The position numbers were made by a program, and so were the translations under genes. From Macrostomum lignano (taxonomy: Eukaryota): a stretch of DNA of 64,000 bases. This document shows, one piece after another, positions 1 through 64,000 of the stretch. Numbering within the stretch: the first letter of the stretch is position 1; the number at the start of each line of letters is the position of its first letter. The stretch covers positions 930,001 through 994,000 of the forward strand of contig NIVC01000056.1 in NCBI GenBank assembly GCA_002269645.1. The letters run 5' to 3'. The notes under the pieces were generated by a model. The model worked only from the letters and a program-made list of their open reading frames with translations. It did not search any database and was not told the origin of the DNA.

Positions 1-1290
1 CTTGCTGCAGTCTCAGTCACCGGTGCTTCTCCTTGCTACAGTCTCAGTCACCGGTGCTTTCTCCTTGCGGCAGTTTCAGTCACCGGTGCTTTCTCCTTGC
101 TGCAGTCTCAGTCACCAGTGCTTTCTCCTTGCTGCTGTCTCAGTCACCGGTGCTTTCTCCTTGCTGCTGTCTCAGTCACCGGTGCTTTCTCCTTGCTGCT
201 GTCTCAGTCACCGGTGCTTTCGCCTTGCTGCAGTCTCAGTAACCGGTGCTTTCTCCTTGCTGCAGTCTCAGTAACCGGTGCTTCTCCTTGCTGCAGTCTC
301 AGTAACCGGTGCTTCTCCTTGCTGCTGTCTCAGTCACCGGTGCTTTCTCCTTGCTGGTGTCTCAGTCACCGGTGCTTTCTCCTTGCTGCTGTCTCAGTCA
401 CCGGTGCTTTCTCCTTGCTGCTGTCTCAGTCACCGGTGCTTTCTCCTTGCTGCTGTCTCAGTCACCGGTGCTTTCTCCTTGCTGCTGTCTCAGTCACCGG
501 TGCTTTCTCCTTGCTGCTGTCTCAGTCACCGGTGCTTTCTCCTTGCTACTGTCTCAGTCACCGGTGCTTTCTCCTTGCTACTGTCTCAGTCACCGGTGCT
601 TTCTCCTTGCGGCAGTTTCAGTCACCGGTGCTTTCTCCTTGCTGCAGTCTCAGTCACCGGTGCTTTCTCCTTGCTGCAGTCTCAGTCACCGGTGCTTTCT
701 CCTTGCTGCAGTCTCAGTCACCGGTGCTTTCTCCTTGCTGCAGTCTCAGTCACCGGTGCTTTCTCCTTGCTACAGTTTCAGTCACCGGTGCTTTCTCCTT
801 GCTGCAGTCTCAGTCACCGGTGCTTTCTCCTTGCGGCAGTCTCAGTCACCGGTGCTTTCTCTTTGCTGCAGTCTCAGTCACCGGTGCTTTCTCCTTGCGG
901 CAGTCTCAGTCACCGGTGCTTTCTCCTTGCGGCAGTCTCAGTCACCGGTGCTTTCTCCTTGCGGCAGTCTCAGTCACCGGTGCTTTCTCCTTGCTGCAGT
1001 CTCAGTCACCGGTGCTTTCTCCCTGCTGCAGTCTCAGTCACCGGTGCTTTCTCCTTGCTACTGTCTCAGTCACCGGTGCTTTCTCCTTGCGGCAGTCTCA
1101 GTCACCGGTGCTTTCTCCTTGCTGCAGTCTCAGTCACCGGTGCTTTCTCCCTGCTGCAGTCTCAGTCACCGGTGCTTTCTCCTTGCTACTGTCTCAGTCA
1201 CCGGTGCTTTCTCCTTGCTGCAGTCTCAGTCACCGGTGCTTTCTCCTTGCTACTGTCTCAGTCACCGGTGCTTTCTCCTTGCTACTGACT
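1..1290. repeat. 32-bp minisatellite (CAGTCTCAGTCACCGGTGCTTTCTCCTTGCTG), ~40 copies, cut by window start
   Basis: Direct tandem repetition. The overlapping ORFs at 2-1394 all show 32-aa periodicity (three 32-bp units). Confidence 0.97.
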
Positions 1291-2456
1291 CAGTCGCAGC
1301 TGATGCAGACCTAAATTGGCAGTTTAACTTCCTCAGACTGCAGAGTCAGATAAAAATGCTGTTTACGATAGCTACAAGCGTAAATGGCTTTTAAGTGTAA
1401 CGCGCGTAGCTCTTATTTGCTTCTGCAAGCGCCCGCAGTTCTCGTGAATGTGCATACATTTATGTACAAACACGTGCAAATATGCGCAAAACTCTCGTAT
1501 ATGGAGGGGAAGACTACGTACAGAGGACGGAAAAGGGGGTAGAGAATGAAAAAAACACCTGCATTTTGATACGGATAGGAAGACAATTCATGCACGGCTA
1601 GGTAAGGACAGCAACTGTAGAATTCTATAATTGAAATTTTAATCTAATTTTACTTTCTAACCAAGGGTTTTCTAGATATTTAGTTAACTTTGGGTAGGTT
1701 CGAAATATATATATTCTGTGCTATTAAGTGCCTTCAGTCGTCGCCATGAATTCTGGACTGAAGCTCAACAGTTTTAACTGCGCATAGGTATTTATCCTTG
1801 TGTCAACTAACAATCGATTTCATCTTGTGAATAATTTTTATAACGTTTGCATTTCCCGATCTCCATTTCAATTTCTTCCACAACGGGATCGTACTACAAT
1901 ATAAAGCTGTCGTAGCGCAAGTTTGATCGTACGTCGAAACTTCTACACTGCGGAGATAGAAGCTAAGAACGATCTCAACATAGAACGGGCCCAATGTCTT
2001 TTCGCGAGATCAGGCATCCAAGCTCAACAGGATCATTCGTGCTTCATATCCGGAAGAAGTCAATGCACGTAAAACTTGCAAGTTTTGTTAGCAATCACTG
2101 CTTATGAGTACATGTGCATAAAAGATTGAATTAAAAATCGAAAGGCTAACACCTCTAGTTGTTGACACCTGTCAAATTCGTGTCTAATTGATAATCATAA
2201 CGTTTTCACGAGACGTTACCAGCCACAGTTTGGTCGTTGGCTACCAACTGTTTTGAGGGACACTGCAGGAACAACAATAAAAAAATGATTCACTTTAAAA
2301 AGTCGGTTTTGTTATTCCTGATTGCTTCGAATTCTTTAGATTTATTTGCTCAAAGTGATAAATAGCTACTATCTTCAATTGCAGGGGGTGTCAATGGAAG
2401 GAAGGATCCTAAGCATCAAATAAGTCAAGCATTTCAGAGTCATCGAGTTGGCAAAC

Positions 2457-3242
2457 TCAACGCGGTGTCATGATATGCCGGCCTCCGTCTACGGGAACGA
2501 TGGTGCCAGTGATGAAGCTCGCAGCATCCGAGGCTAGAAAGGCCACCACAGTGGCCACCTCCTCCGGTTGGCCGGCCCTGCCCAGAGCGTGCGTGGTCTT
2601 GGACCGCTCCAGGAAGGCGGCATAAGCTTCATCGGACATGCCCGATCGCTTGTGAATCTCCGTGACAATCACGCCAGGATTTACCGAGTTCACGCGAACA
2701 CCCTTAGACGCTAAGTCGAGCGCTGTACACCTGGTGAACTGGTCCAAAGAGGCTTTAGTCATGCAGTAGGTCATGACGTTTGGAAAAGCGCAATTACCAG
2801 CTACGGAGGACACGTTAACAACGCTGCCCCGACCGGAGGCGATCAGGTGCGGCACGGCGGCTTGAGTCAGCTCGATCGCTGTGTCAACATTCAATCGGCG
2901 AAGCCCTTCAGCAGCGCTAGGCGAATAAGTCTCGACGGTGTCGTTGATAAGAGCTCCAGCAGCGTTGACAAGAATGTGCAAGCGGCCGAACGCGTTGACG
3001 GCTGCTGGCACGACTTTGGCCAAATCAGCTGGTTGAAGCAGATCAGCGGAGAGAGTGGCTGCTGACCTGTCCGATCCGACCTGCTTGCAGGCGGCCAGAG
3101 TCTCGTCCAGAGCGGTCTGGCTGCGGCCGACCAGCAGGACTTGAGCGCCGAGGCGAACCAGCTGGACAGCCACTGCTCTACCGATGCCAGAACTGGCCCC
3201 GGTTACTGTGGCAACGCGATCGGTTAGGGATAGGGAGTCCAT
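2457..3242 (-). CDS. Classical short-chain dehydrogenase/reductase (FabG-like), intronless, 261 aa
   Basis: First ATG at 3242 (MDSLSLTDRVATV). Motifs: TGASSGIG Rossmann motif, LVNAAG, NVSS, catalytic YCMTK, VNSVNPG, and the C-terminal FITGTIVPVDGG. Confidence 0.93.
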   Translation of the reverse strand: MDSLSLTDRVATVTGASSGIGRAVAVQLVRLGAQVLLVGRSQTALDETLAACKQVGSDRSAATLSADLLQPADLAKVVPAAVNAFGRLHILVNAAGALINDTVETYSPSAAEGLRRLNVDTAIELTQAAVPHLIASGRGSVVNVSSVAGNCAFPNVMTYCMTKASLDQFTRCTALDLASKGVRVNSVNPGVIVTEIHKRSGMSDEAYAAFLERSKTTHALGRAGQPEEVATVVAFLASDAASFITGTIVPVDGGRHIMTPR

Positions 3243-3283
3243 GAATGAGGGAAGCGTATACTTGTACTTTTCAATGTGCGCTA

Positions 3284-3416
3284 GTTGCCATGGCAATACT
3301 GCTGAGGTGCCTATTCTAGAATCCCGAATTTGTAGACCAGAAACCAGCAGTCTAAAGACGATAAGGGGTCTAGAGATAACTCGGCCCGGATCAATCACGC
3401 TAGTTGCTATAGCAAC
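3284..3416. promoter_or_regulatory. Two RFX X-box-like palindromes upstream of the SDR gene
   Basis: GTTGCCATGGCAAT at 3284-3297 and the perfect palindrome GTTGCTATAGCAAC at 3403-3416. X-box consensus is GTHNYY-AT-RRNAAC. Confidence 0.5.
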
Positions 3417-3443
3417 AATACTAGGGAACCCCTTTTAGATTAC

Positions 3444-3794
3444 AGGCAGGGGCTGTATGCACCCTGGCGCACTTTAAGCGACATTGGCACACAACCGGCG
3501 AGAGGCATTACTTCCCATTCCGCCGACTCCCCTGAGCAGGCACACAAGCGCGCGGATACGTACGCAGTCAGACGCACAGGCACACACTCACACAGGAGTG
3601 TACAGCGGCCCTAACTTTATTTATCGTTAGGCATGTACACTTTACTGCGCCTTGGGGGTTGGCCCTTCAAAGGCGTTAATTGCACGAGCAGAGCAAAGCC
3701 GAGATTCCAATTGAGCCCCAAATTAATGTGACTGCACTTGGAATCGAGCCTGGGCCGCTGGGACATCAGAGCGCCACACTGGACCACTGGGCTC
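3444..3794 (-). mobile_element. tRNA-derived SINE, copy 1 (~350 bp)
   Basis: Highly similar to 48158-48515. The minus-strand 5' end has an A-box-like (T/G)AGCCCAGTGG and a B-box-like GGCTCGATTCC. Confidence 0.75.
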
Positions 3795-3938
3795 TACATG
3801 GATTAATAAATTAAAAAGGTAAAAAAGCATTTTCAATTCCATAATACCATAAACTGACTGTTACATATATATTTGAATCGGGTACAAGATTATTACTAAA
3901 AGCATGTCAGTTTAACAATTCCAAGTTGCAGGCATTTT

Positions 3939-5046
3939 TCATTGATTGTCTTCTTCGCTTTCTTCTTCATACTCTCCGTCATCACCTGACCCATCATCTG
4001 ACTCTCCCAGCCGGTGCCGGATCCAAGCCGAAGCCTGTGCGGCAGTCTCGAACCGTTCCGCCTGCAACAGTCGCAGAAACGTTCGCTTGTCCCGTTCGCG
4101 CAGCTGCTGCATCTCCGAGTCGAGGCTGGCAGCTGCGGCCGCTGCCGCTCCGGCTGACTGATTTGCCACCGATGGCGCCTCTGCCGGGGTCAGCTCTCGC
4201 TGCTGGGCGCACTTCTGACATTCGGCTCGTTCACGGGCGCAGCTCTGACACACCTAGGAGAGAGAGAGGAGATACCATAGAAAACTGGTCATTGTGCTAC
4301 TAGTGATAGTGCTACTAGTCATAGCTATAGAAACTGGTCATAGTGCAACTGTTAATACCCATAGAAACTGGTCATAGTGCAACTGGTCATACCCATAGAA
4401 AATGGTCATAGTGCTACTAGTCATAGCTATAGAAACTGGTCATAGTGCAACTGTTAATACCCATAGAAAATGGTCATAGTGCTACTAGTCATAGCTATAG
4501 AAACTGGTCGTAATGCTACTTGTTATACTCATAAAAACTGGTCATAGTGCTGCTTTTAATACCCATAGAAATTGGTCATACCCATAGAAACTGGTCATAG
4601 TGCTACTAGTCATGCCGATAGAAACAGGTCATAGTGCTACTAGTCATGCCCATAGAAACTGGTCATAGTGCTACTAGTCATGCCCATAAAAACTGGTCAT
4701 AGTGTGGAAGCTCATTCACTATACCGAAATAGATGACTAAATCAAAAGCTTGACAAGCAACCCATAAAATCCGTACACAAGTTCAACTCACAGTGAAATA
4801 AGCGCTCTGTATGCACCGTTTCTCGCAACGCACGCACTTCCTTGGCTGAGTAGGCAGCTTGTACTTTTTATACTTCACCTTCCAGTCTAAAATATCTTTG
4901 CAGCGCTGACAGGTGAGGCCGCCAAAATTCAGTTGATTGACAGTTTTTGTACGCTGAGAAGTGTCATGGATGCTGTTCTTGAATGCATGACTATTCTGGT
5001 GTTTCTGAGGCCTATTTCGATTGGCGTTGCCCCGTTGCGAGCTCAT
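3939..5046 (-). CDS. C9orf85: C9orf85 homolog (DUF2039 Cys-rich protein), 2 exons, 189 aa
   Basis: Exons 5046-4792 and 4253-3939, with donor GTGAGT and acceptor CTCCTAG in phase 0. MSSQRGN..RPQKHQN, CQRCKDILDWKVKYKKYK, CVRC and the spliced VCQSC..ECQKC match the family. Confidence 0.92.
4276..4705. repeat. ~33-bp degenerate minisatellite (ATAGAAACTGGTCATAGTGCTACTAGTC..) in the C9orf85 intron
   Basis: Direct tandem repetition. Confidence 0.9.
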
Positions 5047-5194
5047 GGCTGTAAGATGTACATGTAGTTAAAGTCAGTGCGTGAAGTGCTTTGACCTTTT
5101 ACATTTATGACTTCTAATATGAGATAGCTAGTATGCATACTAGACGAATGGTTTGTAATTATAGGTTCCTACCATGAGGTTCATGCTGATGGCG

Positions 5195-6740
5195 GCGGTT
5201 AGATATATAGGTTGGTTGCTATGGTGTGATTGCTATGGTGCAGTTGCTATGGTGTGATTGCTATGGTGCAGTTGCTATGGTGTGATTGCTATGGTGCAGT
5301 TGCTATGGTGTGATTGCTATGGTGCAGTTGCTATGGTGCGGTTGCTATTGTGTGGTTTCTATAGGTTGGTTGCTATGGTGTGATTGCTATGGTGCAGTTG
5401 CTATGGTGCGGTTGCTATTGTGTGGTTTCTATAGGTTGGTTGCTATGGTGTGATTGCTATGGTGCAGTTGCTATGGTGTGATTGCTATGGTGCAGTTGCT
5501 ATGGTGTGATTGCTATGGTGCAGTTGCTATGGTGCGGTTGCTGTAGGTTTGGTTGTTATGGTGTGGTTGCTATGGTGCGGTTGCTATGGTGTAGTTTTTA
5601 TAGGTTGGTTGCTATGGTGGTGCCTATGGTGGTTGCTATAGGTTGGTAGCTATGGTGGTTGCTATGGTGCGGTTGCTAAGGTGTGGTTTATACAGGTTGG
5701 TTGCTATGGTGTGGTTGCTGTAGGTTTGGTTGTTATGGTGTGGTTGCTATGGTGCGATTGCTATGGTGTAGTTTTTGTAGGTTGGGTGCTATGGTGTGGT
5801 TGCTATGGTGCGGTTGTTATGGTGCGGTTGCTATGGTGTGTCTTTTATAAGTTGGTTGCTATAGTATGGTTGCTATGGTGTGGTTGCTATGGTGTTGTTG
5901 CTATGGTGCATTTGCTATGGTGTGGTTGCTATGGTGCGGTTGCAATGGATTGGTTGCTATGGTGTGGTTTGCTGTAGGTTTGGTTGTTATGGTGTGGTTG
6001 CTATGGTGCGGTTGCTATGGTGTACTTTTTATAGGTTGGGTGCTATGGTGTGGTTGCTATGGTGCGGTTGTTATGGTGCGGTGGCTATGGTGTGGCTTTT
6101 ATAAGTTGGTTGCTATAGTGTGGTTGCTATGGTGTGGTTGCTATGGTGTTGTTGCTATGGTGCGGTTGCTATGGTGTGGTTGCTATGGTGCGGTTGCTAT
6201 GGTGTGTCTTTTATAAGTTGGTTGCTATAGTATGGTTGCTATGGTGTGGTTGCTATGGTGTTGTTGCCATGGTGCATTTGCTATGGTGTGGTTGCTATGG
6301 TGCGGTTGCTATGGATTGGTTGCTATGGTGTGGTTTGCTGTAGGTTTGGTTGTTATGGTGTGGTTGCTATGGTGCGGTTGCTATGGTGTAGTTTTTATAG
6401 GTTGGGTGCTATGGTGTGGTTGCTATGGTGCGGTTGTTATGGTGCGGTGGCTATGGTGTGGCTTTTATAAGTTGGTTGCTATAGTGTGGTTGCTATGGTG
6501 TGGTTGCTATGGTGTTGTTGCTATGGTGCGGTTGCTATGGTGTGGTTGCTATGGTGCGGTTGCTATGGATTGGTTGCTATGGTGTGGTTGCTATGGTGTG
6601 GTTGCTATGGTGCGGTTGTTATGGTGCGGTTGCTATGGTGTGGCTTTTATAGGTTGGTTGCTATAGTGTGGTTGCTATGGTGTGGTTGCTATGGATTGGT
6701 TGCTATGGTGTGGTTGCTATAGTGTTGTTGCTATGGATGG
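5195..6740. repeat. ~14-bp minisatellite (GGTTGCTATGGTGT variants) with a ~366-bp higher-order block duplication
   Basis: Tandem units. The blocks starting at 5866 and 6232 are near-identical, as seen in the duplicated spurious ORFs. Confidence 0.95.
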
Positions 6741-7000
6741 CAAAGTTATGCATGCTCGCTAAACGGTAAGCGGAATGGCATGGTTCTATTAGTTTGTTTA
6801 AATACAAACACACTTGAAAAATCAATACAGAAATTATTAGCTATTAAATTCTGTTTAATACCAACGCCAATCGATATAAAATTGGAAGATGCTACAACAC
6901 AAAAAAAACTTTTCGTTAACAAAAATGCCGATTTCCATATGTATTTTTCTAAACAGTTTGAAACAGTTTAATAACTAAAATTAGCATAGCCTCAGACACA

Positions 7001-7642
7001 TCAGTCCCAGGCATCGCTAATTACAGGATCAGCCGGTGAAAGCCTCAACTGTCCCCACTCCGCCTCGTTGACATCCGAGTCCCTGAGGGCACCCGACAGC
7101 AGAATCCAGCGAGAGAAACAGCCAACATCAATTGGTCTCAATCGAGTCCAGCGCGGTTTCAAATGCTCGCAAGTGTGATCGGGCAGTCGACAGTCCGAGC
7201 TCAGCTCCGTAGCCCATAGCAACGAGACAAATCCCAGATTTAACCGTCTCAATTGTTGAGCATCTGTCAATTGGCACAGTCGGTTAATAAACTCAGCGCA
7301 TCGGGGACTTCTAACCGATGGGGATAATTGTCCCAACTGTAGGCTGCACTGTCGCAACTGATTAGTGTAATCCCCGTAGCTTGGATTGTTTCGCCAAGCC
7401 ACAATGCCTAATGAGGCCACAAACAGGTAAGCCAGAGTTTTACGCGGTGCAGACTCCATGTCGGCCAGGGCTTCCGCGGCAGCTTGTCGGTAATCTACTA
7501 GAAGCCGGCGCAGATAAGAGGACAGATTCGAATACTGACGATGCCAGAAATTTGCTTTCAACTTTTCCTGCTGCTGGGTCTCTAAGGCTGCCGTGCAAAG
7601 TCGGCGAATGAGAACGAGTCGAGCCATAGAGATGATTGGCAT
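7001..7642 (-). CDS. TIMM29: Mitochondrial import inner membrane translocase subunit Tim29 homolog, intronless
   Basis: LLVDYRQAAAEA, a TM segment (TLAYLFVASLGIVAW), RRLNLGFVSL, C.HLKPRWT, DVGCFSRW.L...RDSDVNE.EW match Tim29. First ATG at 7642, alternative at 7627. Confidence 0.88.
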   Translation of the reverse strand: MPIISMARLVLIRRLCTAALETQQQEKLKANFWHRQYSNLSSYLRRLLVDYRQAAAEALADMESAPRKTLAYLFVASLGIVAWRNNPSYGDYTNQLRQCSLQLGQLSPSVRSPRCAEFINRLCQLTDAQQLRRLNLGFVSLLWATELSSDCRLPDHTCEHLKPRWTRLRPIDVGCFSRWILLSGALRDSDVNEAEWGQLRLSPADPVISDAWD

Positions 7643-7763
7643 AAATTTGATCAATTTTAGCCAGGATTTAATGGGTGACGCGTAAAAACTGGAATTTAAC
7701 GATCCTTATAGCAGTAATAATACCAATAATAATAATAGTAACAAAAAAAAAATAATGATAACA

Positions 7764-8414
7764 GTAGTAGTAGCAGAAGTATTAGTAATAGGATTAGTAG
7801 TAGTAGTAGCAGTAGTACTAGTAGTAGTAGTAGTATTAGTAGTAGTAGTAGTAGTAGTATTAGCAGTAGTAGTAGTATTAGTAGTAGTAGTAGCAGTAGT
7901 AGTAGTAGCAATAGTTGTAGTAGTAGTAGTAGTATTAGTAGTAGTAGTAGTAGTAGCAGCAGCAGCAGCAGCAGTAGTAGTAGTGGGGGCACGAGACCAG
8001 CGTCCACGTCGCGCCCCTGGACACCCCGCCAATGTGGCAGGAGCTTCGTGCGATCCTACCATCGACGGGGTGACGAATTGGTCTCACATCCGGGTATGCA
8101 GCCTGGGGGAGCTGTCCCCTTCCGCTGGGTTGGCGGTGGACGGCGGTTTTTACAGCGTAAGCCGCCCTGCAGTGGAGCCCTGCACACCGGGACCTGGGTC
8201 CCCTCGCTTAGTGGCCACTCTCTGCAGGCCGCAAATTGGACTCCGCCGTCTACTGTCCGCCCGCACGGAGTCAGCGCCCTGGCTGCATGGTGCCAGACAC
8301 CCGGTCCTATTGGCTAGCCAGAATGACCGCGACCCGAAGAAGAAGAAGAAGAAGAAGAAGCAGTAGTAGTAGTAGTAGTATTAGTAGTAGTAGTAGCAGT
8401 AGTAGTAGTAGCAA

Positions 8415-8464
<50 letters not shown>

Positions 8465-8575
8465 CTAGTAGTAGTAGTAGTAGTACTAGTAGTAGTAGTA
8501 GTAGTAGTTAGTACTAGTACTAGTAGTAGTAGTAGTCGTGGAAGTAGTAGCAGTAGTAATAGTAGTAGAAGTAGT
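7764..8575. repeat. (TAG)n microsatellite interrupted by a ~380-bp GC-rich insert
   Basis: TAG/CAG runs at ~7764-7984 and ~8361-8575 flank unique sequence. Confidence 0.92.
7985..8360 (+). mobile_element. Retroposon-like insert ending in a (GAA)n tail, probably the 3' end of a non-LTR element
   Basis: GC-rich non-coding island with a terminal (GAA)n run at ~8337-8360, inserted within the (TAG)n tract. Family not identified. Confidence 0.45.
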
Positions 8576-9107
8576 AGTATTATTACTTAAGAGTTGTGGG
8601 CTTAACTACTACTAGTAGTATACTTCTAGAGTTCATCTCCTTATTAAATCCCACTGACTGGCCGGGTGATATTATTGTTTGTATTTTTATTCAAGTCGAC
8701 ACCTCGAAATGAATGGGAGTTTCTACAAAATATCCCTAATCACAAAGCCTAGATAACGATTTATAAAAAAGTTGTAAATCGCAGAAACAATATTCAAAAA
8801 CATTACAGCGAGTAAAATTCCTCGCCAGTTTGCGCGTGTATTTAAATTTGTCCAGCTGACAATAACAGACAAGACGGCAGACAATTGAAATTTTTGCTTT
8901 CAAAACTTTGCTTTTAGCAATTAATGAAAATGCGCATAGTGGGAAAATGTTTTGAAAACAAACCGGTCCTTACATTGTAGCTACTGAAGTGCAGTTCATG
9001 AATATTGCCAAGTTTAAGAAGCACCCACCTAGACTAAGAGAAACCTAGATTCTTTTTTCGTGTTTAGGTTGTTTGTTTAATTAATTTCCTGTAAAGGTTA
9101 TGGGGTT

Positions 9108-9650
9108 GGTTGCTATGGAGTGGATGTAATTAACTGGTTGCTATGGAGTGGATGTAATTAACTGGTTGCTATGGAGTGGATGTAATTAACTGGTTGCTAT
9201 GGTGTGGATGTAATTAACTGGTTGCTATGGAGTGGATGTAATTAAATCGGTTGCTATGGAGTGGATGTAATTAAATCGGTTGCTATGGAGTGGATGTAAT
9301 TAATCGGTTGCTATGGAGTGGATGTAATTAATTGCTATGGAGTGGATGTAATTAATTGGTTGCTATGGAGTGGATGTAATTAACTGGTTGCTATGGAGTG
9401 GATGTAATTAAATCGGTTGCTATGGAGTGGATGTAATTAAATCGGTTGCTATGGAGTGGATTTAATTAATCGGTTGCTATGGAGTGGATATAATTAATCA
9501 GCTGCTATGGAGTGGATATAATTTATCAGTTGCTATGGAGTGGATGTAATTAATCGGTTGCAATGGAGTGCATGTAATTAATCGGTTGCAATGGAGTGCA
9601 TGTAATTAATCGGTTGCTATGGCGTGGATGTAATCAATTGGTTGCTATGG
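9108..9650. repeat. ~27-28-bp minisatellite (GGTTGCTATGGAGTGGATGTAATTAACT)
   Basis: About 20 tandem units. Shares the core GGTTGCTATGG with the 5.2-6.7 kb array. Confidence 0.95.
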
Positions 9651-9774
9651 TTGGTTGATAATAGCTATTCAATGTGATCGTTAATGATTTGTCTTGCAAT
9701 ATTACCAAGATGCCTTAAAGCAAAAGCAATTTAAACTGCATAACAGAGGTACAGGATACCTTCCCAAATCAATT

Positions 9775-12700
9775 TCATCCCTTATTCTTTTGCTTCTTAT
9801 TATCCGACAAACGTCGTTTTTTAATCTTCTTCCCATCGGCGGCATTGAAATCCTCTCGAGGTCGTTTCAAAGCCTTGACCTTTCTTGTCTGCAGTTTGTC
9901 CAACTCTTGCCGGCCGACGTGCACACGACCGAGACGATTGCCCAGACCATCGTCCGGCACAATGTTCTTGATCTTCTTGATCGTGGCAACTTTGGGCTGA
10001 CGGCGAGCCTGCTTAAACTGCTCCGGCGTTGCCACCTTGTGCCTGCGCAGCCGCAAACCGAAACGCGGACCCATTTCGAACAGCTCGACTCGGGGAATTT
10101 TCGAACCGGAGCTCTTCAGTAGGATGCGATAGGATCTGCGGGTTCGGTTTGGGATGGTTGATCTGACGACTGATCCCCAGTCACTTGCGTCGCCTCAAGA
10201 GTCGTAGGTAACACAGGTAAAAAATAGGAAATAAGTTCCTCTAGAAGACTCTAAAACAGCAAGATGTCACGGTACAAGTCGCCAAAAAATTCCTCCAAGA
10301 GTCAAGAGACAATCAAAACGGGACGCCATAGACATTCAAGCCAGGCCACAGATCGCACCCTAGTCATGAACTTAAGCAGTTTAGCAAAGTCTACTGAGGG
10401 AGGCTTGGCCATAGACTATAACTTTGGACATTCAATATGGGAAAAATCCATTCAAAACGGGAATCGGACTGAGATTTTATGGCTCTCTGTCCCTCCCTCC
10501 TCCCCGGTTTGCTCGTCTTTGGCCTGAAAGCGACGCCATTCAGTGGCGCCAGCAATTCTTGTAGTAGATCGCCAGCGGCTAATTGATGCGATTGAACAAG
10601 GGTCAGCCATCACAGGCGCTGTTATATGATGCGCTCGTGACTCAACAGTCGCATATCCGTCGCATTTACAGTCGCTTGAGTCTGTGACGTTGTCAGTTGA
10701 GGTAGCCCCGACAAGGGCCGTTTTAGCGAAAGCTATAATATTGTTAATTTAATGGTCTCGTACTCTAACGTCTGCTTATAATAATGCCCAAAGAATTTTA
10801 AACAACATTGCGTGCGTTTGTAAAGCCTATGTACAATGCGATCGATAATTTCTGTTTTCAAGTTGGTTTTTCTCGCCGGCCAATAGAAAAGCCGCGCATA
10901 TATTATGCTAGCCTGATATTAAGCTCTCCTCGCGCACCCACCCCAGCCCGCTCCTCATCAGTCCTGTCTGGCTGGGGCGCCCGTGGTTAGACATTTGTTT
11001 TTAGACCCCTGTTTTTCACCCTTGTTTGCTGTTTACCCGTCTCGCTCTGCCAAAGTTCTAAACCACGCCTCTGCCAATTCTCGACCACGCCACCACTACC
11101 GTCTGTAAAGGGTTCTCGCTACGAGTACCGCCACCACACGATCACTGTCATCACATCATCGCCACTGCCTCAGGCTCATCGACTCGCTCTATCATCTATC
11201 ATCTATCTTATTGTTGCGCAGCCGCCCAGTGCATTCCTTACTGATTCAGCAAATACTCCGGCTCATCTCTATTAACTACTCAGACGGAATTGATAATAAT
11301 GAGCCCTAACTATCCACTCATACCGTTACAATAAATGAGAACTGCGGCCACCGCCCGCATCATTCGTCACTATCATCGAGTGCTACCGCTACACAATTTG
11401 CCTCTGCTGTATTTGTCTTCGTCAGTTAAATTCGAGTCTGCCGGTAAATCGTCACAAGTCGCCCCCAGATTTGCTTTCTTTTTGGGAATATTCTGGGATA
11501 TCATTAAGAAAGTAGGAGTCGCATCAATGATATGCGTCACAAAAGCCTCACCTGACAAGAATCTGGCCATCGCAATAGGAGAATTGAATCAGGTGCTCAA
11601 TGCCTTGGAGACGAATCTTCTCAACCCGAGGACCTTGGAACATGTCCAGCAGCAGGTTCTTAATAGCCATCAGAGTTGGGTCGCTGTCGAACTCTTCGCC
11701 CTTAAAATAATTGTTTTAAGGTGTAGGAGAGATTTTTCAGATCGCATTCACCAGGTTTAATCAAATCAGTCATAGCACACTAATTTGTCTAAATCATAGC
11801 CTAGGATGTCTAGATGCCAAGATTATTGGCTAAGATGGCCAAAACATATTTAAATATATTGATCGGCCATATCCCATCTAGATTTCACTCATTAGATGCC
11901 TAGATGACAGCAATCACAATGTCTAGATGACAGCAATCACAATGTCTAGATGACAGCAATAACAATGCCTAGATGACAGCAATCACAATGTCTAGATAAC
12001 AGTAATCATAATGCCTAGATGACAGCAATCACAATGTCTAGATAACAGTAATCATAATGTCTAGATGACAGCAATCACAATGTCTAGATGACAGCAATCA
12101 CAATGTCTAGATAACAGTAATCATAATGTCTAGATGACAGCAATCACAATGTCTAGATGACAGCAATCACAATGTCTAGATGACAGCAATCACAATGTCT
12201 AGATAACAGTAATCACAATGCCTAGATGACATCAATCACAATTTCTAGATAACAGTAATCATAATCTCTAGATGACAGCAATCACAATGCCTAGATGACA
12301 GCAATCACAATGCCTAGATGACAGCAATCACAATGCCTAGATGACAGCAATCACAATGCCTAGATGACAGCAATCACAAAACCTAGATGACAGCAATCAC
12401 AATGCCTAGATGACAGCAATCAGAATGTCTAGATGACAGCAATCACACGTCTAGATTACAGTAGCCACATGTCTAGATCACAGTTATCACAGTCATCCTG
12501 TCTAAGCCAAACTACAATAAAATAATATTTGAATAATGTTCAGCAATTAGACTCACCTGAAAGCTAAGACATGGCTTAGTGCCAACAGGCACCTTGGCAA
12601 CGGGAAAAGTACACAATGGCTGGTAGCCTTCAACGCCAAACTCAATCATATCCAGCAGCTGGTAGTTGAATAGCCTGCCTAGCACCAGATTATTCGGTCG

Positions 12701-12991
12701 CTTTTTCGAATGGCTTGCAAAAGCGAATAGCGAGCAGTCGTACTTTCGACTCATCTTTTCAACAAAGCTAATCTCTTCGAATGGTAAAATTGGATTGCGG
12801 CGTTTCAGCATCAGAGCGTGCGGCTTTTTTAAGCTGTACAAATCTTTTAGACAGGAACCAATGGCTTCGCTAGTATTGCCGCCGCGGATGAGTAAGCATG
12901 ACTTTGTGTTTTCTATCACCTTCTCTTCTCGCCTGGCTAATGCTCGCTTGCCGGCTTGAGTCTTCGGCTTGATCACGCTGTTTGAGGCCAT
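9775..12991 (-). CDS. RPF2: Ribosome production factor 2 homolog (Brix domain), 3 exons, 314 aa
   Basis: Exons 12991-12557, 11700-11552 and 10135-9775, all GT-AG and frame-consistent. Motifs: KPKT, HSKKRPNNLVLGR, GTKP, IRLQGIEH, PRVELFEMGP, QELDKLQTRKVKALK. Confidence 0.95.
11895..12480. repeat. 23-bp minisatellite (CTAGATGACAGCAATCACAATGT) in RPF2 intron 1
   Basis: Direct tandem repetition. Confidence 0.95.
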
Positions 12992-13149
12992 GCCAAGCTG
13001 CACTGCTGATGGATGGCTTGCTTGATTGACAACTTTCTACTGAGCTGCTGCTCGCTGTGGGAGTGCGTTTTTGTAGAAGACTTGATATTGATTCTTTGAT
13101 TGCTCAAGTAAAGTTCATAGTAGAGATGAGAAAAATAACAATTTTCTAG

Positions 13150-13405
13150 GGAGACAGACAGCTAGACAGGCAGACAGACAAACAGACAGACAGACACTAA
13201 GAGAAAGACAGACAGACGGACAGACAGACACTGAGACAGACAGACAGACAGACAGATAGGCAGGCAGACAGACAGACAGACAGACACTAAGAGAAAGACA
13301 GACAGACACTGAGACAGACAGACAGACAGATAGGCAGGCAGACAGACAGACAGACAGAAACTAAGAGAAAGACAGACAGACGGACAGACAGACATAGACA
13401 GAGAC
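13150..13405. repeat. (AGAC)n microsatellite
   Basis: Direct repetition. Confidence 0.93.
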
Positions 13406-14009
13406 ACTCACACAGTAACAGAGAGACAAATGTGCATAGGAAAAAAGGACACAAATCAACTAAGACAAGAAACCCAAAAGACAGACAATCATCGAATTTT
13501 TTTTAATTTACCGTTTCTACGAGCAAATGAAATAAGAAAACCAATAACTATGCAACTATAATTAAAATCCCAATAAAAAGAAAAACAAAAACTTCTGTGT
13601 ATTTAGCACGAAAAAAGCATATTTTGGCATAGAAAAAAAGTGAGACTCAGTCAACAAGCAACTACTGTACATGAATTCAACTGTTGTTAGTATTTCAGAT
13701 CTGTACAAGCCTAGAATCAGAAATGCTGTATGTGCAACACATAAAATGTGGCTACCGTAAAACAATCATTAATAAATCCGATTAAAATGGTACCCAGGCC
13801 AAAGAAGCGTCCCAGAGCCACGACTTTCGTCGCTCCAGAATCGTTGCAAATCAACAAAATAGAAAAAAAAGTGACTTCAGACAACTCTAAAACGATAAGA
13901 TTTCGCAGTACAAGTCGCCTAAAAGTCTATTTGAGACTGAGTCGCTGTAGAATCAAACAAGTCATTTGAGTCGTTAAAAAGTCACAAGACTCTTGTCGCG
14001 GTAACATTT

Positions 14010-16324
14010 TCAACGAGAAGGATGCTCAATTCGCCACTGCAGCAGAGCCGCATTGAATTCCTCAACCGCGCCCAGAACATCGTCTATGGTAGTATCCGGT
14101 CCAACGCTCAGCCTAACAGCTGATCTGGCAGCCATAGGATTGACGCCAGATTCTAACAGAACAGCGGATGCGCCGGAATTGGCGGCGGCGTGACAAGCTG
14201 AACCGGCGCTGGCAAGAATGCGGCCTCTACTAAGTAGATAGTTCCTAGCTAAAGCAGCTTCGCGCAGTTCCATATCGTCAGTATTATTATCAGTTGCTAA
14301 TTCTTTACTCTGACCAGCTGATTGCAATAGTTTTGTTGATACAACTGACACGTTGAGCGTGTTTGGCAGAGTGGGACCGTTTGGAAAATTATTGTTCACG
14401 ATTAGTCGAAAGCCGGTGAATTCTGACATCTCCGGATCGTTAATGGAGTTCAGCTGCGTGAAATGTTAGGGAAAATTATAGCATTTAAAGATAATCTAGA
14501 ATTGAAGCGGTTATTTAATTATCTAGCTACTAGAATCAAACCGATTATTGAGATATCTAGCCATTGGAATCAGAGCGATTATTGAGATATCTAGATATCT
14601 AGCCATCGGATTGGAATCAAAGTGACGTTATGACTATTGAGATATCTAGCCATTGGAATTGAAGCTTTTATTGAGCGACTGACATATTACTGGGATATCG
14701 AATTGACTTTCGGTGGTTTCGAAGGAGGAATGACACACAGAGGAAATCCAATTCAACACCCAGAATTACCAGTCTATCCCGCAGCTGATCTCGAATCTCA
14801 GCCAGCTGTACCATCAGAGGCTGTCTGCCATCAACATCATCCAACTGAGTCTTCGACAGACGCGCGGCTGCCCCCAGACCGGCAAGTCCCGGTGTATTCT
14901 CAGTGCCAGCCCTGACGCCATTCTCCTGTCCGCCGCCAAGCAGCAGTGGCGCCAATTTAGCGCGCAATCTAGCGCTACAATACAGCGCCCCAACACCTTT
15001 GGGTCCTTGAAATTTATGACCAGCCAAGCTTAGGAGATCTAATCCATTGGGAACTTTGACAGGCACTTTGCCGACAGCTTGACAAGCGTCAGTGTGGAAC
15101 AATGGCAGGCCAGAGTTGGCATAGGAGGAACACGACGAATCGACTGTCAGGCTATTTAGGCGACGCCATTCCGAGAGCGCATTTGCAATCTGCGAAATTA
15201 TTTGTTCGCGTGATTTTTTCAACTAAGTGTGTGCGATGTTGAGTTCTTTAACGGACGTCTTAGTTCAAGTCTTTAAATCATGGGGTCGGCAATTTTTTTA
15301 CCTTAGGGGCCAGATAAAGAATCCAGCTCATGGCCGCGGGCCTAGTGAGAAAGGAAAGGAGAAGGAAGAGAGGAGAGGGGAGAGACTAAAGACTAGAGAT
15401 AAGAGATGAAAGGGGAGAGAGAAGATGAGATGAGAGATGAGTTGGGAGATGACAGGAGAGAATATAAGAGGAGCGAGGAAATTAGGAAGATGAGGCGGGA
15501 GAAGAGGACTCGAGGACTAACCGGCTGCGATTAAGGATGGGGTGCTTTCCCAAGACCTAAATTTCACATCACAGAAAAGTTTTAAGCCTCATAATTTAGG
15601 TATTGTTTCTTCTTGTTTTCTGCTTTTTTCATAATTGGCATGTTGATTTGATTTTTGGCGACTTTTGAAATTTACGCATTATATGAAACCTCCCTTAAGT
15701 GTCAAGCGAGGCACTTAAAAGTTGTTTTTACAGACACTTTTTGTAGACATCACTGGTTTATACCTCGGCTATGGGAAATATGGCCCCAGTCTCATTATTT
15801 GCCCACATCACGGTCACTAAACAGGTATTGCGCCAGCGCAATGCAGCAACGAGATCGCCAACATTTGCCAGAGCGCCAGTGCTTGAGTCGATGCGCAACC
15901 AGGTTACATCAACTAAACCTAGAGCCAACAGTCGTTCAATAGGTTTACGAATCGAGTCGTGTTCAATACAGCTGGCTACAATATGAGGCCGACCAACAAT
16001 AGCATTCTCAGCTCTATCCAAATTCCGGTACATCCAAACAGCCTGTTTCACAGCCCAATTATTGCTCTCTGTACCGCCGGATGTGAAAATCAACTCTGCT
16101 GGCTGACAGCCAATCAGATCTGCTACAGATTTGCGAGCAACTTCAACTATGCTGCGAGTCCGACTGCAAACGCTCGGATTCTGCCAGCCGGTGTACATAG
16201 CTTCAATAACGGCATCGCGAGACTGCGAAGACATTGGACTAGTAGCATTGTAGTCTAAATAAATTGGCGTCTTCGTTGCTTCTTGCTTGTGTTGTTGACT
16301 ACGAGGCAGCTGTTGATGCGACAT
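14010..16324 (-). CDS. SCLY: Selenocysteine lyase (class V PLP enzyme), 3 exons, 474 aa
   Basis: Exons 16324-15764, 15189-14770 and 14453-14010, all phase 0. Motifs: [23 protein letters not shown] (SCLY-type HDS), NNETG, HTDACQ, GHKF (PLP Lys), GTENTP, catalytic SAGSACH, RLSVG. Confidence 0.9.
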
Positions 16325-16779
16325 TTGGCTGAATATAAAAATTTACATTGACAATTGACGATTCATAAAATTTACCACTTGTAATTGACTACTAAGGTAC
16401 CTTGAAATTATGAATGTGTACTTTACCTACAGTCCGTGTTATTGCAACATTGGCTAGGGTAGGGTGGAGGCAGCTAAATACTAAGACAGTATAAATATTA
16501 AATATCAAGAGAACCTATGCCGGAGCCATTCAAGGAAAGGTCATGATGGTCAGCTGTCTCCCTAGTGAAAATTGAAGGGCCTCGTGTGCCATGGGAAAAT
16601 CTTGTTAATCCAACAAAAAAAGCAAAACACAATCCGATTTAAATGGACCTCTTTCATACTAACACTACAACACTAATTTTACTTGAAAGCGCGTATGAAT
16701 CTTAGTAAATGAACACAAATTTAAAATGCTTTAGTAAAATAAGTTATTTCACTTCTTCCTCGATAAATTTTCTTTCGCA

Positions 16780-18019
16780 TTAATAATTGCAAACAACATC
16801 AACGCGATAGTAAGGCTCTAGTACTTTACGCAGACTGGCAATTAACTCAGTCTGAATGAGCTCCACCTGTTCAGTTGGGCAGTAATCGTCTAGAGACGAT
16901 CTGGCAATGGTGACGCAAGCAGGAGGACCGTATCGAGCTGACAACTCACTCAACCAATTGCCAAAACTGTCAATCATCAGGCGAATCTCGTCTGGCGAAG
17001 ACTCGATGCGGTAGCTCGCCACCAAGACCGTCTTGACCGCTGAGTACTTCGTGTAAATCTTCTGGCGTCCATGTTGTAGCAGTAGCAGTAGCGCTACTAT
17101 CGCCGTTTCCATGACGACGAGCCCACGCGAACAGAGAACGAAGAGCAGTTCGATCTTGAGCATCATCCTTCTCGGCGTCATCAACTTCATCAACGTTGAT
17201 AGCCTCGCTACTCGTACTAGCTTCAGTTTTACTATCCAATTCACTGGAAACTTCCATCATGATTTGACCCAACCGCTCCAAGCGTTGCTCCCTTCGCCTG
17301 CAAGCCGTCTCAAGAGCCGGGCCCTCTTCGACAATTTCGCCACCGCGCCAGCCGTAGACGCTACGAGCGGCGCTAATCAGATCAGCTGGTAGCCACTTCG
17401 ACGGAGCGTCCTGCGTAGAGAAATAGTCCAAGTCAACATCGACAACGTAAGCGGCAGCCTGACCGAGACCCGATTGGCCGACACAATCGCAATCCAGTGC
17501 ACTGCTAAACTCGTGCGAGCACAGGTGAAATTGGCTAATCTTATTACTATTCTTGCCTATCTCTGCTTCGGGTATGGAGGTCAAATGGTGACAGTACATA
17601 CACTCGGCCGCAAAATAAGGCAAGCCGCAGTCTAAACGTAAAGGTGCTTCAACAGCAGCAGCGGCTGACGATTCAACTGGACAAGGACCAATACGAACTA
17701 GACGACGCTTTATATCCGGCAGCTGGTCCGACCAAGGCGGTCGCAGCCAAACAACGCTATCAAAGTGGCCAGCATAGGCAGCTGGCAGAATCCAACTCCC
17801 AATACTAAGTTGCGATTGCAACGCGCCATCAACTCCAGCGTCGAGGCAATCGTTGGCTGTTAACTTAGGCGGCAACTGCAGATCAGGATGCGAGTTCAGG
17901 TGCAACAGTGTTAAAAGAGAAAACGGCAAACGCTTTGAACCGATTAAACGGTAGATATCCAATAGCACCTCGTCGTGCGGCTCGCGAATGAACACGCGTA
18001 TTGGTTGGCGTTGCTTGAC
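16780..18019 (-). CDS. C5orf22: UPF0489/C5orf22 homolog with a frameshift near 17000 and no genomic ATG (possible pseudo-allele or assembly error)
   Basis: One frame has HDEVL.DIYRLIGSKRLP, HLNSHPDL, WILPAAYAGHF and VDLDYFST up to ELPHRV. The C-terminal VTIARSSLDDYCP..QV is in another frame ending at 16780. Starts at acceptor TTTCAG|GTC (18019). Confidence 0.85.
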
Positions 18020-18098
18020 CTGAAAGATGTTGTAAAAAACTTGGTTTATTTCTGCAAATAGCACAATATATCTGCTTTTAGAACAAAACAAAGGATCT

Positions 18099-18886
18099 CA
18101 TAGGCGTAGGAACGGGGGGGGCCAGTGGGGCCATGCCCCCCCCCCTACTTTTTAAAATGGGAGGGGGCAGTAATGGTATCTGTCCCCTCCACATTTTAAA
18201 TGTAAAATGTAGACTTATTTTTAGTTTTTGCTGCTTTGCATGAATGCATTTTGCTGCAGGGCGACAAAACATAGCGCCTGGAGCGCCGAAATGAGTGCCT
18301 GCAGCACCAAAATGAGCGCCTGCAGCGCCAAAATGAGTGCCTGCGGCGCCAAGATGAGTGCCTGCGGCGCTAAAATGAGTGCCTGCGGCGCTTAAATGAG
18401 TGCCTGCGGCGCTAAAATGAGTGTCTGCGGAGCTAAAATGAGTGCCTGCGTCGCAAAAATGAGTGCCTGCGGCGCCAAAATGAGTGCCTGCGGCGCCAAG
18501 ATGAGTGCCTGCGGAGCCAAAATGAGTGCCTGCGGCGCCAAGATCAGTGCCTGCGGCGCTAAAATGAGTGCCTGCAGCGCTAAAATGAGTGCCTGCGGAG
18601 TTAAAATGAGTGCCTGCGGCGCTAAAATGAGTGCCTGCGGAGCTAAAATAAGTGCCTGCGGCGCTAAAATGAGTGCCTGCGGAGCTAAAATGAGTACCTG
18701 CGGCGCTAAAATGAGTACCTGCGGCGCTTTATAAAATGAGTGCTGACAAGATGGATTCTGAAAATAATCGGTGCATGATAATGTGCATTTTCCATATAAA
18801 AAATCTAACTCAACGGGGGCGTGCACCCTAAATCCGTCACTGAACCTGCCCCTCTCCCCACTTTTTGAAATGTTCCTACGCCTATG
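18099..18886. mobile_element. hAT-like MITE (788 bp) carrying an internal 21-bp minisatellite
   Basis: Perfect 15-bp TIRs CATAGGCGTAGGAAC (18099-18113) and GTTCCTACGCCTATG (18872-18886). Degenerate 8-bp TSD AAGGATCT/AAGGAATT. Confidence 0.85.
18270..18745. repeat. 21-bp minisatellite (AAAATGAGTGCCTGCGGCGCT) inside the MITE
   Basis: About 22 tandem units. Confidence 0.95.
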
Positions 18887-19174
18887 AAGGAATTCTATAT
18901 CAATTTTTTAAGCTCGATGAAAAATTAGTGAGAAATACAATTATGATCTATTATGAGCATGTATGTCGTTTTTTTATTTTCTTCACAGATGAGCAGCAAT
19001 GAAAACAGTTTGATGAAAACTATTATTAGTAAACACTGTATGATTTTATGTAGTCAGACTCAACTATCAAATGTGCTATTTACTACAGATCAAATGAAGT
19101 TACAAAACATTTAGCATGTTTCCGTTAAAAACCCACGAAACAACACGAAGTTCCTCAGATCCATAAAGTTTCAC

Positions 19175-19648
19175 TTATTCCTTCTTCTCCTCCTGAGCAG
19201 CCAGCAAAGCGGACTTGATACCAATCTTCTTCAACTCCTCAATCAATTCGCCATTTTGATGCATTTTAATCAGCACATCGCAGCCGCCGATGAACTCGCC
19301 ATTAAAGTACACCTGAGGAATAGTTGGCCAATCGCTAAACGTTTTAATATCCTGTCTCAGCTCCTCATTGTCGAGAACGTTGTGCGCGGAATACACGTCC
19401 GGTTTTAAGCCGTGAAATTCGAGAATTTTAATAACGGCATTGGAGAAACCGCAACGTGGCTCCTCCGGCACGCCTTTCATAAAGACGACAACCTTGTTGG
19501 CTTTGACCATTTCGGCTATTTTATTGTGCATAGAACCGGCGGTGCTGGAAGTCGATAGCGATGACGTAAGCAGTGAAGACAGGGTTGGCGATAGCTTACA
19601 TTGACGCAGCGAAGCTGTCGTATTGACTAGGCAGCGTAAATTAAACAT
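19175..19648 (-). CDS. GLRX5: Monothiol glutaredoxin 5, mitochondrial, intronless, 157 aa
   Basis: Ser/Arg-rich presequence, VVVFMKG..E.PRCGFS active site, [17 protein letters not shown]. Confidence 0.96.
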
Positions 19649-20129
19649 GCTGATTGCAAAGTTCTGAAATGAGTGTGTACGAGCATCTCAAGTGACTTAA
19701 GTAGACAAAGTGCAATAAGTTGACAAAGTGTAACAGTGTGCCCTCAGTCAGATTGAAAACTAGAAGTCATGCGCAAACGTGTTTTTGGACAAAGATCAGT
19801 TAATCTAAGCCAAAACAAAATTAGGCGAGCCCTAAAAATTCGGTTGCGAGCATCTAAACCAAGAAGTCAGAATGATTGCGAAAGCCGGAAAGTCCAAGAA
19901 GAGATCGCCAACACAGGCGACCGTCAAATTCTGCGAAATATTGACTATCGAATAGGCATTCTGACAATTCTTGCGTTGACGCAATTCGCTTCCGCGTTTT
20001 CAAGGCTCCGCCATTTCTGCGTCAGACTTTGCGCTTCATCATCATTCTGAGGACTAATTATTATTCTGAGTTTGTTTGAGCACTGACCTCGCTACCTGGC
20101 AAGAGTACAACTTGGCTATTTTCCAGGGT

Positions 20130-23100
20130 TTCGTGGTGATTCTACCAGGTGAAGTGGTGATTCTACCAGGTGAATTGGTGATTCTACTAGGTGAAGTGGT
20201 GATTCTACCAGTGAAGTGGTGATTCGACCAGGTGAAGTGGTGATTCTACCAGGTGAAGTAGTGATTCTTTCAGATGAAGTGGTGATTCTACCAGGTGAAG
20301 TTGTGGTGATTCTACCAGCTGAAGTGGTGATTATACGAGGTGAAGTGGTGATTCTACGAGGTGAAGTGGTGATTCTTTCAGGTAAATTGGTGAATCTACC
20401 AGATAAAGTGGTGATCCTACCGGGTAAAGTGGTGATCCTACCGGGTAAAGTGGTGATCCTACCGGGTAAAGTGGTGATCCTACCGGGTAAAGTGGTGATC
20501 CTACCAGGTAAAGTGGTGATCCTACCAGGTAAAGTGGCGATCCTACCGGGTAAAGTGGTGATCCTACCAGGTAAAGTGGTGATCCTACCAGGTAAAGTGG
20601 TGATCCTACTAGGTAAAGTGGTGATCCTAGCAGGTAAAGTGGTGATCCTACCAGGTAAAGTGGTGATCCTACTAGGTAAAGTGGTGATCCTAGCAGGTAA
20701 AGTAGTGATCCTACCAGGTAAAGTGGTGATCCTACCGGGTAAATTGGTGATCCTACCGGGTAAAGTGGTGATCCTACCGGGTAAAGTGGTGATCCTAGCA
20801 GGTAAAGTGGTGATCCTACCGGGTAAAGTGATGATCCTACCAGGTAAAGTGGTGATCCTACCGGGTAAAGTGGTGATCCTAGCAGGTAAAGTGGTGATCC
20901 TACCAGGTAAAGTGGTGATCCTAGCAGGTAAAGTGGTGATCCTACCAGGTAAAGTGGTGATCCTACTAGGTAAAGTGGTGATCCTAGCAGGTAAAGTAGT
21001 GATCCTACCGGGTAAAGTGGTGATCCTACCGGGTAAAGTGGTGATCCTAGCAGGTAAAGTGGTGATCCTACCGGGTAAAGTGATGATCCTACCAGGTAAA
21101 GTGGTGATCCTACCGGGTAAAGTGGTGATCCTACCAGGTAAAGTGGTGATTCTACCAGGTGAAGTAGTGATTCTTTCAGATGAAGTGGTGATTCTACCAG
21201 GTGAAGTTGTGGTGATTCTACCAGCTGAAGTGGTGATTATACGAGGTGAAGTGGTGATTCTACGAGGTGAAGTGGTGATTCTTTCAGGTAAATTGGTGAA
21301 TCTACCAGATAAAGTGGTGATCCTACCGGGTAAAGTGGTGATCCTACCGGGTAAAGTGGTGATCCTACCGGGTAAAGTGGTGATCCTACCAGGTAAAGTG
21401 GTGATCCTACCAGGTAAAGTGGCGATCCTACCGGGTAAAGTGGTGATCCTACCAGGTAAAGTGGTGATCCTACCAGGTAAAGTGGTGATCCTACTAGGTA
21501 AAGTGGTGATCCTAGCAGGTAAAGTGGTGATCCTACCAGGTAAAGTGGTGATCCTACTAGGTAAAGTGGTGATCCTAGCAGGTAAAGTAGTGATCCTACC
21601 AGGTAAAGTGGTGATCCTACCGGGTAAATTGGTGATCCTACCGGGTAAAGTGGTGATCCTACCGGGTAAAGTGGTGATCCTAGCAGGTAAAGTGGTGATC
21701 CTACCGGGTAAAGTGATGATCCTACCAGGTAAAGTGGTGATCCTACCGGGTAAAGTGGTGATCCTAGCAGGTAAAGTGGTGATCCTACCAGGTAAAGTGG
21801 TGATCCTAGCAGGTAAAGTGGTGATCCTACTAGGTAAAGTGGTGATCCTACTAGGTAAAGTGGTGATCCTAGCAGGTAAAGTAGTGATCCTACCGGGTAA
21901 AGTGGTGATCCTACCGGGTAAAGTGGTGATCCTAGCAGGTAAATTGGTGATCCTACCAGGTAAAGTGGTGATCCTACCGGGTAAATTGGTGATCCTACCG
22001 GGTAAAGTGGTGATCCTACCGGGTAAAGTGGTGATCCTAGCAGGTAAAGTGGTGATCCTACCGGGTAAAGTGATGATCCTACCAGGTAAAGTGGTGATCC
22101 TACCGGGTAAAGTGGTGATCCTACCAGGTAAAGTGGTGATTCTACCAGGTGAAGTAGTGATTCTTTCAGATGAAGTGGTGATTCTACCAGGTGAAGTTGT
22201 GGTGATTCTACCAGCTGAAGTGGTGATTATACGAGGTGAAGTGGTGATTCTACGAGGTGAAGTGGTGATTCTTTCAGGTAAATTGGTGAATCTACCAGAT
22301 AAAGTGGTGATCCTACCGGGTAAAGTGGTGATCCTACCGGGTAAAGTGGTGATCCTACCGGGTAAAGTGGTGATCCTACCAGGTAAAGTGGTGATCCTAC
22401 CAGGTAAAGTGGCGATCCTACCGGGTAAAGTGGTGATCCTACCAGGTAAAGTGGTGATCCTACCAGGTAAAGTGGTGATCCTACTAGGTAAAGTGGTGAT
22501 CCTAGCAGGTAAAGTGGTGATCCTACCAGGTAAAGTGGTGATCCTACTAGGTAAAGTGGTGATCCTAGCAGGTAAAGTAGTGATCCTACCGGGTAAATTG
22601 GTGATCCTACCGGGTAAAGTGGTGATCCTACCGGGTAAAGTGGTGATCCTAGCAGGTAAAGTGGTGATCCTACCGGGTAAAGTGATGATCCTAGCAGGTA
22701 AAGTGGTGATCCTACCGGGTAAAGTGATGATCCTACCAGGTAAAGTGGTGATCCTACCGGGTAAAGTGGTGATCCTAGCAGGTAAAGTGGTGATCCTAGC
22801 AGGTAAAGTGGTGATCCTAGCAGGTAAAGTGGTGATCCTAGCAGGTAAAGTGGTGATCCTACCGGGTAAAGTGGTGATCCTACCGGGTAAAGTGGTGATC
22901 CTAGCAGGTAAAGTGGTGATCCTACCGGGTAAAGTGATGATCCTACCAGGTAAAGTGATGATCCTACCAGGTAAAGTGGTGATCCTACCGGGTAAAGTGG
23001 TGATCCTAGCAGGTAAAGTGGTGATCCTAGCAGGTAAAGTGGTGATCCTACCGGGTAAAGTGGTGATCCTAGCAGGTAAAGTGGTGATCCTACTAGGTAA

Positions 23101-23345
23101 AGTGGTGATCCTACCAGGTAAAGTGGCGATCCTACCGGGTAAAGTGGTGATCCTACCAGGTAAAGTGGTGATCCTACCAGGTAAAGTGGTGATCCTACTA
23201 GGTAAAGTGGTGATCCTAGCAGGTAAAGTGGTGATCCTACCAGGTAAAGTGGTGATCCTACTAGGTAAAGTGGTGATCCTAGCAGGTAAAGTGGTGATCC
23301 TACTAGGTAAAGTGGTGATCCTACCAGGTAAAGTGGTGATTTCTC
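20130..23345. repeat. 21-bp minisatellite (GGTAAAGTGGTGATCCTACCA), ~150 copies, with a higher-order ~0.9-1 kb triplication
   Basis: The marker variant CTTTCAGATGAAG plus a 3-bp insertion recurs at ~20271, 21177 and 22167 (periods 906 and 990 bp). Confidence 0.97.
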
Positions 23346-23869
23346 AGGAAAAAAGGCCATTATTCAGGGTCAATTAATAGGATTTATTAACTTTCCTGGG
23401 TAAAGGGTCGAATCTTTAGGATGAAGGGGTGATTCTTCCTAAAGGAGTTAATAAGGGAATTTTTTAGGGGCAGGTCGTTTTTAGTAGGTGTCGACATCCA
23501 CATATACTAGTTAGCTAATTTAATTGTAAAAAGAGTCAATTGAAAAAATCTGGGTTAAATCAAATCATCATCGTGCAGAAGAAATGCAGTTAAACACCAT
23601 ATAGTACAAATGAGAACATGTACTTTTAAAATACAACATACATAAATACTGTATTACCTACGCGCATATTAAAACTTAATTAAGCCAGAATTTAAAAGTG
23701 TAGCAATCAGCATAGGAACAAAGATTGACTCTTATTATTACACCATTGTATCGTGTAGACGAATAACATTTCGTCACTATGGTAACAAAAGTACACACTT
23801 ACAATGGGATTAACACGGTTACTACTGTATAATAAAGCAACAAGTTCCAAGCAAACAGACGCGCAACAG

Positions 23870-25087
23870 TCAGGGCTCGCTAGTGCGAAATGTGTCGGAT
23901 AAGATGACGAAGGTGCCGTCGGACTGGCGTGACAGGACGAACGCTTGAGAAAATAATTTATGCCGGCGATCTTCGCAGCGTAGAAATTTTACCTGACCGT
24001 GGCAGGTAGCAAGCAGCGAGTTCGGCGGAAATATGTCGCCGTCAAGGAGTTGAGCGCTAACGCTGTAGGGCTGCGCTATGCAATTGGGTAGTTGAGCATA
24101 GAACTGCCCGATCTCCTGCGGGTAAGAATTCAGTGGGCAGGCCTAATCTAGCTCAGCCAATGGGAGAGCAGTAAGGAGAGAGGTTAAAGTCAGACGGACG
24201 CAACTCAGCCTTGGGGCAGACCTAATCTAACTCAGCCAATGAGAGAGCAGTAAGGAGAGAGGGCAAAGTCAGATCCAAGCGGACAAGAAGAAAGCCACTG
24301 TTTATCGGCTTGGCTGATGGGGGGGCTTTTCTCTTACACGTTATGCTCTCGCACTGGATTTGGCTCTTTGAAGTCTTCCTGTAATCTTCTAATTTTCTTT
24401 TCTTGAATAATTTCGAGCCTGAGACAGGGTGGAGTCTGTAAAACTGGATCAACGCGCTAATTTAATGGGGCAAAATGCTAATTTGTATAGTACAAAACAG
24501 ATAAATACTGCTACCCTTCAGGATAATGTCCTTGGAATATGTTAGCACACAACATAAAACATCGCCTTGAATCATTTATGACGCCAGAATCTTAAATCTT
24601 TTAAAATTGCAATCCTACGAAACTTTCACGACTTCATACTTTCAGACTGTACCTTCCTAAAACTGTACAAACCTTTGAAAGACGTTACAACCCTTCACAA
24701 GACTGCACAGACCTTCCCAAGACTGCAAAATCTTCCTAAGACTGCACAAACCTTCCCAAGACTGCACAACCCTTTACAAGACTGTACAAACGTTCCCAAC
24801 ACTTTACAAACCTTCACAAAACTGTACAACTCTTCACATGATCGTAAAAACCTTAAGACTACAACTTTTCAAAAAATCAAACAACAAAAAATAAAATGAA
24901 AATAAAATTATCAAACCTGTTTCCCTGAATGCCTGTGACCATTCCAAGCTAGCACAGCCTGATCGGCATATAGTGGAGTCAAATTCTGTCTAGTGTCGCT
25001 CATTCTTTTGTAGTACATTGTGCAGAAACGAACTGCAGCTGCGTCGCATCGAGCCTGATCTAAAGGCTTATTGTTGTCAGATGACAT
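23870..25087 (-). CDS. NXT1: NTF2-related export protein NXT1/p15, 2 exons, 138 aa (not in ORF track)
   Basis: Exon 1 (25087-24917): MSSDNNKPLDQARCDAAAVRFCTMYYKRMSDTRQNLTPLYADQAVLAWNGHRHSGKQ. Exon 2 (24115-23870): EIGQFYAQLP...TCHGQVKF..LFSQAFVLSRQSDGTFVILSDTFRTSEP*. GT-AG, phase 0, NXT1-like throughout. Confidence 0.88.
24640..24860. repeat. Degenerate ~21-bp repeat (AAGACTGCACAAACCTTCCC) in the NXT1 intron
   Basis: Imperfect tandem units. Confidence 0.75.
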
Positions 25088-26565
25088 GACTCACTGATGA
25101 TGGTGACAAATTAATTAATTCACAAATAAAAATGATTGTAGCTAATTAGCTAAAGATGCATGCAATGAGATTAATATTTCCAAATTACATCTAGCACTAA
25201 TAAACAGCAAAAACAAAAATGCTATATATCAAAATATGGTAGAGTTCTCCAAAAAACCATATCTTATCTCATAGCTTAAGCTAAGCTAGCCAGTCAGCTT
25301 GGTTAAACACTTATCTCCTAGATGGCTAGTAACTCAAATGTAGGACTTATATATGCAAAAATTTCCTATGCAACAAATAGGCTATTTTAATGTTCTGCTA
25401 TGTATTAGAGAGGGTAGATGACACACTGAATTCAATGCAAATAAAACCTTAGGAATGCAATTAAATTTTAATGATTATATGCTGAAGAGGCTGGGTAACC
25501 ATTATTTGCTCCTTTTATTTGAACTGTATTTTCTGGAATAGTGGACAAGTTAGCTACATTGGTATCTTAACAGTAGAAGGGCCAATAAACCATGTGACAA
25601 TTTACCTAATAAAAATTTATAGAGTGCAGTTTAACTAAAAATGATAGACTATAGTTTCACCTAGATAATTTTAATAGACTTCAGTCACAGTGTTCTACTT
25701 TCCTGTCTTAATTTCTAGGGCTTAATTTTTATAGATTTTTTTTCTAAATAGAAATTGGACTCATAATCATATAAATATATATATGCTATATATGCTAGGC
25801 TCGGCCTAGATATTAGCTATAATCCAAATCAAGGCAAGCATATGACAGAAAAAAATCTAGTTTTATTTTACAATTCATTCTTGTCTAATTTTCTTAATAT
25901 TAAGATTCAATATTAAGCCTAACTTGCATCTACTAGGCCTATACTCTAGGCCTATATTTATACTCTATTATCTATCAATATCATATATGCCCAACCTCAA
26001 AATTTCAACTATCCAGTGCAACTTAGTTTTGTCCAGATTTGCAACTTAGTTCCTCCTAATTGCGACTTAGTTCTTCCCAAATGCAACTTAGTTTCTCTTA
26101 ATTGCAACTTAGTTCTCCTGATTGCAACTTAATTTTCATTTTGTATAGGCCTATGACTTTTCTTGCTTTTTTCTCTTTTATTTTCTTTTCTTTCTCTCTC
26201 CTCTTTCCCCCTCTCTCTCTTCTCCCTCCTTTCTTTTCCTTTTCTCTTTCCTTTTTTTCTTCCCCCAAGTTTTTTTTCATCTTTTTTAATTTTGCAACTT
26301 ACCTTGGCCGGCAATCATTTCACTTGTCTAGTTCAGATAGGTTGGACAGGTGTTGGCATGATTGATCAATATTAATATTGACATTACTTGTTAAATATAC
26401 AATGATAATATACAATGATAATAGAAAGAAAAACATTGATTATTTTATATTGAGCTTGTTAATAACTTGTTTTATATCAAATATAAGTATAATAACATCA
26501 GCAAGCTTCTAGTTTGTTTTGTGATTTTATTTTGTTTGAGTTGATACTACAAAAAGTGCCTCTAA

Positions 26566-26840
26566 TATACATGCGCAACTGTTGGCTGACCTAGCCAATC
26601 TGGCCACCGTAAATTGTGGTGGACCAGGGGTAAGTCGCAAAAATGCCACCCCAAAGAATATGGACCTAGTACTAATTAGATGCTGAGGCATTTAGGCTTG
26701 ATAAGACAGTCATAGTTACTCCTGCCATTTTCCCAAAACTGCATCAATTTTGCTTTAGGGTTTTTTCACAGGTAAGTTGCATTTTTGGTCAAAAAGTAAG
26801 TCACATGGCCAGTATAAATCAGGCGGGTTGCACATGTATG
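26566..26840 (-). mobile_element. Older copy of the CATACATGCGCAAC hAT-MITE family
   Basis: Ends (T)ATACATGCGCAAC and GTTGCACATGTATG. Interior is alignable by eye to the reverse complement of 27847-28144. TSD not preserved. Confidence 0.7.
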
Positions 26841-27846
26841 AGTAGATAGAGTAATAGTAAGGCAGTAAAAGTAGCAATATATGGAGTAGTAGATAAAGCA
26901 ATAGATATAGCAATATATAAATCAGTAGATAAGAGCTAGAGGCTAGAGCATTTTCTAATACCATTTCCTATCCCTTTTGGCCATAGATATCATTTTCTAT
27001 TATGGCACTACAGTCTCAAGATATGTTGTTTTATTGCAGCATTGATTCAAACTTGAAAATAATATCAAGAAACAAGTGAAAAGTTGCTATAAGCATATAA
27101 TATCATAGTCACAAATAGTCATATAATCACAAATTTTGATTTTTTTGAGATCTTGAAACTAAGATTGAGATTTTAAAAAGTGTCAAGATCTTGACAACTA
27201 AGATCAAGATTGAGATCTTGTCCAGGCCATTCTATATAAGATGGACATATTTGGAAAATAGAAAAAAGTCAATATTTTTGCTTGTCATTGCCTTATCAGC
27301 CAATTTTTTTTTCACCAAATCTTTTTTGTATGCAATGTATAGAATCTAAGAATAAAAAATGATAAAATGTTGGATTAGTATGTTATCAATTGGCAAAAAG
27401 TTATTTTTGTTAAAAATTGGACATTTTCTAAGCAAAAGACATCATTGAGTTTATGCACCTTTTAAAAACAAATAGAAGGCTGTAGAAGGTTAAAACAAAC
27501 TATATATAAAATTATAGTACTTGCATCATCAGATAAAAACATTAGCTCAACCATATAATCTATTATATTTTTAATATACTAGTACTTCAAAGTTACTGAA
27601 TTGATAGAAAAATATATTATGACCATAAGGCTGCCTTTTCTTTTGTATCTTTGTTGCATTTTGAGTTTATATATTCTAATAAAAGAGTATGACTTCTAAA
27701 GATGTTCTTACTCTAATTTTTAAAAAGTTATTGCAAAATTTCAAAAATGAAAAATGTTATAAGACTTTTACCTTTTAGTTTCTATATGTCAAAAATCCTG
27801 TTGTTACAACCATAAGTGCCATTCAAGGTTTAATAGCATCTATACT

Positions 27847-28144
27847 CATACATGCGCAACCCCCAAATTTCGGTCGGCCGTGCGACTTAGTTTTAACAAA
27901 AATGTGACGTACTTTTTGGCCAAAAATGCGACTTACATATAAAAAAACCCAAAAGCAAAATCAACACAACTTTGGGTAAACGGCAGAAGTAGCTATAAGT
28001 GTCTTATTAAGCCGAAATGTCTCGTCAGCTACTTAGTACTACTACTTGGGTGTTTTTTCGGGTGGGAATTTTTGCGACTTCCTTGGTTGGCCGCCAAATC
28101 GGTCGGCCAGATCGGCCGACTCGGCCGACTGTTGCGCATGTATG
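27847..28144 (+). mobile_element. hAT-type MITE, 298 bp
   Basis: Perfect 14-bp TIRs CATACATGCGCAAC and GTTGCGCATGTATG, with an exact 8-bp TSD TCTATACT on both sides. Confidence 0.92.
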
Positions 28145-29389
28145 TCTATACTAATGATTATATCTATATGAAACTTTATAAACATATTCTTGACAAAATA
28201 ATCTTTCATTCAAAATATTGGTTTAGTGTATTCTATTATTAGATTTCATTTTATAAGTAAAAATAGTCTGTCATGTTATGACCATAATTATATGGAATGG
28301 CCTTCCAGCCCTTACTGGGTAGCTATCTTTCCAAGGGGTTTATTAAGGTCTCAGCATTGCCTGATTGCAGCGCATGGGCATTTTGGCGGACGGCGTCCGG
28401 CGTGGATTGGCCTGGCGGCAGCGTGGCACGTGGCAGCGGCGCGGCGCGCGGTGGCGTGGCATGTGGCAGCGGCGCGCGGCGGCGTGGCAGGTGCTTCGGC
28501 AACTGGCGGCAACAAAGGGCCAGTTCAACGTCGATTGATGCGAGCCATTGACTGACTAATTGAACCAAATCACTGATCCTAAGGACTGGCCCTGGCGCGG
28601 TACGGGTAGATGTCTGGCGCGGGAAAGGGGGGCGTCCGGCGTGGTTCAGACCTTGGCTACAATAGGGCAGCATTGTACAATAGTTATAGAAAGTTTATTA
28701 GCTACTAATATAGATATAGATAGATTATAAGAAAAAATAGAGATATGGCAGAATGGCTATAGATATAAATATGGGTAATTTGGCTAAAATGGAGCTTTAT
28801 TCAATGATCTAGATAAAAGTTACAAAGGCTATTACTTATTTTCATTCTTTGTCTTCATCTTTAACATTACATAGCTTTTACACTAAACTACTTATACTAC
28901 TTATACTACTACACTACTTATACACTAAACTTGTACTTGACCATTTTTGGTATATCAACAACATATCTATCAATGTGAATAGAAATATGTTAAAATTTTT
29001 AATCTGATGAAAACCCTTTTTGGACCATGGGATATTATTAGTATATACTAGCAATCTTCGCCCCCCGATGGGGGACATCTGGATAGAATCTCTGTTCTCT
29101 ACACGGATCAAAAACACATCCAAATAAAGCCTTCACAAAGACAATATACAAACTGCTCAAATGAAGAGCAATGCGAAAAGAAAACATCCCAAGACAGCAT
29201 GCAAGCATCCCCCCCCAGATAGCAAGCACCCCCAGATAGCAAGCATCCAATTGATAGCAAGTATCTATCCTTAAATAGCAAGCATCCACCAGACAATAAG
29301 TATCTAGTGCAACAATTTTCTTAGCTTTATGGTGGCTTCTTTATGATTGGCATGACGCTTCTTTTTACGTTTGTAATTGTCTCTTTTAT

Positions 29390-32300
29390 GTTTGACATGG
29401 TGGCTCTTTTATGTTTGGCATGGTGGCTCTTTTATGTTTGACATGGTGGCTCTTTAATGTTTGACATGGTGGCTCTTTTATGTTTTGCATGGTGGGTCTT
29501 TAATGTTCGACATGATGGCTCTTTAATGTTTGACATGGAGTCACAAATATGTTTGACCTGGTGGCACTTTACTGTCTGCAATGATGGCTCTTTAATGTTT
29601 GACATGGAGTCACGTATACGCTTGACATGGTGACTCGTTAATGTTTGACATGGTGGCTCTTTAATGTTTTACATGGTGGCTCTTTTATGTTCGACATGGT
29701 GGCTCTTTAACGTTCGATATGGTGGCTCTTTAATGTTCGACATGGAGTCACATATATGTTAGACATGGTGGCTCTTTAATGTTGGACATGGTGGCTCTTT
29801 AATGTTTTACATGGTGGCTCTTTTATGTTCGACATGGTGGCTCTTAAATGTTTGACATGGAGTCACATATATGTTGGACATGGTGGCTCTTTAATGTTTG
29901 ACATGGTGGTTCTTTAATGTTCGACATGGTGGCTCTTTAATGTTCGACGTGGTGGCTCTTTAATGTTCGACAAAGTGGCTCCTTTATGTTTGACATGGTG
30001 GCTCTTTAATGTTTGACATGGTGGCTCTTTAATGTTTGACATTGTAGCTCTTAAATGTTCGACATGGTGGTTCTTTTACGTTTGACATGGTGGCTCTTTA
30101 ATTTTCGACATGTTGGCTCTTTTATGTTTGACATGGTAGCTCTTTAATTTTCGACAAAGTGGCTCTTTAATGTTTGACATGGTGGCTCGTTTATGTTTGA
30201 CATGGTAGCTCTTTAATGTTCGATGTGGTGGCTGTTTAATGTTCAACAGAGTGGCTCTTTAATGTTTGACATGGTGGCTCTTTAATGTTTGACATGGTAG
30301 CTCTTTAATTTTCGACATGTCGGCTCTTTTATGTTTGACATGGTGGCTCTTTAATGTTTGACATGGTAGCTCTTTAATTTTCGACATGTCGGCTCTTTTA
30401 TGTTTGACATGGTAGCTCTTTAATGTTCGACACAGTGGTTCTTTATTGTTTGACATGGTGGCTTTTTCACGTTCGACGTGGTGGCTCTTTAAAGTTTGAC
30501 ATGGTGGCTCTTTAATGTTTTACATGGTAGCTCTTTAATGTTCGACATGGTGGCTCTTTTAAGTATGACAAAGTGGCTCTTTAATTTTTGACATGGTGGC
30601 TCTTTAATGTTTGACATGGTGGCTCTTTAATGTTCGACATGTCGGTTCTTTTACGTTTGACATGGTGGCTCTTTAATGTTCGACATGGTGGTTCTTTTAC
30701 GTTTGACATGGTGGCTCCTTAATGTTTTACATGGTGGCTCTTTTATGTTCGACATGGTGGCTCTTTAACGTTCGACATGGTGGCTCTTTAATGTTTGACA
30801 TGGAGTCACATATATGTTGGACATGGTGGCTCTTTAATGTTTGACATGGTGGTTCTTTAATGTTCGACATGGTGGCTCTTTAATGTTCGACGTGGTGGCT
30901 CTTTTATCTTCGACAAAGTGGCTCCTTTATGTTTGACATGGTGGCTCTTTAATGTTTGACATGGTGGCTCTTTAATGTTTGACATTGTAGCTCTTAAATG
31001 TTCGACATGGTAGTTCTTTTACGTTTGACATGGTGGCTCTTTAATGTTTGACATTGTAGCTCTTAAATGTTCGACATGGTGGTTCTTTTACGTTTGACAT
31101 GGTGGCTCTTTAACGTTCGATATGGTGGCTCTTTAATGTTCGACATGGAGTCACATATATGTTAGACATGGTGGCTCTTTAATGTTGGACATGGTGGCTT
31201 TTTAATGTTCGACATGGTGACACTTTAATGTCTGAAATGATGGCTCTTTAATGTTTGACATGGAGTCACGTATACGCTTGACATGGTGACTTGTTAATGT
31301 TTGACATGGTGGCTCTTTAACGTTCGACATGGTGGCTCTTTAATGTTAGACATGGTGGCTCTTTAATGTTTTACATGGTGGCTCTTTTATGTTCGACATG
31401 GTGGCTCTTTAATGTTAGACATGGTGGCTCTTTAATGTTTGACATGGAGTCACATATATGTTGGACATGGTGGCTCTTTAATGTTGGACATGGTGGCTCT
31501 TTAATGTTAGACATGGTGGCTCTTCAAATTATTTTCATGGTGGCTCTTAAATGTTTGACATGGAGTCACGTATACGCTTGACATGGTGACTCGTTAATGT
31601 TTGACATGGTGGCTCTTTAATGTTTTACATGGTGGCTCTTTTATGTTCAATATGGTGGCTCTTTAACGTTCGACATGGTGGCTCTTTATTATTTGACATG
31701 GTGGCTCTTTAATGTTTGACATGGTGGTTCTTTAATGTTCGACATGGTGGCTCTTTAATGTTCGACGTGGTGGCTCTTTAATGTTCGACAGAGTGGCTCT
31801 TTAATGTTTGACATGGTGGCTCTTTAATGTTTGACATGGTAGCTCTTTAATTTTCGACATGTCGGCTCTTTTATGTTTGACATGGTGGCTCTTTAATGTT
31901 TGACATGGTAGCTCTTTAATTTTCGACATGTTGGCTCTTTTATGTTTGACATGGTAGCTCTTTAATGTTTGACAAAGTGGTTCTTTATTGTTAGACATGG
32001 TGGCTCTTTTATGTTTGACATGGTGGCTCTTTTATGTTTGACATGGTGGCTTTTTCACGTTCGACGTGGTGGCTTTTTAAAGTTTGACATGGTGGCTTTT
32101 TTATGTTTGACATGGTAGCTCTTTAATGTTCGACATGGTGGCTCTTTTAAGTATGACAAAGTGGCTCTTTAATGTTTGACATGGTGGCTCTTTAATGTTC
32201 GACATGTCGGTTCTTTTACATTTGACATGGTGGCTCTTTAATGTTCGACATGGTGGTTCTTTTACGTTTGACATGGTAGCTCCTTAATGTTCGACATGTC

Positions 32301-32550
32301 GGTTCTTTTACGTTTGACATGGTGGCTCTTTAATGTTCAACATGGTGGCTCTTTTATGTTTGACATGGTAGGTCTTTTATATTCGACATGGTGGCTCTTT
32401 AATGTTTGACATGGAGTCACGTATATATGTTTTACATGGAGTCACAAATATGTTTGACATGGTGGCTTTTTAATGCTTGACATGGTGGCTCGTTTATGTT
32501 TGGCATGGTGGCTCTTTAATGTTCCACATGGTTCTACTGATATGTTTGAC
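29390..32550. repeat. 23-bp minisatellite (TTTGACATGGTGGCTCTTTAATG), ~135 copies, with interspersed GGAGTCAC variants
   Basis: Direct tandem repetition. Confidence 0.97.
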
Positions 32551-32595
32551 ATTGTGCTTCTTTTATGTTTAGCAGTTTCATGTTTTCAAGGTGTT

Positions 32596-32685
32596 TTAAT
32601 AAAAAAATTATTTTGCACTACTAAGATTCGAACCCAGGTCGCTACATTAGCATTCCAGTCTGTTCGCATCTGGGCTATCTCTTTT
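32596..32685 (-). pseudogene. Degenerate tRNA-like Pol III unit or SINE head
   Basis: Minus strand: TAGCCCAGATG (A-box-like), GGTTCGAATC (B box, T-arm can fold), then a T7 run. The acceptor stem does not pair. Confidence 0.45.
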
Positions 32686-34429
32686 CAATTGGAGAACATG
32701 AATTGTGGCCCTTATAATTCAATTCTTACAGCAAGTCAATTAGAGTAAAAAGTTATGACATAATCAATTTCTCAGTCAGCCAGTATCAGTTTCAATTCAA
32801 GTTAGCAATATTGGTTACGCAATTTAAATCAAGTCGTGTGTGCATTTCTTCGGCACTGTTTTCTACTTGTTGTGATGCAATCTTTATCAGAATTGAAATT
32901 CAGTCAGTCAGGTTTTTTTCTAGCATTCTTACAATGCATTTCAAGTCGAAAATTTTGCTTGACCTTTGCAAAAAAGCATGTTTTTCGAATATTTAATCCA
33001 TTTAATATATAGCAATTTCTTAGCCAAGATGCATGTACCGTCCCAGGAAAATTTCTGATCGAATGGTGCAAGTTTGAAGAAAATCGGTTGAGCCATTTTT
33101 TCTGAAATCTATCGCATACCCACAGACAACTCATTTTTAGTATATAGGATTATTATATTCTATTGATACATAAGCAAAAGCATCTAGGTTTATTTTTATA
33201 TAATAAAGATATTATGGTAGGGGCCTAGGCCTATCCTAACTTTCAAAATTTCAATCTTAAATTAGACTTTAACTAGGCCATAGATATGATTTTGTATCTT
33301 AGCAACTAAAATCATATCACAATAGAAACTTAGACTTGTTTTTAATTTAATAGGCCTAATAAAGTAACCCTTTGTTAAAAATAAAGGGCAATAAAAAGAG
33401 CAAGACAAAATTAAACTTTAAAAAGAGAAAATGATAAATAAAGAAGAGCAATGCCAAAAGAAAAAGAAATAAAAATAAAATAAATAAATAAATAAGTGTT
33501 AAACTATTATTAAATAGAGGCCTAATTCTATATTTTCTAAGGAATTTTTTCCTGTGCAAACTGCTAAAAATAGGCCTATTAGGCCTAGCCTAGGCCTAAC
33601 TCCAATTTTTGGCATAGGCCAAAGATAGGGCCTTGGGTATAGGCCTACAAAGAGTAAAATATCTACCAAGTCCAAAGTTTCTAGAGTAAATAACACAAAT
33701 AATAGAATCAATCATATAATACATAACAGACTATTACTTAATTACTTAATAGTTGTATATGCCTAGGCCTAGGCCTAGCCTAATTCTTGCCTCTTGACAA
33801 GAACAACCCAAGCAACCCTCAACCCTAGTTTTGATTAGGCCCTAGAGATTAATAGGTGATGTGATGCCGGCCGATGGTGCGATGCTACATAATTCTAAGG
33901 GTCACCTGCCACCTCACCTGGTTAGGCCTGCCGCCTATTTTATCATCCTAAAATCCTACAAAATTTGTTTCGCTTCTGCTTTTATGACCGTCCATAAGTA
34001 ACCCAATGACACCTCCAATTTACCTGTAATACTGTACTAGCCTATATATGATTAATGACTAATGTGCAGCTATAAAACTTCTTTTTTAAGCCACTTGACT
34101 TTTTAAGAAAGACAAACTTTAACAAATATTATCAAAAGCTTTTAGCATTTACTATAAAAGTAATTTAATTATTACTGTTAGAGTTACTATGTCTCTTTAA
34201 AAAATTACAAAATCGTCTATTTTTATGAAAATTTATTAGATAAACTCGTGGTAGTGGGAATTTAATCTTCGCATTTTCATAGAAGTTGTATACCTTTGCA
34301 TGTCCTTAAGCTCCCCGGATCCTGAAGTCCTCCTCGTCAATCAATGTAACAGTTGAAAAAGGTAGACAAGTTAACCTGCGGTGAAACCTCTCCCGTTGTC
34401 TAGTTTTTTTCTCTTGAGCTTCATAAATG

Positions 34430-34718
34430 AGTAGAAGAATTTACTCTCAACTTTCAAATGGTAAAATACGAGCTAACTTTAAATAAGTCTCCAATAAGCC
34501 TTATTGTGTGCATTTGAATTAATAGCTTTGTAGAGTCTTACAGCTTGACTTGAACTAGTATTTGGTTTGTATTATTTACAATTGCAGTGAATATTTACCT
34601 ACAGTTTTTTCAGCGTGGTAATTGAACCATTTTCCATACCAAGTATGGAATGAGTTAAAGCAATTCCATTGTCTAGTGCTAATGAGCGGTGAGCCAAGGA
34701 ATGTATGTAGTTTATGCC
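34430..34718 (-). mobile_element. Possible decayed hAT transposase remnant
   Basis: Stop-interrupted frame containing INYIHSLAHRSLAL, resembling the hAT HCxAHxLNL motif. Single-motif evidence only. Confidence 0.25.
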
Positions 34719-35214
34719 TAATACTTTTGTTAAAATAAAAGTCTTTATTTAATCTTAGGTATTATATAAATGAGTATTTTTAAATGTCATTTTTTGTATT
34801 GTTTGCACTCTTTTTAAGTGAAATTAAATTTTTTGTGGGAGTGGAAATATAGGCCTAGTTACACTTTGTATATTATTCAAACATATTGCTGGTAAGTAAT
34901 GAAGACTTTTTATAATGCGCCAGCACATAAAATGTAATTTATTTGACATTTTTTTATATTTTTGCTTTAGTTTAGAATGAATGCAAAAAACTTTTTGGTA
35001 TGCTACAAAAGTACTCTGAGTGAAACAACTAGAAAAAATATTGATGATAGATCTTCAATTTTTCTTTAAATTTTATATCCTAAATATCTCATTTTTATAG
35101 AAGCGATCAATATCTTTGATACAAAATAATTATTCATAAGCAATAATACTATTGATACTTTTACACTCATTTCTGGCAACTAACAAAACCTTTGATCCTC
35201 CTTGCATCAGCCAG

Positions 35215-38200
35215 GATGCATTTTGGAATGTCATAGTAGTGACTAGTCAGTCTGAAAAGTCAGTAGATCAAGTGTGTCAAGCTCTGATCATCGAAAAGCA
35301 GGCCAATCGTTTAAGTATTGGCGAAATACTCACAGTAGTAGACCCGGCACCCTGCATTGGCAGTGGTGGTGCTACTCTGAATGCCCTCTATTGCGTTGCG
35401 GAGCATCTGTCAGCCGCTAGTGGCTTGTGCACCCTCAGCCCCGATGAGGCTCTGGCCAATCGGAGAATTCTTTTGCTGCATGTTGGTTCTGGTAGCCGGC
35501 CGTATCTGTTTGACCCACTAGGTCGGCATGTGGTTATGGTGCCAACAGGAGGTGAGGCGTTGAAAATTTTTCTTAGTTTCTCATGGCTTATGCTAGTTAT
35601 GGTGTGCCAAAATGAGTTATCACTGAATGTCAAAGTGGTTGCCATTCGATGTCAACATGAGAGTCACTGGATGCTATCATGACTGTCACTGGATGGCATC
35701 ATGAATGTCACTGGATGCCGTCATGACTGTTACTGGATGCCAGCATGATTGTTGATAGATAGAACAGATAGAATCAAATGATATAGTTTTAAAATACGAT
35801 CGTCCATTTCTCTACCAGATGGCGTCGATGAAGTGACGAAATCCGAAAACGTCTCGCTTGTCTCGGAGCGTTGGGCATCGTTAGCCGTTCACTGCGTTCG
35901 CCAGATGACCTGGTTTTGTTCCGCTAGTGCTGCCACCCCCGACAAAGACAATATCGATGCGTCAGCTGAGGCGGATGCAAGCCCGGCCGGTGTCTGGGTC
36001 TGCGGTACCGACTTTTATATGCGCCTGTCTCGGCCAGTCTCTTGGGGACAGCTTGTTAGCGATAGTTGTCCCGAGGTAGGTATTGCATGCTTTGAACTTA
36101 TATAGGTTTTTCTCTGTAAGCCTAGTGAGGGGGTTGTAGCCTAGTGAGGGGGTTGTAGCCTAGTGAGGGGGTTGTAGCCTAGTGAGGGGGTTGTAGCCTA
36201 GAGAGGAGGTTGTAGCCTAGTGAGGAGGTTGTAGCCTAGTGAGGGGGTTGTAGCCTAGTGGCGTCGGACTCACGAATGAAAGATCGGGGGTTCGCTTCCT
36301 AACCCACTTGAAACAAATGTGTGTCCTTGAGCAAAGCGCTTAACTCTGCATTGCTTCAGTTCGTAAAATGGGTGCCAGCATTAGCTGGGGTAATTGAGGG
36401 TTGTGTGTGTGTGTGGCAACCCCCAGTCATTGGACTGAACAGCGGTACGCAGCCTTCAGATGCGCCGCGCAATACTATTAGGGCAGGTGTAATCAAACTA
36501 TTATTATTATATTATTAGGCTTTTTTAATTAGACCCCCTTCCAGATCGTTGTTAGACAAATTAGTGAACAAATTGTCGAGAGTCGACAATGGTCGAGAGT
36601 CGGTAGCGGTCATGTCATGTCCTGAATTTCTCATTGTCGGAATACACGCCTCAAGTACAAACAAGTCCTACCCATGGCCACATAAATATGGCCTCTCGTT
36701 AAATGAACTCTAGTAGATTTAGAGCTAATAAGGGGTCGTAAAAATGAGACACAAGTTCTCTCAAAGATCATCTCTACTGTTATTCCACCTTAAGGTGCTA
36801 ACAGTAGCTGGCTTGTGCAGCGCAGATGAGGCCATGCAACACGGTGTACTGGCTCTAGACTCAGCCACCGGCTTTGTTACTCAAGTTGTCTACAGACCAA
36901 GTGCCGAGTCTCTAGTTGGCCTCGAAATCGGTTGCGTACCCGATGACTCATCCTCGAAGTTGTCGCCCAGATTTGCCCGCGTGTCCGGGCCGTATTATTT
37001 TCCACCATCGGTGGCCGCGGCGATGGTCGGCCTGCACACTACCGCTCCGCTGCATGGATGCATCTACGACGGGATTGACAGCGGAGCTCCGCCGATCTAC
37101 CTGTCACTCGTCTTTGACCTGCTGGCAGCATTCTGTTGTCCCGACTCGAAAGATCAGGCTAGTGACGAGCCTAATGAACTTTTAGCGTCGGCATCTACAA
37201 CTGAGCTTGCGATGCGTCAGAGCAGAGGACTTGGTGATTTAGCAACCTTAGCGGCATTGAATGCTGCGGAGTCTGCGGCTAGAATTGATGAAGCTAATCG
37301 ACAGTTAAAGGATCGGCTAGGAGGCTTTAAAAACCGACTGGTCCTGCTGTCTGGGGCAGAGTTTTGCTATCTGGCCAATGAGCCCGAGGCTTATTTCCGA
37401 TTGCTGTTGGACTTTCAGTCGCAAACTTTGTCTACTTGGAGGTTTCACTGCAGCTACAATGTTGATTGCAGCGTGGAATCTGCATCAGCTATGGTGGCAG
37501 TTTCCGGCTTGTCAGAAGCATCCGCGGCTACTGAGAGACAGCAGGTGCTGTTGAAAAACTTGATTCAACCGCCTGTTGATTGTTATTTAAGTTGCTTACG
37601 AGTTCGACTACGAGATGATGAAGATGGTGCATCAGGTGTGTGTTTTTAGGTTACTCCCACTGACATTTTTTTAGCTTGAGCACATACAATGGCACCAATA
37701 CTGTACGCATGCACGCACTCACAAAATGCTCACCCGGTGTACAGCGGTCCTGGCTTTCTACTCGTCAGACATGTACACTCTCTGTTTTGGGGGCTTGGCC
37801 CCAAGCTTCCATGAGGTGTACGCATCCGTTTGCGTGAGATATTTCATCATGGGTGACTACGAGCTATAATCAGCACCCATTCACATCCAGCATAGGTCAC
37901 TGCAACTTGGCTTCAAAAGGTTCCGTTTTATCCTTCATCGCTTTTTCTCATTCTTCTAACAGCAAGCGACGGCAGTCGAGTTTTCTTTGGAGTTGCTAGA
38001 GCGGACCAACCGATGAGCCCTTTGATTGATAAGACTCAACAAGCAGAGTCGGAACATCGTTGCTCAATACTTGGCCAATCAGTGAACAATTTCTGCTTAA
38101 GAACTGGTCTAAAATTGGCTGAGTTATTTCACGATAACGACTCAAAGCTGCCGCAGTGTCTTTGGCACTGTCGACTTTTCCCTGTCACTGGGGCCAGCGA

Positions 38201-41200
38201 TGAAGAAAAAGTGAGTTAAACTGTCATCTAGTTTTTTGTTTATATTGATGTTTACTTTAACAATCTCAACTTAGTGGCCCTAAACCGACTCAAGCCACTC
38301 GTAAAATGCTCTTTAACAAATTGAACAGATATACTGTATAGGAAAGTGTCAACTTTTACGTAATAAAATTTCTCAGCCGTATATTTCTATGCTGATTGTC
38401 TTTTCTGAAAAGTACTACTGAAAGCAGACGAAAAAGAAATTTCTAGAAATTTAAGCAAAATTCAAAGAAATTTCGAATTCAATCTGTCATAGGTTCGCAG
38501 GGTTAGGAACCATTGAATCATAGGGCGGACAACCATTGTATCATGGTGTCATAGAGATGAGGATTATTGCGTTATGGTGTCATGGAGCTGAGGACTTTTG
38601 CGTCATAGTATCACAGAGCTGACAACCATTGCGTCATAGTATCACAGAGCTGATAACCAACACAGAGCTTTGCGTCATAGTATCACAGAGCTGACAACCA
38701 TTGCGTCATAGTATCACAGAGCTGACAACCATTGCGTCATAGTGTCACAGAGCTGACAACCATTGCGTCATAGTATCACAGAGCTGACAACCATTGCGTC
38801 ATAGTGTCACATAAGGTCTTTATGTACAACCTTCGTCTACTTTACAGATGGCTTAAGAAAGCGATAATGGAAGAAAGCCTCCAGGCCTCAAGGGGAGGAG
38901 AGAGGCTCACCACGTGACTCAAGTCCGCTTATTAAAAGGCCAGAAAATTAGAAGGTTCGATTTAAGTTCAAAGCATCTCCTTGTAACTGTGCGTGCTCCA
39001 TCGGATTGCTGCTTTCTTGTTTATTGCATTCGAACAAAGGCAGAGCTGGGCTCATTCCAGAGCATTAAATAAAAATTTTCTTTTAAATCCCTATACCTCA
39101 CACCATCTCACTTGACTTAGCTGCAGGGGGCTCCGGGCACCCAGATACAGCATGGAGGCGTTCCGCCCATTTCGCTAACCCCTGGCGACCACGGGCAGCT
39201 GGTGCTGCGGTGTCGCGCAGGGAGATCCGTTGGTGCCGGTGTATGCAGCGCGATCCCCCTCCGGAGAGTCCAGAAAGTGGATGGTCGCTCGCCCGGTAGC
39301 CCTTAGGGTAGCGGACGAGCTGGCAGAGATTCTCGGGCCTGAAAACGTCGGAGAGGTCCGGGTTTGGGCCGAGGTAGGTAAGCCTGTCCTGAGTAAAGGC
39401 GGGGCATTCACAGATGAAGTGCTCCGCATTCTCGACACCGGAGAGGCAGAAAAGGCATTCCTCACTGCGGATTTTTCCCTGGAGGTGACAATCTCTGGCA
39501 AAACAACCATGACCCGAGAGGGCCATGGTAACCGCCCTGATCTCCCTGCGGTTGAGGGGATCCACCTAAGGGACACCTTGTTGGAGGCGCCCTACGCGAT
39601 TAAGCTGCCCGATGCAGTTGAGGACTGTACGCGAGAAGGTTGTGTTGCGATCAAGGGCGTGGAAGGTGAAATTCCCCCAAACTTGTTGATTGTACAGCTC
39701 GATGGCGCAGGAGCTGGTGGAGAGAACTTCGTTCTGGAAGACGGTAGAGCAGGTTCCGGTGTGCTGGGAGAAGGTCGCCACGGTTCTCCCTCCAGACACT
39801 ATTCAGTAGCTGTAGCCAGAGATGAGGTTAATTCGGGACCCGTCAGTGAATCAGTGAATTTCACGGGGTTTCCAGTTATCCCTTTTTAGTGAGGGGTGGA
39901 ATGCTGGTTTTGAATTTTAGCGGAGGGCAGAGCGTGGACGGGATTCCTTTCGAGAGGGTCAGCACAGACAGCGGCGGTCGATCGTTGCCTCTCCACCGAC
40001 AGATCAAAAGGGAAGATCCAGTGAATGCTAGCAAAAAGCGTAGAGGGAGCCGCGCTCATGATAGCTCGACAAGCTCGACCTTGCATCTTTTAAGAAGTTC
40101 AATGACTTTATATGCTTCTTTCCTAGGTTAATTGACAGTTTGATCAATATTGTGTTAAAAAAGTCTGTCAGCAGTTTCATAGCTTTGAAGATAGGAGCAT
40201 TTTGTCAGTTTGAAATTTTCAACAGAAACAGTTGTTTATCCAAAGAATCCAATTAATTTGGAGAAACAAGCTATGCTATTTGTATTTTCATGCAGTCAGG
40301 ATGGAAATTTAGAGATTGCTGTAATGCTGTGACTCTTGGGCAAGAATTGCTGAGTTGTCAAGTCTGCTGTGGCTCATGAGGGGGCGCTGATTGCTAGTCT
40401 AGAATCTAAAATTTAACACAAAGGCCCCCTTTGTCTTCTACAAACGCAAGTAAAATTTTGAAACGCTGAAATCACAATGGGCTTTACTGACGGAATTACG
40501 ACTTGTATTTAACGATGAATAAACCATTCTATTGCGCGAACAAAAGCGAAGTGCTAACCGGAGGTACAACAGCGACACAGCTCGCGAGCAAAATTCGTCA
40601 GCTTAATTGTATTCATTTTGAAAACCTTTTAAACTGATTGCTTTTTACTGGAAAAATTCTCGAAAAGCATCATAAACGTGCAAATCGCGCTTGATTAAAT
40701 AATCCTTATAACTTTTATGGTGTTTGAAAAGTCACAACAAATATGGTATGATCGACTAAGCAACGCAGTGAAGCGTCGTTTTTTTCGATCTAAAATAGAA
40801 GCATGATGACGCAATAAATCGTGTTATCTAAAAATAGAAACAGAGTAAACACAATAGCTAAATGATGTGACCTAAAAAAAGACACAAGATGAACACGGTA
40901 AAGCGTGTGATGTAACAATAAAACCAGAACACGAGAGTAGCGCGCAGAGGGTACAGGTATTATAATCTGCTGTTCAAATTATTATCAATTCGGTCAAATC
41001 ATATGTTCAAAAGTGACCTTACATGTTTCGCTAGGTTTTTTACTGTGATTAGTCAATAGAAATAAGTTTAATGGGTAGCTAAGGACGAAATCAGGGAAAC
41101 TAAACTAGCGCTTAAACAACAAATATGGATATCTGCGAAGTATGTTGCCAAAAAAGGACTGTCTAAGAGGAATAACAAGACGCATGGATAATTTCAATCT

Positions 41201-44200
41201 CTCAAACGTCATCAGTCATCAGTTCTGCCAATTCACTTAACTCCTTTGCTGTGTATCCATAGTTAGCCACTTTTAGAATCGGCCTTAATTGTTCCATTGC
41301 TGAACGATTTCAAACAGTGTCTAAACGCGGCACTTCGTTTGTACAAGACAAAGAAGTTGACGCACTGATTCACCAAAGCCAGGGTGAGGCTGGTGTAAGC
41401 TAGGTTCGTTATCAGAACCAAATAGTCCAAGTTTTCGGCTATGTCCAGCAAGTAAATTGAAATCTCCATCACTGGTCTCATTATCATGAGCGGCAACGTC
41501 AGTAGAAAGTAGATGATAGACAAAATTAGAACGAGCATAGTTCCGTTTAACTTCTGGGCACTGCCGTTCCCTGTGCTATTGTTGCTAGTATTCGAATAGA
41601 GAAGCTTCCGCTTCTTCACAGCCGAGGTCACCTCGTAGAGCAGGAAAACGTTCAGCCCCAGCATCAGCACGATAAAGATCAATGGCGGATTGGACATTAC
41701 CGTTGTGTAAGCAAGCATCAACAGTTGAGTCTGCTTCGAGTGATAGCAGTAGATTAAAACGATTCCGCCTGGCATGTGAACTGTCTCGTGACCAACTAGA
41801 ATGCCGTTCGGCAGGGCGATCATCGCCGCCAATACGAACGATGCAATGAGAGCCCTGACCGCCCACTTTATGCCAACTTTCCTCATCATCAGCGGCCGTC
41901 GAACAACCAACACCCGGTCAGTCACCAGCACTAGCAGCCACATGCAGGACAGAGCGTGGCAGAAGTTCATAGCGTAGCGAGATATTTTGCACGCGACGTC
42001 GTTCAGATTGTAACTGAAGAAGCCAAATTTGCCTCTGGTGATCCAAGACAGGCCTTTAGTTAGGAATCCGTTGAAAATTCCGATCACTACTAGGCTAATA
42101 GTGTCCGCAATGGCGATGCAACCCAAGTAGAGATTCTGCCGACTAAGCGGTCTCAGGCGGCGTAGCATGGCGTGGGCAACGAGGCTGTTGCCGATGGCTC
42201 CAATAACAATGATGATTGGCAGCAAGATGGCTGAAATTGACCCGATCACGTGGGACAGAATGCAGTACAGATGCCTCGACGGGTCTCCACTTTCACAATC
42301 TCGCACAATCTGCATCGCGCTCTCTACGAAACCGAATCTTATCAGTTTTTTCGATTCATTTTTCGTATGGAGATTATCGGCTTGCATATTGCTGCTTTAA
42401 TGAAGTATTTCTAAACGGAGTCATCGATAGCAGCAGCTTGTGAACTCTCTTCTTGGAGATGTTTAAATCAATCCAGCGATCCGGCAATATTCAGGCATGA
42501 TCCAATCAAATCTTGCCAAATTTTTAAAGGCATATCCTATTGGCCAAATTCATCGAATTGGAGTACTTCTTGTGAGCCAGACAGATTTCTTGTCAACAAA
42601 AAAACTGACAAAATATTTGCACAGATTTTTTTCTTGAAGTCTTGTTTTGGTACCCATGGTCACTTGTATTTGTGCTTTGGTCAAAATTTTAAGGAGCATA
42701 AATTCTTTGATCAAGAGCTGAATCAACTAGCCTGGCTGATTTTAGGTGGACGTAACTAAAATAGAGTGTCTTTATTGGGAAGTTGTTAGAGCCTAAGTTT
42801 GACAAGTAGGAGAAGCCATGCACTTTTTAAGTCTTTTTAGTCAAGAATCAACTGCTCTCAAATGTCAACGATTAAAAAAAATAGTTTTTTAGCTACGAAT
42901 CCTAATTTAAAACAGCGCGTGGAGACTGCGAGTTCAATATGGCTTTGAAGAAGATTAAATATATAATGTTTCATGGTTTTTAATCTAAATGATGAATAAA
43001 CAACACGGGACTGCCTGGTAAAATATTATATTTGTTTTACTGAGTGACCTCAGATCTAATTAAAACTATATGTTAAAATATTCGGCATGTAAAGAGCAAT
43101 GCATTGTTTTTACTATGATTTTAAACTTTTTCCATCAATATCTCAATATTAGTAACTTACTTCTTGTCTATATATTACAAAGGATGAATTATCATTGTTC
43201 GTAAAATTATAACCCTATTTATACCAATAAAAACCGACTCAATTAGAAATTCACTACGATTAATAATAAATAACCTATAGATACAACTTTACGAAATACC
43301 GAACTCGAGAAGTAGTTTTGGAATTGTAGAATGCATAAGCCAGTACTATAAAATAACTCTTGACTCCTATATAATGATTAATCTACTAGATGACTTGTGC
43401 CACTAACGCTAGTACAAGTAGTGTAGTGCCTACAAGCATATAACAACGCTATAAAACACTTGTACGTATAAGTACAGTCAAACCGTACATCTACGTCAAA
43501 TCAAATTGAGGTCTAAAGTCAGCCAAGCAAAAACGGACTTAAAGCACAGAACCCGATCAGGCGGGAATTAAGGTTAAAAGCCAGAAAAGTTAATCAAGAA
43601 AGTTTCTATGGCACAGCGTTCAGGTGAACTGAACTGAACCTGATGGACGGAAGCTGATGAATTTTGATGGCATTAACGTTGCTTGATGTCTTTTCAAGCC
43701 CAAAGCAAATTTTGCTTTGGGTAAAGCTCAAAGCAAAAATTTTATATACGTAAAATTCCAACAAAACTGAAGGCCTCAAAGGGGGTCGCTTCAACATTGT
43801 CGAAACTTCACATTGACGTAACTTTAAATTTTCCAAAGTTCACATTTTTTAAATTTCACATCAACTAAACTTACTTCAAATTTCGAGCACAGAATTTCAA
43901 AACGTCAAAACTTCGATGTAAAATTTCGACAATGTAAAGCGAAGTGTAATGTCAATAAAACTACTTTGCAATAAAACTTTAGCTTGAAATTCTCGCCTGG
44001 CTGTTCAACTGCCCTGATGGCGACGGCGCGTCTCAACCGGATTTAGCCGCTCTGTGGCGCCGTTGCCGCCGACTGTCAATGGCCGACATTGTTGCCAATG
44101 TTGACATCGACTCGGAGCTGACGCATCGTCGATCAGTAGCCCAATCGGCTCTTGTCAGAGCTTTGTCAGCCACGCTGCGACACTCTAGCGGCACTCGCAG

Positions 44201-47200
44201 CAGTGGTGGGGTGTCAGGCCTCAGGTCTTTGTTCGGCTTAGCTGTCGCCCATGGTTTCGACAGCCCACTGCTGCCCGCTCTCGACTCGCTGGCTCTGCGG
44301 CTGGCAGCCGAGGGAGGCGGCGACAGCATCGCCAGGGCGAGGTCGGCTCGAGTGCTGGCCGCCATCGGGCTGCTGCTGGGTGAGTCTGTGATTTGATGCC
44401 TGTCACTCTGCCGTAATCTCAGCCCTACATGTAGCTATCTGTGCCTGTCACTCCTCCATCTCACTCCCAGTACCCGCCTGTCACTCCTCCGTCTCACTCC
44501 CAGTACCCGCCTGTCACTTCTCCATCTCACTCCCAGTACCTGCCTGTCACTCCTCCATCTCACTCCCAGTACCCGCCTGTCACTCCTCCATCGCACTCCC
44601 AGTACCCGCCTGTCACTCCTCCATCTCACTCCCAGTACCCGCCTGTCACACCACCCTCAGGCACCCAAGCCGGCAGTCGCGGCGGCCTCCGCAGCGGCCC
44701 GGCCGATAACCGACGCTGGTCGGGCGCCCTGTCGGACATCTCGGCCGGACAGCTCTCGGCCGGTCTGTCTGGCATGGCCAACCTTCGAGCCGAGTGGGCC
44801 GGCCGGCCGGATCTGCTAATGCGAGCGGCGCGGCACTACGAGAGAGCCGCACAGCTGCTGGTGTCCGGCGCCGTGCGAGCGTCCTGCCTTGACGACCAGC
44901 TTGGTGAGTGAGTGGGCTTTGTTTTTTTGCTCCTGACAAGGTTCTCGCTAGCTCAAGTGAACGAATCATTAATAATAACCCATATCCTAATCCTCATTAA
45001 TAATCAGTATCTTAATCCTCATTGATAATCCATATCTTTATCCTCATTGATAATCCATATCTTAATCCTCATTGATAATTCATGTCTTAATCCTTGTTGA
45101 TAATCCATATCTTTATCCTCATTAATAACCCATATCATAATCCTCATTAATAATCAGTATCTTAATCCTCATTGATAATCCAAATCTTAATCCTCATTGA
45201 TAATCCATATCCTAATCCTCATTGATAATCCATATCTTTATCCTCAGTTATAATCTGAGGATCATATCTTAATCCTCAATTATAGTCCATATCTTAATCC
45301 TCATCGATAATCCAAATCTTAATCCTCATTCATGATTCATATCCTAATCCTCATTGATAATCCGTATCTTAATCCTCATTGATAATCCATATCTTTATCC
45401 TCATTAATAATCAATATCTTAATCCTCATTGATAATCCATATCTTTATCCTCATTAATAATCCATATCTTAGTCCTCATAGATAATCCAAATCTTAATCC
45501 TCATTGATAATCCATATCCTAATCCTCATTGATAATCCATATCTTAATCCTCATTGATAATCCATATCTTAATCCTCATTGATAATCCATATCTTAGTCC
45601 TCATAGATAATCCAAATGTTAATCCTCATTGATAATCCTTATCTTAATCCTCTTTGATAATCTGGTTGACACCTGAATCTCCGGCATGGCACTGCCTCGC
45701 AGATGCAGCCAGAAGCGTGTCGCGGCCAATCCGCCCAGCGGTGCCCATCGGCCATGGCGTCACAGCGCTGTGTCCGGCTCGCATTGATCTGTCCGGCGGT
45801 TGGTCGGACACGCCGCCAATCTGCTGGGAATTCGGCGGCTGCGTCGCCAATATGGCCGTCCTAGTTGACGGCCGGAAACCCATCGGCTGCCGGGTTGAAG
45901 CCTTTGATCTTGCCGCCCCTGATGACACTGTGAGCGGTATGGACCATCGGCCTGGTCGATCACTGATTGAACTGGTGAACGCTGACGCCAACTCCAGCGG
46001 TGCTGTCGTTGGACTGAACAGTCTGGAATACTTAGCTGACTGTTCCAGGCCGCTGGTGCCGGGAGCTTTAGCTAAATGCTGCCTAATCGTGTCCGGTTTG
46101 TTTAGCATTGACAACTCTGCCGCCGGCGGCAGTTTAGCCGAACAGGTGTCGCGCGTGTGCGGCTCGGAACGGCGGGGCATTCGGGTGACAGCTTGGTCTG
46201 GTCTGCCGGCTGGCTCCGGTCTGGGCACCAGCAGCATCTTAGCTGCGGCTGTTCTCGCAGCTCTGCACAGATGGACTGGGCTAGACATCGATTTGGACAG
46301 GCTAGTGCGGGGAGTGCTGGCTGTTGAGCAGCTGTTGAGCACCGGAGGCGGATGGCAGGATCAAGTTGGCGGCCTGTATCCAGGAATTAAGGTGGCAAGG
46401 TCGCCTAAAGGACTGCCGTTGAGGGTGCAGGTGAGTTTTTGGTGTATTTTAGGCAGTTTTGTAGGGAGAAATAGAGGCTTTGAGCACAGATCGGAGCGAC
46501 AGTCGAATTTTTCAAGCAGTTGTGTCTCCCTTAGGTGAGGCTCAGATCCCATTTAGGTACTTGGGCGAGGCTCAGAATCCTCAGGTCCCTTTCAGATACT
46601 TAGGTGAGGCTCAGATCCCATTTAGGTACTTAGGCGAGGCTCAGATCCCATTTAGGTACTTGGGCGAGGCTCAGAATCCTCAGGTCCCTTTCAGATACTT
46701 AGGCGAGGCTCAGATCCCCATTCAGATACTTAGGTGAGGCTCAGATCCCCATTCAGATACTTAGGTGAGGCTCAGATCCCCATTCAGATACTTAGGTGAG
46801 GCTCAGATCCCCATTCAGATACTTAGGTGAGGCTCAGATCCCCATTCAGATACTTAGGTGAGGCTCAGATCCCCATTCAGATACTTAGGTGAGGCTCAGA
46901 TCCCCATTCAGATACTTAGGTGAGGCTCAGATCCCCATTCAGATACTTAGGTGAGGCTCAGATCCCCATTCAGATACTTAGGTGAGGCTCAGATCCCCAT
47001 TCAGATACTTAGGTGAGGCTCAGATCCCCATTCAGATACTTAGGTGAGGCTCAGATCCCCATTCAGATACTTAGGTGAGGCTCAGATCCCCATTCAGATA
47101 CTTAGGTGAGGCTCAGATCCCCATTCAGATACTTAGGTGAGGCTCAGATCCCCATTCAGATACTTAGGTGAGGCTCAGATCCCCATTCAGATACTTAGGT

Positions 47201-47855
47201 GAGGCTCAGATCCCTATTCAGATACTTAGGTGAGGCTCAGATCCCCATTCAGATACTTAGGCTTTGTTTTTCTTCTTTGTTTGGGATACACGGGCCTCGC
47301 GGTTATTTCTTATCCCAGGTAACCCCATTGGAACCGCCTGCCGGATTCCTGGACCGGCTCGACTCCAGCTTAATACTGCTGTACTCTGGCAGCACCAGAC
47401 TGGCTCGCAACCTGCTGCAAGAAGCTGTCCGCTCTTGGCACTGCCGCGACGCATCAGTTGTGAGCATCATCGCCGGCCTAGTTGACGACGCTGAATCCGT
47501 TGCTAAGGCTGTAGAGCTGGGCGATTTATCGCTAATCTGCCAGTGCATCCGAAGGTACCGCGGTCGGAAGTTGGCGATGGCGCCTGGCAGCGAATCGGCG
47601 CAGTTGACCTCGCTTTTGGACCGATTGGAGAACTTTGATGCAACCGAAAGCGATGGATCATCAGCTGACGTCAGAGTGTCTTCGGCTGCGATTCTCTGCG
47701 GTGCAGGCGGCGGCGGCTTCTTGGCGGCTTTGCTGCCGCCGGCGACCAGGAATCGACTGTTGGCCGAGGCGGCCTCGGACGGCATCCTGCCGGGCAGCGG
47801 CGGCGCGCGGCTGCACACCGTCCGGGTGGCTCGGGACGGGCTGGAGTTCGTTTGA
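35215..47855 (+). CDS. FCSK: L-fucose kinase (fucokinase), 8 exons, ~1195 aa; no in-frame genomic ATG seen
   Basis: Exons 35215-35551, 35819-36075, 36795-37635, 37963-38210, 43983-44379, 44661-44903, 45703-46430 and 47319-47855 (3588 nt, frame-consistent, GT-AG). Motifs: GSGGATLNAL, GIDSGA, GGLRSGPA, RAARHYE, PARIDLSGGWSDTPP, GHMP GSGLGTSS, GGGWQDQVGG, TRLARNLL, GAGGGGF. Confidence 0.93.
36118..36517 (+). mobile_element. tRNA-derived CORE-like SINE with its 5' 19-bp head tandemly repeated ~7 times, in FCSK intron 2
   Basis: (GAGGGGGTTGTAGCCTAGT)n runs into A box TAGCCTAGTGG, then B box GGTTCGCTTCC (36289-36299), a MIR-CORE-like TGTGTCCTTGAGCAA..CTTAAC..GTAAAATGGG, and an (ATT)n tail at 36499-36517. 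Confidence 0.8.
37700..37805 (-). mobile_element. Diverged internal fragment of the 3444/48158 SINE family
   Basis: GTGTACAGCGG..CATGTACAC..TTGGGGG.TTGGCCC is shared with the other copies. Confidence 0.5.
38590..38810. repeat. 31-bp minisatellite (GCGTCATAGTATCACAGAGCTGACAACCATT)
   Basis: Direct tandem repetition in FCSK intron 4. Confidence 0.9.
39098..39880 (-). mobile_element. 5'-truncated non-LTR retrotransposon fragment (RNase H plus C-terminal CCHC; I/LOA-like), degenerate
   Basis: Across shifted frames: FTDGSR, STVFQNE, VSLRWIP (RNase H), then LSGHGCF..CLFC...E.AEHFICECP. Contains stops and frameshifts. Confidence 0.82.
41263..42387 (-). CDS. Intronless rhodopsin-family (peptide receptor-like) GPCR nested antisense in FCSK intron 4, 374 aa
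   Basis: Seven hydrophobic segments. TM1 GAIGNSLV, TM2 IAIADT, Cys at the start of TM3, DRV (DRY variant), TM4 Trp/Pro, TM6 FLLTLP, TM7 NQCVNF. Confidence 0.9.
   Translation of the reverse strand: MQADNLHTKNESKKLIRFGFVESAMQIVRDCESGDPSRHLYCILSHVIGSISAILLPIIIVIGAIGNSLVAHAMLRRLRPLSRQNLYLGCIAIADTISLVVIGIFNGFLTKGLSWITRGKFGFFSYNLNDVACKISRYAMNFCHALSCMWLLVLVTDRVLVVRRPLMMRKVGIKWAVRALIASFVLAAMIALPNGILVGHETVHMPGGIVLIYCYHSKQTQLLMLAYTTVMSNPPLIFIVLMLGLNVFLLYEVTSAVKKRKLLYSNTSNNSTGNGSAQKLNGTMLVLILSIIYFLLTLPLMIMRPVMEISIYLLDIAENLDYLVLITNLAYTSLTLALVNQCVNFFVLYKRSAAFRHCLKSFSNGTIKADSKSG
44440..44650. repeat. 33-bp minisatellite in FCSK intron 5
   Basis: CCTGTCACTCCTCCATCTCACTCCCAGTACCCG, ~6 copies. Confidence 0.92.
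44975..45660. repeat. 25-bp minisatellite (TAATCCATATCTTAATCCTCATTGA) filling FCSK intron 6
   Basis: Direct tandem repetition. Confidence 0.95.
46533..47260. repeat. 31-bp minisatellite (TTAGGTGAGGCTCAGATCCCCATTCAGATAC) in FCSK intron 7
   Basis: About 23 units, the distal ones near-identical. Confidence 0.96.
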
Positions 47856-48157
47856 CGGCAGAAACGGATTGGAAATTGATAATTGTCGGAGATCATTGCT
47901 TGCGGGGTGGACTCTGTTGGGACAGGGGTGGGTAGGACAGCAGGTTGTGTTTTGACAGACTGGAGTACATCTCAACAATTCTCCCTATGAGCCACAGCAT
48001 TTCGGAATCTGTGGTCATTCACGCCACTATGGAATAGCTGCAGAGCGTTAAATCCTACAAGGCGACAGTCAACCATTTCGCTGACCTCCGAGAATGCACA
48101 CCCACAATGTGCGCAGGCACACACTCCCGAATGGTGAATAGCGGCCCTGTTTATTAG

Positions 48158-48515
48158 AGGCAGGAGGCTGTGTGCACCCTGGCGCACTTTAAGCGACATA
48201 GGCACACAACCGGCGAGAGGCATTGCTGCCCATTCCACCGACTCCCCTGAGCAGGCACACAAACGGGCGGATACGTACGCAGTCAGACGCACAGGCACAC
48301 ACTCACACAGGAGTGTACAGCGGCCCTAACTTTATTTATCGTTAGGCATGTACACTTCACTGTGCCTTGGGGGTTGGGCCTCAAGGGCGTTAATTGCACG
48401 AGCAGAGCCAAGCCGAGATTCCAATTCAGCCCCAAATTAATTTGACTGCACTTGGAATCGAGCCTGGGCTGCTGGGACATCAGAGCGCCGCACTGGACCA
48501 CTGGGCTACGGCCCC
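48158..48515 (-). mobile_element. tRNA-derived SINE, copy 2, with intact tRNA-like 5' end
   Basis: The minus strand starts GGGGCCGTAGCCCAGTGGTCC...GGCTCGATTCC. The body matches 3444-3794. Confidence 0.8.
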
Positions 48516-50143
48516 TTAGACTTAGGGTAGCTGTACAGGGGACTGGGCAGATGATGCCGTGATAAAGGGTTGGTAAGCGATAGTGCGCGGTAGAGTATAC
48601 GAAATAAGTAACTTTTTATGCTTCATTTTAACAATACCGTAAGTCCGTTGAACCTGCGAGCGTATGATAAGTAATTTTATCGCAAATGCGGTATCTTCGC
48701 ATCATATAATTCCATATTCCCTTTTACTGGCTGATATGACCGATAATGCGATGCTATTTACATTAGAGATTTTTGTGCATGTTTAATTTGTTTTTTTTCT
48801 GATAAATGTCAATGAAATTGTTATGATTATTGCTCAGATCTTGTCATTAAACAATACTTTGGACTTTATTATTGCTTAAATAAGCCAAACAATATACTAT
48901 TTTATAAAATTTAAATTTTCTCAAGAACTTTTACAAGCATCTGGGAAGGCATTATAAAATGAAAGTCCGTCTTGGAGTGCAACGTCAACAACGCTAAATG
49001 CTCAATTCAGTGTAATTAATGCATTTATTAATGCTGCTGGTCGATAATGCAATAAAAAACGGTGCGCCATCTATCCCTTGTAACACGATTTAGAAGTGCA
49101 AAGGCGTGCATTAAACGCTAAAAAGCATACCTAAACGGATCGTGATCGCGTATTGGCTAGAGTGATCTAATGCACGAGAAATATGTACCGTCATTACAAT
49201 CAAAGGTGTATAACGTACTCGTAATTAATGACTTTTTCGATTGGTCAAGAAAATCCAAGTTACTTGAGAACCAAAGAAGAATTTTATGGATCATGGAATT
49301 CTGGCGTCAGGAAATGATCTACAGTATTACTCGAGGGCATTGTTAAAAAAGTGTTTGCGTGTGCCACACGACATGGAAAAAATCAGCTTCTCGATAATAC
49401 AACTCGTACCTTATCGACAGAGAGAACGAACTGCTCGTTTCTCTGACAATTTTAATTCATTGCCTAGATAACGGTGATAAACAGGAGTCCTCTTAAGCTA
49501 CGAAAGCACTTCTCAGCTTTTTATGTGCGGAAGGCTACGGCAGCATTTCAAACACATCAATGTCTGCTTTCGATATTCAACGTTTTCAAGAGAAATTCAT
49601 GCAAGGAACTCTTAGACCACCCGAAGCAAATAGCAGAAACATTTGCCTTCTTAAGCTATACTTGAATTATGCTTTCAGTGCAATCTACGGGCCGAAAAGG
49701 CTTAACAGTTCATTCAATCAAAAAGTCACATCACAATTGCAGGCTTCCTCAGCCATTGCTTATCAACGTTTCAGTCTACAGAAAGCGCAGGCAATCATCA
49801 GTCAGTTACATTTTGAAATAGTTATGCCGGACAGAGAGAGGCTTTGCGGCCGCATGTGGCCCTTGGGCCGGAGTTTGCCAATCCCTGGCTTTAACGAAAC
49901 ACCCGAATCCGAGTTCCTAAGCTGACAATATACATGTAGGTAACTGTATGAGCTTGCTGACTAGTGCTTGTGCTTCCTCACATTTTGTGTTTATACGCAT
50001 TTTCAACTGCAGAGGCGCAGCTAAATTAATATAAAAATCGATCACACAGATCGAGCCTACGATATGCTTTCTTTAAGGCTTTTTCGGCTCCACACAACCC
50101 ATAAATCTCTCTCGGCTTCACTCTCGTCGTCGTAGCAAGCCGC

Positions 50144-50281
50144 CCACCTGAGCCATTCTCCGTATCAACAGACTCAGACAACGCGGGCAAGCGCTGGAGT
50201 CAATGGGCAGACCGCTTTGACGATTCCATCCATGCATCAGGTATATCACAAACGGAAAGCAAAAGTGCAAACTATACTTAG
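50144..50281 (+). mobile_element. Possible decayed Gypsy-type gag N-terminal fragment
   Basis: PPEPFSVSTDSDNAGKRWSQWADRFDDSIHASGI resembles the gag PxPF..W..W..RF..Y..ASG pattern. No LTR or pol found. Confidence 0.4.
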
Positions 50282-52319
50282 CAACATTGAAAAGTTGCCA
50301 CCCTTTGCCCCAGTGAGCAGTGTCTTGTCTTTCGAAACACAATAATGCGGTCCAGTTTTTTAATACTAACATATTACCCCTCCGCCCAGCGCGCGGAGTA
50401 AGAAAATTCTATCATTTTAGTTCCTACAGTACACGTGTCTGGCACCAACCGGCGTAAGCTGCTGTAGACAGAGTTTTCCCTTGTGCAACAAAACTTTTGT
50501 TAAATGTTTAAACATCTTTTGCTGAATATCACCGCGCTCGATCTAAGGCAGTACTCCTCTATTGTGCGTTCTTCGTGCCTCGGAATACACAGATCCGATG
50601 AGCGCTTTGAAAGAAAATTTTACACACTAACCACGTCTAAGGATTTTTCCTCGCGGGTTACTGCTGCGGTGGTTGTAGCGACCTTACTGAAAGTAATACA
50701 CCCGGCGATCAATATACGACATTCAACTACATGATTTGTAACTCCTCCGAATCGGCTTGCACGAGCAATTCTTGTCTGCTGCTTGGCATTCTGAAAGACA
50801 GCATCAACTTGACCACTCAGAAACGACCACAGCTACCCTCCCCTGAGGTTGTGAACCTCATCAGCAGCCTTGCTCCCATCGCTCCCTAGTTTTGTTAAAT
50901 CGACTTGGACTCACGGGAAATCCAGGCGTGCCAATTCGAACGCAAGCCGAGAGCAACCTTCGAGCACGATCAGTTTGAAAAAAAATCGCCTTTTAAAGAG
51001 AAAGCCCATATAAAGTGCTTAAAAATATAAGGCATTCTTTTGTCCCACAATTCCAAATTTTATTTTTGCTATACGATGCCCAATAAAATAAGTGACTAAA
51101 GTTAGGCCTATATAGTTTATCATAAGATAGATCTATTTTGTTTGATGTTTGCACTTTAAAATTTATATCATTAGGCCCCCTATCAAACAAAAATAAACAT
51201 CTTTAAAAACATATAGTCCAGGTGTAACTAAGAATGAAGGCTATATATTAACTTTTGTTGAATAATCATACAAATATAGAAATTATGTATAGGTGACCAT
51301 AGTTTAGAATCAATCCAAAAGAGAATATTAATTTAATTTTATATAAATTATAATCTGTTAATCATATATATAAATATTAGAATTAGCCTTAGGATCAGAG
51401 CACAAAATTAGAAATATATGAATGTCTATAGATCAGCAAATATTAATTAGTCATTCCAAAAATAAAAATAAAGTACTAATCAATGTCAAATTAGCTTATA
51501 TTTAGCAGTTTATTGGCATTTTATATATTATAATCAAATTTACCATTTTACTTCCTATATATTTATACTAAAATCAATTGTCATCTATTTGATGCTTATA
51601 ATTTCAATCATTTGAATCATAATCATATAATAAATCCAAATATATCTAGGCTATATTTTTAAGAAACAAGTCAAATCTAATATAAGCTTTTGATCATTTT
51701 AAAATGATTTGTAAGGGTTGTCAGCCATTTTACTAAGGATTAAATAACAAAAGCCTTGACCCTCATATATGCACAATCAGTAGGCTCACTATGCCAAGAA
51801 TATTGCACTTTGCACAAAATTTATAAAAGGGATATATAGTGCAAATCTACAAATATTAAGACCAAATGCAAATTTCCATCTTATAAATTTTTGTACTATT
51901 GTTTTCCTGAAATCTGTGCTTAAAGCAATAAACTTTTCATCTTATATCTTATTTTAATTTTATTTACTGGTATCTAAAAGATATTCTAAAGTCTTACTAG
52001 AGGCAGAGTAGAATTATTTAGTCTTATTATTGACAATATGAACTTGGTTAGCCAGAAAGTTGCCAGCCAATAAATTTTGCAGCAAGGTAGGCACCAGCTT
52101 AGAATTTTAGTAGCTCAGGAAGGATCAGGGAGACTCAGAGATAGCTGGAAATAGTGGGATAGGAGAAAACAATAGAAAGAGGAGCAAGATAGAGACAAGA
52201 GAGAGGGGGTTAGGCCTATTATAAAAATATTTTGTAATCACTGAAGCAGCCCAAAATTATGCTCTTTTTGAATGCAAGTTAGCGCTTTCTAAATGCAAGT
52301 TAGCTCCAAAATGTGATTG

Positions 52320-52600
52320 CAACTTTAGCTCCCTCTAATTGCGACTCAGCTCTCATTGAATGATTACAACTCAACTCCCTCTGGTTGCTACTCAGTTCCC
52401 TTTGATTGCAATGCAGCTCCCTTTGATTGCAATGCAGCTCCCTTTGATTGCAACTCAGCTTCCTCTGATTGCGACTCAGTTCCCTTTGATTGCAACTCAG
52501 CTCCCTCTGATTGCGACTCAGTTCCCTTTGATTGCAACTCAGCTCCCTCTGATTGCAACTCAGCTCCCTCTGATTGCAACTGAGCTCCCTCTGATTGAAA
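52320..52600. repeat. 21-bp minisatellite (GATTGCAACTCAGCTCCCTCT)
   Basis: Direct repetition. Resembles the TGCAACTTAGTT repeats at ~26010-26135. Confidence 0.9.
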
Positions 52601-52772
52601 TCGTGCTCATATATTTCAATTTGATATTTTCCTTTGCGAATATAATTGGCATTAGTAATAAAATGCTATTAAAATTCATTTGTTCTTTACTAACTAACTT
52701 TATTATTCCAGTCTATTTTAAGAGCACTAAATCTGAGTCATTAATATTGATAATAATCTATGAATAATAAAA

Positions 52773-55700
52773 ATGAGCAATAACGATCGCCAACTGAATC
52801 ATGCACTCGATTTGATGCGCCGTCTGCCGCCACAGTCAGTTGAAGAGAATTTAACCCAACTGGTTGATTTGGTGCCTAATATGACTGAGAGTCTGCTGTG
52901 TTGCATTGATCAGCCACTTCAAGTGTCGAAGGATTTCAGCTGTGGAAAAGATTACCTGCTGTGCGACTATAACAGAGATGCTGATAGTCACAGGTTGGTT
53001 GTGCGCCATTGAATTAAAATTTAGATTAGAGAGACATACCAGAAAGGAAGGTAGAGAGAGACTAGAGATTTAGATAGAAGGAAATGATTACAGTAAGATG
53101 AGTGGAATTGAGGAAACAAGAGAAAAGTTGAGAGTAGAGACAATTGAGTAGAATGAAGGAGGTGAGTAGAGACAATTGAGTAGAATGAAGGAGGTGAGTA
53201 GAGACAATTGAGTAGAATGGCGGAAGTGAGTAGAGACAATTGAGTAGAATGGCGGAAGTGAGTAGAGACAGTTGAGTAGAATGAGGGAAGTGAGTAGAGA
53301 CAATTGAGTAGAATGAAGGAAGTGAGTAGAGACAGTTGAGTAGAATGACAGAAGTGAGTAGAGACAATTGAGTACAATAATGGAAGTGAGTAGAGACAAT
53401 TGAGTAGAATGAAGGAAGTGAGTAGAGACAGTTGAGTAGAATGACAGAAGTGAGTAGAGACAATTGAGTAGAATGAAGGAAGTGAGTAGAGACAGTTGAG
53501 TAGAATGACAGAAGTGAGTAGAGACAATTGAGTAGAATGAAGGAAGTGAGTAGAGACAGTTGAGTAGAATGACAGAAGTGAGTAGAGACAGTTGAGTAGA
53601 ATGAAGGAAGTGAGTAGAGACAGTTGAGTAGAATGACAGAAGTGAGTAGAGACAATTGAGTAGAATGAAGGAAGTGAGTAGAGACAGTTGAGTAGAATGA
53701 CAGAAGTGAGTAGAGACAGTTGAGTAGAATGAAGGAAGTGAGTTGAGACAATTGAGTAGAATGAAGGAAGTGAGTTGAGACAATTGAGTAGAATGAAGGA
53801 AGTGAGTAGAGACAGTTGAGTAGAATGACAGAAGTGAGTAGAGACAATTGAGTAGAATGAAGGAAGTGAGTAGAGACAGTTGAGTAGAATGAAGGAAGTG
53901 AGTAGAGACAGTTGAGTAGAATGACAGAAGTGAGTAGAGACAGTTGAGTAGAATGAAGGAAGTGAGTAGAGACAGTTGAGTAGAATGACAGAAGTGAGTA
54001 GAGACAGTTGAGTAGAATGAAGGAAGTGAGTAGAGACAGTTGAGTAGAATGACAGAAGTGAGTAGATACAGTTGAGTAGAATGACAGAAGTGAGTAGAGA
54101 CAGTTGAGTAGAATGACAGAAGTGAGTAGAGACAGTTGAGTAGAATGAAGGAAGTGAGTTGAGACAGTTGAGTAGAATGACAGAAGTGAGTAGAGACAAT
54201 TGAGTAGAATGAAGGAAGTGAGTAGAGACAGTTGAGTAGAATGACAGAAGTGAGTAGAGACAGTTGAGTAGAATGAAGGAAGTGAGTAGAGACAGTTGAG
54301 TAGAATGACAGAAGTGAGTAGAGACAGTTGAGTAGAATGAAGGAAGTGAGTAGAGACAGTTGTGTAGAATGACAGAAGTGAGTAGAGACAGTTGAGTAGA
54401 ATGAAGGAAGTGAGTTGAGACAATTGAGTAGAATGAAGGAAGTGAGTTGAGACAGTTGAGTAGAATGAAGGAAGTGAGTAGAGACAGTTGAGTAGAATGA
54501 CAGAAGTGAGTAGAGACAGTTGAGTAGAATGACAGAAGTGAGTAGAGACAGTTGAGTAGAATGAAGGAAGTGAGTAGAGACAGTTGAGTAGAATGACAGA
54601 AGTGAGTAGAGACAGTTGAGTAGAATGAAGGAAGTGAGTTGAGACAATTGAGTAGAATGAAGGAAGTGAGTTGAGACAATTGAGTAGAATGAAGGAAGTG
54701 AGTTGAGACAATTGAGTAGAATGAAGGAAGTGAGTAGAGACAGTTGAGTAGAATGACAGAAGTGAGTTGAGACAATTGAGTAGAATGAAGGAAGTGAGTA
54801 GAGACAGTTGAGTAGAATGAAGGAAGTGAGTAGAGACAGTTGAGTAGAATGACAGAAGTGAGTAGAGACAGTTGAGTAGAATGAAGGAAGTGAGTAGAGA
54901 CAGTTGAGTAGAATGACAGAAGTGAGTAGAGACAGTTGAGTAGAATGAAGGAAGTGAGTTGAGACAATTGAGTAGAATGAAGGAAGTGAGTTGAGACAGT
55001 TGAGTAGAATGAAGGAAGTGAGTTGAGACAATTGAGTAGAATGAAGGAAGTGAGTAGAGACAGTTGAGTAGAATGACAGAAGTGAGTTGAGACAGTTGAG
55101 TAGAATGAAGGAAGTGAGTTGAGACAATTGAGTAGAATGACAGAAGTGAGTTGAGACAGTTGAGTAGAATGACAGAAGTGAGGGAGAGTGGAAGATTCTA
55201 TTCTATCCCAAGTCAGCTATTAAAATCCCATTCCATCCCAGATCCCCATGGAGTAATCAATACTTTCCACCCCTGGAGGATGGCGCAGTGCCCTCGGATC
55301 GGCTACGCTCACTCGAAATGGAATTGAATTCGGCAATGCAAAGATACAGAGAGCTGTACTATGGCGGCGGCAGTATTGCATCGGCCTACCTGTGGGATTT
55401 GGACAGCACCCCTAAAGGTTTTGCTGGTGCGGTGCTAATTAAGAAGTGCGGCAGTTCAGGCTGCAGCGGTCAGTGGGATTCAGTGCACGTGATCGAAGTG
55501 ACGCCTAAGGTTACCGGTAGATCAGCCAAGTACAAATTGACTGCCACAGTTATGCTGAGACTCGTTAGCGAGCTGCGGTGAGTGGGTTTAGTTTGGGGTG
55601 TCTGTAGGGTTTAGTTTGGGGTGTCTGTAGGGTTCAGTTTGGTGTGTCTGTAGGGTTCAGTTTGGGGTGTCTGTAGGGTTCAGTTTGGGGTGTCTGTAGG

Positions 55701-58700
55701 GTTCAGTTTGGGGTGTCTGTAGGGTTCAGTTTGGGGTGTCTGTAGGGTTCAGTTTGGGGTGTCTGTAGGGTTCAGTTTGGTGTGTCTGTAAGGTTCAGTT
55801 TGTTGTGTCTGTAGGGTTCAGTTTGGGGTGTCTGTAGGGTTCAGTTTGGTGTGTCTGTAGGGTTCAGTTTGGGGTGTCTGTAGGGTTCAGTTTGGGGTGT
55901 CTGTAGGGTTCAGTTTGGTGTGTCTGTAGGGTTCAGTTTGGGGTGTCTGTAGGGTTCAGTTTGGGGTGTCTGTAGGGTTCAGTTTGGTGTGTCTGTAAGG
56001 TTCAGTTTGTTGTGTCTGTAGGGTTCAGTTTGGGGTGTCTGTAGGGTTCAGTTTGGTGTGTCTGTAGGGTTCAGTTTGGGGTGTCTGTAGGGTTCAGTTT
56101 GGTGTGTCTGTAGGGTTCAGTTTGTTGTGTCTGTAGGGTTCAGTTTGGGGTGTCTGTAGGGTTCAGTTTGGTGTGTCTGTAGGGTTCAGTTTGGGGTGTC
56201 TGTAGGGTTCAGTTTGGGGTGTCTGTAGGGTTCAGTTTGGTGTGTCTGTAAGGTTCAGTTTGTTGTGTCTGTAGGGTTCAGTTTGGGGTGTCTGTAGGGT
56301 TCAGTTTGGGGTGTCTGTAGGGTTCAGTTTGGTGTGTCTGTAGGGTTCAGTTTGGGGTGTCTGTAGGGTTCAGTTTGGGGTGTCTGTAGGGTTCAGTTTG
56401 GTGTGTCTGTAGGGTTCAGTTTGGGGTGTCTGTAGGGTTCAGTTTGGGGTGTCTGTAGGGTTCAGTTTGGTGTGTCTGTAAGGTTCAGTTTGTTGTGTCT
56501 GTAGGGTTCAGTTTGGGGTGTCTGTAGGGTTCAGTTTGGTGTGTCTGTAGGGTTCAGTTTGGGGTGTCTGTAGGGTTCAGTTTGGTGTGTCTGTAGGGTT
56601 CAGTTTGGTGTGTCTGTAGGGTTCAGTTTGGGGTGTCTGTAGGGTTCAGTTTGGTGTGTCTGTAGGGTTCAGTTTGGGGTGTCTGTAGGGTTCAGTTTGG
56701 TGTGTCTTTAGGGTTTAGTTTGGGGTGTCTGTAGGGTTTAGCTTGGGGTGTCTTTAGGGTTTAGTTTGGGGTGTCTTTGGCGTTCAGTTGGGTGTGTGTA
56801 GGATTCAGTTTGGTGTGTCTTTATGGTTTAGTTTGGGGTGTCTGTAGGGTTCAGTTTGGTGTGTCTGTAAGGTTCAGTTTGTTGTGTCTGTAGGGTTCAG
56901 TTTGGTGTGTCTTTAGGGTTCAGTTTGGGGTGTCTGTAGGGTTCAGTTTGGTGTGTCTTTAGGGTTTAGTTTGGGGTGTCTGTAGGGTTTAGTTTGGGGT
57001 GTCTTTGGGGTTCAGTTTGGTGTGTCTGTAGGATTCAGTTTGGTGTGTCTTTATGGTTTAGTTTGGGGTGTCTGTAGGGTTCAGTTTTGTGTGTCTGTAG
57101 GGTTCAGTTTGGGGTGTCTGTAGGGTTCAGTTTGGGGTGTCTGTAAGGTTCAGTTTGGTGTGTCTTTAGGGTTTAGTTTGGGGTGTCTGTAGGGTTTAGT
57201 TTGGGGTGTCATTAGGGTTTAGTTTGGGGTGTCTTTGGGGTTCAGTTTGGTGTGTCTGTAGGATTCAGTTTGGTGTGTCTTTATGGTTTAGTTTGGGGTG
57301 TCTGTAGGGTTCAGTTTGGTGTGTCTGTAAGGTTCAGTTTGTTGTGTCTGTAGGGTTCAGTTTGGGGTGTCTGTAGGGTTCAGTTTGGTGTGTCTGTAGG
57401 GTTCAGTTTGGGGTGTCTGTAGGGTTCAGTTTGGTGTGTCTTTAGGGTTTAGTTTGGGGTGTCTTTGGGGTTCAGTTTGGTGTGTCTGTAGGATTCAGTT
57501 TGGTGTGTCTTTATGGTTTAGTTTGGGGTGTCTGTAGGGTTCAGTTTGGTGTGTCTGTAGGGTTCAGTTTGGGGTGTCTGTAGGGTTCAGTTTGGGGTGT
57601 CTGTAGGGTTCAGTTTGGTGTGTCTGTAGGGTTCAGTTTGGGGTGTCTGTAGGGTTCAGTTTGGGGTGTCTGTAGGGTTCAGTTTGGGGTGTCTGTAGGG
57701 TTCAGTTTGGTGTGTCTTTAGGGTTTAGTTTAGGGTGTCTGTAGGGTTTAGTTTGGGGTGTCTTTAGGGTTTAGTTTGGGGTGTCTTTGGGGTTCAGTTT
57801 GGTGTGTCTGTAGGATTCAGTTTGGTGTGTCTTTATGGTTTAGTTTGGGGTGTCTGTAGGGTTCAGTTTGGTGTGTCTTTAGGGTTTAGTTTGGGGTGTT
57901 TTTGGGGTTCAGTTTGGTGTGTCTGTAGGGTTCAGTTTGGGGTGTCTGTAGGGTTCAGTTTAGTGTGTCTGTAGGATTCAGTTTGGTGTGTCTGTAGGGT
58001 TCAGTTTGGGGTGTCTGTAGGGTTCAGTTTAGTGTGTCTGTAGGGTTCAGTTTGGTGTGTCTTTAGGGTTTAGTTTAGGGTGTTTTTGGGGTTCAGTTTG
58101 GTGTGTCTGTAGGGTTCAGTTTGGGGTGTCTGTAGGGTTCAGTTTAGTGTGTCTGTAGGGTTCAGTTTGGTGTGTCTTTAGGGTTTAGTTTGGGGTGTTT
58201 TTGAGGTTCAGTTTGGTGTGTCTGTAGGGTTCAGTTTGGTGTGTCTTTAGGGTTTAGTTTGGGGTGTCTGTAGGGTTTAGTTTGGGGTGTCTGTAGGGTT
58301 CAGTTTGGTGTGTCTGTAGGGTTCAGTTTGGGGTGTCTGTAGGGTTCAGTTTGGGGTGTCTGTAGGGTTCAGTTTGGGGTGTCTGTAGGGTTCAGTTTGG
58401 GGTGTCTGTAGGGTTCAGTTTGGTGTGTCTGTAGGGTTCAGTTTGTTGTGTCTGTAGGGTTCAGTTTGGGGTGTCTGTAGGGTTCAGTTTGGGGTGTCTG
58501 TAGGGTTCAGTTTGGTGTGTCTGTAGGGTTCAGTTTGGGGTGTCTGTAGGGTTCAGTTTGGGGTGTCTGTAGGGTTCAGTTTGGGGTGTCTGTAGGGTTC
58601 AGTTTGGGGTGTCTGTAGGGTTCAGTTTGGTGTGTCTGTAAGGTTCAGTTTGTTGTGTCTGTAGGGTTTAGTTTGGGGTGTCTGTAGGGTTCAGTTTGGT

Positions 58701-60563
58701 GTGTCTGTAGGGTTCAGTTTGGGGTGTCTGTAGGGTTTAGTTTGGGGTGTCTGTAGGGTTCAGTTTGGTGTGTCTGTAGGGTTCAGTTTGGTGTGTCTGT
58801 AGGGTTCAGTTTGGGGTGTCTGTAGGGTTCAGTTTGGTGTGTCTGTAGGGTTCAGTTTGGGGTGTCTGTAGGGTTCAGTTTGGGGTGTCTGTAGGGTTCA
58901 GTTTGGTGTGTCTGTAGGGTTCAGTTTGGGGTGTCTGTAGGGTTCAGTTTGGGGTGTCTGTAGGGTTCAGTTTGGTGTGTCTGTAGGATTCAGTTTGGTG
59001 TGTCTTTATGGTTTAGTTTGGGGTGTCTGTAGGGTTCAGTTTGGGGTGTCTGTAGGGTTCAGTTTGGGGTGTCTGTAGGGTTCAGTTTCAGGATTAATTT
59101 TGTATCGCTATTAAACTCGCAGGTGCAAAAGCGATGACGTCAGTTCTGACAGTTCGGAGTTCGACATCGCGGGCAGTCTGACCAGGCAAGCAGAGCGAGA
59201 GTTGCCAGCGGCCCTGTCCAGTGCAAACGAGTCTGCCATTTCCGCTGCTTACATTGCTAATATCGGTCGATTGATTGAAGTAAATATTCTATCAGATTGT
59301 CAAATGTTTTATACAATACTCTTAATAGTCTCATAAAAAAATATTTCATTGATTATGTATATTTGCCAATAATAATGTCAATATTAATTCTAAGAAAATC
59401 GGCCTAAAAAATCGATACTAATTCTAAGAAAATCGCCCTCAATGATCGATATTAATTCTAAGAAAATCGCCCTCAATAAGCGATATTAATTCTAGGAAAA
59501 TCGCCCTCAATAATCGATACTAATTCTAAGAAATTCGGCCTCAATAATCGATATTAATTCTAAGAAAATCGCCCTCAATAATCAGTATGAATTCTAAGAA
59601 AATCGCCCTCAATAATCGATATTAATTCTTAAAAAATCGCCCTCAATAATCGATACTAATTCTAAGAAAATGGGTCTCAATAATCGATATTAATTCTAAG
59701 AAAATCGCCCTCAATAAGCGATATTAATTCTAAGAAAATCGCCCTCAATAATCGATACTAATTCTAAGAAATTCGGCCTCAATAATCGATATTAATTCTA
59801 AGAAAATCGCCCTCAATAATCAGTATGAATTCTAAGAAAATCGCCCTCAATAATCGATACTAATTCTAAGAAATTCGGCCTCAATAATCGATATTAATTC
59901 TAAGAAAATCGCCCTCAATAATCGATATTAATTCTAAGAAAATCGCCCTCAATAATCGATATTAATTCTAAGAAAATCGCCCTCAATAATCAGTATGAAT
60001 TCTAAGAAAATCGCCCTCAATAATCGATACTAATTCTAAGAAATTCGGCCTCAATAATCGATATTAATTCTAAGAAAATCGCCCTCAATAATCGATATTA
60101 ATTCTAAGAAAATCGCCCTCAATAATCGATATTAATTCTTAAAAAATCGCCCTCAATAAGCGATACTAATTCTAAGAAAATCGCCCTCAATAAGCGATAC
60201 TAATTCGACGAAAATCGCCCTCAATAATCGATATTAATTCTAACAAAATCGCCCTCTATAATCGATATTATTTCTAATAAAATCGGTCTCAATAATCGAT
60301 AATAATTCTAAGAAAATCGGCCTTAATAATCGATAATAAACTTGAATATTATTGTGCTTTTAACTTTCCAGGAAACGGAGACCTCAATGCGGCAGCAGCT
60401 GATAGACGTCTATTTTGACAACGTGTGCGGCGTTGTTGAAACAATGCGCACCAGTTTGAGCAAAGAATCGCGAATGGCTAGAGAACTGCTGCAGCGGGAG
60501 CTCAATGAGGCTATTAATAGATCTTCCCCTTTAGTCAGCTGCTCGAAATTGCTTACTGATTAA
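52773..60563 (+). CDS. CAPZB: F-actin capping protein beta subunit, divergent, 4 exons, 301 aa
   Basis: Exons 52773-52993, 55242-55577, 59123-59279 and 60372-60563, GT-AG and frame-consistent. Motifs: [75 protein letters not shown]. Confidence 0.93.
53110..55185. repeat. 32-bp minisatellite (GAGTAGAATGAAGGAAGTGAGTAGAGACAGTT), ~65 copies, CAPZB intron 1
   Basis: Direct repetition. Explains the minus-strand 549-679 aa ORFs. Confidence 0.97.
55585..59090. repeat. 23-bp G/T-rich minisatellite (GGGTTCAGTTTGGGGTGTCTGTA), ~150 copies, CAPZB intron 2
   Basis: Direct repetition filling essentially the whole intron. Confidence 0.97.
59375..60345. repeat. 34-bp minisatellite (AATTCTAAGAAAATCGCCCTCAATAATCGATATT), CAPZB intron 3
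   Basis: Direct repetition. Confidence 0.96.
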
Positions 60564-61552
60564 CTTTATTAACTGGATTGGATCTATTTTAATGACGTCA
60601 TTGCTGAATCGTGTCGTGTTAGCGCTTAGCTCTCTACTGACTTAAGTAGACTAAATAGAGTTGTTATAAATGCGAAATGCGATTCTATTTCATGAAGTGA
60701 CGTTGCGTTTTAGTGGCTTTTTGAGCTGAAAAGAAAGTATTTTTTAAATTTTGACAATGTCAGTATTATCATCGCATCACAATCTGGTCAGTTTTGACAG
60801 TTTTTTTTCAACTTTTATTTTCTAGTGCTTTATAACAAAAGTCGCGCTTTTTCGCTTTTTATCTACTTTTAGTAGCTACCTACTGGCTTTTTTTTAGTTT
60901 TTGTTCAAAAAATTTTTGGAAGCTTTTTGCATGACAACTCAATCATATCTAAACCAGTCTGAGCTGCTATAGGCTTGTCTACGCGAGCCGTATTGAGTAT
61001 TTTCACCCACACCGTTAGTCTTCTTTCGCGTGGACAAGCTCGCATAAATTATTAATACAATATTTGCCCCCCCTCCCCTGCGTGACGTGCCCTGTCCAGA
61101 TTTTTATCTACTCTTGCTTTCCCTCTTTTTCTCCTGTGCAGTCTCGGCTTAACTCAGTTGAGTAAAAATATATAATCTGTATAATCTGTGCATAGGCAGT
61201 AGATTCCTGTTTTCTATATAATAAGCATGCTATATTTTCTGCTTTTATATTGCCTGTTTTTCTTTGATTTCCTCGGCTTTTGTCACGTAGTATTATAGTT
61301 CAGCTTCTGGGTCGAGATTTGCTGCGATTTCGATTGACAAACCGGGGCTTGACATCCGCAGGTTGATTGTTTTTGCTGAAGCAGCCAGCGCTCTGTATCC
61401 GTGCGTGTGCTTGTACGCACTTATCGAGATTCACTGTTTGGGCGCGTTCCGTCTGTCTGCCCGTTTGCCTCTCTCTTGATTTTGGAGCTGGAATGCTGGG
61501 CTTTTCTTGCATTTAGAAAACAAATCGCCTTTTTTATTGTCAACTCTGCACC

Positions 61553-62215
61553 ATGAGAATCGCCCTCTCTGCAACATGAGAATCGCCCTCTCTGCAACAT
61601 GAGAATCGCCCTCTCTGCAACATGAGAATCGCCCTCTCTGCACCATGAGAATCGCCCTCTCTGCAACATGAGAATCGCCCTCTCTGCAACATGAGAATCG
61701 CCCTCTCTGCACCATGAGAATCGCCCTCTCTGCAACATGAGAATCGCCCTCTCTGCAACATGAGAATCGCCCTCTCTGCAACATGAGAATTGCCAACTCT
61801 GCAACATGAGAATCGCCCTCTCTGCAACATGAGAATCGCCCTCTCTGCACCATGAGAATCGCCAACTCTGCAACATGAGAATTGCCCTCTCTGCAACATG
61901 AGAATTGCCAACTCTGCAACATGAGAATCGCCCTCTCTGCAACATGAGAATCGCCCTCTCTGCAACATGAGAATTGCCAACTCTGCAACATGAGAATCGC
62001 CCCCTCAGCAACATGAGAATCGCCCTCTCTGCAACATGAGAATTGCCCTCTCTGCAACATGAGAATCGCCAACTCTGCAACATGAGAATCGCCCTCTCTG
62101 CAACATGAGAATCGCCCTCTCTGCAACATGAGAATCGCCCTCTCTGCAACATGAGAATCGCCCTCTCTGCAACATGAGAATTGCCCTCTCTGCAACATGA
62201 GAATTGCCCTCTGCA
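61553..62215. repeat. 23-bp minisatellite (GAGAATCGCCCTCTCTGCAACAT)
   Basis: Direct repetition. Confidence 0.96.
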
Positions 62216-62825
62216 CAGAAAATGTCATAACTATGCGTATGTGTGTCTGCATTACCAATTGGGAAATCAAATCTGTACTGTGCTCACTTCTCAAGCCTGT
62301 GCAGCCGTCGGTTGCTATTTCCTGGAAATCTGATTCTGGCATCCTTCTTGCACGTTGCTCTTAGTCAGTCTCGCGCGACGGGCAATATAAGAAGAATAAA
62401 ACAAATTCCTAGTTACCAGTGCCATTGCCTTTGATATATCATAATATTCGAATCTATTATAATTTCCAATTATATAAGGATTGTATAGGAAGCCATGTGA
62501 CTTGACATGCAAGCAAATCCAGATCTGCTATGACAGGCGACATGCTTCACAGGAAACTGATCATTTATCAACTTTCTTTTCTGGCTTTCTCCTTTGTTTA
62601 GATTTTAGTATTGAAGCGAGTTGAGTTTTTAGTATGGTTCGAATTGATGAGCTGCGGCGTCTCAGGAAGTAACGTTGATAGGCAGCCAATTTCCAACCTC
62701 TGAGCATGAGCACACGCGCTCAAGCAGGGTGCACAATGGTATGAGCTGTACACGCTTTTCGAAAGTTACTCCTCAATATTTTGGCCGCTTGATGTACTTA
62801 TTGTTAGAGTAACCGTTGCTTGTTA

Positions 62826-63012
62826 CGGAGTGTGTGAGCACAGGGAGTGTGTGAGCACAGGGAGTTTTTGAGCACAGGGAGGGTGTGAGCACAGGGAGGG
62901 TGTGAGCACAGGGAGTGTGTGAGCACAGGGAGTTTTTGAGCACAGGGAGTGTGTGAGCACAGGGAGTTTTTGAGCACAGGGAGTGTGTGAGCACAGGGAG
63001 TGTGTGAGCACA
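62826..63012. repeat. 17-bp minisatellite (GAGCACAGGGAGTGTGT)
   Basis: Direct repetition. Confidence 0.92.
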
Positions 63013-63654
63013 GGTAGGGTGAGGGCACAGGAAGGGTTATACACATTGGCTAACACGTTTCTGACTATAACTGCTATCATCAAGGGTAGGGATTTGCTGA
63101 TTAGCCGATAATTTCCTTCTGCACGTACTTGAGAACTATTTCATGTCCTAAATAGTGCTAGCAAAATGCGCGGCCCCAATCACCGTGGATTGTTATTACA
63201 CGCTCCGCTAGCCACATCTCTAGGCTGGATAATGGATAATGTATAATTTTTAGCTTACTCCTGAGTTGCCGAGATGGATGTGGAAATTATACCCAGCTTC
63301 AGGGTCTTTGCTCTGCTCACGCTTCTTATGCCCCATCTTGACTAGCGCAATTACGAGCGAACGGAAGCGAGAGTCAGTTAATTATTAAGCAGCAACTTAA
63401 CGGTATGCATCGAAAATTGATAAGTAAAATAAGCCCTCAGCTGATTGAATAATTGACAACAGGTGGTGCGTCATTATCGATTTTAAAGCGAGTTCTTTTT
63501 TATACGACAATTACTCTTTGGTGCTGAGGAGCAGTGTCTAGTGTACCTGCAGCTGTATGTGCGTATGGTTGGGGCGATTTTAATTGGATATCACGAGCCA
63601 GAAAGGGATTAAGGTACATGAAAATGTGAAGGTAGCTGTTGACATAGGACAAAG

Positions 63655-64000
63655 GAGTCAGGAGGCAGAAGAGTCAGGAGGCAGAAGAGACAGAAGAGTC
63701 AGGAGACAGAAGAGTCAGGAGACAGAAGAGTCAGCAGGCAGAAGAGTCAGGGGACAGAAGAGTCAGGAGACAGAAGAGTCAGAAGACAGAAGAGTCAGGA
63801 GGCAGAAGAGTCAGCAGACAGAAGAGTCAGAAGACAGAAGAGTCAGGCGACTGAAGAGTCAGCAGGCAGAAGAGTCAGGATACAGAAGAATCAGCAGGCA
63901 GAATAGTCAGGAGGCAGAAGAGTCAGGAGACAGAAGAATCAGGAGGCAGAAGAGTCAGGAGGCAGAAGAGTCAGGAGACAGAAGAGTCAGGGGACAGAAG
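63655..64000. repeat. 16-bp minisatellite (GACAGAAGAGTCAGGA), cut by window end
   Basis: Direct repetition. Confidence 0.93.

What the first reader, a model, noticed from the sequence alone, without database searches (positions are those of the whole stretch)
2457..25087. Eight co-directional conserved genes: candidate animal operon (NXT1-GLRX5-C5orf22-SCLY-RPF2-TIMM29-C9orf85-SDR)
Seen: every recognisable gene in 2.4-25.1 kb is on the minus strand. Stop-to-start gaps are about 4.2, 1.2, 0.46, 1.0, 2.1, 2.0 and 0.7 kb, but most of each larger gap is inserted repeat (3.2-kb array, 788-bp MITE, AGAC tract, arrays and microsatellites, 350-bp SINE). The native spacers are therefore only ~0.35-1 kb. 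Known: flatworms resolve polycistronic transcripts by spliced-leader (SL) trans-splicing, typically at conserved housekeeping genes. Inference: this is a long operon of mRNA export, Fe-S/Se, ribosome and mitochondrial import genes, whose spacers tolerate multi-kb satellites.
Basis: partly seen in the sequence, partly recalled or inferred. Interest (0 to 1): 0.8.

Follow-up and report, generated by a model that had tools for sequence, protein, structure and literature searches.

The report
Trans-spliced flatworm operon, already catalogued
This is a run of eight same-strand housekeeping genes in the flatworm Macrostomum lignano, at least five of which the public annotation already joins into shared precursor transcripts, so it is a real but already described kind of animal operon.

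Summary
The window is Macrostomum lignano Mlig_3_7, NIVC01000056.1:930001-994000. Eight conserved genes lie on the minus strand between 2457 and 25158, in this order: NXT-like, GLRX5, C5orf22, SCLY, RPF2, TIMM29, C9orf85, SDR.

The operon reading is partly supported and is not new.
- Public gene names place C5orf22-SCLY-RPF2 in one transcriptional unit and RPF2-TIMM29-C9orf85 in another, in two paralogous copies of the locus. Five genes are therefore linked by assembled precursor RNAs.
- Seven of the eight 5' ends carry an assembly "footprint" of the spliced leader. The genome was polished with RNA-seq. At predicted YTNCAG acceptors the three copies differ in the last 1-5 bases at six junctions. 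Every change is toward the leader's ...GCATG end. The SDR junction reads TTCATG in all three copies.
- RPF2 is flagged TRANSSPLICED in a published table.
- NXT, GLRX5 and SDR have separate unit names wherever the name is visible, so membership of all eight is unproven.

M. lignano operons with repeat-inflated spacers, up to nine genes long, were published in 2021.

The parts
23870..25158 (-). NXT-like (NTF2-related export protein) gene. The inferred SL junction puts the first exon base at 25158. ATG at 25087; exon 1 to 24917; intron 24916-24116; exon 2 24115-23870. Product 138 aa.
   Evidence: Pfam NTF2. Single-intron model, an exact match to the deposited protein PAA92351. SL footprint ATTGCATG| in copies A and C versus TTTTATG| in copy B.
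20133..23340 (.). A 21-bp satellite array of about 152 copies in the NXT>GLRX5 spacer.
   Evidence: TRF. The array sits at the same position in all three copies with lengths of 3.2, 3.4 and 1.2 kb.
19175..19663 (-). GLRX5 gene, single exon. SL junction TTTCAG| with the first exon base at 19663; genomic ATG at 19648. The SL ATG is in frame.
   Evidence: Pfam Glutaredoxin. The copy-B partial CDS starts exactly at the junction. Copy C reads TGCATG| at the junction.
18098..18887 (.). A 790-bp MITE-like element with perfect 16-nt terminal inverted repeats. It encloses a 21-bp array (18289-18728) in the GLRX5>C5orf22 spacer.
   Evidence: the repeat finder and TRF. The array is 440, 2069 and 3840 bp in copies A, B and C.
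16780..18019 (-). C5orf22 (UPF0489) gene. SL junction TTTCAG| with the first exon base at 18019. There is no genomic ATG before the conserved domain, so the SL's terminal ATG must serve as the start codon. A 2-bp deletion near 17001 shifts the frame in this copy, so the annotated stop is at 16970.
   Evidence: Pfam. Junction and frame. The intact 413-aa copy-B protein aligns in two frames. Deletion.
14010..16328 (-). SCLY (selenocysteine lyase-like) gene. SL junction ATTCAG| with the first exon base at 16328. Exons 16324-15764, 15189-14770 and 14453-14010. Product 474 aa.
   Evidence: Pfam Aminotran_5. tblastn. Splice model 473/474 identical to copy B. Copy C reads ATTATG| at the junction.
13152..13394 (.). 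(AGAC)n tract in the SCLY>RPF2 spacer.
   Evidence: TRF.
9775..12991 (-). RPF2 (Brix) gene. Exons 12991-12557, 11700-11552 and 10135-9775. Product 314 aa. A 23-bp array (11896-12491) lies in intron 1.
   Evidence: Model, an exact match to PAA92347 / BOX15_Mlig013633g1. Its transcript cluster is flagged TRANSSPLICED.
7763..9650 (.). Arrays in the RPF2>TIMM29 spacer: a 28/166-bp array at 9108-9650, and GAA/AGT microsatellites at 8336-8579 and 7763-7984.
   Evidence: TRF. The published RPF2 transcript length of 1704 nt implies a 3' UTR of about 0.7 kb that includes the first array.
7001..7639 (-). TIMM29 gene, single exon. SL junction with the first exon base at 7639. The assembly reads TTTATG| here and TTCATG| in copies B and C. 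The SL ATG is in frame.
   Evidence: Pfam Tim29. The deposited 'partial' protein starts at 7639, directly after the ATG. Junction comparison.
5213..6736 (.). A 14-bp array of 1.5 kb in the TIMM29>C9orf85 spacer.
   Evidence: TRF. Lengths are 1524, 933 and 541 bp in copies A, B and C.
3939..5048 (-). C9orf85 (DUF2039) gene. SL junction TTACAG| with the first exon base at 5048. ATG at 5046; exon 1 to 4792; intron 4791-4254; exon 2 4253-3939.
   Evidence: Pfam. Model, an exact match to PAA92345 / BOX15_Mlig018840g1. Copies B and C read TTACTG| at the junction.
3439..3772 (.). A 334-bp interspersed, SINE-like repeat in the C9orf85>SDR spacer.
   Evidence: blastn finds further copies at window 48153-48486 and in RPF2 intron 2 of copy C. 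No tRNA or Rfam match.
2457..3239 (-). SDR (short-chain dehydrogenase) gene, single exon. SL junction with the first exon base at 3239. The assembly reads TTCATG| in all copies. The SL ATG is in frame.
   Evidence: Pfam adh_short. The deposited 'partial' 260-aa protein starts at 3239. Junction.

Best explanation
The locus is an SL-trans-spliced operon region of Macrostomum lignano.

**Proposed mechanism.** RNA polymerase II transcribes the minus strand through several genes. Each downstream cistron is released by 3'-end cleavage and polyadenylation of the gene ahead of it. It then receives the 35-nt spliced leader at a YTNCAG acceptor a few to about 70 nt upstream of its coding sequence. The leader ends in AUG. 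It supplies the start codon for C5orf22 and SDR. It is also in frame, and so available as a start, for GLRX5 and TIMM29.

**Shown.**
- Published annotation joins the five central genes (C5orf22, SCLY, RPF2, TIMM29, C9orf85) in common precursor transcripts.
- Spliced-leader footprints mark the junctions of seven genes.

**Inferred.**
- The three flanking genes (NXT, GLRX5, SDR) are also trans-spliced and meet the published distance criterion. They most likely belong to the same polycistronic unit, driven from upstream of NXT.
- The tandem arrays and transposon-like inserts are neutral passengers of the intercistronic RNA or of the 3' UTRs. Their length varies several-fold between paralogous copies, while the unique spacer sequence keeps its length.
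For: **Source.** The window is Mlig_3_7, GCA_002269645.1, NIVC01000056.1.

**Transcriptional-unit names.**
- Mlig033541 g1/g2/g3 are C5orf22, SCLY and RPF2 in copy B.
- Mlig015320 g1/g2/g3 are RPF2, TIMM29 and C9orf85 in copy C.
- Mlig005709 g1/g2 are C5orf22 and SCLY in copy C.
- Mlig018840 holds TIMM29 and C9orf85 of copy B, plus the window's own C9orf85.

**Conserved layout.** All eight genes lie in the same order and orientation in three assembly copies.

**SL footprints.**
- The assembly was Pilon-polished with RNA-seq.
- At the six junctions tested (GLRX5, C5orf22, SCLY, TIMM29, C9orf85, SDR), 9 of 46 substitutions between copies fall in the 5 nt before the junction. These lie at five junctions; SDR does not vary. 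P is about 2e-6.
- All nine changes are toward the SL base at that position.
- NXT shows the same pattern.

**Annotated 5' ends.** In copy B the CDSs of C5orf22 and GLRX5, deposited as 5'-partial, start exactly at the junction, and that of SCLY one base after it.

**C5orf22 start codon.** C5orf22 has no genomic ATG, but it is in frame with the SL ATG.

**RPF2.** Its transcript cluster is flagged TRANSSPLICED.

**Spacers.** The non-tandem spacer remainders are short. They are length-conserved across copies in five spacers and differ by 84-400 nt in the other two. In copies A/B/C they are 957/957/955, 715/704/752, 451/451/452, 775/774/859, 1125/774/725, 428/428/421 and 699/699/712 nt, 3' UTRs included. 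This fits the published criterion of a repeat-adjusted distance under 1 kb.
Against: **Split unit names.**
- NXT carries its own transcriptional-unit prefix in all three copies.
- GLRX5 and SDR carry their own prefix in copy C, the only copy where their names are visible.
- In the window copy RPF2 is a unit of its own (Mlig013633g1).
- The authors say units split at repeats, so these splits are ambiguous rather than negative.

**Long spacers.** The unique spacers of 0.4-1 kb, 3' UTRs included, are longer than the ~100-bp mode reported for M. lignano operons.

**A possible internal promoter.** The NXT>GLRX5 unique spacer is unusually conserved between paralogs: 98.1% against 92-96% for the other spacers. 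That could reflect an internal promoter.

**Limits of the evidence.**
- No TSS, poly(A) or read-level data were available here.
- The footprint evidence is indirect.
- Trans-splicing alone does not prove an operon. Only about 40% of trans-spliced genes are assigned to operons.
Confidence: 0.55

Rival explanations
1. A core operon plus independent neighbours. Only C5orf22-SCLY-RPF2-TIMM29-C9orf85 is polycistronic. NXT, GLRX5 and SDR are monocistronic trans-spliced genes with their own promoters and outrons. They happen to lie on the same strand.
For: - NXT, GLRX5 and SDR have separate transcriptional-unit prefixes wherever their names are visible.
- About 60% of trans-spliced M. lignano genes are not in operons.
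- The NXT>GLRX5 spacer has about 0.96 kb of unique sequence, close to the 1-kb cut-off. It is the best conserved spacer between paralogs.
- The C9orf85>SDR split occurs without any tandem array.
Against: - The authors state that units break in repeat-rich operon spacers.
- The NXT>GLRX5 and GLRX5>C5orf22 spacers carry the largest arrays.
- The C9orf85>SDR spacer holds a multi-copy interspersed repeat.
- After repeat removal all three spacers are below 1 kb, 3' UTR included.
- SDR depends on the SL ATG and lies only about 365 unique nt after C9orf85.
Confidence: 0.35
2. No operon at all. The eight genes are independently transcribed, and the multi-gene transcriptional units are assembly artefacts from read-through or overlapping UTRs. 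The co-orientation is chance.
For: - A run of eight co-oriented genes is expected many times by chance in a large gene set.
- The transcriptional units come from short-read assembly.
Against: - Independent assemblies in two different paralogous copies join overlapping sets of genes.
- Every gene is trans-spliced at an acceptor next to its start.
- The C5orf22>SCLY spacer is only 451 nt, 3' UTR included, in all three copies.
- Order and orientation are kept in all three copies.
Confidence: 0.07

Closest known systems
Macrostomum lignano SL trans-spliced operons (Ustyantsev & Berezikov 2021, PMC8629364; transcriptional units of Wudarski et al. 2017, PMC5730564)
   Same: - Same organism and same single 35-nt SL ending in ATG.
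- YTNCAG acceptors.
- Conserved housekeeping genes.
- Repeat-inflated spacers that shrink below 1 kb once repeats are subtracted.
- Multi-gene transcriptional units already present in the public annotation of this very locus.
   Different: - Published sizes are mostly two or three genes, with a maximum of nine in two operons. Eight genes would put this locus in the extreme tail.
- The unique spacers here (0.4-1 kb, UTRs included) are longer than the ~100-bp mode.
Caenorhabditis elegans operons (SL2-type; Blumenthal & Gleason 2003, as cited in PMC8629364)
   Same: - Co-directional housekeeping genes of unrelated function.
- One upstream promoter.
- Downstream cistrons resolved by coupled 3'-end formation and SL trans-splicing.
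- Sizes of two to eight genes.
   Different: - C. elegans uses a dedicated SL2 and intercistronic regions of about 100 nt. M. lignano has a single SL.
- Here the spacers hold kilobase arrays.
- The first gene, NXT, is also trans-spliced.
Polycistrons of parasitic flatworms (Schistosoma, Echinococcus; PMC12582326)
   Same: - SL ending in AUG.
- Only a minority of genes are trans-spliced.
- Operons are resolved by the same SL that serves monocistronic genes.
   Different: - Candidate operons there are defined by spacers of 300 bp or less and are mostly gene pairs.
- None is conserved across all the flatworms examined.
SL-donated initiator AUG in flatworms (slORFfinder paper PMC9851317; Cheng et al. 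2006 J Biol Chem, from my own knowledge)
   Same: C5orf22 and SDR lack a usable genomic ATG and are in frame with the SL's terminal AUG. GLRX5 and TIMM29 are also in frame.
   Different: Nothing new. This is the same mechanism seen in another species.

Membership tests
SL trans-splicing-resolved metazoan operon | Adjacent genes on one strand with no opposite-strand gene between them | tested here: met
   Eight genes lie on the minus strand. The visible protein accessions are spaced as one per gene, and no other called gene appears. The same order holds in three copies.
SL trans-splicing-resolved metazoan operon | Downstream genes receive the spliced leader at a 3' splice acceptor just upstream of the coding sequence | tested here: met
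   The evidence is indirect. SL footprints mark seven junctions. Annotated 5'-partial CDSs start at or within one base of the junctions. RPF2 is flagged TRANSSPLICED.
SL trans-splicing-resolved metazoan operon | A precursor transcript spans the genes | tested here: inconclusive
   Public transcriptional-unit names join C5orf22-SCLY-RPF2 and RPF2-TIMM29-C9orf85 in paralogous copies. There is no such link for NXT-GLRX5, GLRX5-C5orf22 or C9orf85-SDR. No reads were examined.
SL trans-splicing-resolved metazoan operon | A single promoter upstream of the first gene, with no internal promoters | not testable with these tools
M. lignano operon as defined by Ustyantsev & Berezikov 2021 | Repeat-adjusted distance under 1 kb between adjacent co-directional genes, with the downstream gene trans-spliced | tested here: met
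   Stop-to-junction unique sequence is 428-1125 nt in the window and 421-957 nt at the minimum across copies, 3' UTRs included. The true transcript-end-to-start distances must be shorter. The authors' own RepeatMasker mask was not available.
Ancient conserved gene cluster (microsynteny) | The same neighbours in distant animals | tested here: not met
   The neighbours of RPF2 in Ciona and Owenia are unrelated genes. C5orf22 and RPF2 lie on different contigs in Ciona and in Cimex. Other flatworms could not be reached.

The most novel reading that the evidence does not exclude
All eight genes, or nine with the downstream ankyrin/Mab-21 gene, form one polycistronic unit of at least 22 kb. That would be among the longest operons in any flatworm. 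Kilobase-scale satellite arrays, whose length varies up to nine-fold between paralogous copies, would be transcribed inside the pre-mRNA without disrupting cistron processing.
Probability: 0.4. Interest if true: 0.4.

Novelty: already known. Interest (0 to 1): 0.25.

Why it matters
The finding is a good worked example rather than a discovery.

Two practical points follow.
- This locus is a convenient test case for how far a flatworm polycistronic unit extends across satellite arrays. Three paralogous copies carry arrays of very different length.
- The reference assembly carries spliced-leader bases written over genuine splice acceptors, because RNA-seq was used for polishing. These errors mark trans-splice sites, but they also corrupt acceptor motifs and create false genomic ATGs.

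Tried and rejected
- **Homologue searches for flatworm synteny.** Searches with TIMM29 and C5orf22 returned almost only self hits. RPF2 returned no flatworm among the best 120 hits. Gene order in other flatworms could therefore not be compared. Only Ciona and Owenia contexts were checked, and both were negative.
- **Exact look-up of GLRX5.** The full ORF was not found because the deposited product is a 5'-partial protein.
- **Annotated CDS starts.** I first took the window copy's annotated CDS starts as trans-splice sites. They are offset by a few codons. The copy-B starts coincide with the acceptors.
- **Supplementary tables.** The Grudniewska 2018 table held only the RPF2/C9orf85 cluster. 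No supplement is held for the 2021 operon paper.
- **Non-coding RNA scans.** Rfam and tRNA scans of the window found nothing. The 334-bp repeat therefore cannot be classed as a tRNA-derived SINE.
- **Whole-window SL suffix count.** TTGCATG is not enriched across the window (10 matches against 13.7 expected). The footprints show up only by position and by comparison of the copies.
- **Promoter scanner.** The sigma-70 promoter scanner was not used, because it does not apply to an animal genome.
- **Raw comparison of the copies.** An unmasked blastn of the copies was swamped by tandem repeats. It was replaced by TRF-masked spacer comparisons.
Full report
**Source and gene content.** A TIMM29 look-up places the window in Macrostomum lignano assembly Mlig_3_7 (GCA_002269645.1), record NIVC01000056.1, positions 930001-994000, in the orientation of the record.

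Source names of the deposited proteins agree. Spliced models reproduce the deposited proteins exactly:
- NXT: 25087-24917 and 24115-23870.
- RPF2: 12991-12557, 11700-11552 and 10135-9775.
- C9orf85: 5046-4792 and 4253-3939.

SCLY is intact in three exons and encodes 474 aa, although its deposited product in this copy is only 180 aa. No other gene is called in the interval.

The rest of the window carries plus-strand genes: a fucokinase-like gene from about 35.2 kb, and CAPZB from 52.8 kb. The cluster is therefore one arm of a divergent arrangement.

The locus exists three times in the assembly:
- copy A is the window;
- copy B is on a 72-kb contig and is about 99% identical to A;
- copy C is on a 1.46-Mb contig, with 98.1% identity in coding sequence and 94.5% in unique spacer sequence.

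All eight genes keep their order and strand in all three copies. The tandem arrays sit at the same places in all copies, but their lengths differ greatly. One array is 440, 2069 and 3840 bp in A, B and C. The non-tandem remainder of five of the seven spacers keeps its length to within about 50 nt. The SCLY>RPF2 and RPF2>TIMM29 remainders differ more between copies.

**Evidence for spliced-leader trans-splicing.** The M. lignano leader is CGGTCTCTTACTGCGAAGACTCAATTTATTGCATG, and the enriched acceptor motif is [T/C]TNCAG. Such acceptors lie just upstream of GLRX5, C5orf22, SCLY and C9orf85 in the window.

In copy B the 5'-partial CDSs of GLRX5 and C5orf22 begin exactly at these acceptors, and that of SCLY one base after.

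Comparing the three copies gave an unexpected but consistent result. Five of the six junctions compared differ in the last one to five bases, always toward the leader's 3' end. SDR does not vary:

| Gene | Acceptor form | Altered form |
|---|---|---|
| GLRX5 | TTTCAG (A, B) | TGCATG (C) |
| C5orf22 | TTTCAG (A, B) | TTTCTG (C) |
| SCLY | ATTCAG (A, B) | ATTATG (C) |
| C9orf85 | TTACAG (A) | TTACTG (B, C) |
| TIMM29 | none seen | TTTATG (A), TTCATG (B, C) |
| SDR | none seen | TTCATG (all copies) |

NXT shows ATTGCATG in copies A and C and TTTTATG in copy B, 71 nt upstream of its ATG.

The assembly methods explain this. Pilon polishing used RNA-seq reads, so leader-bearing reads overwrote the end of the outron.

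Nine of the 46 substitutions within 100 nt of six junctions fall in the 5-nt zone before the junction (P about 2e-6). All nine match the leader base at that position.

The same mark is present at the plus-strand fucokinase-like gene. RPF2 has no footprint, but its transcript cluster is flagged TRANSSPLICED in Grudniewska et al. 2018.

I conclude that all eight genes are trans-spliced. For seven of them this is an inference from an assembly artefact, not from reads.

The leader's ATG is in frame for GLRX5, C5orf22, TIMM29 and SDR. C5orf22 has no genomic ATG ahead of its conserved domain.

**Evidence for polycistronic transcription.** In the Mlig_3_7 annotation, genes cut from one transcriptional unit share a name prefix. 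By that rule:
- C5orf22, SCLY and RPF2 share a unit in copy B (Mlig033541 g1-g3).
- RPF2, TIMM29 and C9orf85 share a unit in copy C (Mlig015320 g1-g3).
- C5orf22 and SCLY share a unit in copy C (Mlig005709).
- TIMM29 and C9orf85 share a unit in copy B (Mlig018840). That prefix also covers the window's own C9orf85.

Five genes are thus linked by overlapping precursor transcripts.

NXT has its own prefix in all three copies. GLRX5 and SDR have their own prefix in copy C, the only copy where their names are visible. The authors state that such units tend to break in repeat-rich operon spacers. These breaks therefore do not exclude a longer unit, but they do not support one either.

**Comparison with what is known.** Ustyantsev & Berezikov 2021 reported the following:
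- 30% of M. lignano genes are trans-spliced and 15% lie in operons.
- Repeats inflate operon spacers.
- The repeat-adjusted distances peak near 100 bp.
- Their operon criterion is a repeat-adjusted distance under 1 kb.
- Operons reach nine genes.
- Trans-spliced genes are enriched for conserved genes.

By that criterion all seven spacers here qualify. Their unique sequence is 0.42-1.1 kb with 3' UTRs included. The published RPF2 transcript length of 1704 nt implies a 3' UTR of about 0.7 kb.

The cluster is not ancient synteny. RPF2 has unrelated neighbours in Ciona and Owenia.

**Verdict.** The feature is real and its mechanism is the known one. A five-gene operon core is documented in public annotation. 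The eight-gene extent is plausible, at roughly even odds, but untested. The novelty class is 'already known' and the interest is low to moderate.

Noticed in passing
window 25159-25166, 19664-19669, 18020-18025, 16329-16334, 7640-7645, 5049-5054, 3240-3245 (minus strand); about 35170-35175 (plus strand); homologous sites in L004-L007: The last 1-5 bases before trans-splice junctions are replaced by the 3' end of the spliced leader (...GCATG) in one or more assembly copies. This is probably a by-product of Pilon polishing with RNA-seq. It marks trans-splice sites, destroys real CAG acceptors in the reference, and creates false genomic ATGs.
   Followed up: yes
window about 17001 (minus strand); copy C L007 about 18858: C5orf22 carries a 2-bp deletion (GAGTCTCTTC to GAGTCTTC) in the window copy and a 1-bp deletion at another site in copy C. 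Copy B encodes an intact 413-aa protein. This is either residual assembly error or decay of redundant copies in a hidden polyploid.
   Followed up: partly
window 14010-16324 (minus strand): SCLY is deposited as a 180-aa product that reads through into intron 1. The gene is in fact intact, with three exons and 474 aa, 473 of them identical to copy B.
   Followed up: yes
window about 18049-18054 and about 7671-7676 (minus strand); the same offsets in copies B and C: AATAAA lies about 30 nt upstream of the C5orf22 junction, and ATTAAA lies 32 nt upstream of the TIMM29 junction, in all three copies. These could be poly(A) signals of the upstream cistron placed right next to the acceptor. That would put the arrays inside 3' UTRs.
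   Followed up: partly
window 19664-20132 and 23341-23869: The unique part of the NXT>GLRX5 spacer is 98.1% identical between copies A and C. That is as conserved as coding sequence, whereas the other spacers are 92-96% identical. It could be a functional element such as an internal promoter or a long UTR, or the result of gene conversion.
   Followed up: no
L001 20024-20639 (beyond window position 1, minus strand); satellite at window 1-1295: A ninth co-directional gene (ankyrin repeats plus Mab-21_C, 954 aa) starts 4.84 kb downstream of SDR. A TTACAG acceptor lies 34 nt before its ATG. About 2.9 kb of the spacer is the 32-bp satellite, leaving about 1.9 kb of unique sequence.
   Followed up: partly
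window 25159-35175: About 10 kb without any called gene separates the NXT junction from the divergently transcribed, also trans-spliced, fucokinase-like gene. It holds 23-bp arrays (from 29381) and is colinear with copy C apart from large indels.
   Followed up: partly
window 41263-42387 (minus strand): A 374-aa ORF resembling a seven-transmembrane receptor lies on the minus strand, inside the span of the plus-strand fucokinase-like gene.
   Followed up: no
window 39098-40131: Overlapping ORFs on both strands include a cysteine/histidine motif of the kind found at the C-terminal end of non-LTR retrotransposon proteins. This is probably a retroelement fragment.
   Followed up: no
window 53021-55127 and 61421-62342: Further long tandem arrays give spurious ORFs of 300-680 aa in and beyond the CAPZB region.
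   Followed up: no

What the first reader, a model, noticed from the sequence alone, without database searches (positions are those of the whole stretch)
18010..18030. C5orf22 has no genomic start codon; a phase-0 acceptor would be completed by the SL's terminal AUG
Seen: the conserved frame has no ATG upstream of the homologous N-terminus. It begins at TTTTTTACAACATCTTTCAG|GTC AAG CAA (AG at 18021-18020). Adding AUG gives MVKQRQPIRVFIREPHDEVL, matching where the family's N-terminal motif starts. Only ~360 bp of non-MITE DNA separates it from the GLRX5 stop, and I found no convincing ATG-plus-phase-0-donor exon there. Known: platyhelminth SL exons end in AUG, which has been shown to act as initiator in Schistosoma. 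Inference: this ORF is translatable only after trans-splicing.
Basis: partly seen in the sequence, partly recalled or inferred. Interest (0 to 1): 0.8.

Follow-up and report, generated by a model that had tools for sequence, protein, structure and literature searches.

The report
Spliced leader supplies gene's start codon
In the flatworm Macrostomum lignano, a conserved enzyme-like gene (C5orf22/UPF0489) has no start codon of its own and almost certainly borrows the AUG at the end of the trans-spliced leader RNA, a mechanism already well known in flatworms, so this is one more ordinary example.

Summary
The window is Macrostomum lignano Mlig_3_7 contig NIVC01000056.1. On the minus strand, TTTCAG|GTCAAGCAA (AG at 18021-18020) opens the UPF0489/C5orf22 frame. 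An in-frame TGA lies 27 codons upstream, and the next in-frame ATG is 140 codons downstream.

- The M. lignano spliced leader (SL) ends in ATG.
- The site matches the published trans-splice acceptor motif [T/C]TNCAG.
- On the intact paralogue (contig c895) the deposited "partial" CDS starts exactly at this AG|G.
- No upstream ATG exon with a GT[G/A]AG donor exists.
- The Pfam domain starts 9 residues after the junction.
- A third copy (c32) carries SL-derived bases written over the acceptors of this operon. The assembly was Pilon-polished with RNA-seq. GLRX5 shows TTCAG>GCATG, SCLY shows CAG>ATG and this gene shows CAG>CTG.

No reads were available, so neither the junction nor initiation at the SL AUG is shown directly.

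Two caveats apply. The window copy looks defective: a 2-nt deletion near 17002 truncates it, and an invariant motif Asp is Asn. Initiation from the SL AUG has been documented in flatworms since 2006 and is acknowledged for Macrostomum.

Verdict: a real feature, a new member of a known kind, of low interest.

The parts
18020..18025 (-). Trans-splice acceptor TTTCAG. The AG is at 18021-18020 and the junction lies between 18020 and 18019, in phase 0 with the ORF.
   Evidence: Sequence. It matches the M. lignano SL acceptor motif [T/C]TNCAG (PMC8629364). The c895 paralogue's deposited CDS starts at the next base. The c32 paralogue has CAG>CTG here, matching the T of the SL's terminal ATG.
16970..18019 (-). 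UPF0489/C5orf22 reading frame as assembled in the window: 349 sense codons with no initiator, ending at a premature TGA caused by a frameshift.
   Evidence: Pfam PF12640, E 1.3e-35 on the intact paralogue. The family profile matches PDB 8brp_A, a peptide arginase, with E 3e-23.
17002..17003 (-). Site of a 2-nt (TC) deletion relative to both paralogues: GAGTCTCTTCG becomes GAGTCTTCG. It shifts the frame and removes the C-terminal ~75 residues.
16780..17001 (-). Remainder of the C5orf22 coding sequence (SSPDEIRLMID...ARSSLDDYCP...VVCNY, then stop). It is out of frame in the window copy.
   Evidence: ORF 16780..17244.
17894..17896 (-). Codon 42 after the junction is AAC (Asn) in the window but GAC (Asp) in both paralogues. 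It lies in the motif H-x-D-x-H-P-D.
   Evidence: Asp was found in 172 of 174 family proteins and the column is invariant in a 30-sequence alignment.
18098..18100 (-). In-frame TGA that closes the frame 27 codons upstream of the junction.
18098..18887 (.). MITE-like insertion in the GLRX5-C5orf22 spacer (the outron, the stretch removed by trans-splicing). It has 16-nt perfect terminal inverted repeats enclosing 21 copies of a 21-nt tandem repeat.
   Evidence: It is present in all three paralogous loci with different array lengths.
19175..19648 (-). Upstream gene of the same-strand cluster: GLRX5-like glutaredoxin with its own ATG. Its acceptor is TTTCAG with the G at 19664. The SL AUG would be in frame 5 codons upstream ([10 protein letters not shown]...).
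   Evidence: c32 has TTCAG>GCATG at this acceptor.
15758..16329 (-). Downstream gene: acceptor (ATTCAG, with the G at 16329) and first exon of a selenocysteine-lyase-like class-V aminotransferase with its own ATG at 16324. The SL AUG is out of frame and would open a 10-codon ORF overlapping the real start.
   Evidence: c32 has CAG>ATG at this acceptor.
18045..18050 (-). AATAAA hexamer 24 nt upstream of the acceptor. A second one lies at 18973-18978. Both are candidate poly(A) signals for GLRX5.
   Evidence: This is a motif match only and was not tested.

Best explanation
The C5orf22/UPF0489 gene of Macrostomum lignano sits in a same-strand cluster, GLRX5 > C5orf22 > selenocysteine-lyase-like > RPF2, that is probably transcribed as an operon. 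Its coding sequence starts directly at a 3' splice site. The pre-mRNA upstream of TTTCAG| (the outron, which includes a MITE) is removed by SL trans-splicing. The 35-nt leader, which ends ...UUGCAUG, is joined to GUCAAGCAA. The leader's terminal AUG then lies in phase 0, is the first AUG of the mRNA (nt 33-35), and serves as initiator, giving MVKQRQPIRVFIREPH.... Without trans-splicing there is no usable start.

Shown here: the sequence anatomy, the motif match, the reading phase, the lack of alternative starts, the fit to the family N-terminus, and the architecture shared by all three genomic copies.

Inferred: that the SL is actually joined at this AG (indirect evidence only), and that ribosomes initiate on the SL AUG (by analogy with Schistosoma and Echinococcus).

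The copy in this window probably yields a defective product, because a 2-nt deletion truncates it and an invariant Asp in the H-x-D-x-H-P-D motif is Asn. The intact copy is on contig NIVC01000895.1.
For: - Organism and contig.
- The SL sequence ends in ATG, and the acceptor motif is [T/C]TNCAG: PMC8629364.
- Sequence and frame.
- The deposited 'partial' protein PAA75225.1 on c895 starts VKQRQ at the first exon base. On the same contig the GLRX5 and SCLY models also start at or 1 nt after their acceptors. The annotators placed mRNA 5' ends at SL-read peaks (PMC5730564).
- The assembly was polished with Pilon using RNA-seq (PMC5730564). On c32 the bases before the acceptors are converted towards the SL 3' end: GLRX5 TTCAG>GCATG, SCLY CAG>ATG, C5orf22 CAG>CTG.
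- The chance of 7 or more of 12 SL-directed changes is below 1e-9.
- No ATG exon with a GT[G/A]AG donor exists in the 1155-nt spacer.
- The alternative upstream acceptor TTGCAG|AAATAA would give M-K-stop.
- In the mature mRNA the next AUGs (nt 226 and 280) are out of frame, with ORFs of 39 and 21 codons. The next in-frame AUG is codon 142.
- Pfam domain position 1 aligns to residue 9. The solved homologue 8brp_A aligns from its residue 3. Family N-termini cluster at this position.
- The transcriptional-unit names Mlig033541.g1 and .g3 imply that the annotators placed C5orf22 and RPF2 in one transcriptional unit, and g3 is flagged TRANSSPLICED.
- The SL AUG is an established initiator in flatworms (Cheng et al. 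2006, cited in PMC9851317 and PMC12582326; also PMC3510090). It is acknowledged as a start codon for Macrostomum (PMC10468722).
Against: - No RNA-seq read, EST or cDNA spanning SL|GTCAAG could be inspected. The protein database holds no transcript-derived copy of this protein.
- The SL imprint at this particular acceptor is a single base (A>T at -2). A blind scan found a similar single-base change at 13919 with no gene behind it, so on its own this base is weak evidence (targeted p of about 0.005-0.01).
- The gene model on the window contig starts 6 nt further in, at CAA after GTCAAG. Use of the second in-frame AG, or simple 5' truncation of the model, cannot be told apart.
- Two of the three copies carry frameshifts. 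Nonsynonymous-to-synonymous counts between copies (7:2, 6:6, 7:4) show no clear purifying selection.
- About 35% of M. lignano donor sites lack GT[G/A]AG (PMC8629364), so a weak cis donor is not strictly excluded.
Confidence: 0.8

Rival explanations
1. A cis-spliced upstream exon, lying in the 1155-nt spacer or further upstream, supplies the ATG and is joined to the same acceptor. The gene would then be conventionally initiated.
For: Ten ATG-to-GT phase-0 candidates exist in the spacer. One example is ATG at 18101 (MRSF) with donor TTT|GTTTTG at 18090, which would make a 70-nt intron. Roughly a third of M. lignano donor sites do not match GT[G/A]AG (PMC8629364).
Against: None of the candidates has the consensus donor. 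The only short-intron candidate takes its ATG from the MITE's inverted repeat. The deposited model on c895 is 5'-partial and starts at the acceptor rather than at an upstream exon. c32 carries an SL-type base at position -2.
Confidence: 0.05
2. Translation starts at the internal AUG (MYCHH, codon 142), as annotated for the c32 copy (PAA93214.1). The upstream 140 codons would then be 5' UTR.
For: PAA93214.1 is deposited as a complete 273-aa protein starting at this Met.
Against: That model follows from a 1-nt deletion in c32 that breaks the upstream frame. The skipped region holds most of the PF12640 domain (residues 9-200) and invariant His/Asp residues. It aligns to residues 3 onwards of peptide arginase 8brp_A. 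Two out-of-frame AUGs precede codon 142 in the mRNA.
Confidence: 0.03
3. The window copy is a decaying duplicate (a pseudogene or null allele), so the question of its start codon has no functional consequence for this locus. This is compatible with the best explanation for the gene family as a whole.
For: A 2-nt deletion at about 17002 gives a premature stop and removes the conserved C-terminal ARSSxDDYCP region. Asp is replaced by Asn at a residue that is Asp in 172 of 174 relatives. Substitution ratios between copies look near neutral. M. lignano DV1 is a hidden polyploid with many redundant copies (PMC10468722; PMC5730564).
Against: The deletion lies in a TCTC dinucleotide run in a PacBio-based assembly reported to have only about 64% error-free bases (PMC5730564), so it may be an assembly error. 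The missing ATG is shared with the intact copy, so it is not a product of decay.
Confidence: 0.45
4. The SL is joined at the second in-frame AG, 6 nt downstream (GTCAAG|CAA). This would give MQRQPIRVF... instead of, or as well as, MVKQRQ....
For: The gene model on the window contig starts at CAA, window 18013. This AG is also in phase 0.
Against: GGTCAAG does not match [T/C]TNCAG. All three models on this contig begin at irregular offsets from their acceptors (+21, +6, +28), which points to 5'-truncated models rather than real junctions. The c895 model and the changed base in c32 both point to CAG|GTC.
Confidence: 0.1

Closest known systems
Flatworm SL 3'-terminal AUG used as initiator methionine (Cheng, Cohen, Ndegwa & Davis 2006, J Biol Chem 281:733; Schistosoma mansoni and S. 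japonicum; extended to Echinococcus granulosus in PMC3510090)
   Same: The SL ends in AUG. The acceptor is in phase 0 with a conserved ORF. There is no genomic in-frame AUG at the conserved N-terminus. The gene is a conserved housekeeping-type gene.
   Different: This case is in a free-living macrostomorph rather than a neodermatan parasite. No cDNA or translation experiment is available for this gene. I could not read the 2006 paper itself and know it only as cited in PMC9851317, PMC12582326 and PMC3510090.
M. lignano SL trans-splicing and operons (Wudarski et al. 2017, PMC5730564; Ustyantsev & Berezikov 2021, PMC8629364)
   Same: Same organism and same assembly. The acceptor motif is [T/C]TNCAG. 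Neighbouring genes are on the same strand. The repeat-adjusted intergenic distance is 365 nt, below their 1-kb operon threshold, and the spacer contains a repeat insertion as they describe.
   Different: In the text I searched, those papers do not discuss genes that depend on the SL AUG for initiation. PMC10468722 only remarks that the Macrostomum SL probably contains the start-codon ATG.
slORFs, open reading frames created by SL addition (slORFfinder, PMC9851317)
   Same: The start codon is donated by the leader and is in frame with the main ORF.
   Different: Here the SL-created ORF is the only way to make the conserved protein. It is not an alternative or extra ORF.
UPF0489 / C5orf22 / MESR6 family (Pfam PF12640), related to peptide arginase (PDB 8brp)
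   Same: The domain is matched along its full profile length. The invariant His/Asp motifs are present in the intact paralogue. The N-terminus falls at the family mode.
   Different: The window copy has Asn in place of the invariant motif Asp and a frameshifted C-terminus. No start codon is encoded in the genome.

Membership tests
SL-AUG-initiated flatworm mRNAs | The species' spliced leader ends in AUG immediately before its donor site. | tested here: met
   The M. lignano SL is CGGTCTCTTACTGCGAAGACTCAATTTATTGCATG, followed by GTAAG in the SL RNA gene (PMC8629364). The organism was identified.
SL-AUG-initiated flatworm mRNAs | The acceptor is in phase 0 with the conserved ORF, so that AUG plus the exon reads the protein. 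| tested here: met
   ATG+GTCAAG... translates to MVKQRQPIRVFIREPHDEVLL, continuous with the PF12640 domain.
SL-AUG-initiated flatworm mRNAs | No genomic in-frame AUG is available at or upstream of the conserved N-terminus. | tested here: met
   TGA lies 27 codons upstream with no ATG between it and the junction. The next in-frame ATG is 140 codons downstream. No ATG exon with a consensus donor exists. The same holds in both paralogues.
SL-AUG-initiated flatworm mRNAs | The SL is actually joined at this AG in mature mRNA. | tested here: inconclusive
   The support is indirect. The deposited 5'-partial CDS on c895 starts at the junction. The acceptor motif matches. c32 has the SL-type T at -2, alongside clear SL imprints at the two neighbouring acceptors. 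No reads or cDNAs were accessible.
SL-AUG-initiated flatworm mRNAs | Ribosomes initiate on the SL AUG. | not testable with these tools
   This needs Ribo-seq, N-terminal proteomics or a reporter assay. For now it is inferred from the SL AUG being the first AUG, with G at +4, and from the two following AUGs being out of frame.
UPF0489 / C5orf22 (PF12640) | A Pfam match above the gathering score that covers the whole profile. | tested here: met
   123.7 bits against a cut-off of 27, profile positions 1-167 of 167, on the intact paralogue P0005. 467 relatives were found at E<=1e-3, and named hits are UPF0489 protein C5orf22 homolog or MESR6.
UPF0489 / C5orf22 (PF12640) | The invariant H-x-D-x-H-P-D motif and the C-terminal ARSSxDDYCP region are intact in the window copy. 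| tested here: not met
   The window has HLNSHPD, with Asn where 172 of 174 relatives have Asp. The C-terminal region is out of frame after the 2-nt deletion. Both features are intact in the c895 paralogue.
M. lignano operon (criteria of Ustyantsev & Berezikov 2021) | Adjacent genes lie on the same strand, the repeat-adjusted spacer is under 1 kb, and the downstream gene is SL trans-spliced. | tested here: met
   GLRX5, C5orf22, SCLY and RPF2 are all on the minus strand. The spacer is 1155 nt, and subtracting the 790-nt MITE leaves 365 nt. The trans-splicing of the downstream gene is inferred as described above. The annotators put C5orf22 (g1) and RPF2 (g3) in one transcriptional unit, Mlig033541.

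The most novel reading that the evidence does not exclude
Obligate dependence on the SL's terminal AUG is fixed for a conserved metazoan gene in Macrostomorpha, which to my knowledge is the earliest-branching rhabditophoran lineage. All three genomic copies share it. This would extend obligate SL-AUG initiation, shown experimentally only in parasitic Neodermata, to the base of the group. It would support the idea that the universally conserved flatworm SL AUG is kept because a set of genes has lost its own start codon, making their translation strictly gated by trans-splicing. As a by-product, the SL bases that RNA-seq polishing wrote into the Mlig_3_7 assembly could be mined genome-wide as a map of trans-splice junctions.
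Probability: 0.6. Interest if true: 0.35.

Novelty: new member of a known kind. Interest (0 to 1): 0.25.

Why it matters
For biology, this is one more concrete case, in a free-living model flatworm, of a conserved gene that cannot be translated without SL trans-splicing. It is useful as a test locus, since M. lignano is transgenic-tractable, but it does not change the picture established in 2006.

For annotation, it explains why the deposited M. lignano proteins of this gene are "partial" or start at an internal Met. Gene finders for flatworms need to allow SL-AUG starts.

The more practical point is a caution. The Mlig_3_7 reference carries SL-derived bases written over true acceptor sites. 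This destroys AG dinucleotides and even creates false genomic ATGs, for example CAG>ATG in front of SCLY on contig NIVC01000032.1. Such changes could mislead studies of splice sites or start codons.

Tried and rejected
- **Rfam scan of the window.** No hits. No SL RNA gene and no SL 15- or 20-mers occur in the window.
- **Search for SL 3'-end imprints within the window itself.** Matches of 6-9 nt occur at about the chance rate and none precedes a gene. The imprint is visible only by comparing paralogues.
- **Search for transcript-derived copies of the protein.** The 90% cluster holds only three NCBI genome-derived proteins, with no Logan or ENA transcript contigs, so there is no direct SL-junction evidence.
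- **Supplement look-ups for the gene IDs.** Only the RPF2 gene of the same transcriptional unit is listed, flagged TRANSSPLICED. C5orf22 is not in the stored part of the tables.
- **Search for flatworm orthologues, to ask whether SL dependence is conserved.** The closest named relatives are arthropods, molluscs and chordates. No platyhelminth appears in the lists shown, so this question stays open.
- **Substitution ratios between the three copies.** There are too few differences to be informative.
- **Window-wide scan for further [T/C]TNCAG|ORF cases without an ATG.** Apart from this gene, only tandem-repeat pseudo-ORFs turned up.
- **Cheng et al. 2006 could not be read.** It is cited only through papers that describe it.
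- **Rejected: the c32 changes as natural mutations or a retrocopy.** c32 keeps the outrons and the MITE, and all changes are directed towards the SL sequence.

Full report
**Where the window comes from.** The protein encoded at the site is found on NCBI assembly GCA_002269645.1, contig NIVC01000056.1. [quoted passage not shown] The gene lies on the minus strand, in a same-strand run of four genes:
- a GLRX5-like glutaredoxin (19648-19175);
- the UPF0489/C5orf22 gene (from 18019);
- a selenocysteine-lyase-like class-V aminotransferase, here called SCLY (first exon 16324-15758);
- an RPF2/Brix gene (ATG at 12991).

**The observation.** The minus strand reads aagttttttacaacatctttcag|GTCAAGCAACGCC, with the AG at 18021-18020 and G of GTC at 18019.
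- Upstream in this frame are 26 sense codons with no ATG, preceded by TGA at 18100-18098.
- Downstream, the first in-frame ATG is 140 codons on, at MYCHH.
- Prepending ATG gives MVKQRQPIRVFIREPHDEVLL.
- Pfam PF12640 (UPF0489) aligns from its profile position 1 to residue 9 after the junction.
- A profile of the family matches the solved peptide arginase 8brp_A from chain residue 3.
- Among 141 M-starting family representatives from an exhaustive HMMER search, 61 begin within 5 residues of the proposed Met, and the median offset is +6.

The spacer to the GLRX5 stop is 1155 nt. Of this, 790 nt are a MITE with 16-nt perfect inverted ends (18098-18113 and 18872-18887) and a 21 x 21-nt tandem array. 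That leaves 365 nt of other DNA.

**Is the SL really the source of the AUG?** The M. lignano leader is CGGTCTCTTACTGCGAAGACTCAATTTATTGCATG, and the top motif at its acceptors is [T/C]TNCAG (PMC8629364). TTTCAG fits this motif.

Ten ATG-to-GT phase-0 candidate exons lie in the spacer, and none has the species' GT[G/A]AG donor. The other good acceptor nearby, TTGCAG|AAATAA 32 nt upstream, would give Met-Lys-stop.

In the reconstructed mRNA the SL AUG (nt 33-35, with G at +4) is the first AUG. The next two, at nt 226 and 280, are out of frame and open ORFs of 39 and 21 codons. The next in-frame AUG is codon 142, beyond most of the conserved domain.

**Evidence from the two paralogous copies.** Both copies were retrieved: NIVC01000895.1 (c895, locus L002) and NIVC01000032.1 (c32, locus L003). 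All three share the same acceptor region and the same lack of an ATG.

On c895 the deposited protein PAA75225.1 is labelled "partial" and starts VKQRQ, at the first base after the AG. On the same contig the GLRX5 model starts at its acceptor (NFAISMFNL...), and the SCLY model starts one base after its acceptor. The annotators state that mRNA 5' ends were set from peaks of SL-containing reads (PMC5730564). These model starts are therefore second-hand records of SL junctions.

**An accidental record in the assembly.** On c32 the bases just before the acceptors differ from the other two copies, and always towards the SL's 3' end:
- GLRX5: catTTCAG|AAC becomes catGCATG|AAC;
- SCLY: attCAG|CC becomes attATG|CC;
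- C5orf22: ttCAG|GTC becomes ttCTG|GTC.

The assembly paper says the Canu assembly was polished with Pilon using Illumina DNA and RNA-seq mapped by STAR (PMC5730564). SL-bearing reads forced across the junction would produce exactly this pattern. The last SL bases are covered by the most reads, so the imprint would be partial for weakly expressed genes.

The chance of 7 or more of 12 SL-directed substitutions at these three sites is below 1e-9 at 2-6% divergence.

I am cautious about the single base at the C5orf22 site. As a test of a site named in advance its chance probability is about 0.005-0.01. However, a blind scan of about 250 AG sites also flagged a lone A>T at 13919 with no gene behind it, and one similar hit turned up among about 850 AG sites scanned (in two overlapping scans) in the c895 control. 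The strength lies in the concordance. At both neighbouring genes the clear imprints coincide with the c895 model starts, and the same holds for the single base here. A further CAG>CTG sits upstream of RPF2 at 13055. The c895 copy of RPF2 is flagged TRANSSPLICED in a published table.

**State of the window copy.** Relative to both paralogues, the window has a 2-nt deletion (GAGTCTCTTCG becomes GAGTCTTCG, about 17002). This shifts the frame, gives a stop at 16970, and removes about 75 C-terminal residues. That lost region includes the part that aligns to residues 234-292 of 8brp_A.

The window also has Asn for Asp in H-x-D-x-H-P-D. That position is Asp in 172 of 174 relatives and invariant in a 30-sequence alignment. 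From general knowledge of arginase-fold enzymes, this motif resembles the metal-binding DAHxD motif. That resemblance is my inference and was not tested.

c32 has its own 1-nt deletion, which explains why its deposited protein starts at the internal Met. Only c895 is intact, at 413 codons plus the SL Met. Whether these indels are real or are errors of a PacBio-based assembly cannot be decided here.

**Comparison with what is known.** The mechanism is established. Every reported flatworm SL ends in AUG. Cheng et al. 2006 showed it can act as initiator, with more than 40 S. mansoni cDNAs needing it (as described in PMC9851317 and PMC12582326). [quoted passage not shown] A Macrostomum genome paper already refers to the SL's final ATG as a translation start codon (PMC10468722). 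I found no paper that names this gene, or that lists SL-AUG-dependent genes in M. lignano.

**A small illustration in one cluster.** The same leader has three different consequences for three adjacent genes:
- an in-frame 5-codon extension on GLRX5 ([10 protein letters not shown]);
- the obligatory initiator on C5orf22;
- an out-of-frame 10-codon ORF overlapping the real start of SCLY ([10 protein letters not shown]-stop).

**Verdict.** The feature is a new member of a known kind. Interest is low, about 0.25. The most useful by-product is the caution about SL bases in the reference assembly.

Noticed in passing
L003 (NIVC01000032.1): about 496-500, 5580 and 7272-7273. Equivalent window sites are 19668-19664, 18021 and 16331-16330.: The reference assembly carries SL-derived bases written over true trans-splice acceptors (TTCAG>GCATG, CAG>CTG, CAG>ATG). 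This is almost certainly an artefact of Pilon polishing with RNA-seq. It destroys AG acceptors and creates false genomic ATGs, but it also marks SL junctions.
   Followed up: yes
Window about 17002-17003 and 17894-17896 (minus strand).: The window's C5orf22 copy has a 2-nt TC deletion that causes a frameshift and a stop at 16970. It also has Asn in place of the family-invariant Asp of H-x-D-x-H-P-D. It is either a decaying duplicate or an assembly error.
   Followed up: partly
L003:5843 (NIVC01000032.1).: A 1-nt deletion in the N-terminal coding region of the c32 copy explains why its deposited protein (PAA93214.1) starts at the internal Met, codon 142.
   Followed up: partly
Window 19664-19646 and 16329-16290 (minus strand).: The SL AUG would be in frame 5 codons upstream of the GLRX5 ATG. 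It would be out of frame for SCLY, opening a 10-codon ORF that overlaps the real start. One leader thus has three different translational outcomes within one gene cluster.
   Followed up: partly
Window 18098-18887, L002 about 3650-5760, L003 about 1450-5330.: The MITE-like element in the outron holds a 21-nt tandem array whose length differs greatly between copies. The GLRX5-C5orf22 spacers are about 1.15, 2.8 and 4.6 kb. This fits the published remark that repeats inflate intergenic distances within M. lignano operons.
   Followed up: partly
Window 13055 and 13919 (minus strand).: Two further lone A>T changes at position -2 of AG sites in c32. The one at 13055 (CCCACAG|CGAGCAG) lies 64 nt upstream of the RPF2 ATG, a gene flagged TRANSSPLICED in a published table. 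The one at 13919 has no ORF behind it and is probably a chance SNP, which makes it a useful false-positive control.
   Followed up: partly
L001 gene models at 1372, 3001 and 4714 (window 19642, 18013, 16300).: The gene models recorded for the window contig start 21, 6 and 28 nt after their acceptors, at non-ATG codons. On c895 the models start at the acceptors. The window-contig models are probably 5'-truncated, but the cause was not established.
   Followed up: no
Window 20216-23377 (+), 100-1300 (+) and 61700-62320 (-).: Long tandem arrays give very long repeat 'ORFs', for example about 1050 codons of GKVVILP-type 7-residue repeats. They look like satellite or tandem-repeat DNA rather than genes.
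   Followed up: no

What the first reader, a model, noticed from the sequence alone, without database searches (positions are those of the whole stretch)
35175..35230. Fucokinase also lacks an in-frame ATG; tandem acceptor where only the second AG fits an SL-AUG start
Seen: branch-point-like ACTAAC at 35179-35184, a pyrimidine tract, then CAG (35208-35210) and CCAG (35211-35214). AUG joined after 35214 gives MDAFWNVIVVTSQ, aligning with the fucokinase N-terminus (..DWTVIILTCQ). AUG joined after 35210 gives only an 11-codon peptide. No in-frame ATG lies upstream in the open frame, and the preceding 2 kb is AT-rich. Inference: this is a second SL-dependent start in the same window, and acceptor choice could act as an on/off switch.
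Basis: partly seen in the sequence, partly recalled or inferred. Interest (0 to 1): 0.7.

Follow-up and report, generated by a model that had tools for sequence, protein, structure and literature searches.

The report
Flatworm fucokinase gene without start codon

Summary
The sequence observation is correct: ACTAAC at 35179-84, CAG at 35208-10, CCAG at 35211-14, and no in-frame ATG between the TAA at 35137 and the conserved fucokinase N-terminus. The window is Macrostomum lignano contig NIVC01000056.1 (100% identical). The published 35-nt spliced leader (SL) of this species ends in ATG, and SL-donated start codons have been documented in flatworms since 2006. Homologous fucokinases start 2-12 residues before the conserved Trp, so a start codon is needed right here and the genome offers none. 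All three public gene copies are annotated as 5'-partial. An SL-AUG start is therefore the best explanation, but it is a known kind.

The chosen acceptor is doubtful. The annotated coding sequences begin 27-36 nt upstream of 35215. Neighbouring 5'-partial genes show that such annotated starts lie inside first exons. The homeolog, and by their Gln codon two ParaSite-derived models, carry a motif-perfect SL acceptor TTTCAG|GCA at the equivalent of 35170-75. It is in frame and would give M-ATNKTFDPPCISQ-DAFW. In this copy that AG reads TG. The two remaining AGs are 4 nt apart, and the first one met is out of frame. No reads were available, and nothing supports a regulated on/off switch.

The parts
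35137..35139 (+). In-frame TAA that closes the fucokinase reading frame upstream
   Evidence: conserved in L001, L002 and L003
35140..35214 (+). 25 open codons (AIILLILLHSFLATNKTFDPPCISQ) without any ATG. This stretch is outron, 5' exon or leader, depending on which acceptor is used.
35170..35175 (+). TTTCTG. The homeolog L003 reads TTTCAG here, which is a perfect [T/C]TNCAG SL-type acceptor, in frame with an SL AUG. In this copy the AG is lost (T at 35174), leaving an in-frame CTG near-cognate codon at 35173-75.
   Evidence: motif from PMC8629364; Gln at this codon in P0001 and P0029
35179..35184 (+). ACTAAC, a branch-point-like hexamer 27 and 31 nt before the two AGs. It is also codons Thr-Asn of the open frame, and 35179 is the first base of the NCBI 5'-partial CDS (PAA92352.1).
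35185..35207 (+). Pyrimidine-rich tract (AAAACCTTTGATCCTCCTTGCAT), comparable to the cis acceptors of the same gene
35208..35210 (+). CAG, the first AG. An SL AUG joined here is out of frame and gives the 12-residue peptide MPGCILECHSSD.
35211..35214 (+). CCAG, the second AG, 4 nt downstream. An SL AUG joined here is in frame and gives MDAFWNVIVVTSQ...
35215..35551 (+). Conserved coding part of exon 1 (DAFWNVIVVTSQ ... GSGGATLNAL ... VPTG), ending at the donor GAG|GTGAGG
35216..35236 (+). Out-of-frame mini-ORF ATG CAT TTT GGA ATG TCA TAG (MHFGMS*). It contains the first genomic ATG downstream of the acceptors.
35536..35538 (+). First in-frame genomic ATG (codon 108). A start here would remove the conserved N-terminal region, including GSGGATLNAL.
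35819..47855 (+). Rest of the fucokinase gene. Exons: 35819-36075, 36795-37635, 37963-38210, (39127-39209 and 39698-39758, present in some models only), 43983-44379, 44661-44903, 45703-46430, 47319-47855 including the stop. All exons are open and all junctions are GT-AG.
   Evidence: PF07959; PF07959 and PF00288 precomputed for the annotated proteins

Best explanation
This is the 5' end of the Macrostomum lignano L-fucose kinase gene (Mlig005799.g2). The gene family has no genomic start codon, and the initiator AUG is most likely the last three bases of the 35-nt spliced leader (...TTGCATG) added by trans-splicing.

In intact copies the acceptor is probably TTTCAG|GCAACTAAC, at the window equivalent of 35170-75 with the exon starting at 35176. 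That gives M-ATNKTFDPPCISQ-DAFWNV... In the window's copy, and in its 99.5% twin, that AG is TG. This copy would then yield a productive SL-AUG mRNA only when the second AG is chosen, and is otherwise impaired.

Shown here: organism and contig identity, absence of an ATG in all copies, the frame of each AG, the expected N-terminal position from homologs, the annotated 5' ends, and the CAG/CTG difference.
Inferred: that trans-splicing occurs at this gene at all, which acceptor is used, and that the SL AUG is the one translated.
For: - Identity: the window is 100% identical to NIVC01000056.1 of GCA_002269645.1, and the proteins are named as M. lignano fucokinase.
- The SL is CGGTCTCTTACTGCGAAGACTCAATTTATTGCATG. 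About 21-39% of genes are trans-spliced, and the acceptor motif is [T/C]TNCAG (PMC8629364; PMC5730564).
- The flatworm SL AUG is an established initiator (Cheng et al. 2006, as cited in PMC12582326, and PMC9851317).
- There is no in-frame ATG between the upstream stop and DAFW in L001, L002 or L003. All NCBI models are 'partial' and the ParaSite-derived models start without Met.
- In 14 of 18 full-length fucokinases the conserved Trp sits at residue 3-13, for example MKWTAIVLTCQ. The start must therefore be here and no extra N-terminal domain is expected.
- No GTRAG-donor ATG exon lies in the 2 kb shared with the homeolog.
- The annotated CDS starts at 35179 (two copies) and at the equivalent of 35188 (L003). 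These are 3 and 12 nt after the TTTCAG site and 36 and 27 nt before 35215.
- Controls on the same contig: the UPF0489 gene has CTTTCAG|GTC, no ATG, and an annotated start 6 nt inside the exon. The Grx, Aminotran_5 and Tim29 annotations start 3-24 nt after their ATG.
- TTTCAG is present in L003 and in frame.
Against: - No SL-junction read, cDNA or 5' RACE data could be consulted, so trans-splicing at this gene is undemonstrated.
- The annotated 5' ends do not follow an AG. They could equally reflect an unspliced transcript from a nearby start site, or pre-mRNA.
- Reads multi-map among 95-99.5% identical copies, so annotation of this copy may be borrowed from its sisters.
- The ParaSite models P0001 and P0029 start 9 nt upstream of the TTTCAG site, which is unexplained.
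- The 13-residue extension ATNKTFDPPCISQ has no counterpart in other fucokinases.
- The control set is small (4 genes).
- T at 35174 could be an allelic or assembly variant.
Confidence: 0.5

Rival explanations
1. In all copies the SL is joined at CCAG|GAT (35215), giving MDAFWNV... The neighbouring CAG (35210) gives a dead 12-residue ORF, so acceptor choice tunes or switches expression.
For: - CAGCCAG|GATGCA is identical in all three copies.
- ACTAAC plus a pyrimidine tract sit at a proper distance.
- The product would have Trp at residue 5, in the middle of the 3-13 range seen in homologs.
- It is the only in-frame AG in this copy.
Against: - Annotated exon sequence extends 27-36 nt upstream in all copies, whereas control genes' annotated starts lie inside their exons.
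- AGCCAG matches neither variable position of [T/C]TNCAG.
- The first AG after the branch point and pyrimidine tract is the out-of-frame one, and on general knowledge of 3' splice-site scanning it should be used at least as often.
- Sequence identity here says little, because the flanks are about 95% identical anyway.
- There is no evidence of regulation.
Confidence: 0.2
2. A cis-spliced upstream 5' exon supplies the ATG and is joined to one of these acceptors. Flatworm acceptors can serve both cis- and trans-splicing.
For: - Parasitic flatworms share acceptors extensively between cis- and trans-splicing (PMC12582326).
- ParaSite model P0002 joins far-upstream exons (19.3 kb and the 20-23 kb repeat) to ...Q|ATNKTF.
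- A weak candidate exists at 34682-34702 (MSGEPRN, AAT|GTATGT), conserved in L003.
Against: - No candidate with a GTRAG donor lies in 33133-35170, and only 2 lie in 23400-35170 against about 12 expected by chance.
- The best relaxed candidates score below most real donors of the gene.
- None of the three RNA-seq-guided NCBI models has an upstream exon.
- The upstream part of P0002 is antisense to a glutaredoxin gene plus a minisatellite, which is typical of a predictor hunting for an ATG.
- The region further upstream is structurally different in the homeolog.
Confidence: 0.1
3. The mRNA of this copy is not trans-spliced. Transcription starts shortly upstream and translation begins at a non-AUG codon. 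The candidate is the in-frame CUG at 35173-75, created by the same CAG-to-CTG change, which would give the same ATNKTF... N-terminus.
For: - CTG at 35173 is in frame with G at +4.
- Annotated 5' ends cluster at 35167-35188 equivalents.
Against: - The annotated start 35179 lies downstream of the CTG.
- The CTG is absent from L003 (CAG), so it cannot be the family's mechanism.
- Its -3 position is T.
- The first AUG of such an mRNA opens an out-of-frame mini-ORF.
- Non-AUG starts are generally inefficient (general knowledge).
Confidence: 0.05
4. The 5' end of this particular copy is simply defective, or T35174 is an assembly or allelic variant. Function is then carried by sister copies, and the CAG/CCAG pair has no role.
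For: - M. lignano carries several near-identical, mosaic copies.
- P0029 is window-like in exon 1 yet has Gln (CAG) at this codon.
Against: - All other exons of this copy are open with intact GT-AG junctions.
- T is present in two independent contigs, L001 and L002.
Confidence: 0.15

Closest known systems
Flatworm mRNAs that use the 3'-terminal AUG of the spliced leader as initiator Met (Schistosoma mansoni; Cheng, Cohen, Ndegwa and Davis 2006, J Biol Chem 281:733, as summarised in PMC9851317 and PMC12582326)
   Same: The SL ends in AUG. The recipient ORF lacks its own AUG. The SL AUG is in frame with a conserved N-terminus.
   Different: The species differs: a free-living macrostomid. Trans-splicing of this gene is not demonstrated. 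The copy in the window has lost the motif-perfect acceptor seen in its homeolog.
SL trans-splicing in Macrostomum lignano (Wudarski et al. 2017, PMC5730564; Ustyantsev and Berezikov 2021, PMC8629364)
   Same: Same organism and assembly. The 35-nt SL ends in ATG. The homeolog's TTTCAG fits the published acceptor motif.
   Different: In the passages searched, those papers do not discuss SL-donated start codons. This gene was not found in the supplements held.
slORFs, reading frames created by SL addition (slORFfinder, PMC9851317)
   Same: Concept of an ORF that exists only after SL addition. The 12-residue ORF from the first AG is of this type.
   Different: That study lacked flatworm ribosome-profiling data.
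Tandem alternative acceptors (NAGNAG)
   Same: Two adjacent CAG acceptors that could compete.
   Different: The spacing is 4 nt, not 3, so the frame relative to the SL AUG shifts. Use of either site is untested.

Membership tests
SL-AUG-initiated flatworm mRNA | The organism has an SL whose exon ends in AUG | tested here: met
   The window is 100% identical to a M. lignano Mlig_3_7 contig. The published SL ends ...TTGCATG (PMC8629364).
SL-AUG-initiated flatworm mRNA | No genomic in-frame AUG upstream of the conserved N-terminus | tested here: met
   There are 25 open codons without ATG after the TAA at 35137, and the same holds in L001-L003. The first in-frame ATG is codon 108.
SL-AUG-initiated flatworm mRNA | An AG acceptor that places the SL AUG in frame | tested here: met
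   35213/14 is in frame and 35209/10 is not. L003 additionally has an in-frame TTTCAG.
SL-AUG-initiated flatworm mRNA | The mRNA actually carries the SL at that junction | not testable with these tools
   No read or cDNA data were available. The supplements searched do not list the gene. Annotated 5' ends do not coincide with 35211 or 35215.
SL-AUG-initiated flatworm mRNA | Translation starts at the SL AUG | not testable with these tools
   This needs N-terminal proteomics, ribosome profiling or a reporter.
M. lignano SL acceptor motif [T/C]TNCAG | The hexamer ending at the acceptor AG fits the motif | tested here: not met
   CATCAG (35205-10) fails at -5. AGCCAG (35209-14) fails at -6 and -5. 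TTTCTG (35170-75) has no AG. L003's TTTCAG fits. The motif was found in only about 44% of published sites, so failing it is weak evidence.
L-fucose kinase (FCSK/FUK) | Fucose pyrophosphorylase-like domain PF07959 plus a GHMP kinase domain | tested here: met
   PF07959 hits on exons 3 and 4. PF07959 and PF00288 are precomputed for the annotated proteins.
L-fucose kinase (FCSK/FUK) | N-terminal W-x-[VI]-[IV]-[VL]-T and GSGGATLNAL block aligned with exon 1 | tested here: met
   BLASTP E=3e-18 against a sea-cucumber fucokinase. 122 HMMER hits. Sequences.
NAGNAG tandem acceptor | Two AGs 3 nt apart, both used, frame preserved | tested here: not met
   The spacing is 4 nt (35210 against 35214), so the frame changes. 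Usage is untested.

The most novel reading that the evidence does not exclude
In this gene copy a single A-to-T change destroyed the native SL acceptor. Expression now depends on a choice between two AGs 4 nt apart, only one of which puts the SL AUG in frame, so that 3' splice-site choice in trans-splicing acts as a translational on/off control. Alternatively, the same mutation rescued the copy by creating a CUG start at the very codon where the SL AUG used to sit.
Probability: 0.06. Interest if true: 0.55.

Novelty: new member of a known kind. Interest (0 to 1): 0.25.

Why it matters
The main value is for annotation. In M. lignano, and in flatworms generally, genes whose start codon comes from the spliced leader are deposited as '5'-partial' or are given spurious upstream exons; P0002 is such a case. 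Two of roughly ten genes in this window, fucokinase and the UPF0489 homolog, appear to be of this kind, so SL-aware ORF calling would repair many models. The CAG/CTG difference between near-identical copies is a small natural experiment on how the loss of an SL acceptor affects a start-codon-less gene. It does not reveal a new mechanism.

Tried and rejected
- A word-indexed protein search with exon 1 alone found nothing. This was an index artefact, because the full-length query then found identical proteins.
- Rfam found no family in the window. The SL sequence itself is absent from the window, so no SL RNA gene lies here.
- Pfam and PDB sequence searches do not cover exon 1. Homology had to be shown by BLASTP and phmmer instead.
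- Conservation between homeologs (about 95%) is too high and too uniform to separate coding from non-coding sequence upstream of exon 1. In exon 1, 4 of the 5 differences are non-synonymous, though conservative.
- A search for a cis ATG exon found nothing convincing.
- Literature supplements (Grudniewska 2016 and 2018, Wudarski 2017, Calvelo 2025) do not list this gene or a fucokinase. Cheng et al. 2006 and Wasik et al. 2015 are not held.
- A start at the in-frame ATG at 35536 was rejected, because it would delete the conserved N-terminal block.
- No transcriptome-derived (Logan) M. lignano fucokinase proteins appeared in the clusters, so RNA evidence could not be reached indirectly.

Full report
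**Observation**

Reading the window confirms every sequence statement of the finding.
- ACTAAC occupies 35179-35184. A pyrimidine-rich stretch follows, then CAG (35208-10) and CCAG (35211-14).
- The codon frame that continues as DAFWNVIVVTSQ... is open back to 35140, is closed by TAA at 35137-39, and contains no ATG.
- These two AGs are the only AGs in that open stretch.
- An ATG joined before 35215 gives MDAFWNV..., open to the exon-1 donor. Joined before 35211 it gives MPGCILECHSSD and a stop.
- The first genomic ATG (35216) is out of frame and opens a 6-codon ORF. The first in-frame ATG is codon 108 (35536).
- The 2 kb upstream has GC 0.30-0.33.

**What the locus is**

A 1200-residue concatenation of the open exons hit three Macrostomum lignano protein clusters at 88-95% identity, followed by animal and bacterial fucokinases.
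- Locus L001, fetched for NCBI protein PAA92352.1 (BOX15_Mlig005799g2), is 100% identical to the window over 3.2 kb. The window is therefore contig NIVC01000056.1 of assembly Mlig_3_7.
- L002 is a 99.5% twin. L003 is a homeolog at about 95%.
- Spliced alignment gives a 10-exon gene (35215/earlier-35551 ... 47319-47855). All junctions are GT-AG and the frame is intact.
- The domains are PF07959 plus a GHMP kinase domain.

**Is exon 1 really the N-terminus?**

- Pfam and PDB do not cover exon 1.
- BLASTP against a sea-cucumber L-fucose kinase aligns Trp5 with Trp10 at E=3e-18.
- An exhaustive phmmer search gave 122 hits.
- In 14 of 18 full-length hits the conserved Trp lies at residue 3-13. Examples are MKWTAIVLTCQ, MAADWTVVVLTCQ and MGHQRWTAIVLTC.
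- The protein should therefore begin within a few residues of DAFW, and no extra N-terminal domain is expected.

**Where can the start codon come from?**

M. lignano has a single 35-nt spliced leader, CGGTCTCTTACTGCGAAGACTCAATTTATTGCATG, on 21-39% of genes. Its acceptor motif is [T/C]TNCAG (PMC8629364; PMC5730564).

All reported flatworm SLs end in AUG. [quoted passage not shown] 2006, as reported in PMC9851317, and PMC12582326).

Every public model of this gene lacks a proper start.
- The three NCBI proteins are 'partial' and begin TNKTFDPPCISQDAFW or TFDPPCISQDAFW.
- The ParaSite-derived UniProt models begin SFQATNK...
- One model (P0002) bolts on exons that are antisense to a glutaredoxin gene plus a minisatellite 12-16 kb upstream.

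A scan for ATG-bearing upstream exons of the right phase found no GTRAG-donor candidate in the 2 kb shared with the homeolog. Only weak ones appeared elsewhere. An SL-donated AUG is therefore the most economical explanation, and it is a known one.

**Which acceptor?**

- *Annotated 5' ends.* The NCBI CDSs start at 35179 (L001, L002) and at the equivalent of 35188 (L003). That is 36 and 27 nt upstream of 35215, and neither position follows an AG.
- *Controls.* To learn what such annotated starts mean, I looked at neighbours on the same contig.
  - The UPF0489 homolog on the minus strand also has no ATG. It has a CTTTCAG|GTC acceptor (exon start 18019), and its deposited protein starts 6 nt inside the exon.
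  - The glutaredoxin, aminotransferase and Tim29 CDSs start 6, 24 and 3 nt after their genomic ATGs.
  - Annotated 5' ends here are therefore truncated and lie within first exons. The RNA-supported fucokinase exon must reach at least 35179.
- *An upstream acceptor in other copies.* L003 reads tcaTTTCAG|GCAACTAAC at the equivalent of 35170-75. This is a perfect motif match, in frame, and identical to the glutaredoxin acceptor tcatttcag. SL-AUG there gives M-ATNKTFDPPCISQ-DAFW. P0001 and P0029 encode Gln at that codon, which implies CAG in those copies too.
- *The window's copy.* The window and L002 read TTTCTG (T at 35174). The likely native acceptor is therefore absent from this copy, and parsimony makes CTG the derived state.

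Neither fits the motif (CATCAG, AGCCAG). The first one met downstream of either candidate branch region is the out-of-frame one. By the general first-AG rule of 3' splice-site choice (established knowledge, not tested here) it should be used at least as often as the second.

**Caveats**

- I had no reads, so trans-splicing of this gene is inferred.
- Reads multi-map among the copies.
- The control set is four genes.
- P0001 and P0029 start 9 nt upstream of TTTCAG, which I cannot explain.
- The annotated ends could also come from an unspliced transcript. In that case the CUG created at 35173-75 would be the only plausible in-frame start in this copy. That is a low-probability but intriguing alternative.
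- Nothing bears on regulation, so the 'on/off switch' remains speculation.

**Comparison with what is known, and novelty**

Mechanistically this is the Cheng et al. 2006 class of SL-AUG-initiated flatworm mRNA. The features testable here are met: the SL ends in AUG, there is no genomic AUG, and an in-frame acceptor exists. The decisive features are not testable with these tools: an SL junction in RNA and translation from the SL AUG.

It is not a NAGNAG site, because the spacing is 4 nt. It is a new member of a known kind.

Its practical value is for annotation of M. lignano, where such genes are deposited as partial or chimeric. The copy-specific loss of the acceptor is a minor curiosity that is cheap to test with existing RNA-seq.

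**Verdict**

- Observation: confirmed.
- Interpretation: partly supported. The kind of mechanism is right. The acceptor is probably wrong, or relevant only as a cryptic site in this mutated copy. The switch is unsupported.
- Interest: 0.25.

Noticed in passing
window 16973-18025, minus strand: The UPF0489 (C5orf22-like, PF12640) gene also lacks an in-frame ATG. Its acceptor is CTTTCAG|GTCAAGCAA (exon start 18019), so an SL AUG would give M-VKQRQPIRVFIREPHDEV, which matches homolog N-termini such as MKTFVVEDHDEAL. The deposited protein starts QRQPIRVF.
   Followed up: partly
window 19642, 16300 and 7639 (minus strand); L004 8372, 11714 and 20375: NCBI CDSs of the glutaredoxin, aminotransferase-class-V and Tim29 genes are 5'-truncated, although a genomic ATG lies 6, 24 and 3 nt upstream. 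This looks like systematic 5' shortening of the Mlig_3_7 gene models.
   Followed up: partly
window 19259-19381 and 20118-23365, plus strand: UniProt/ParaSite model A0A1I8I8X3 (P0002) gives fucokinase an N-terminus made of sequence antisense to the glutaredoxin gene plus a 21-bp minisatellite translated as (PGEVVIL)n. It is almost certainly a prediction artefact forced by the missing ATG.
   Followed up: partly
window 29381-32570: A 23-bp minisatellite (CTCTTTAATGTTTGACATGGTGG, about 139 copies) is absent from the homeolog L003. Many other minisatellites fill the window, for example at 1-1400, 5.6-6.7 kb, 18.1-18.9 kb, 20.1-23.3 kb, 44.4-44.7 kb, 53-55.2 kb and 61.4-62.4 kb.
   Followed up: no
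window 41266-42396, minus strand: A 377-codon open frame matching rhodopsin-family GPCRs (PF00001, E=1.4e-10) is nested antisense in the 4.2-kb fucokinase intron. It was not listed among the called genes of locus L001.
   Followed up: partly
window 39101-39886, both strands; exons 39127-39209 and 39698-39758: A GC-rich insert (GC about 0.56) has long open frames on both strands and no Pfam match. Two short pieces of it are used as extra exons in the ParaSite models (P0001, P0029) but not in the NCBI models. This may be a repeat-derived alternative exon or a mis-annotation.
   Followed up: no
window 35202-35207: TTGCAT, identical to the 3' end of the SL minus its final G, lies just before the first CAG. 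After trans-splicing at 35215 the mRNA would read UUGCAUGGAUGCAUUUUGG. This is probably coincidence.
   Followed up: no
L001, L002 and L003 compared with proteins P0029 and P0030: The fucokinase copies are mosaics. L002 shares exon 1 and CTG with the window but shares downstream residues with L003. P0029 mixes window-type and L003-type residues and has CAG. This suggests gene conversion, recombination between copies, or assembly chimeras.
   Followed up: no
window 55168-55578, plus strand: An exon of the F-actin capping protein beta subunit gene (PF01115, E=3.8e-40).
   Followed up: no
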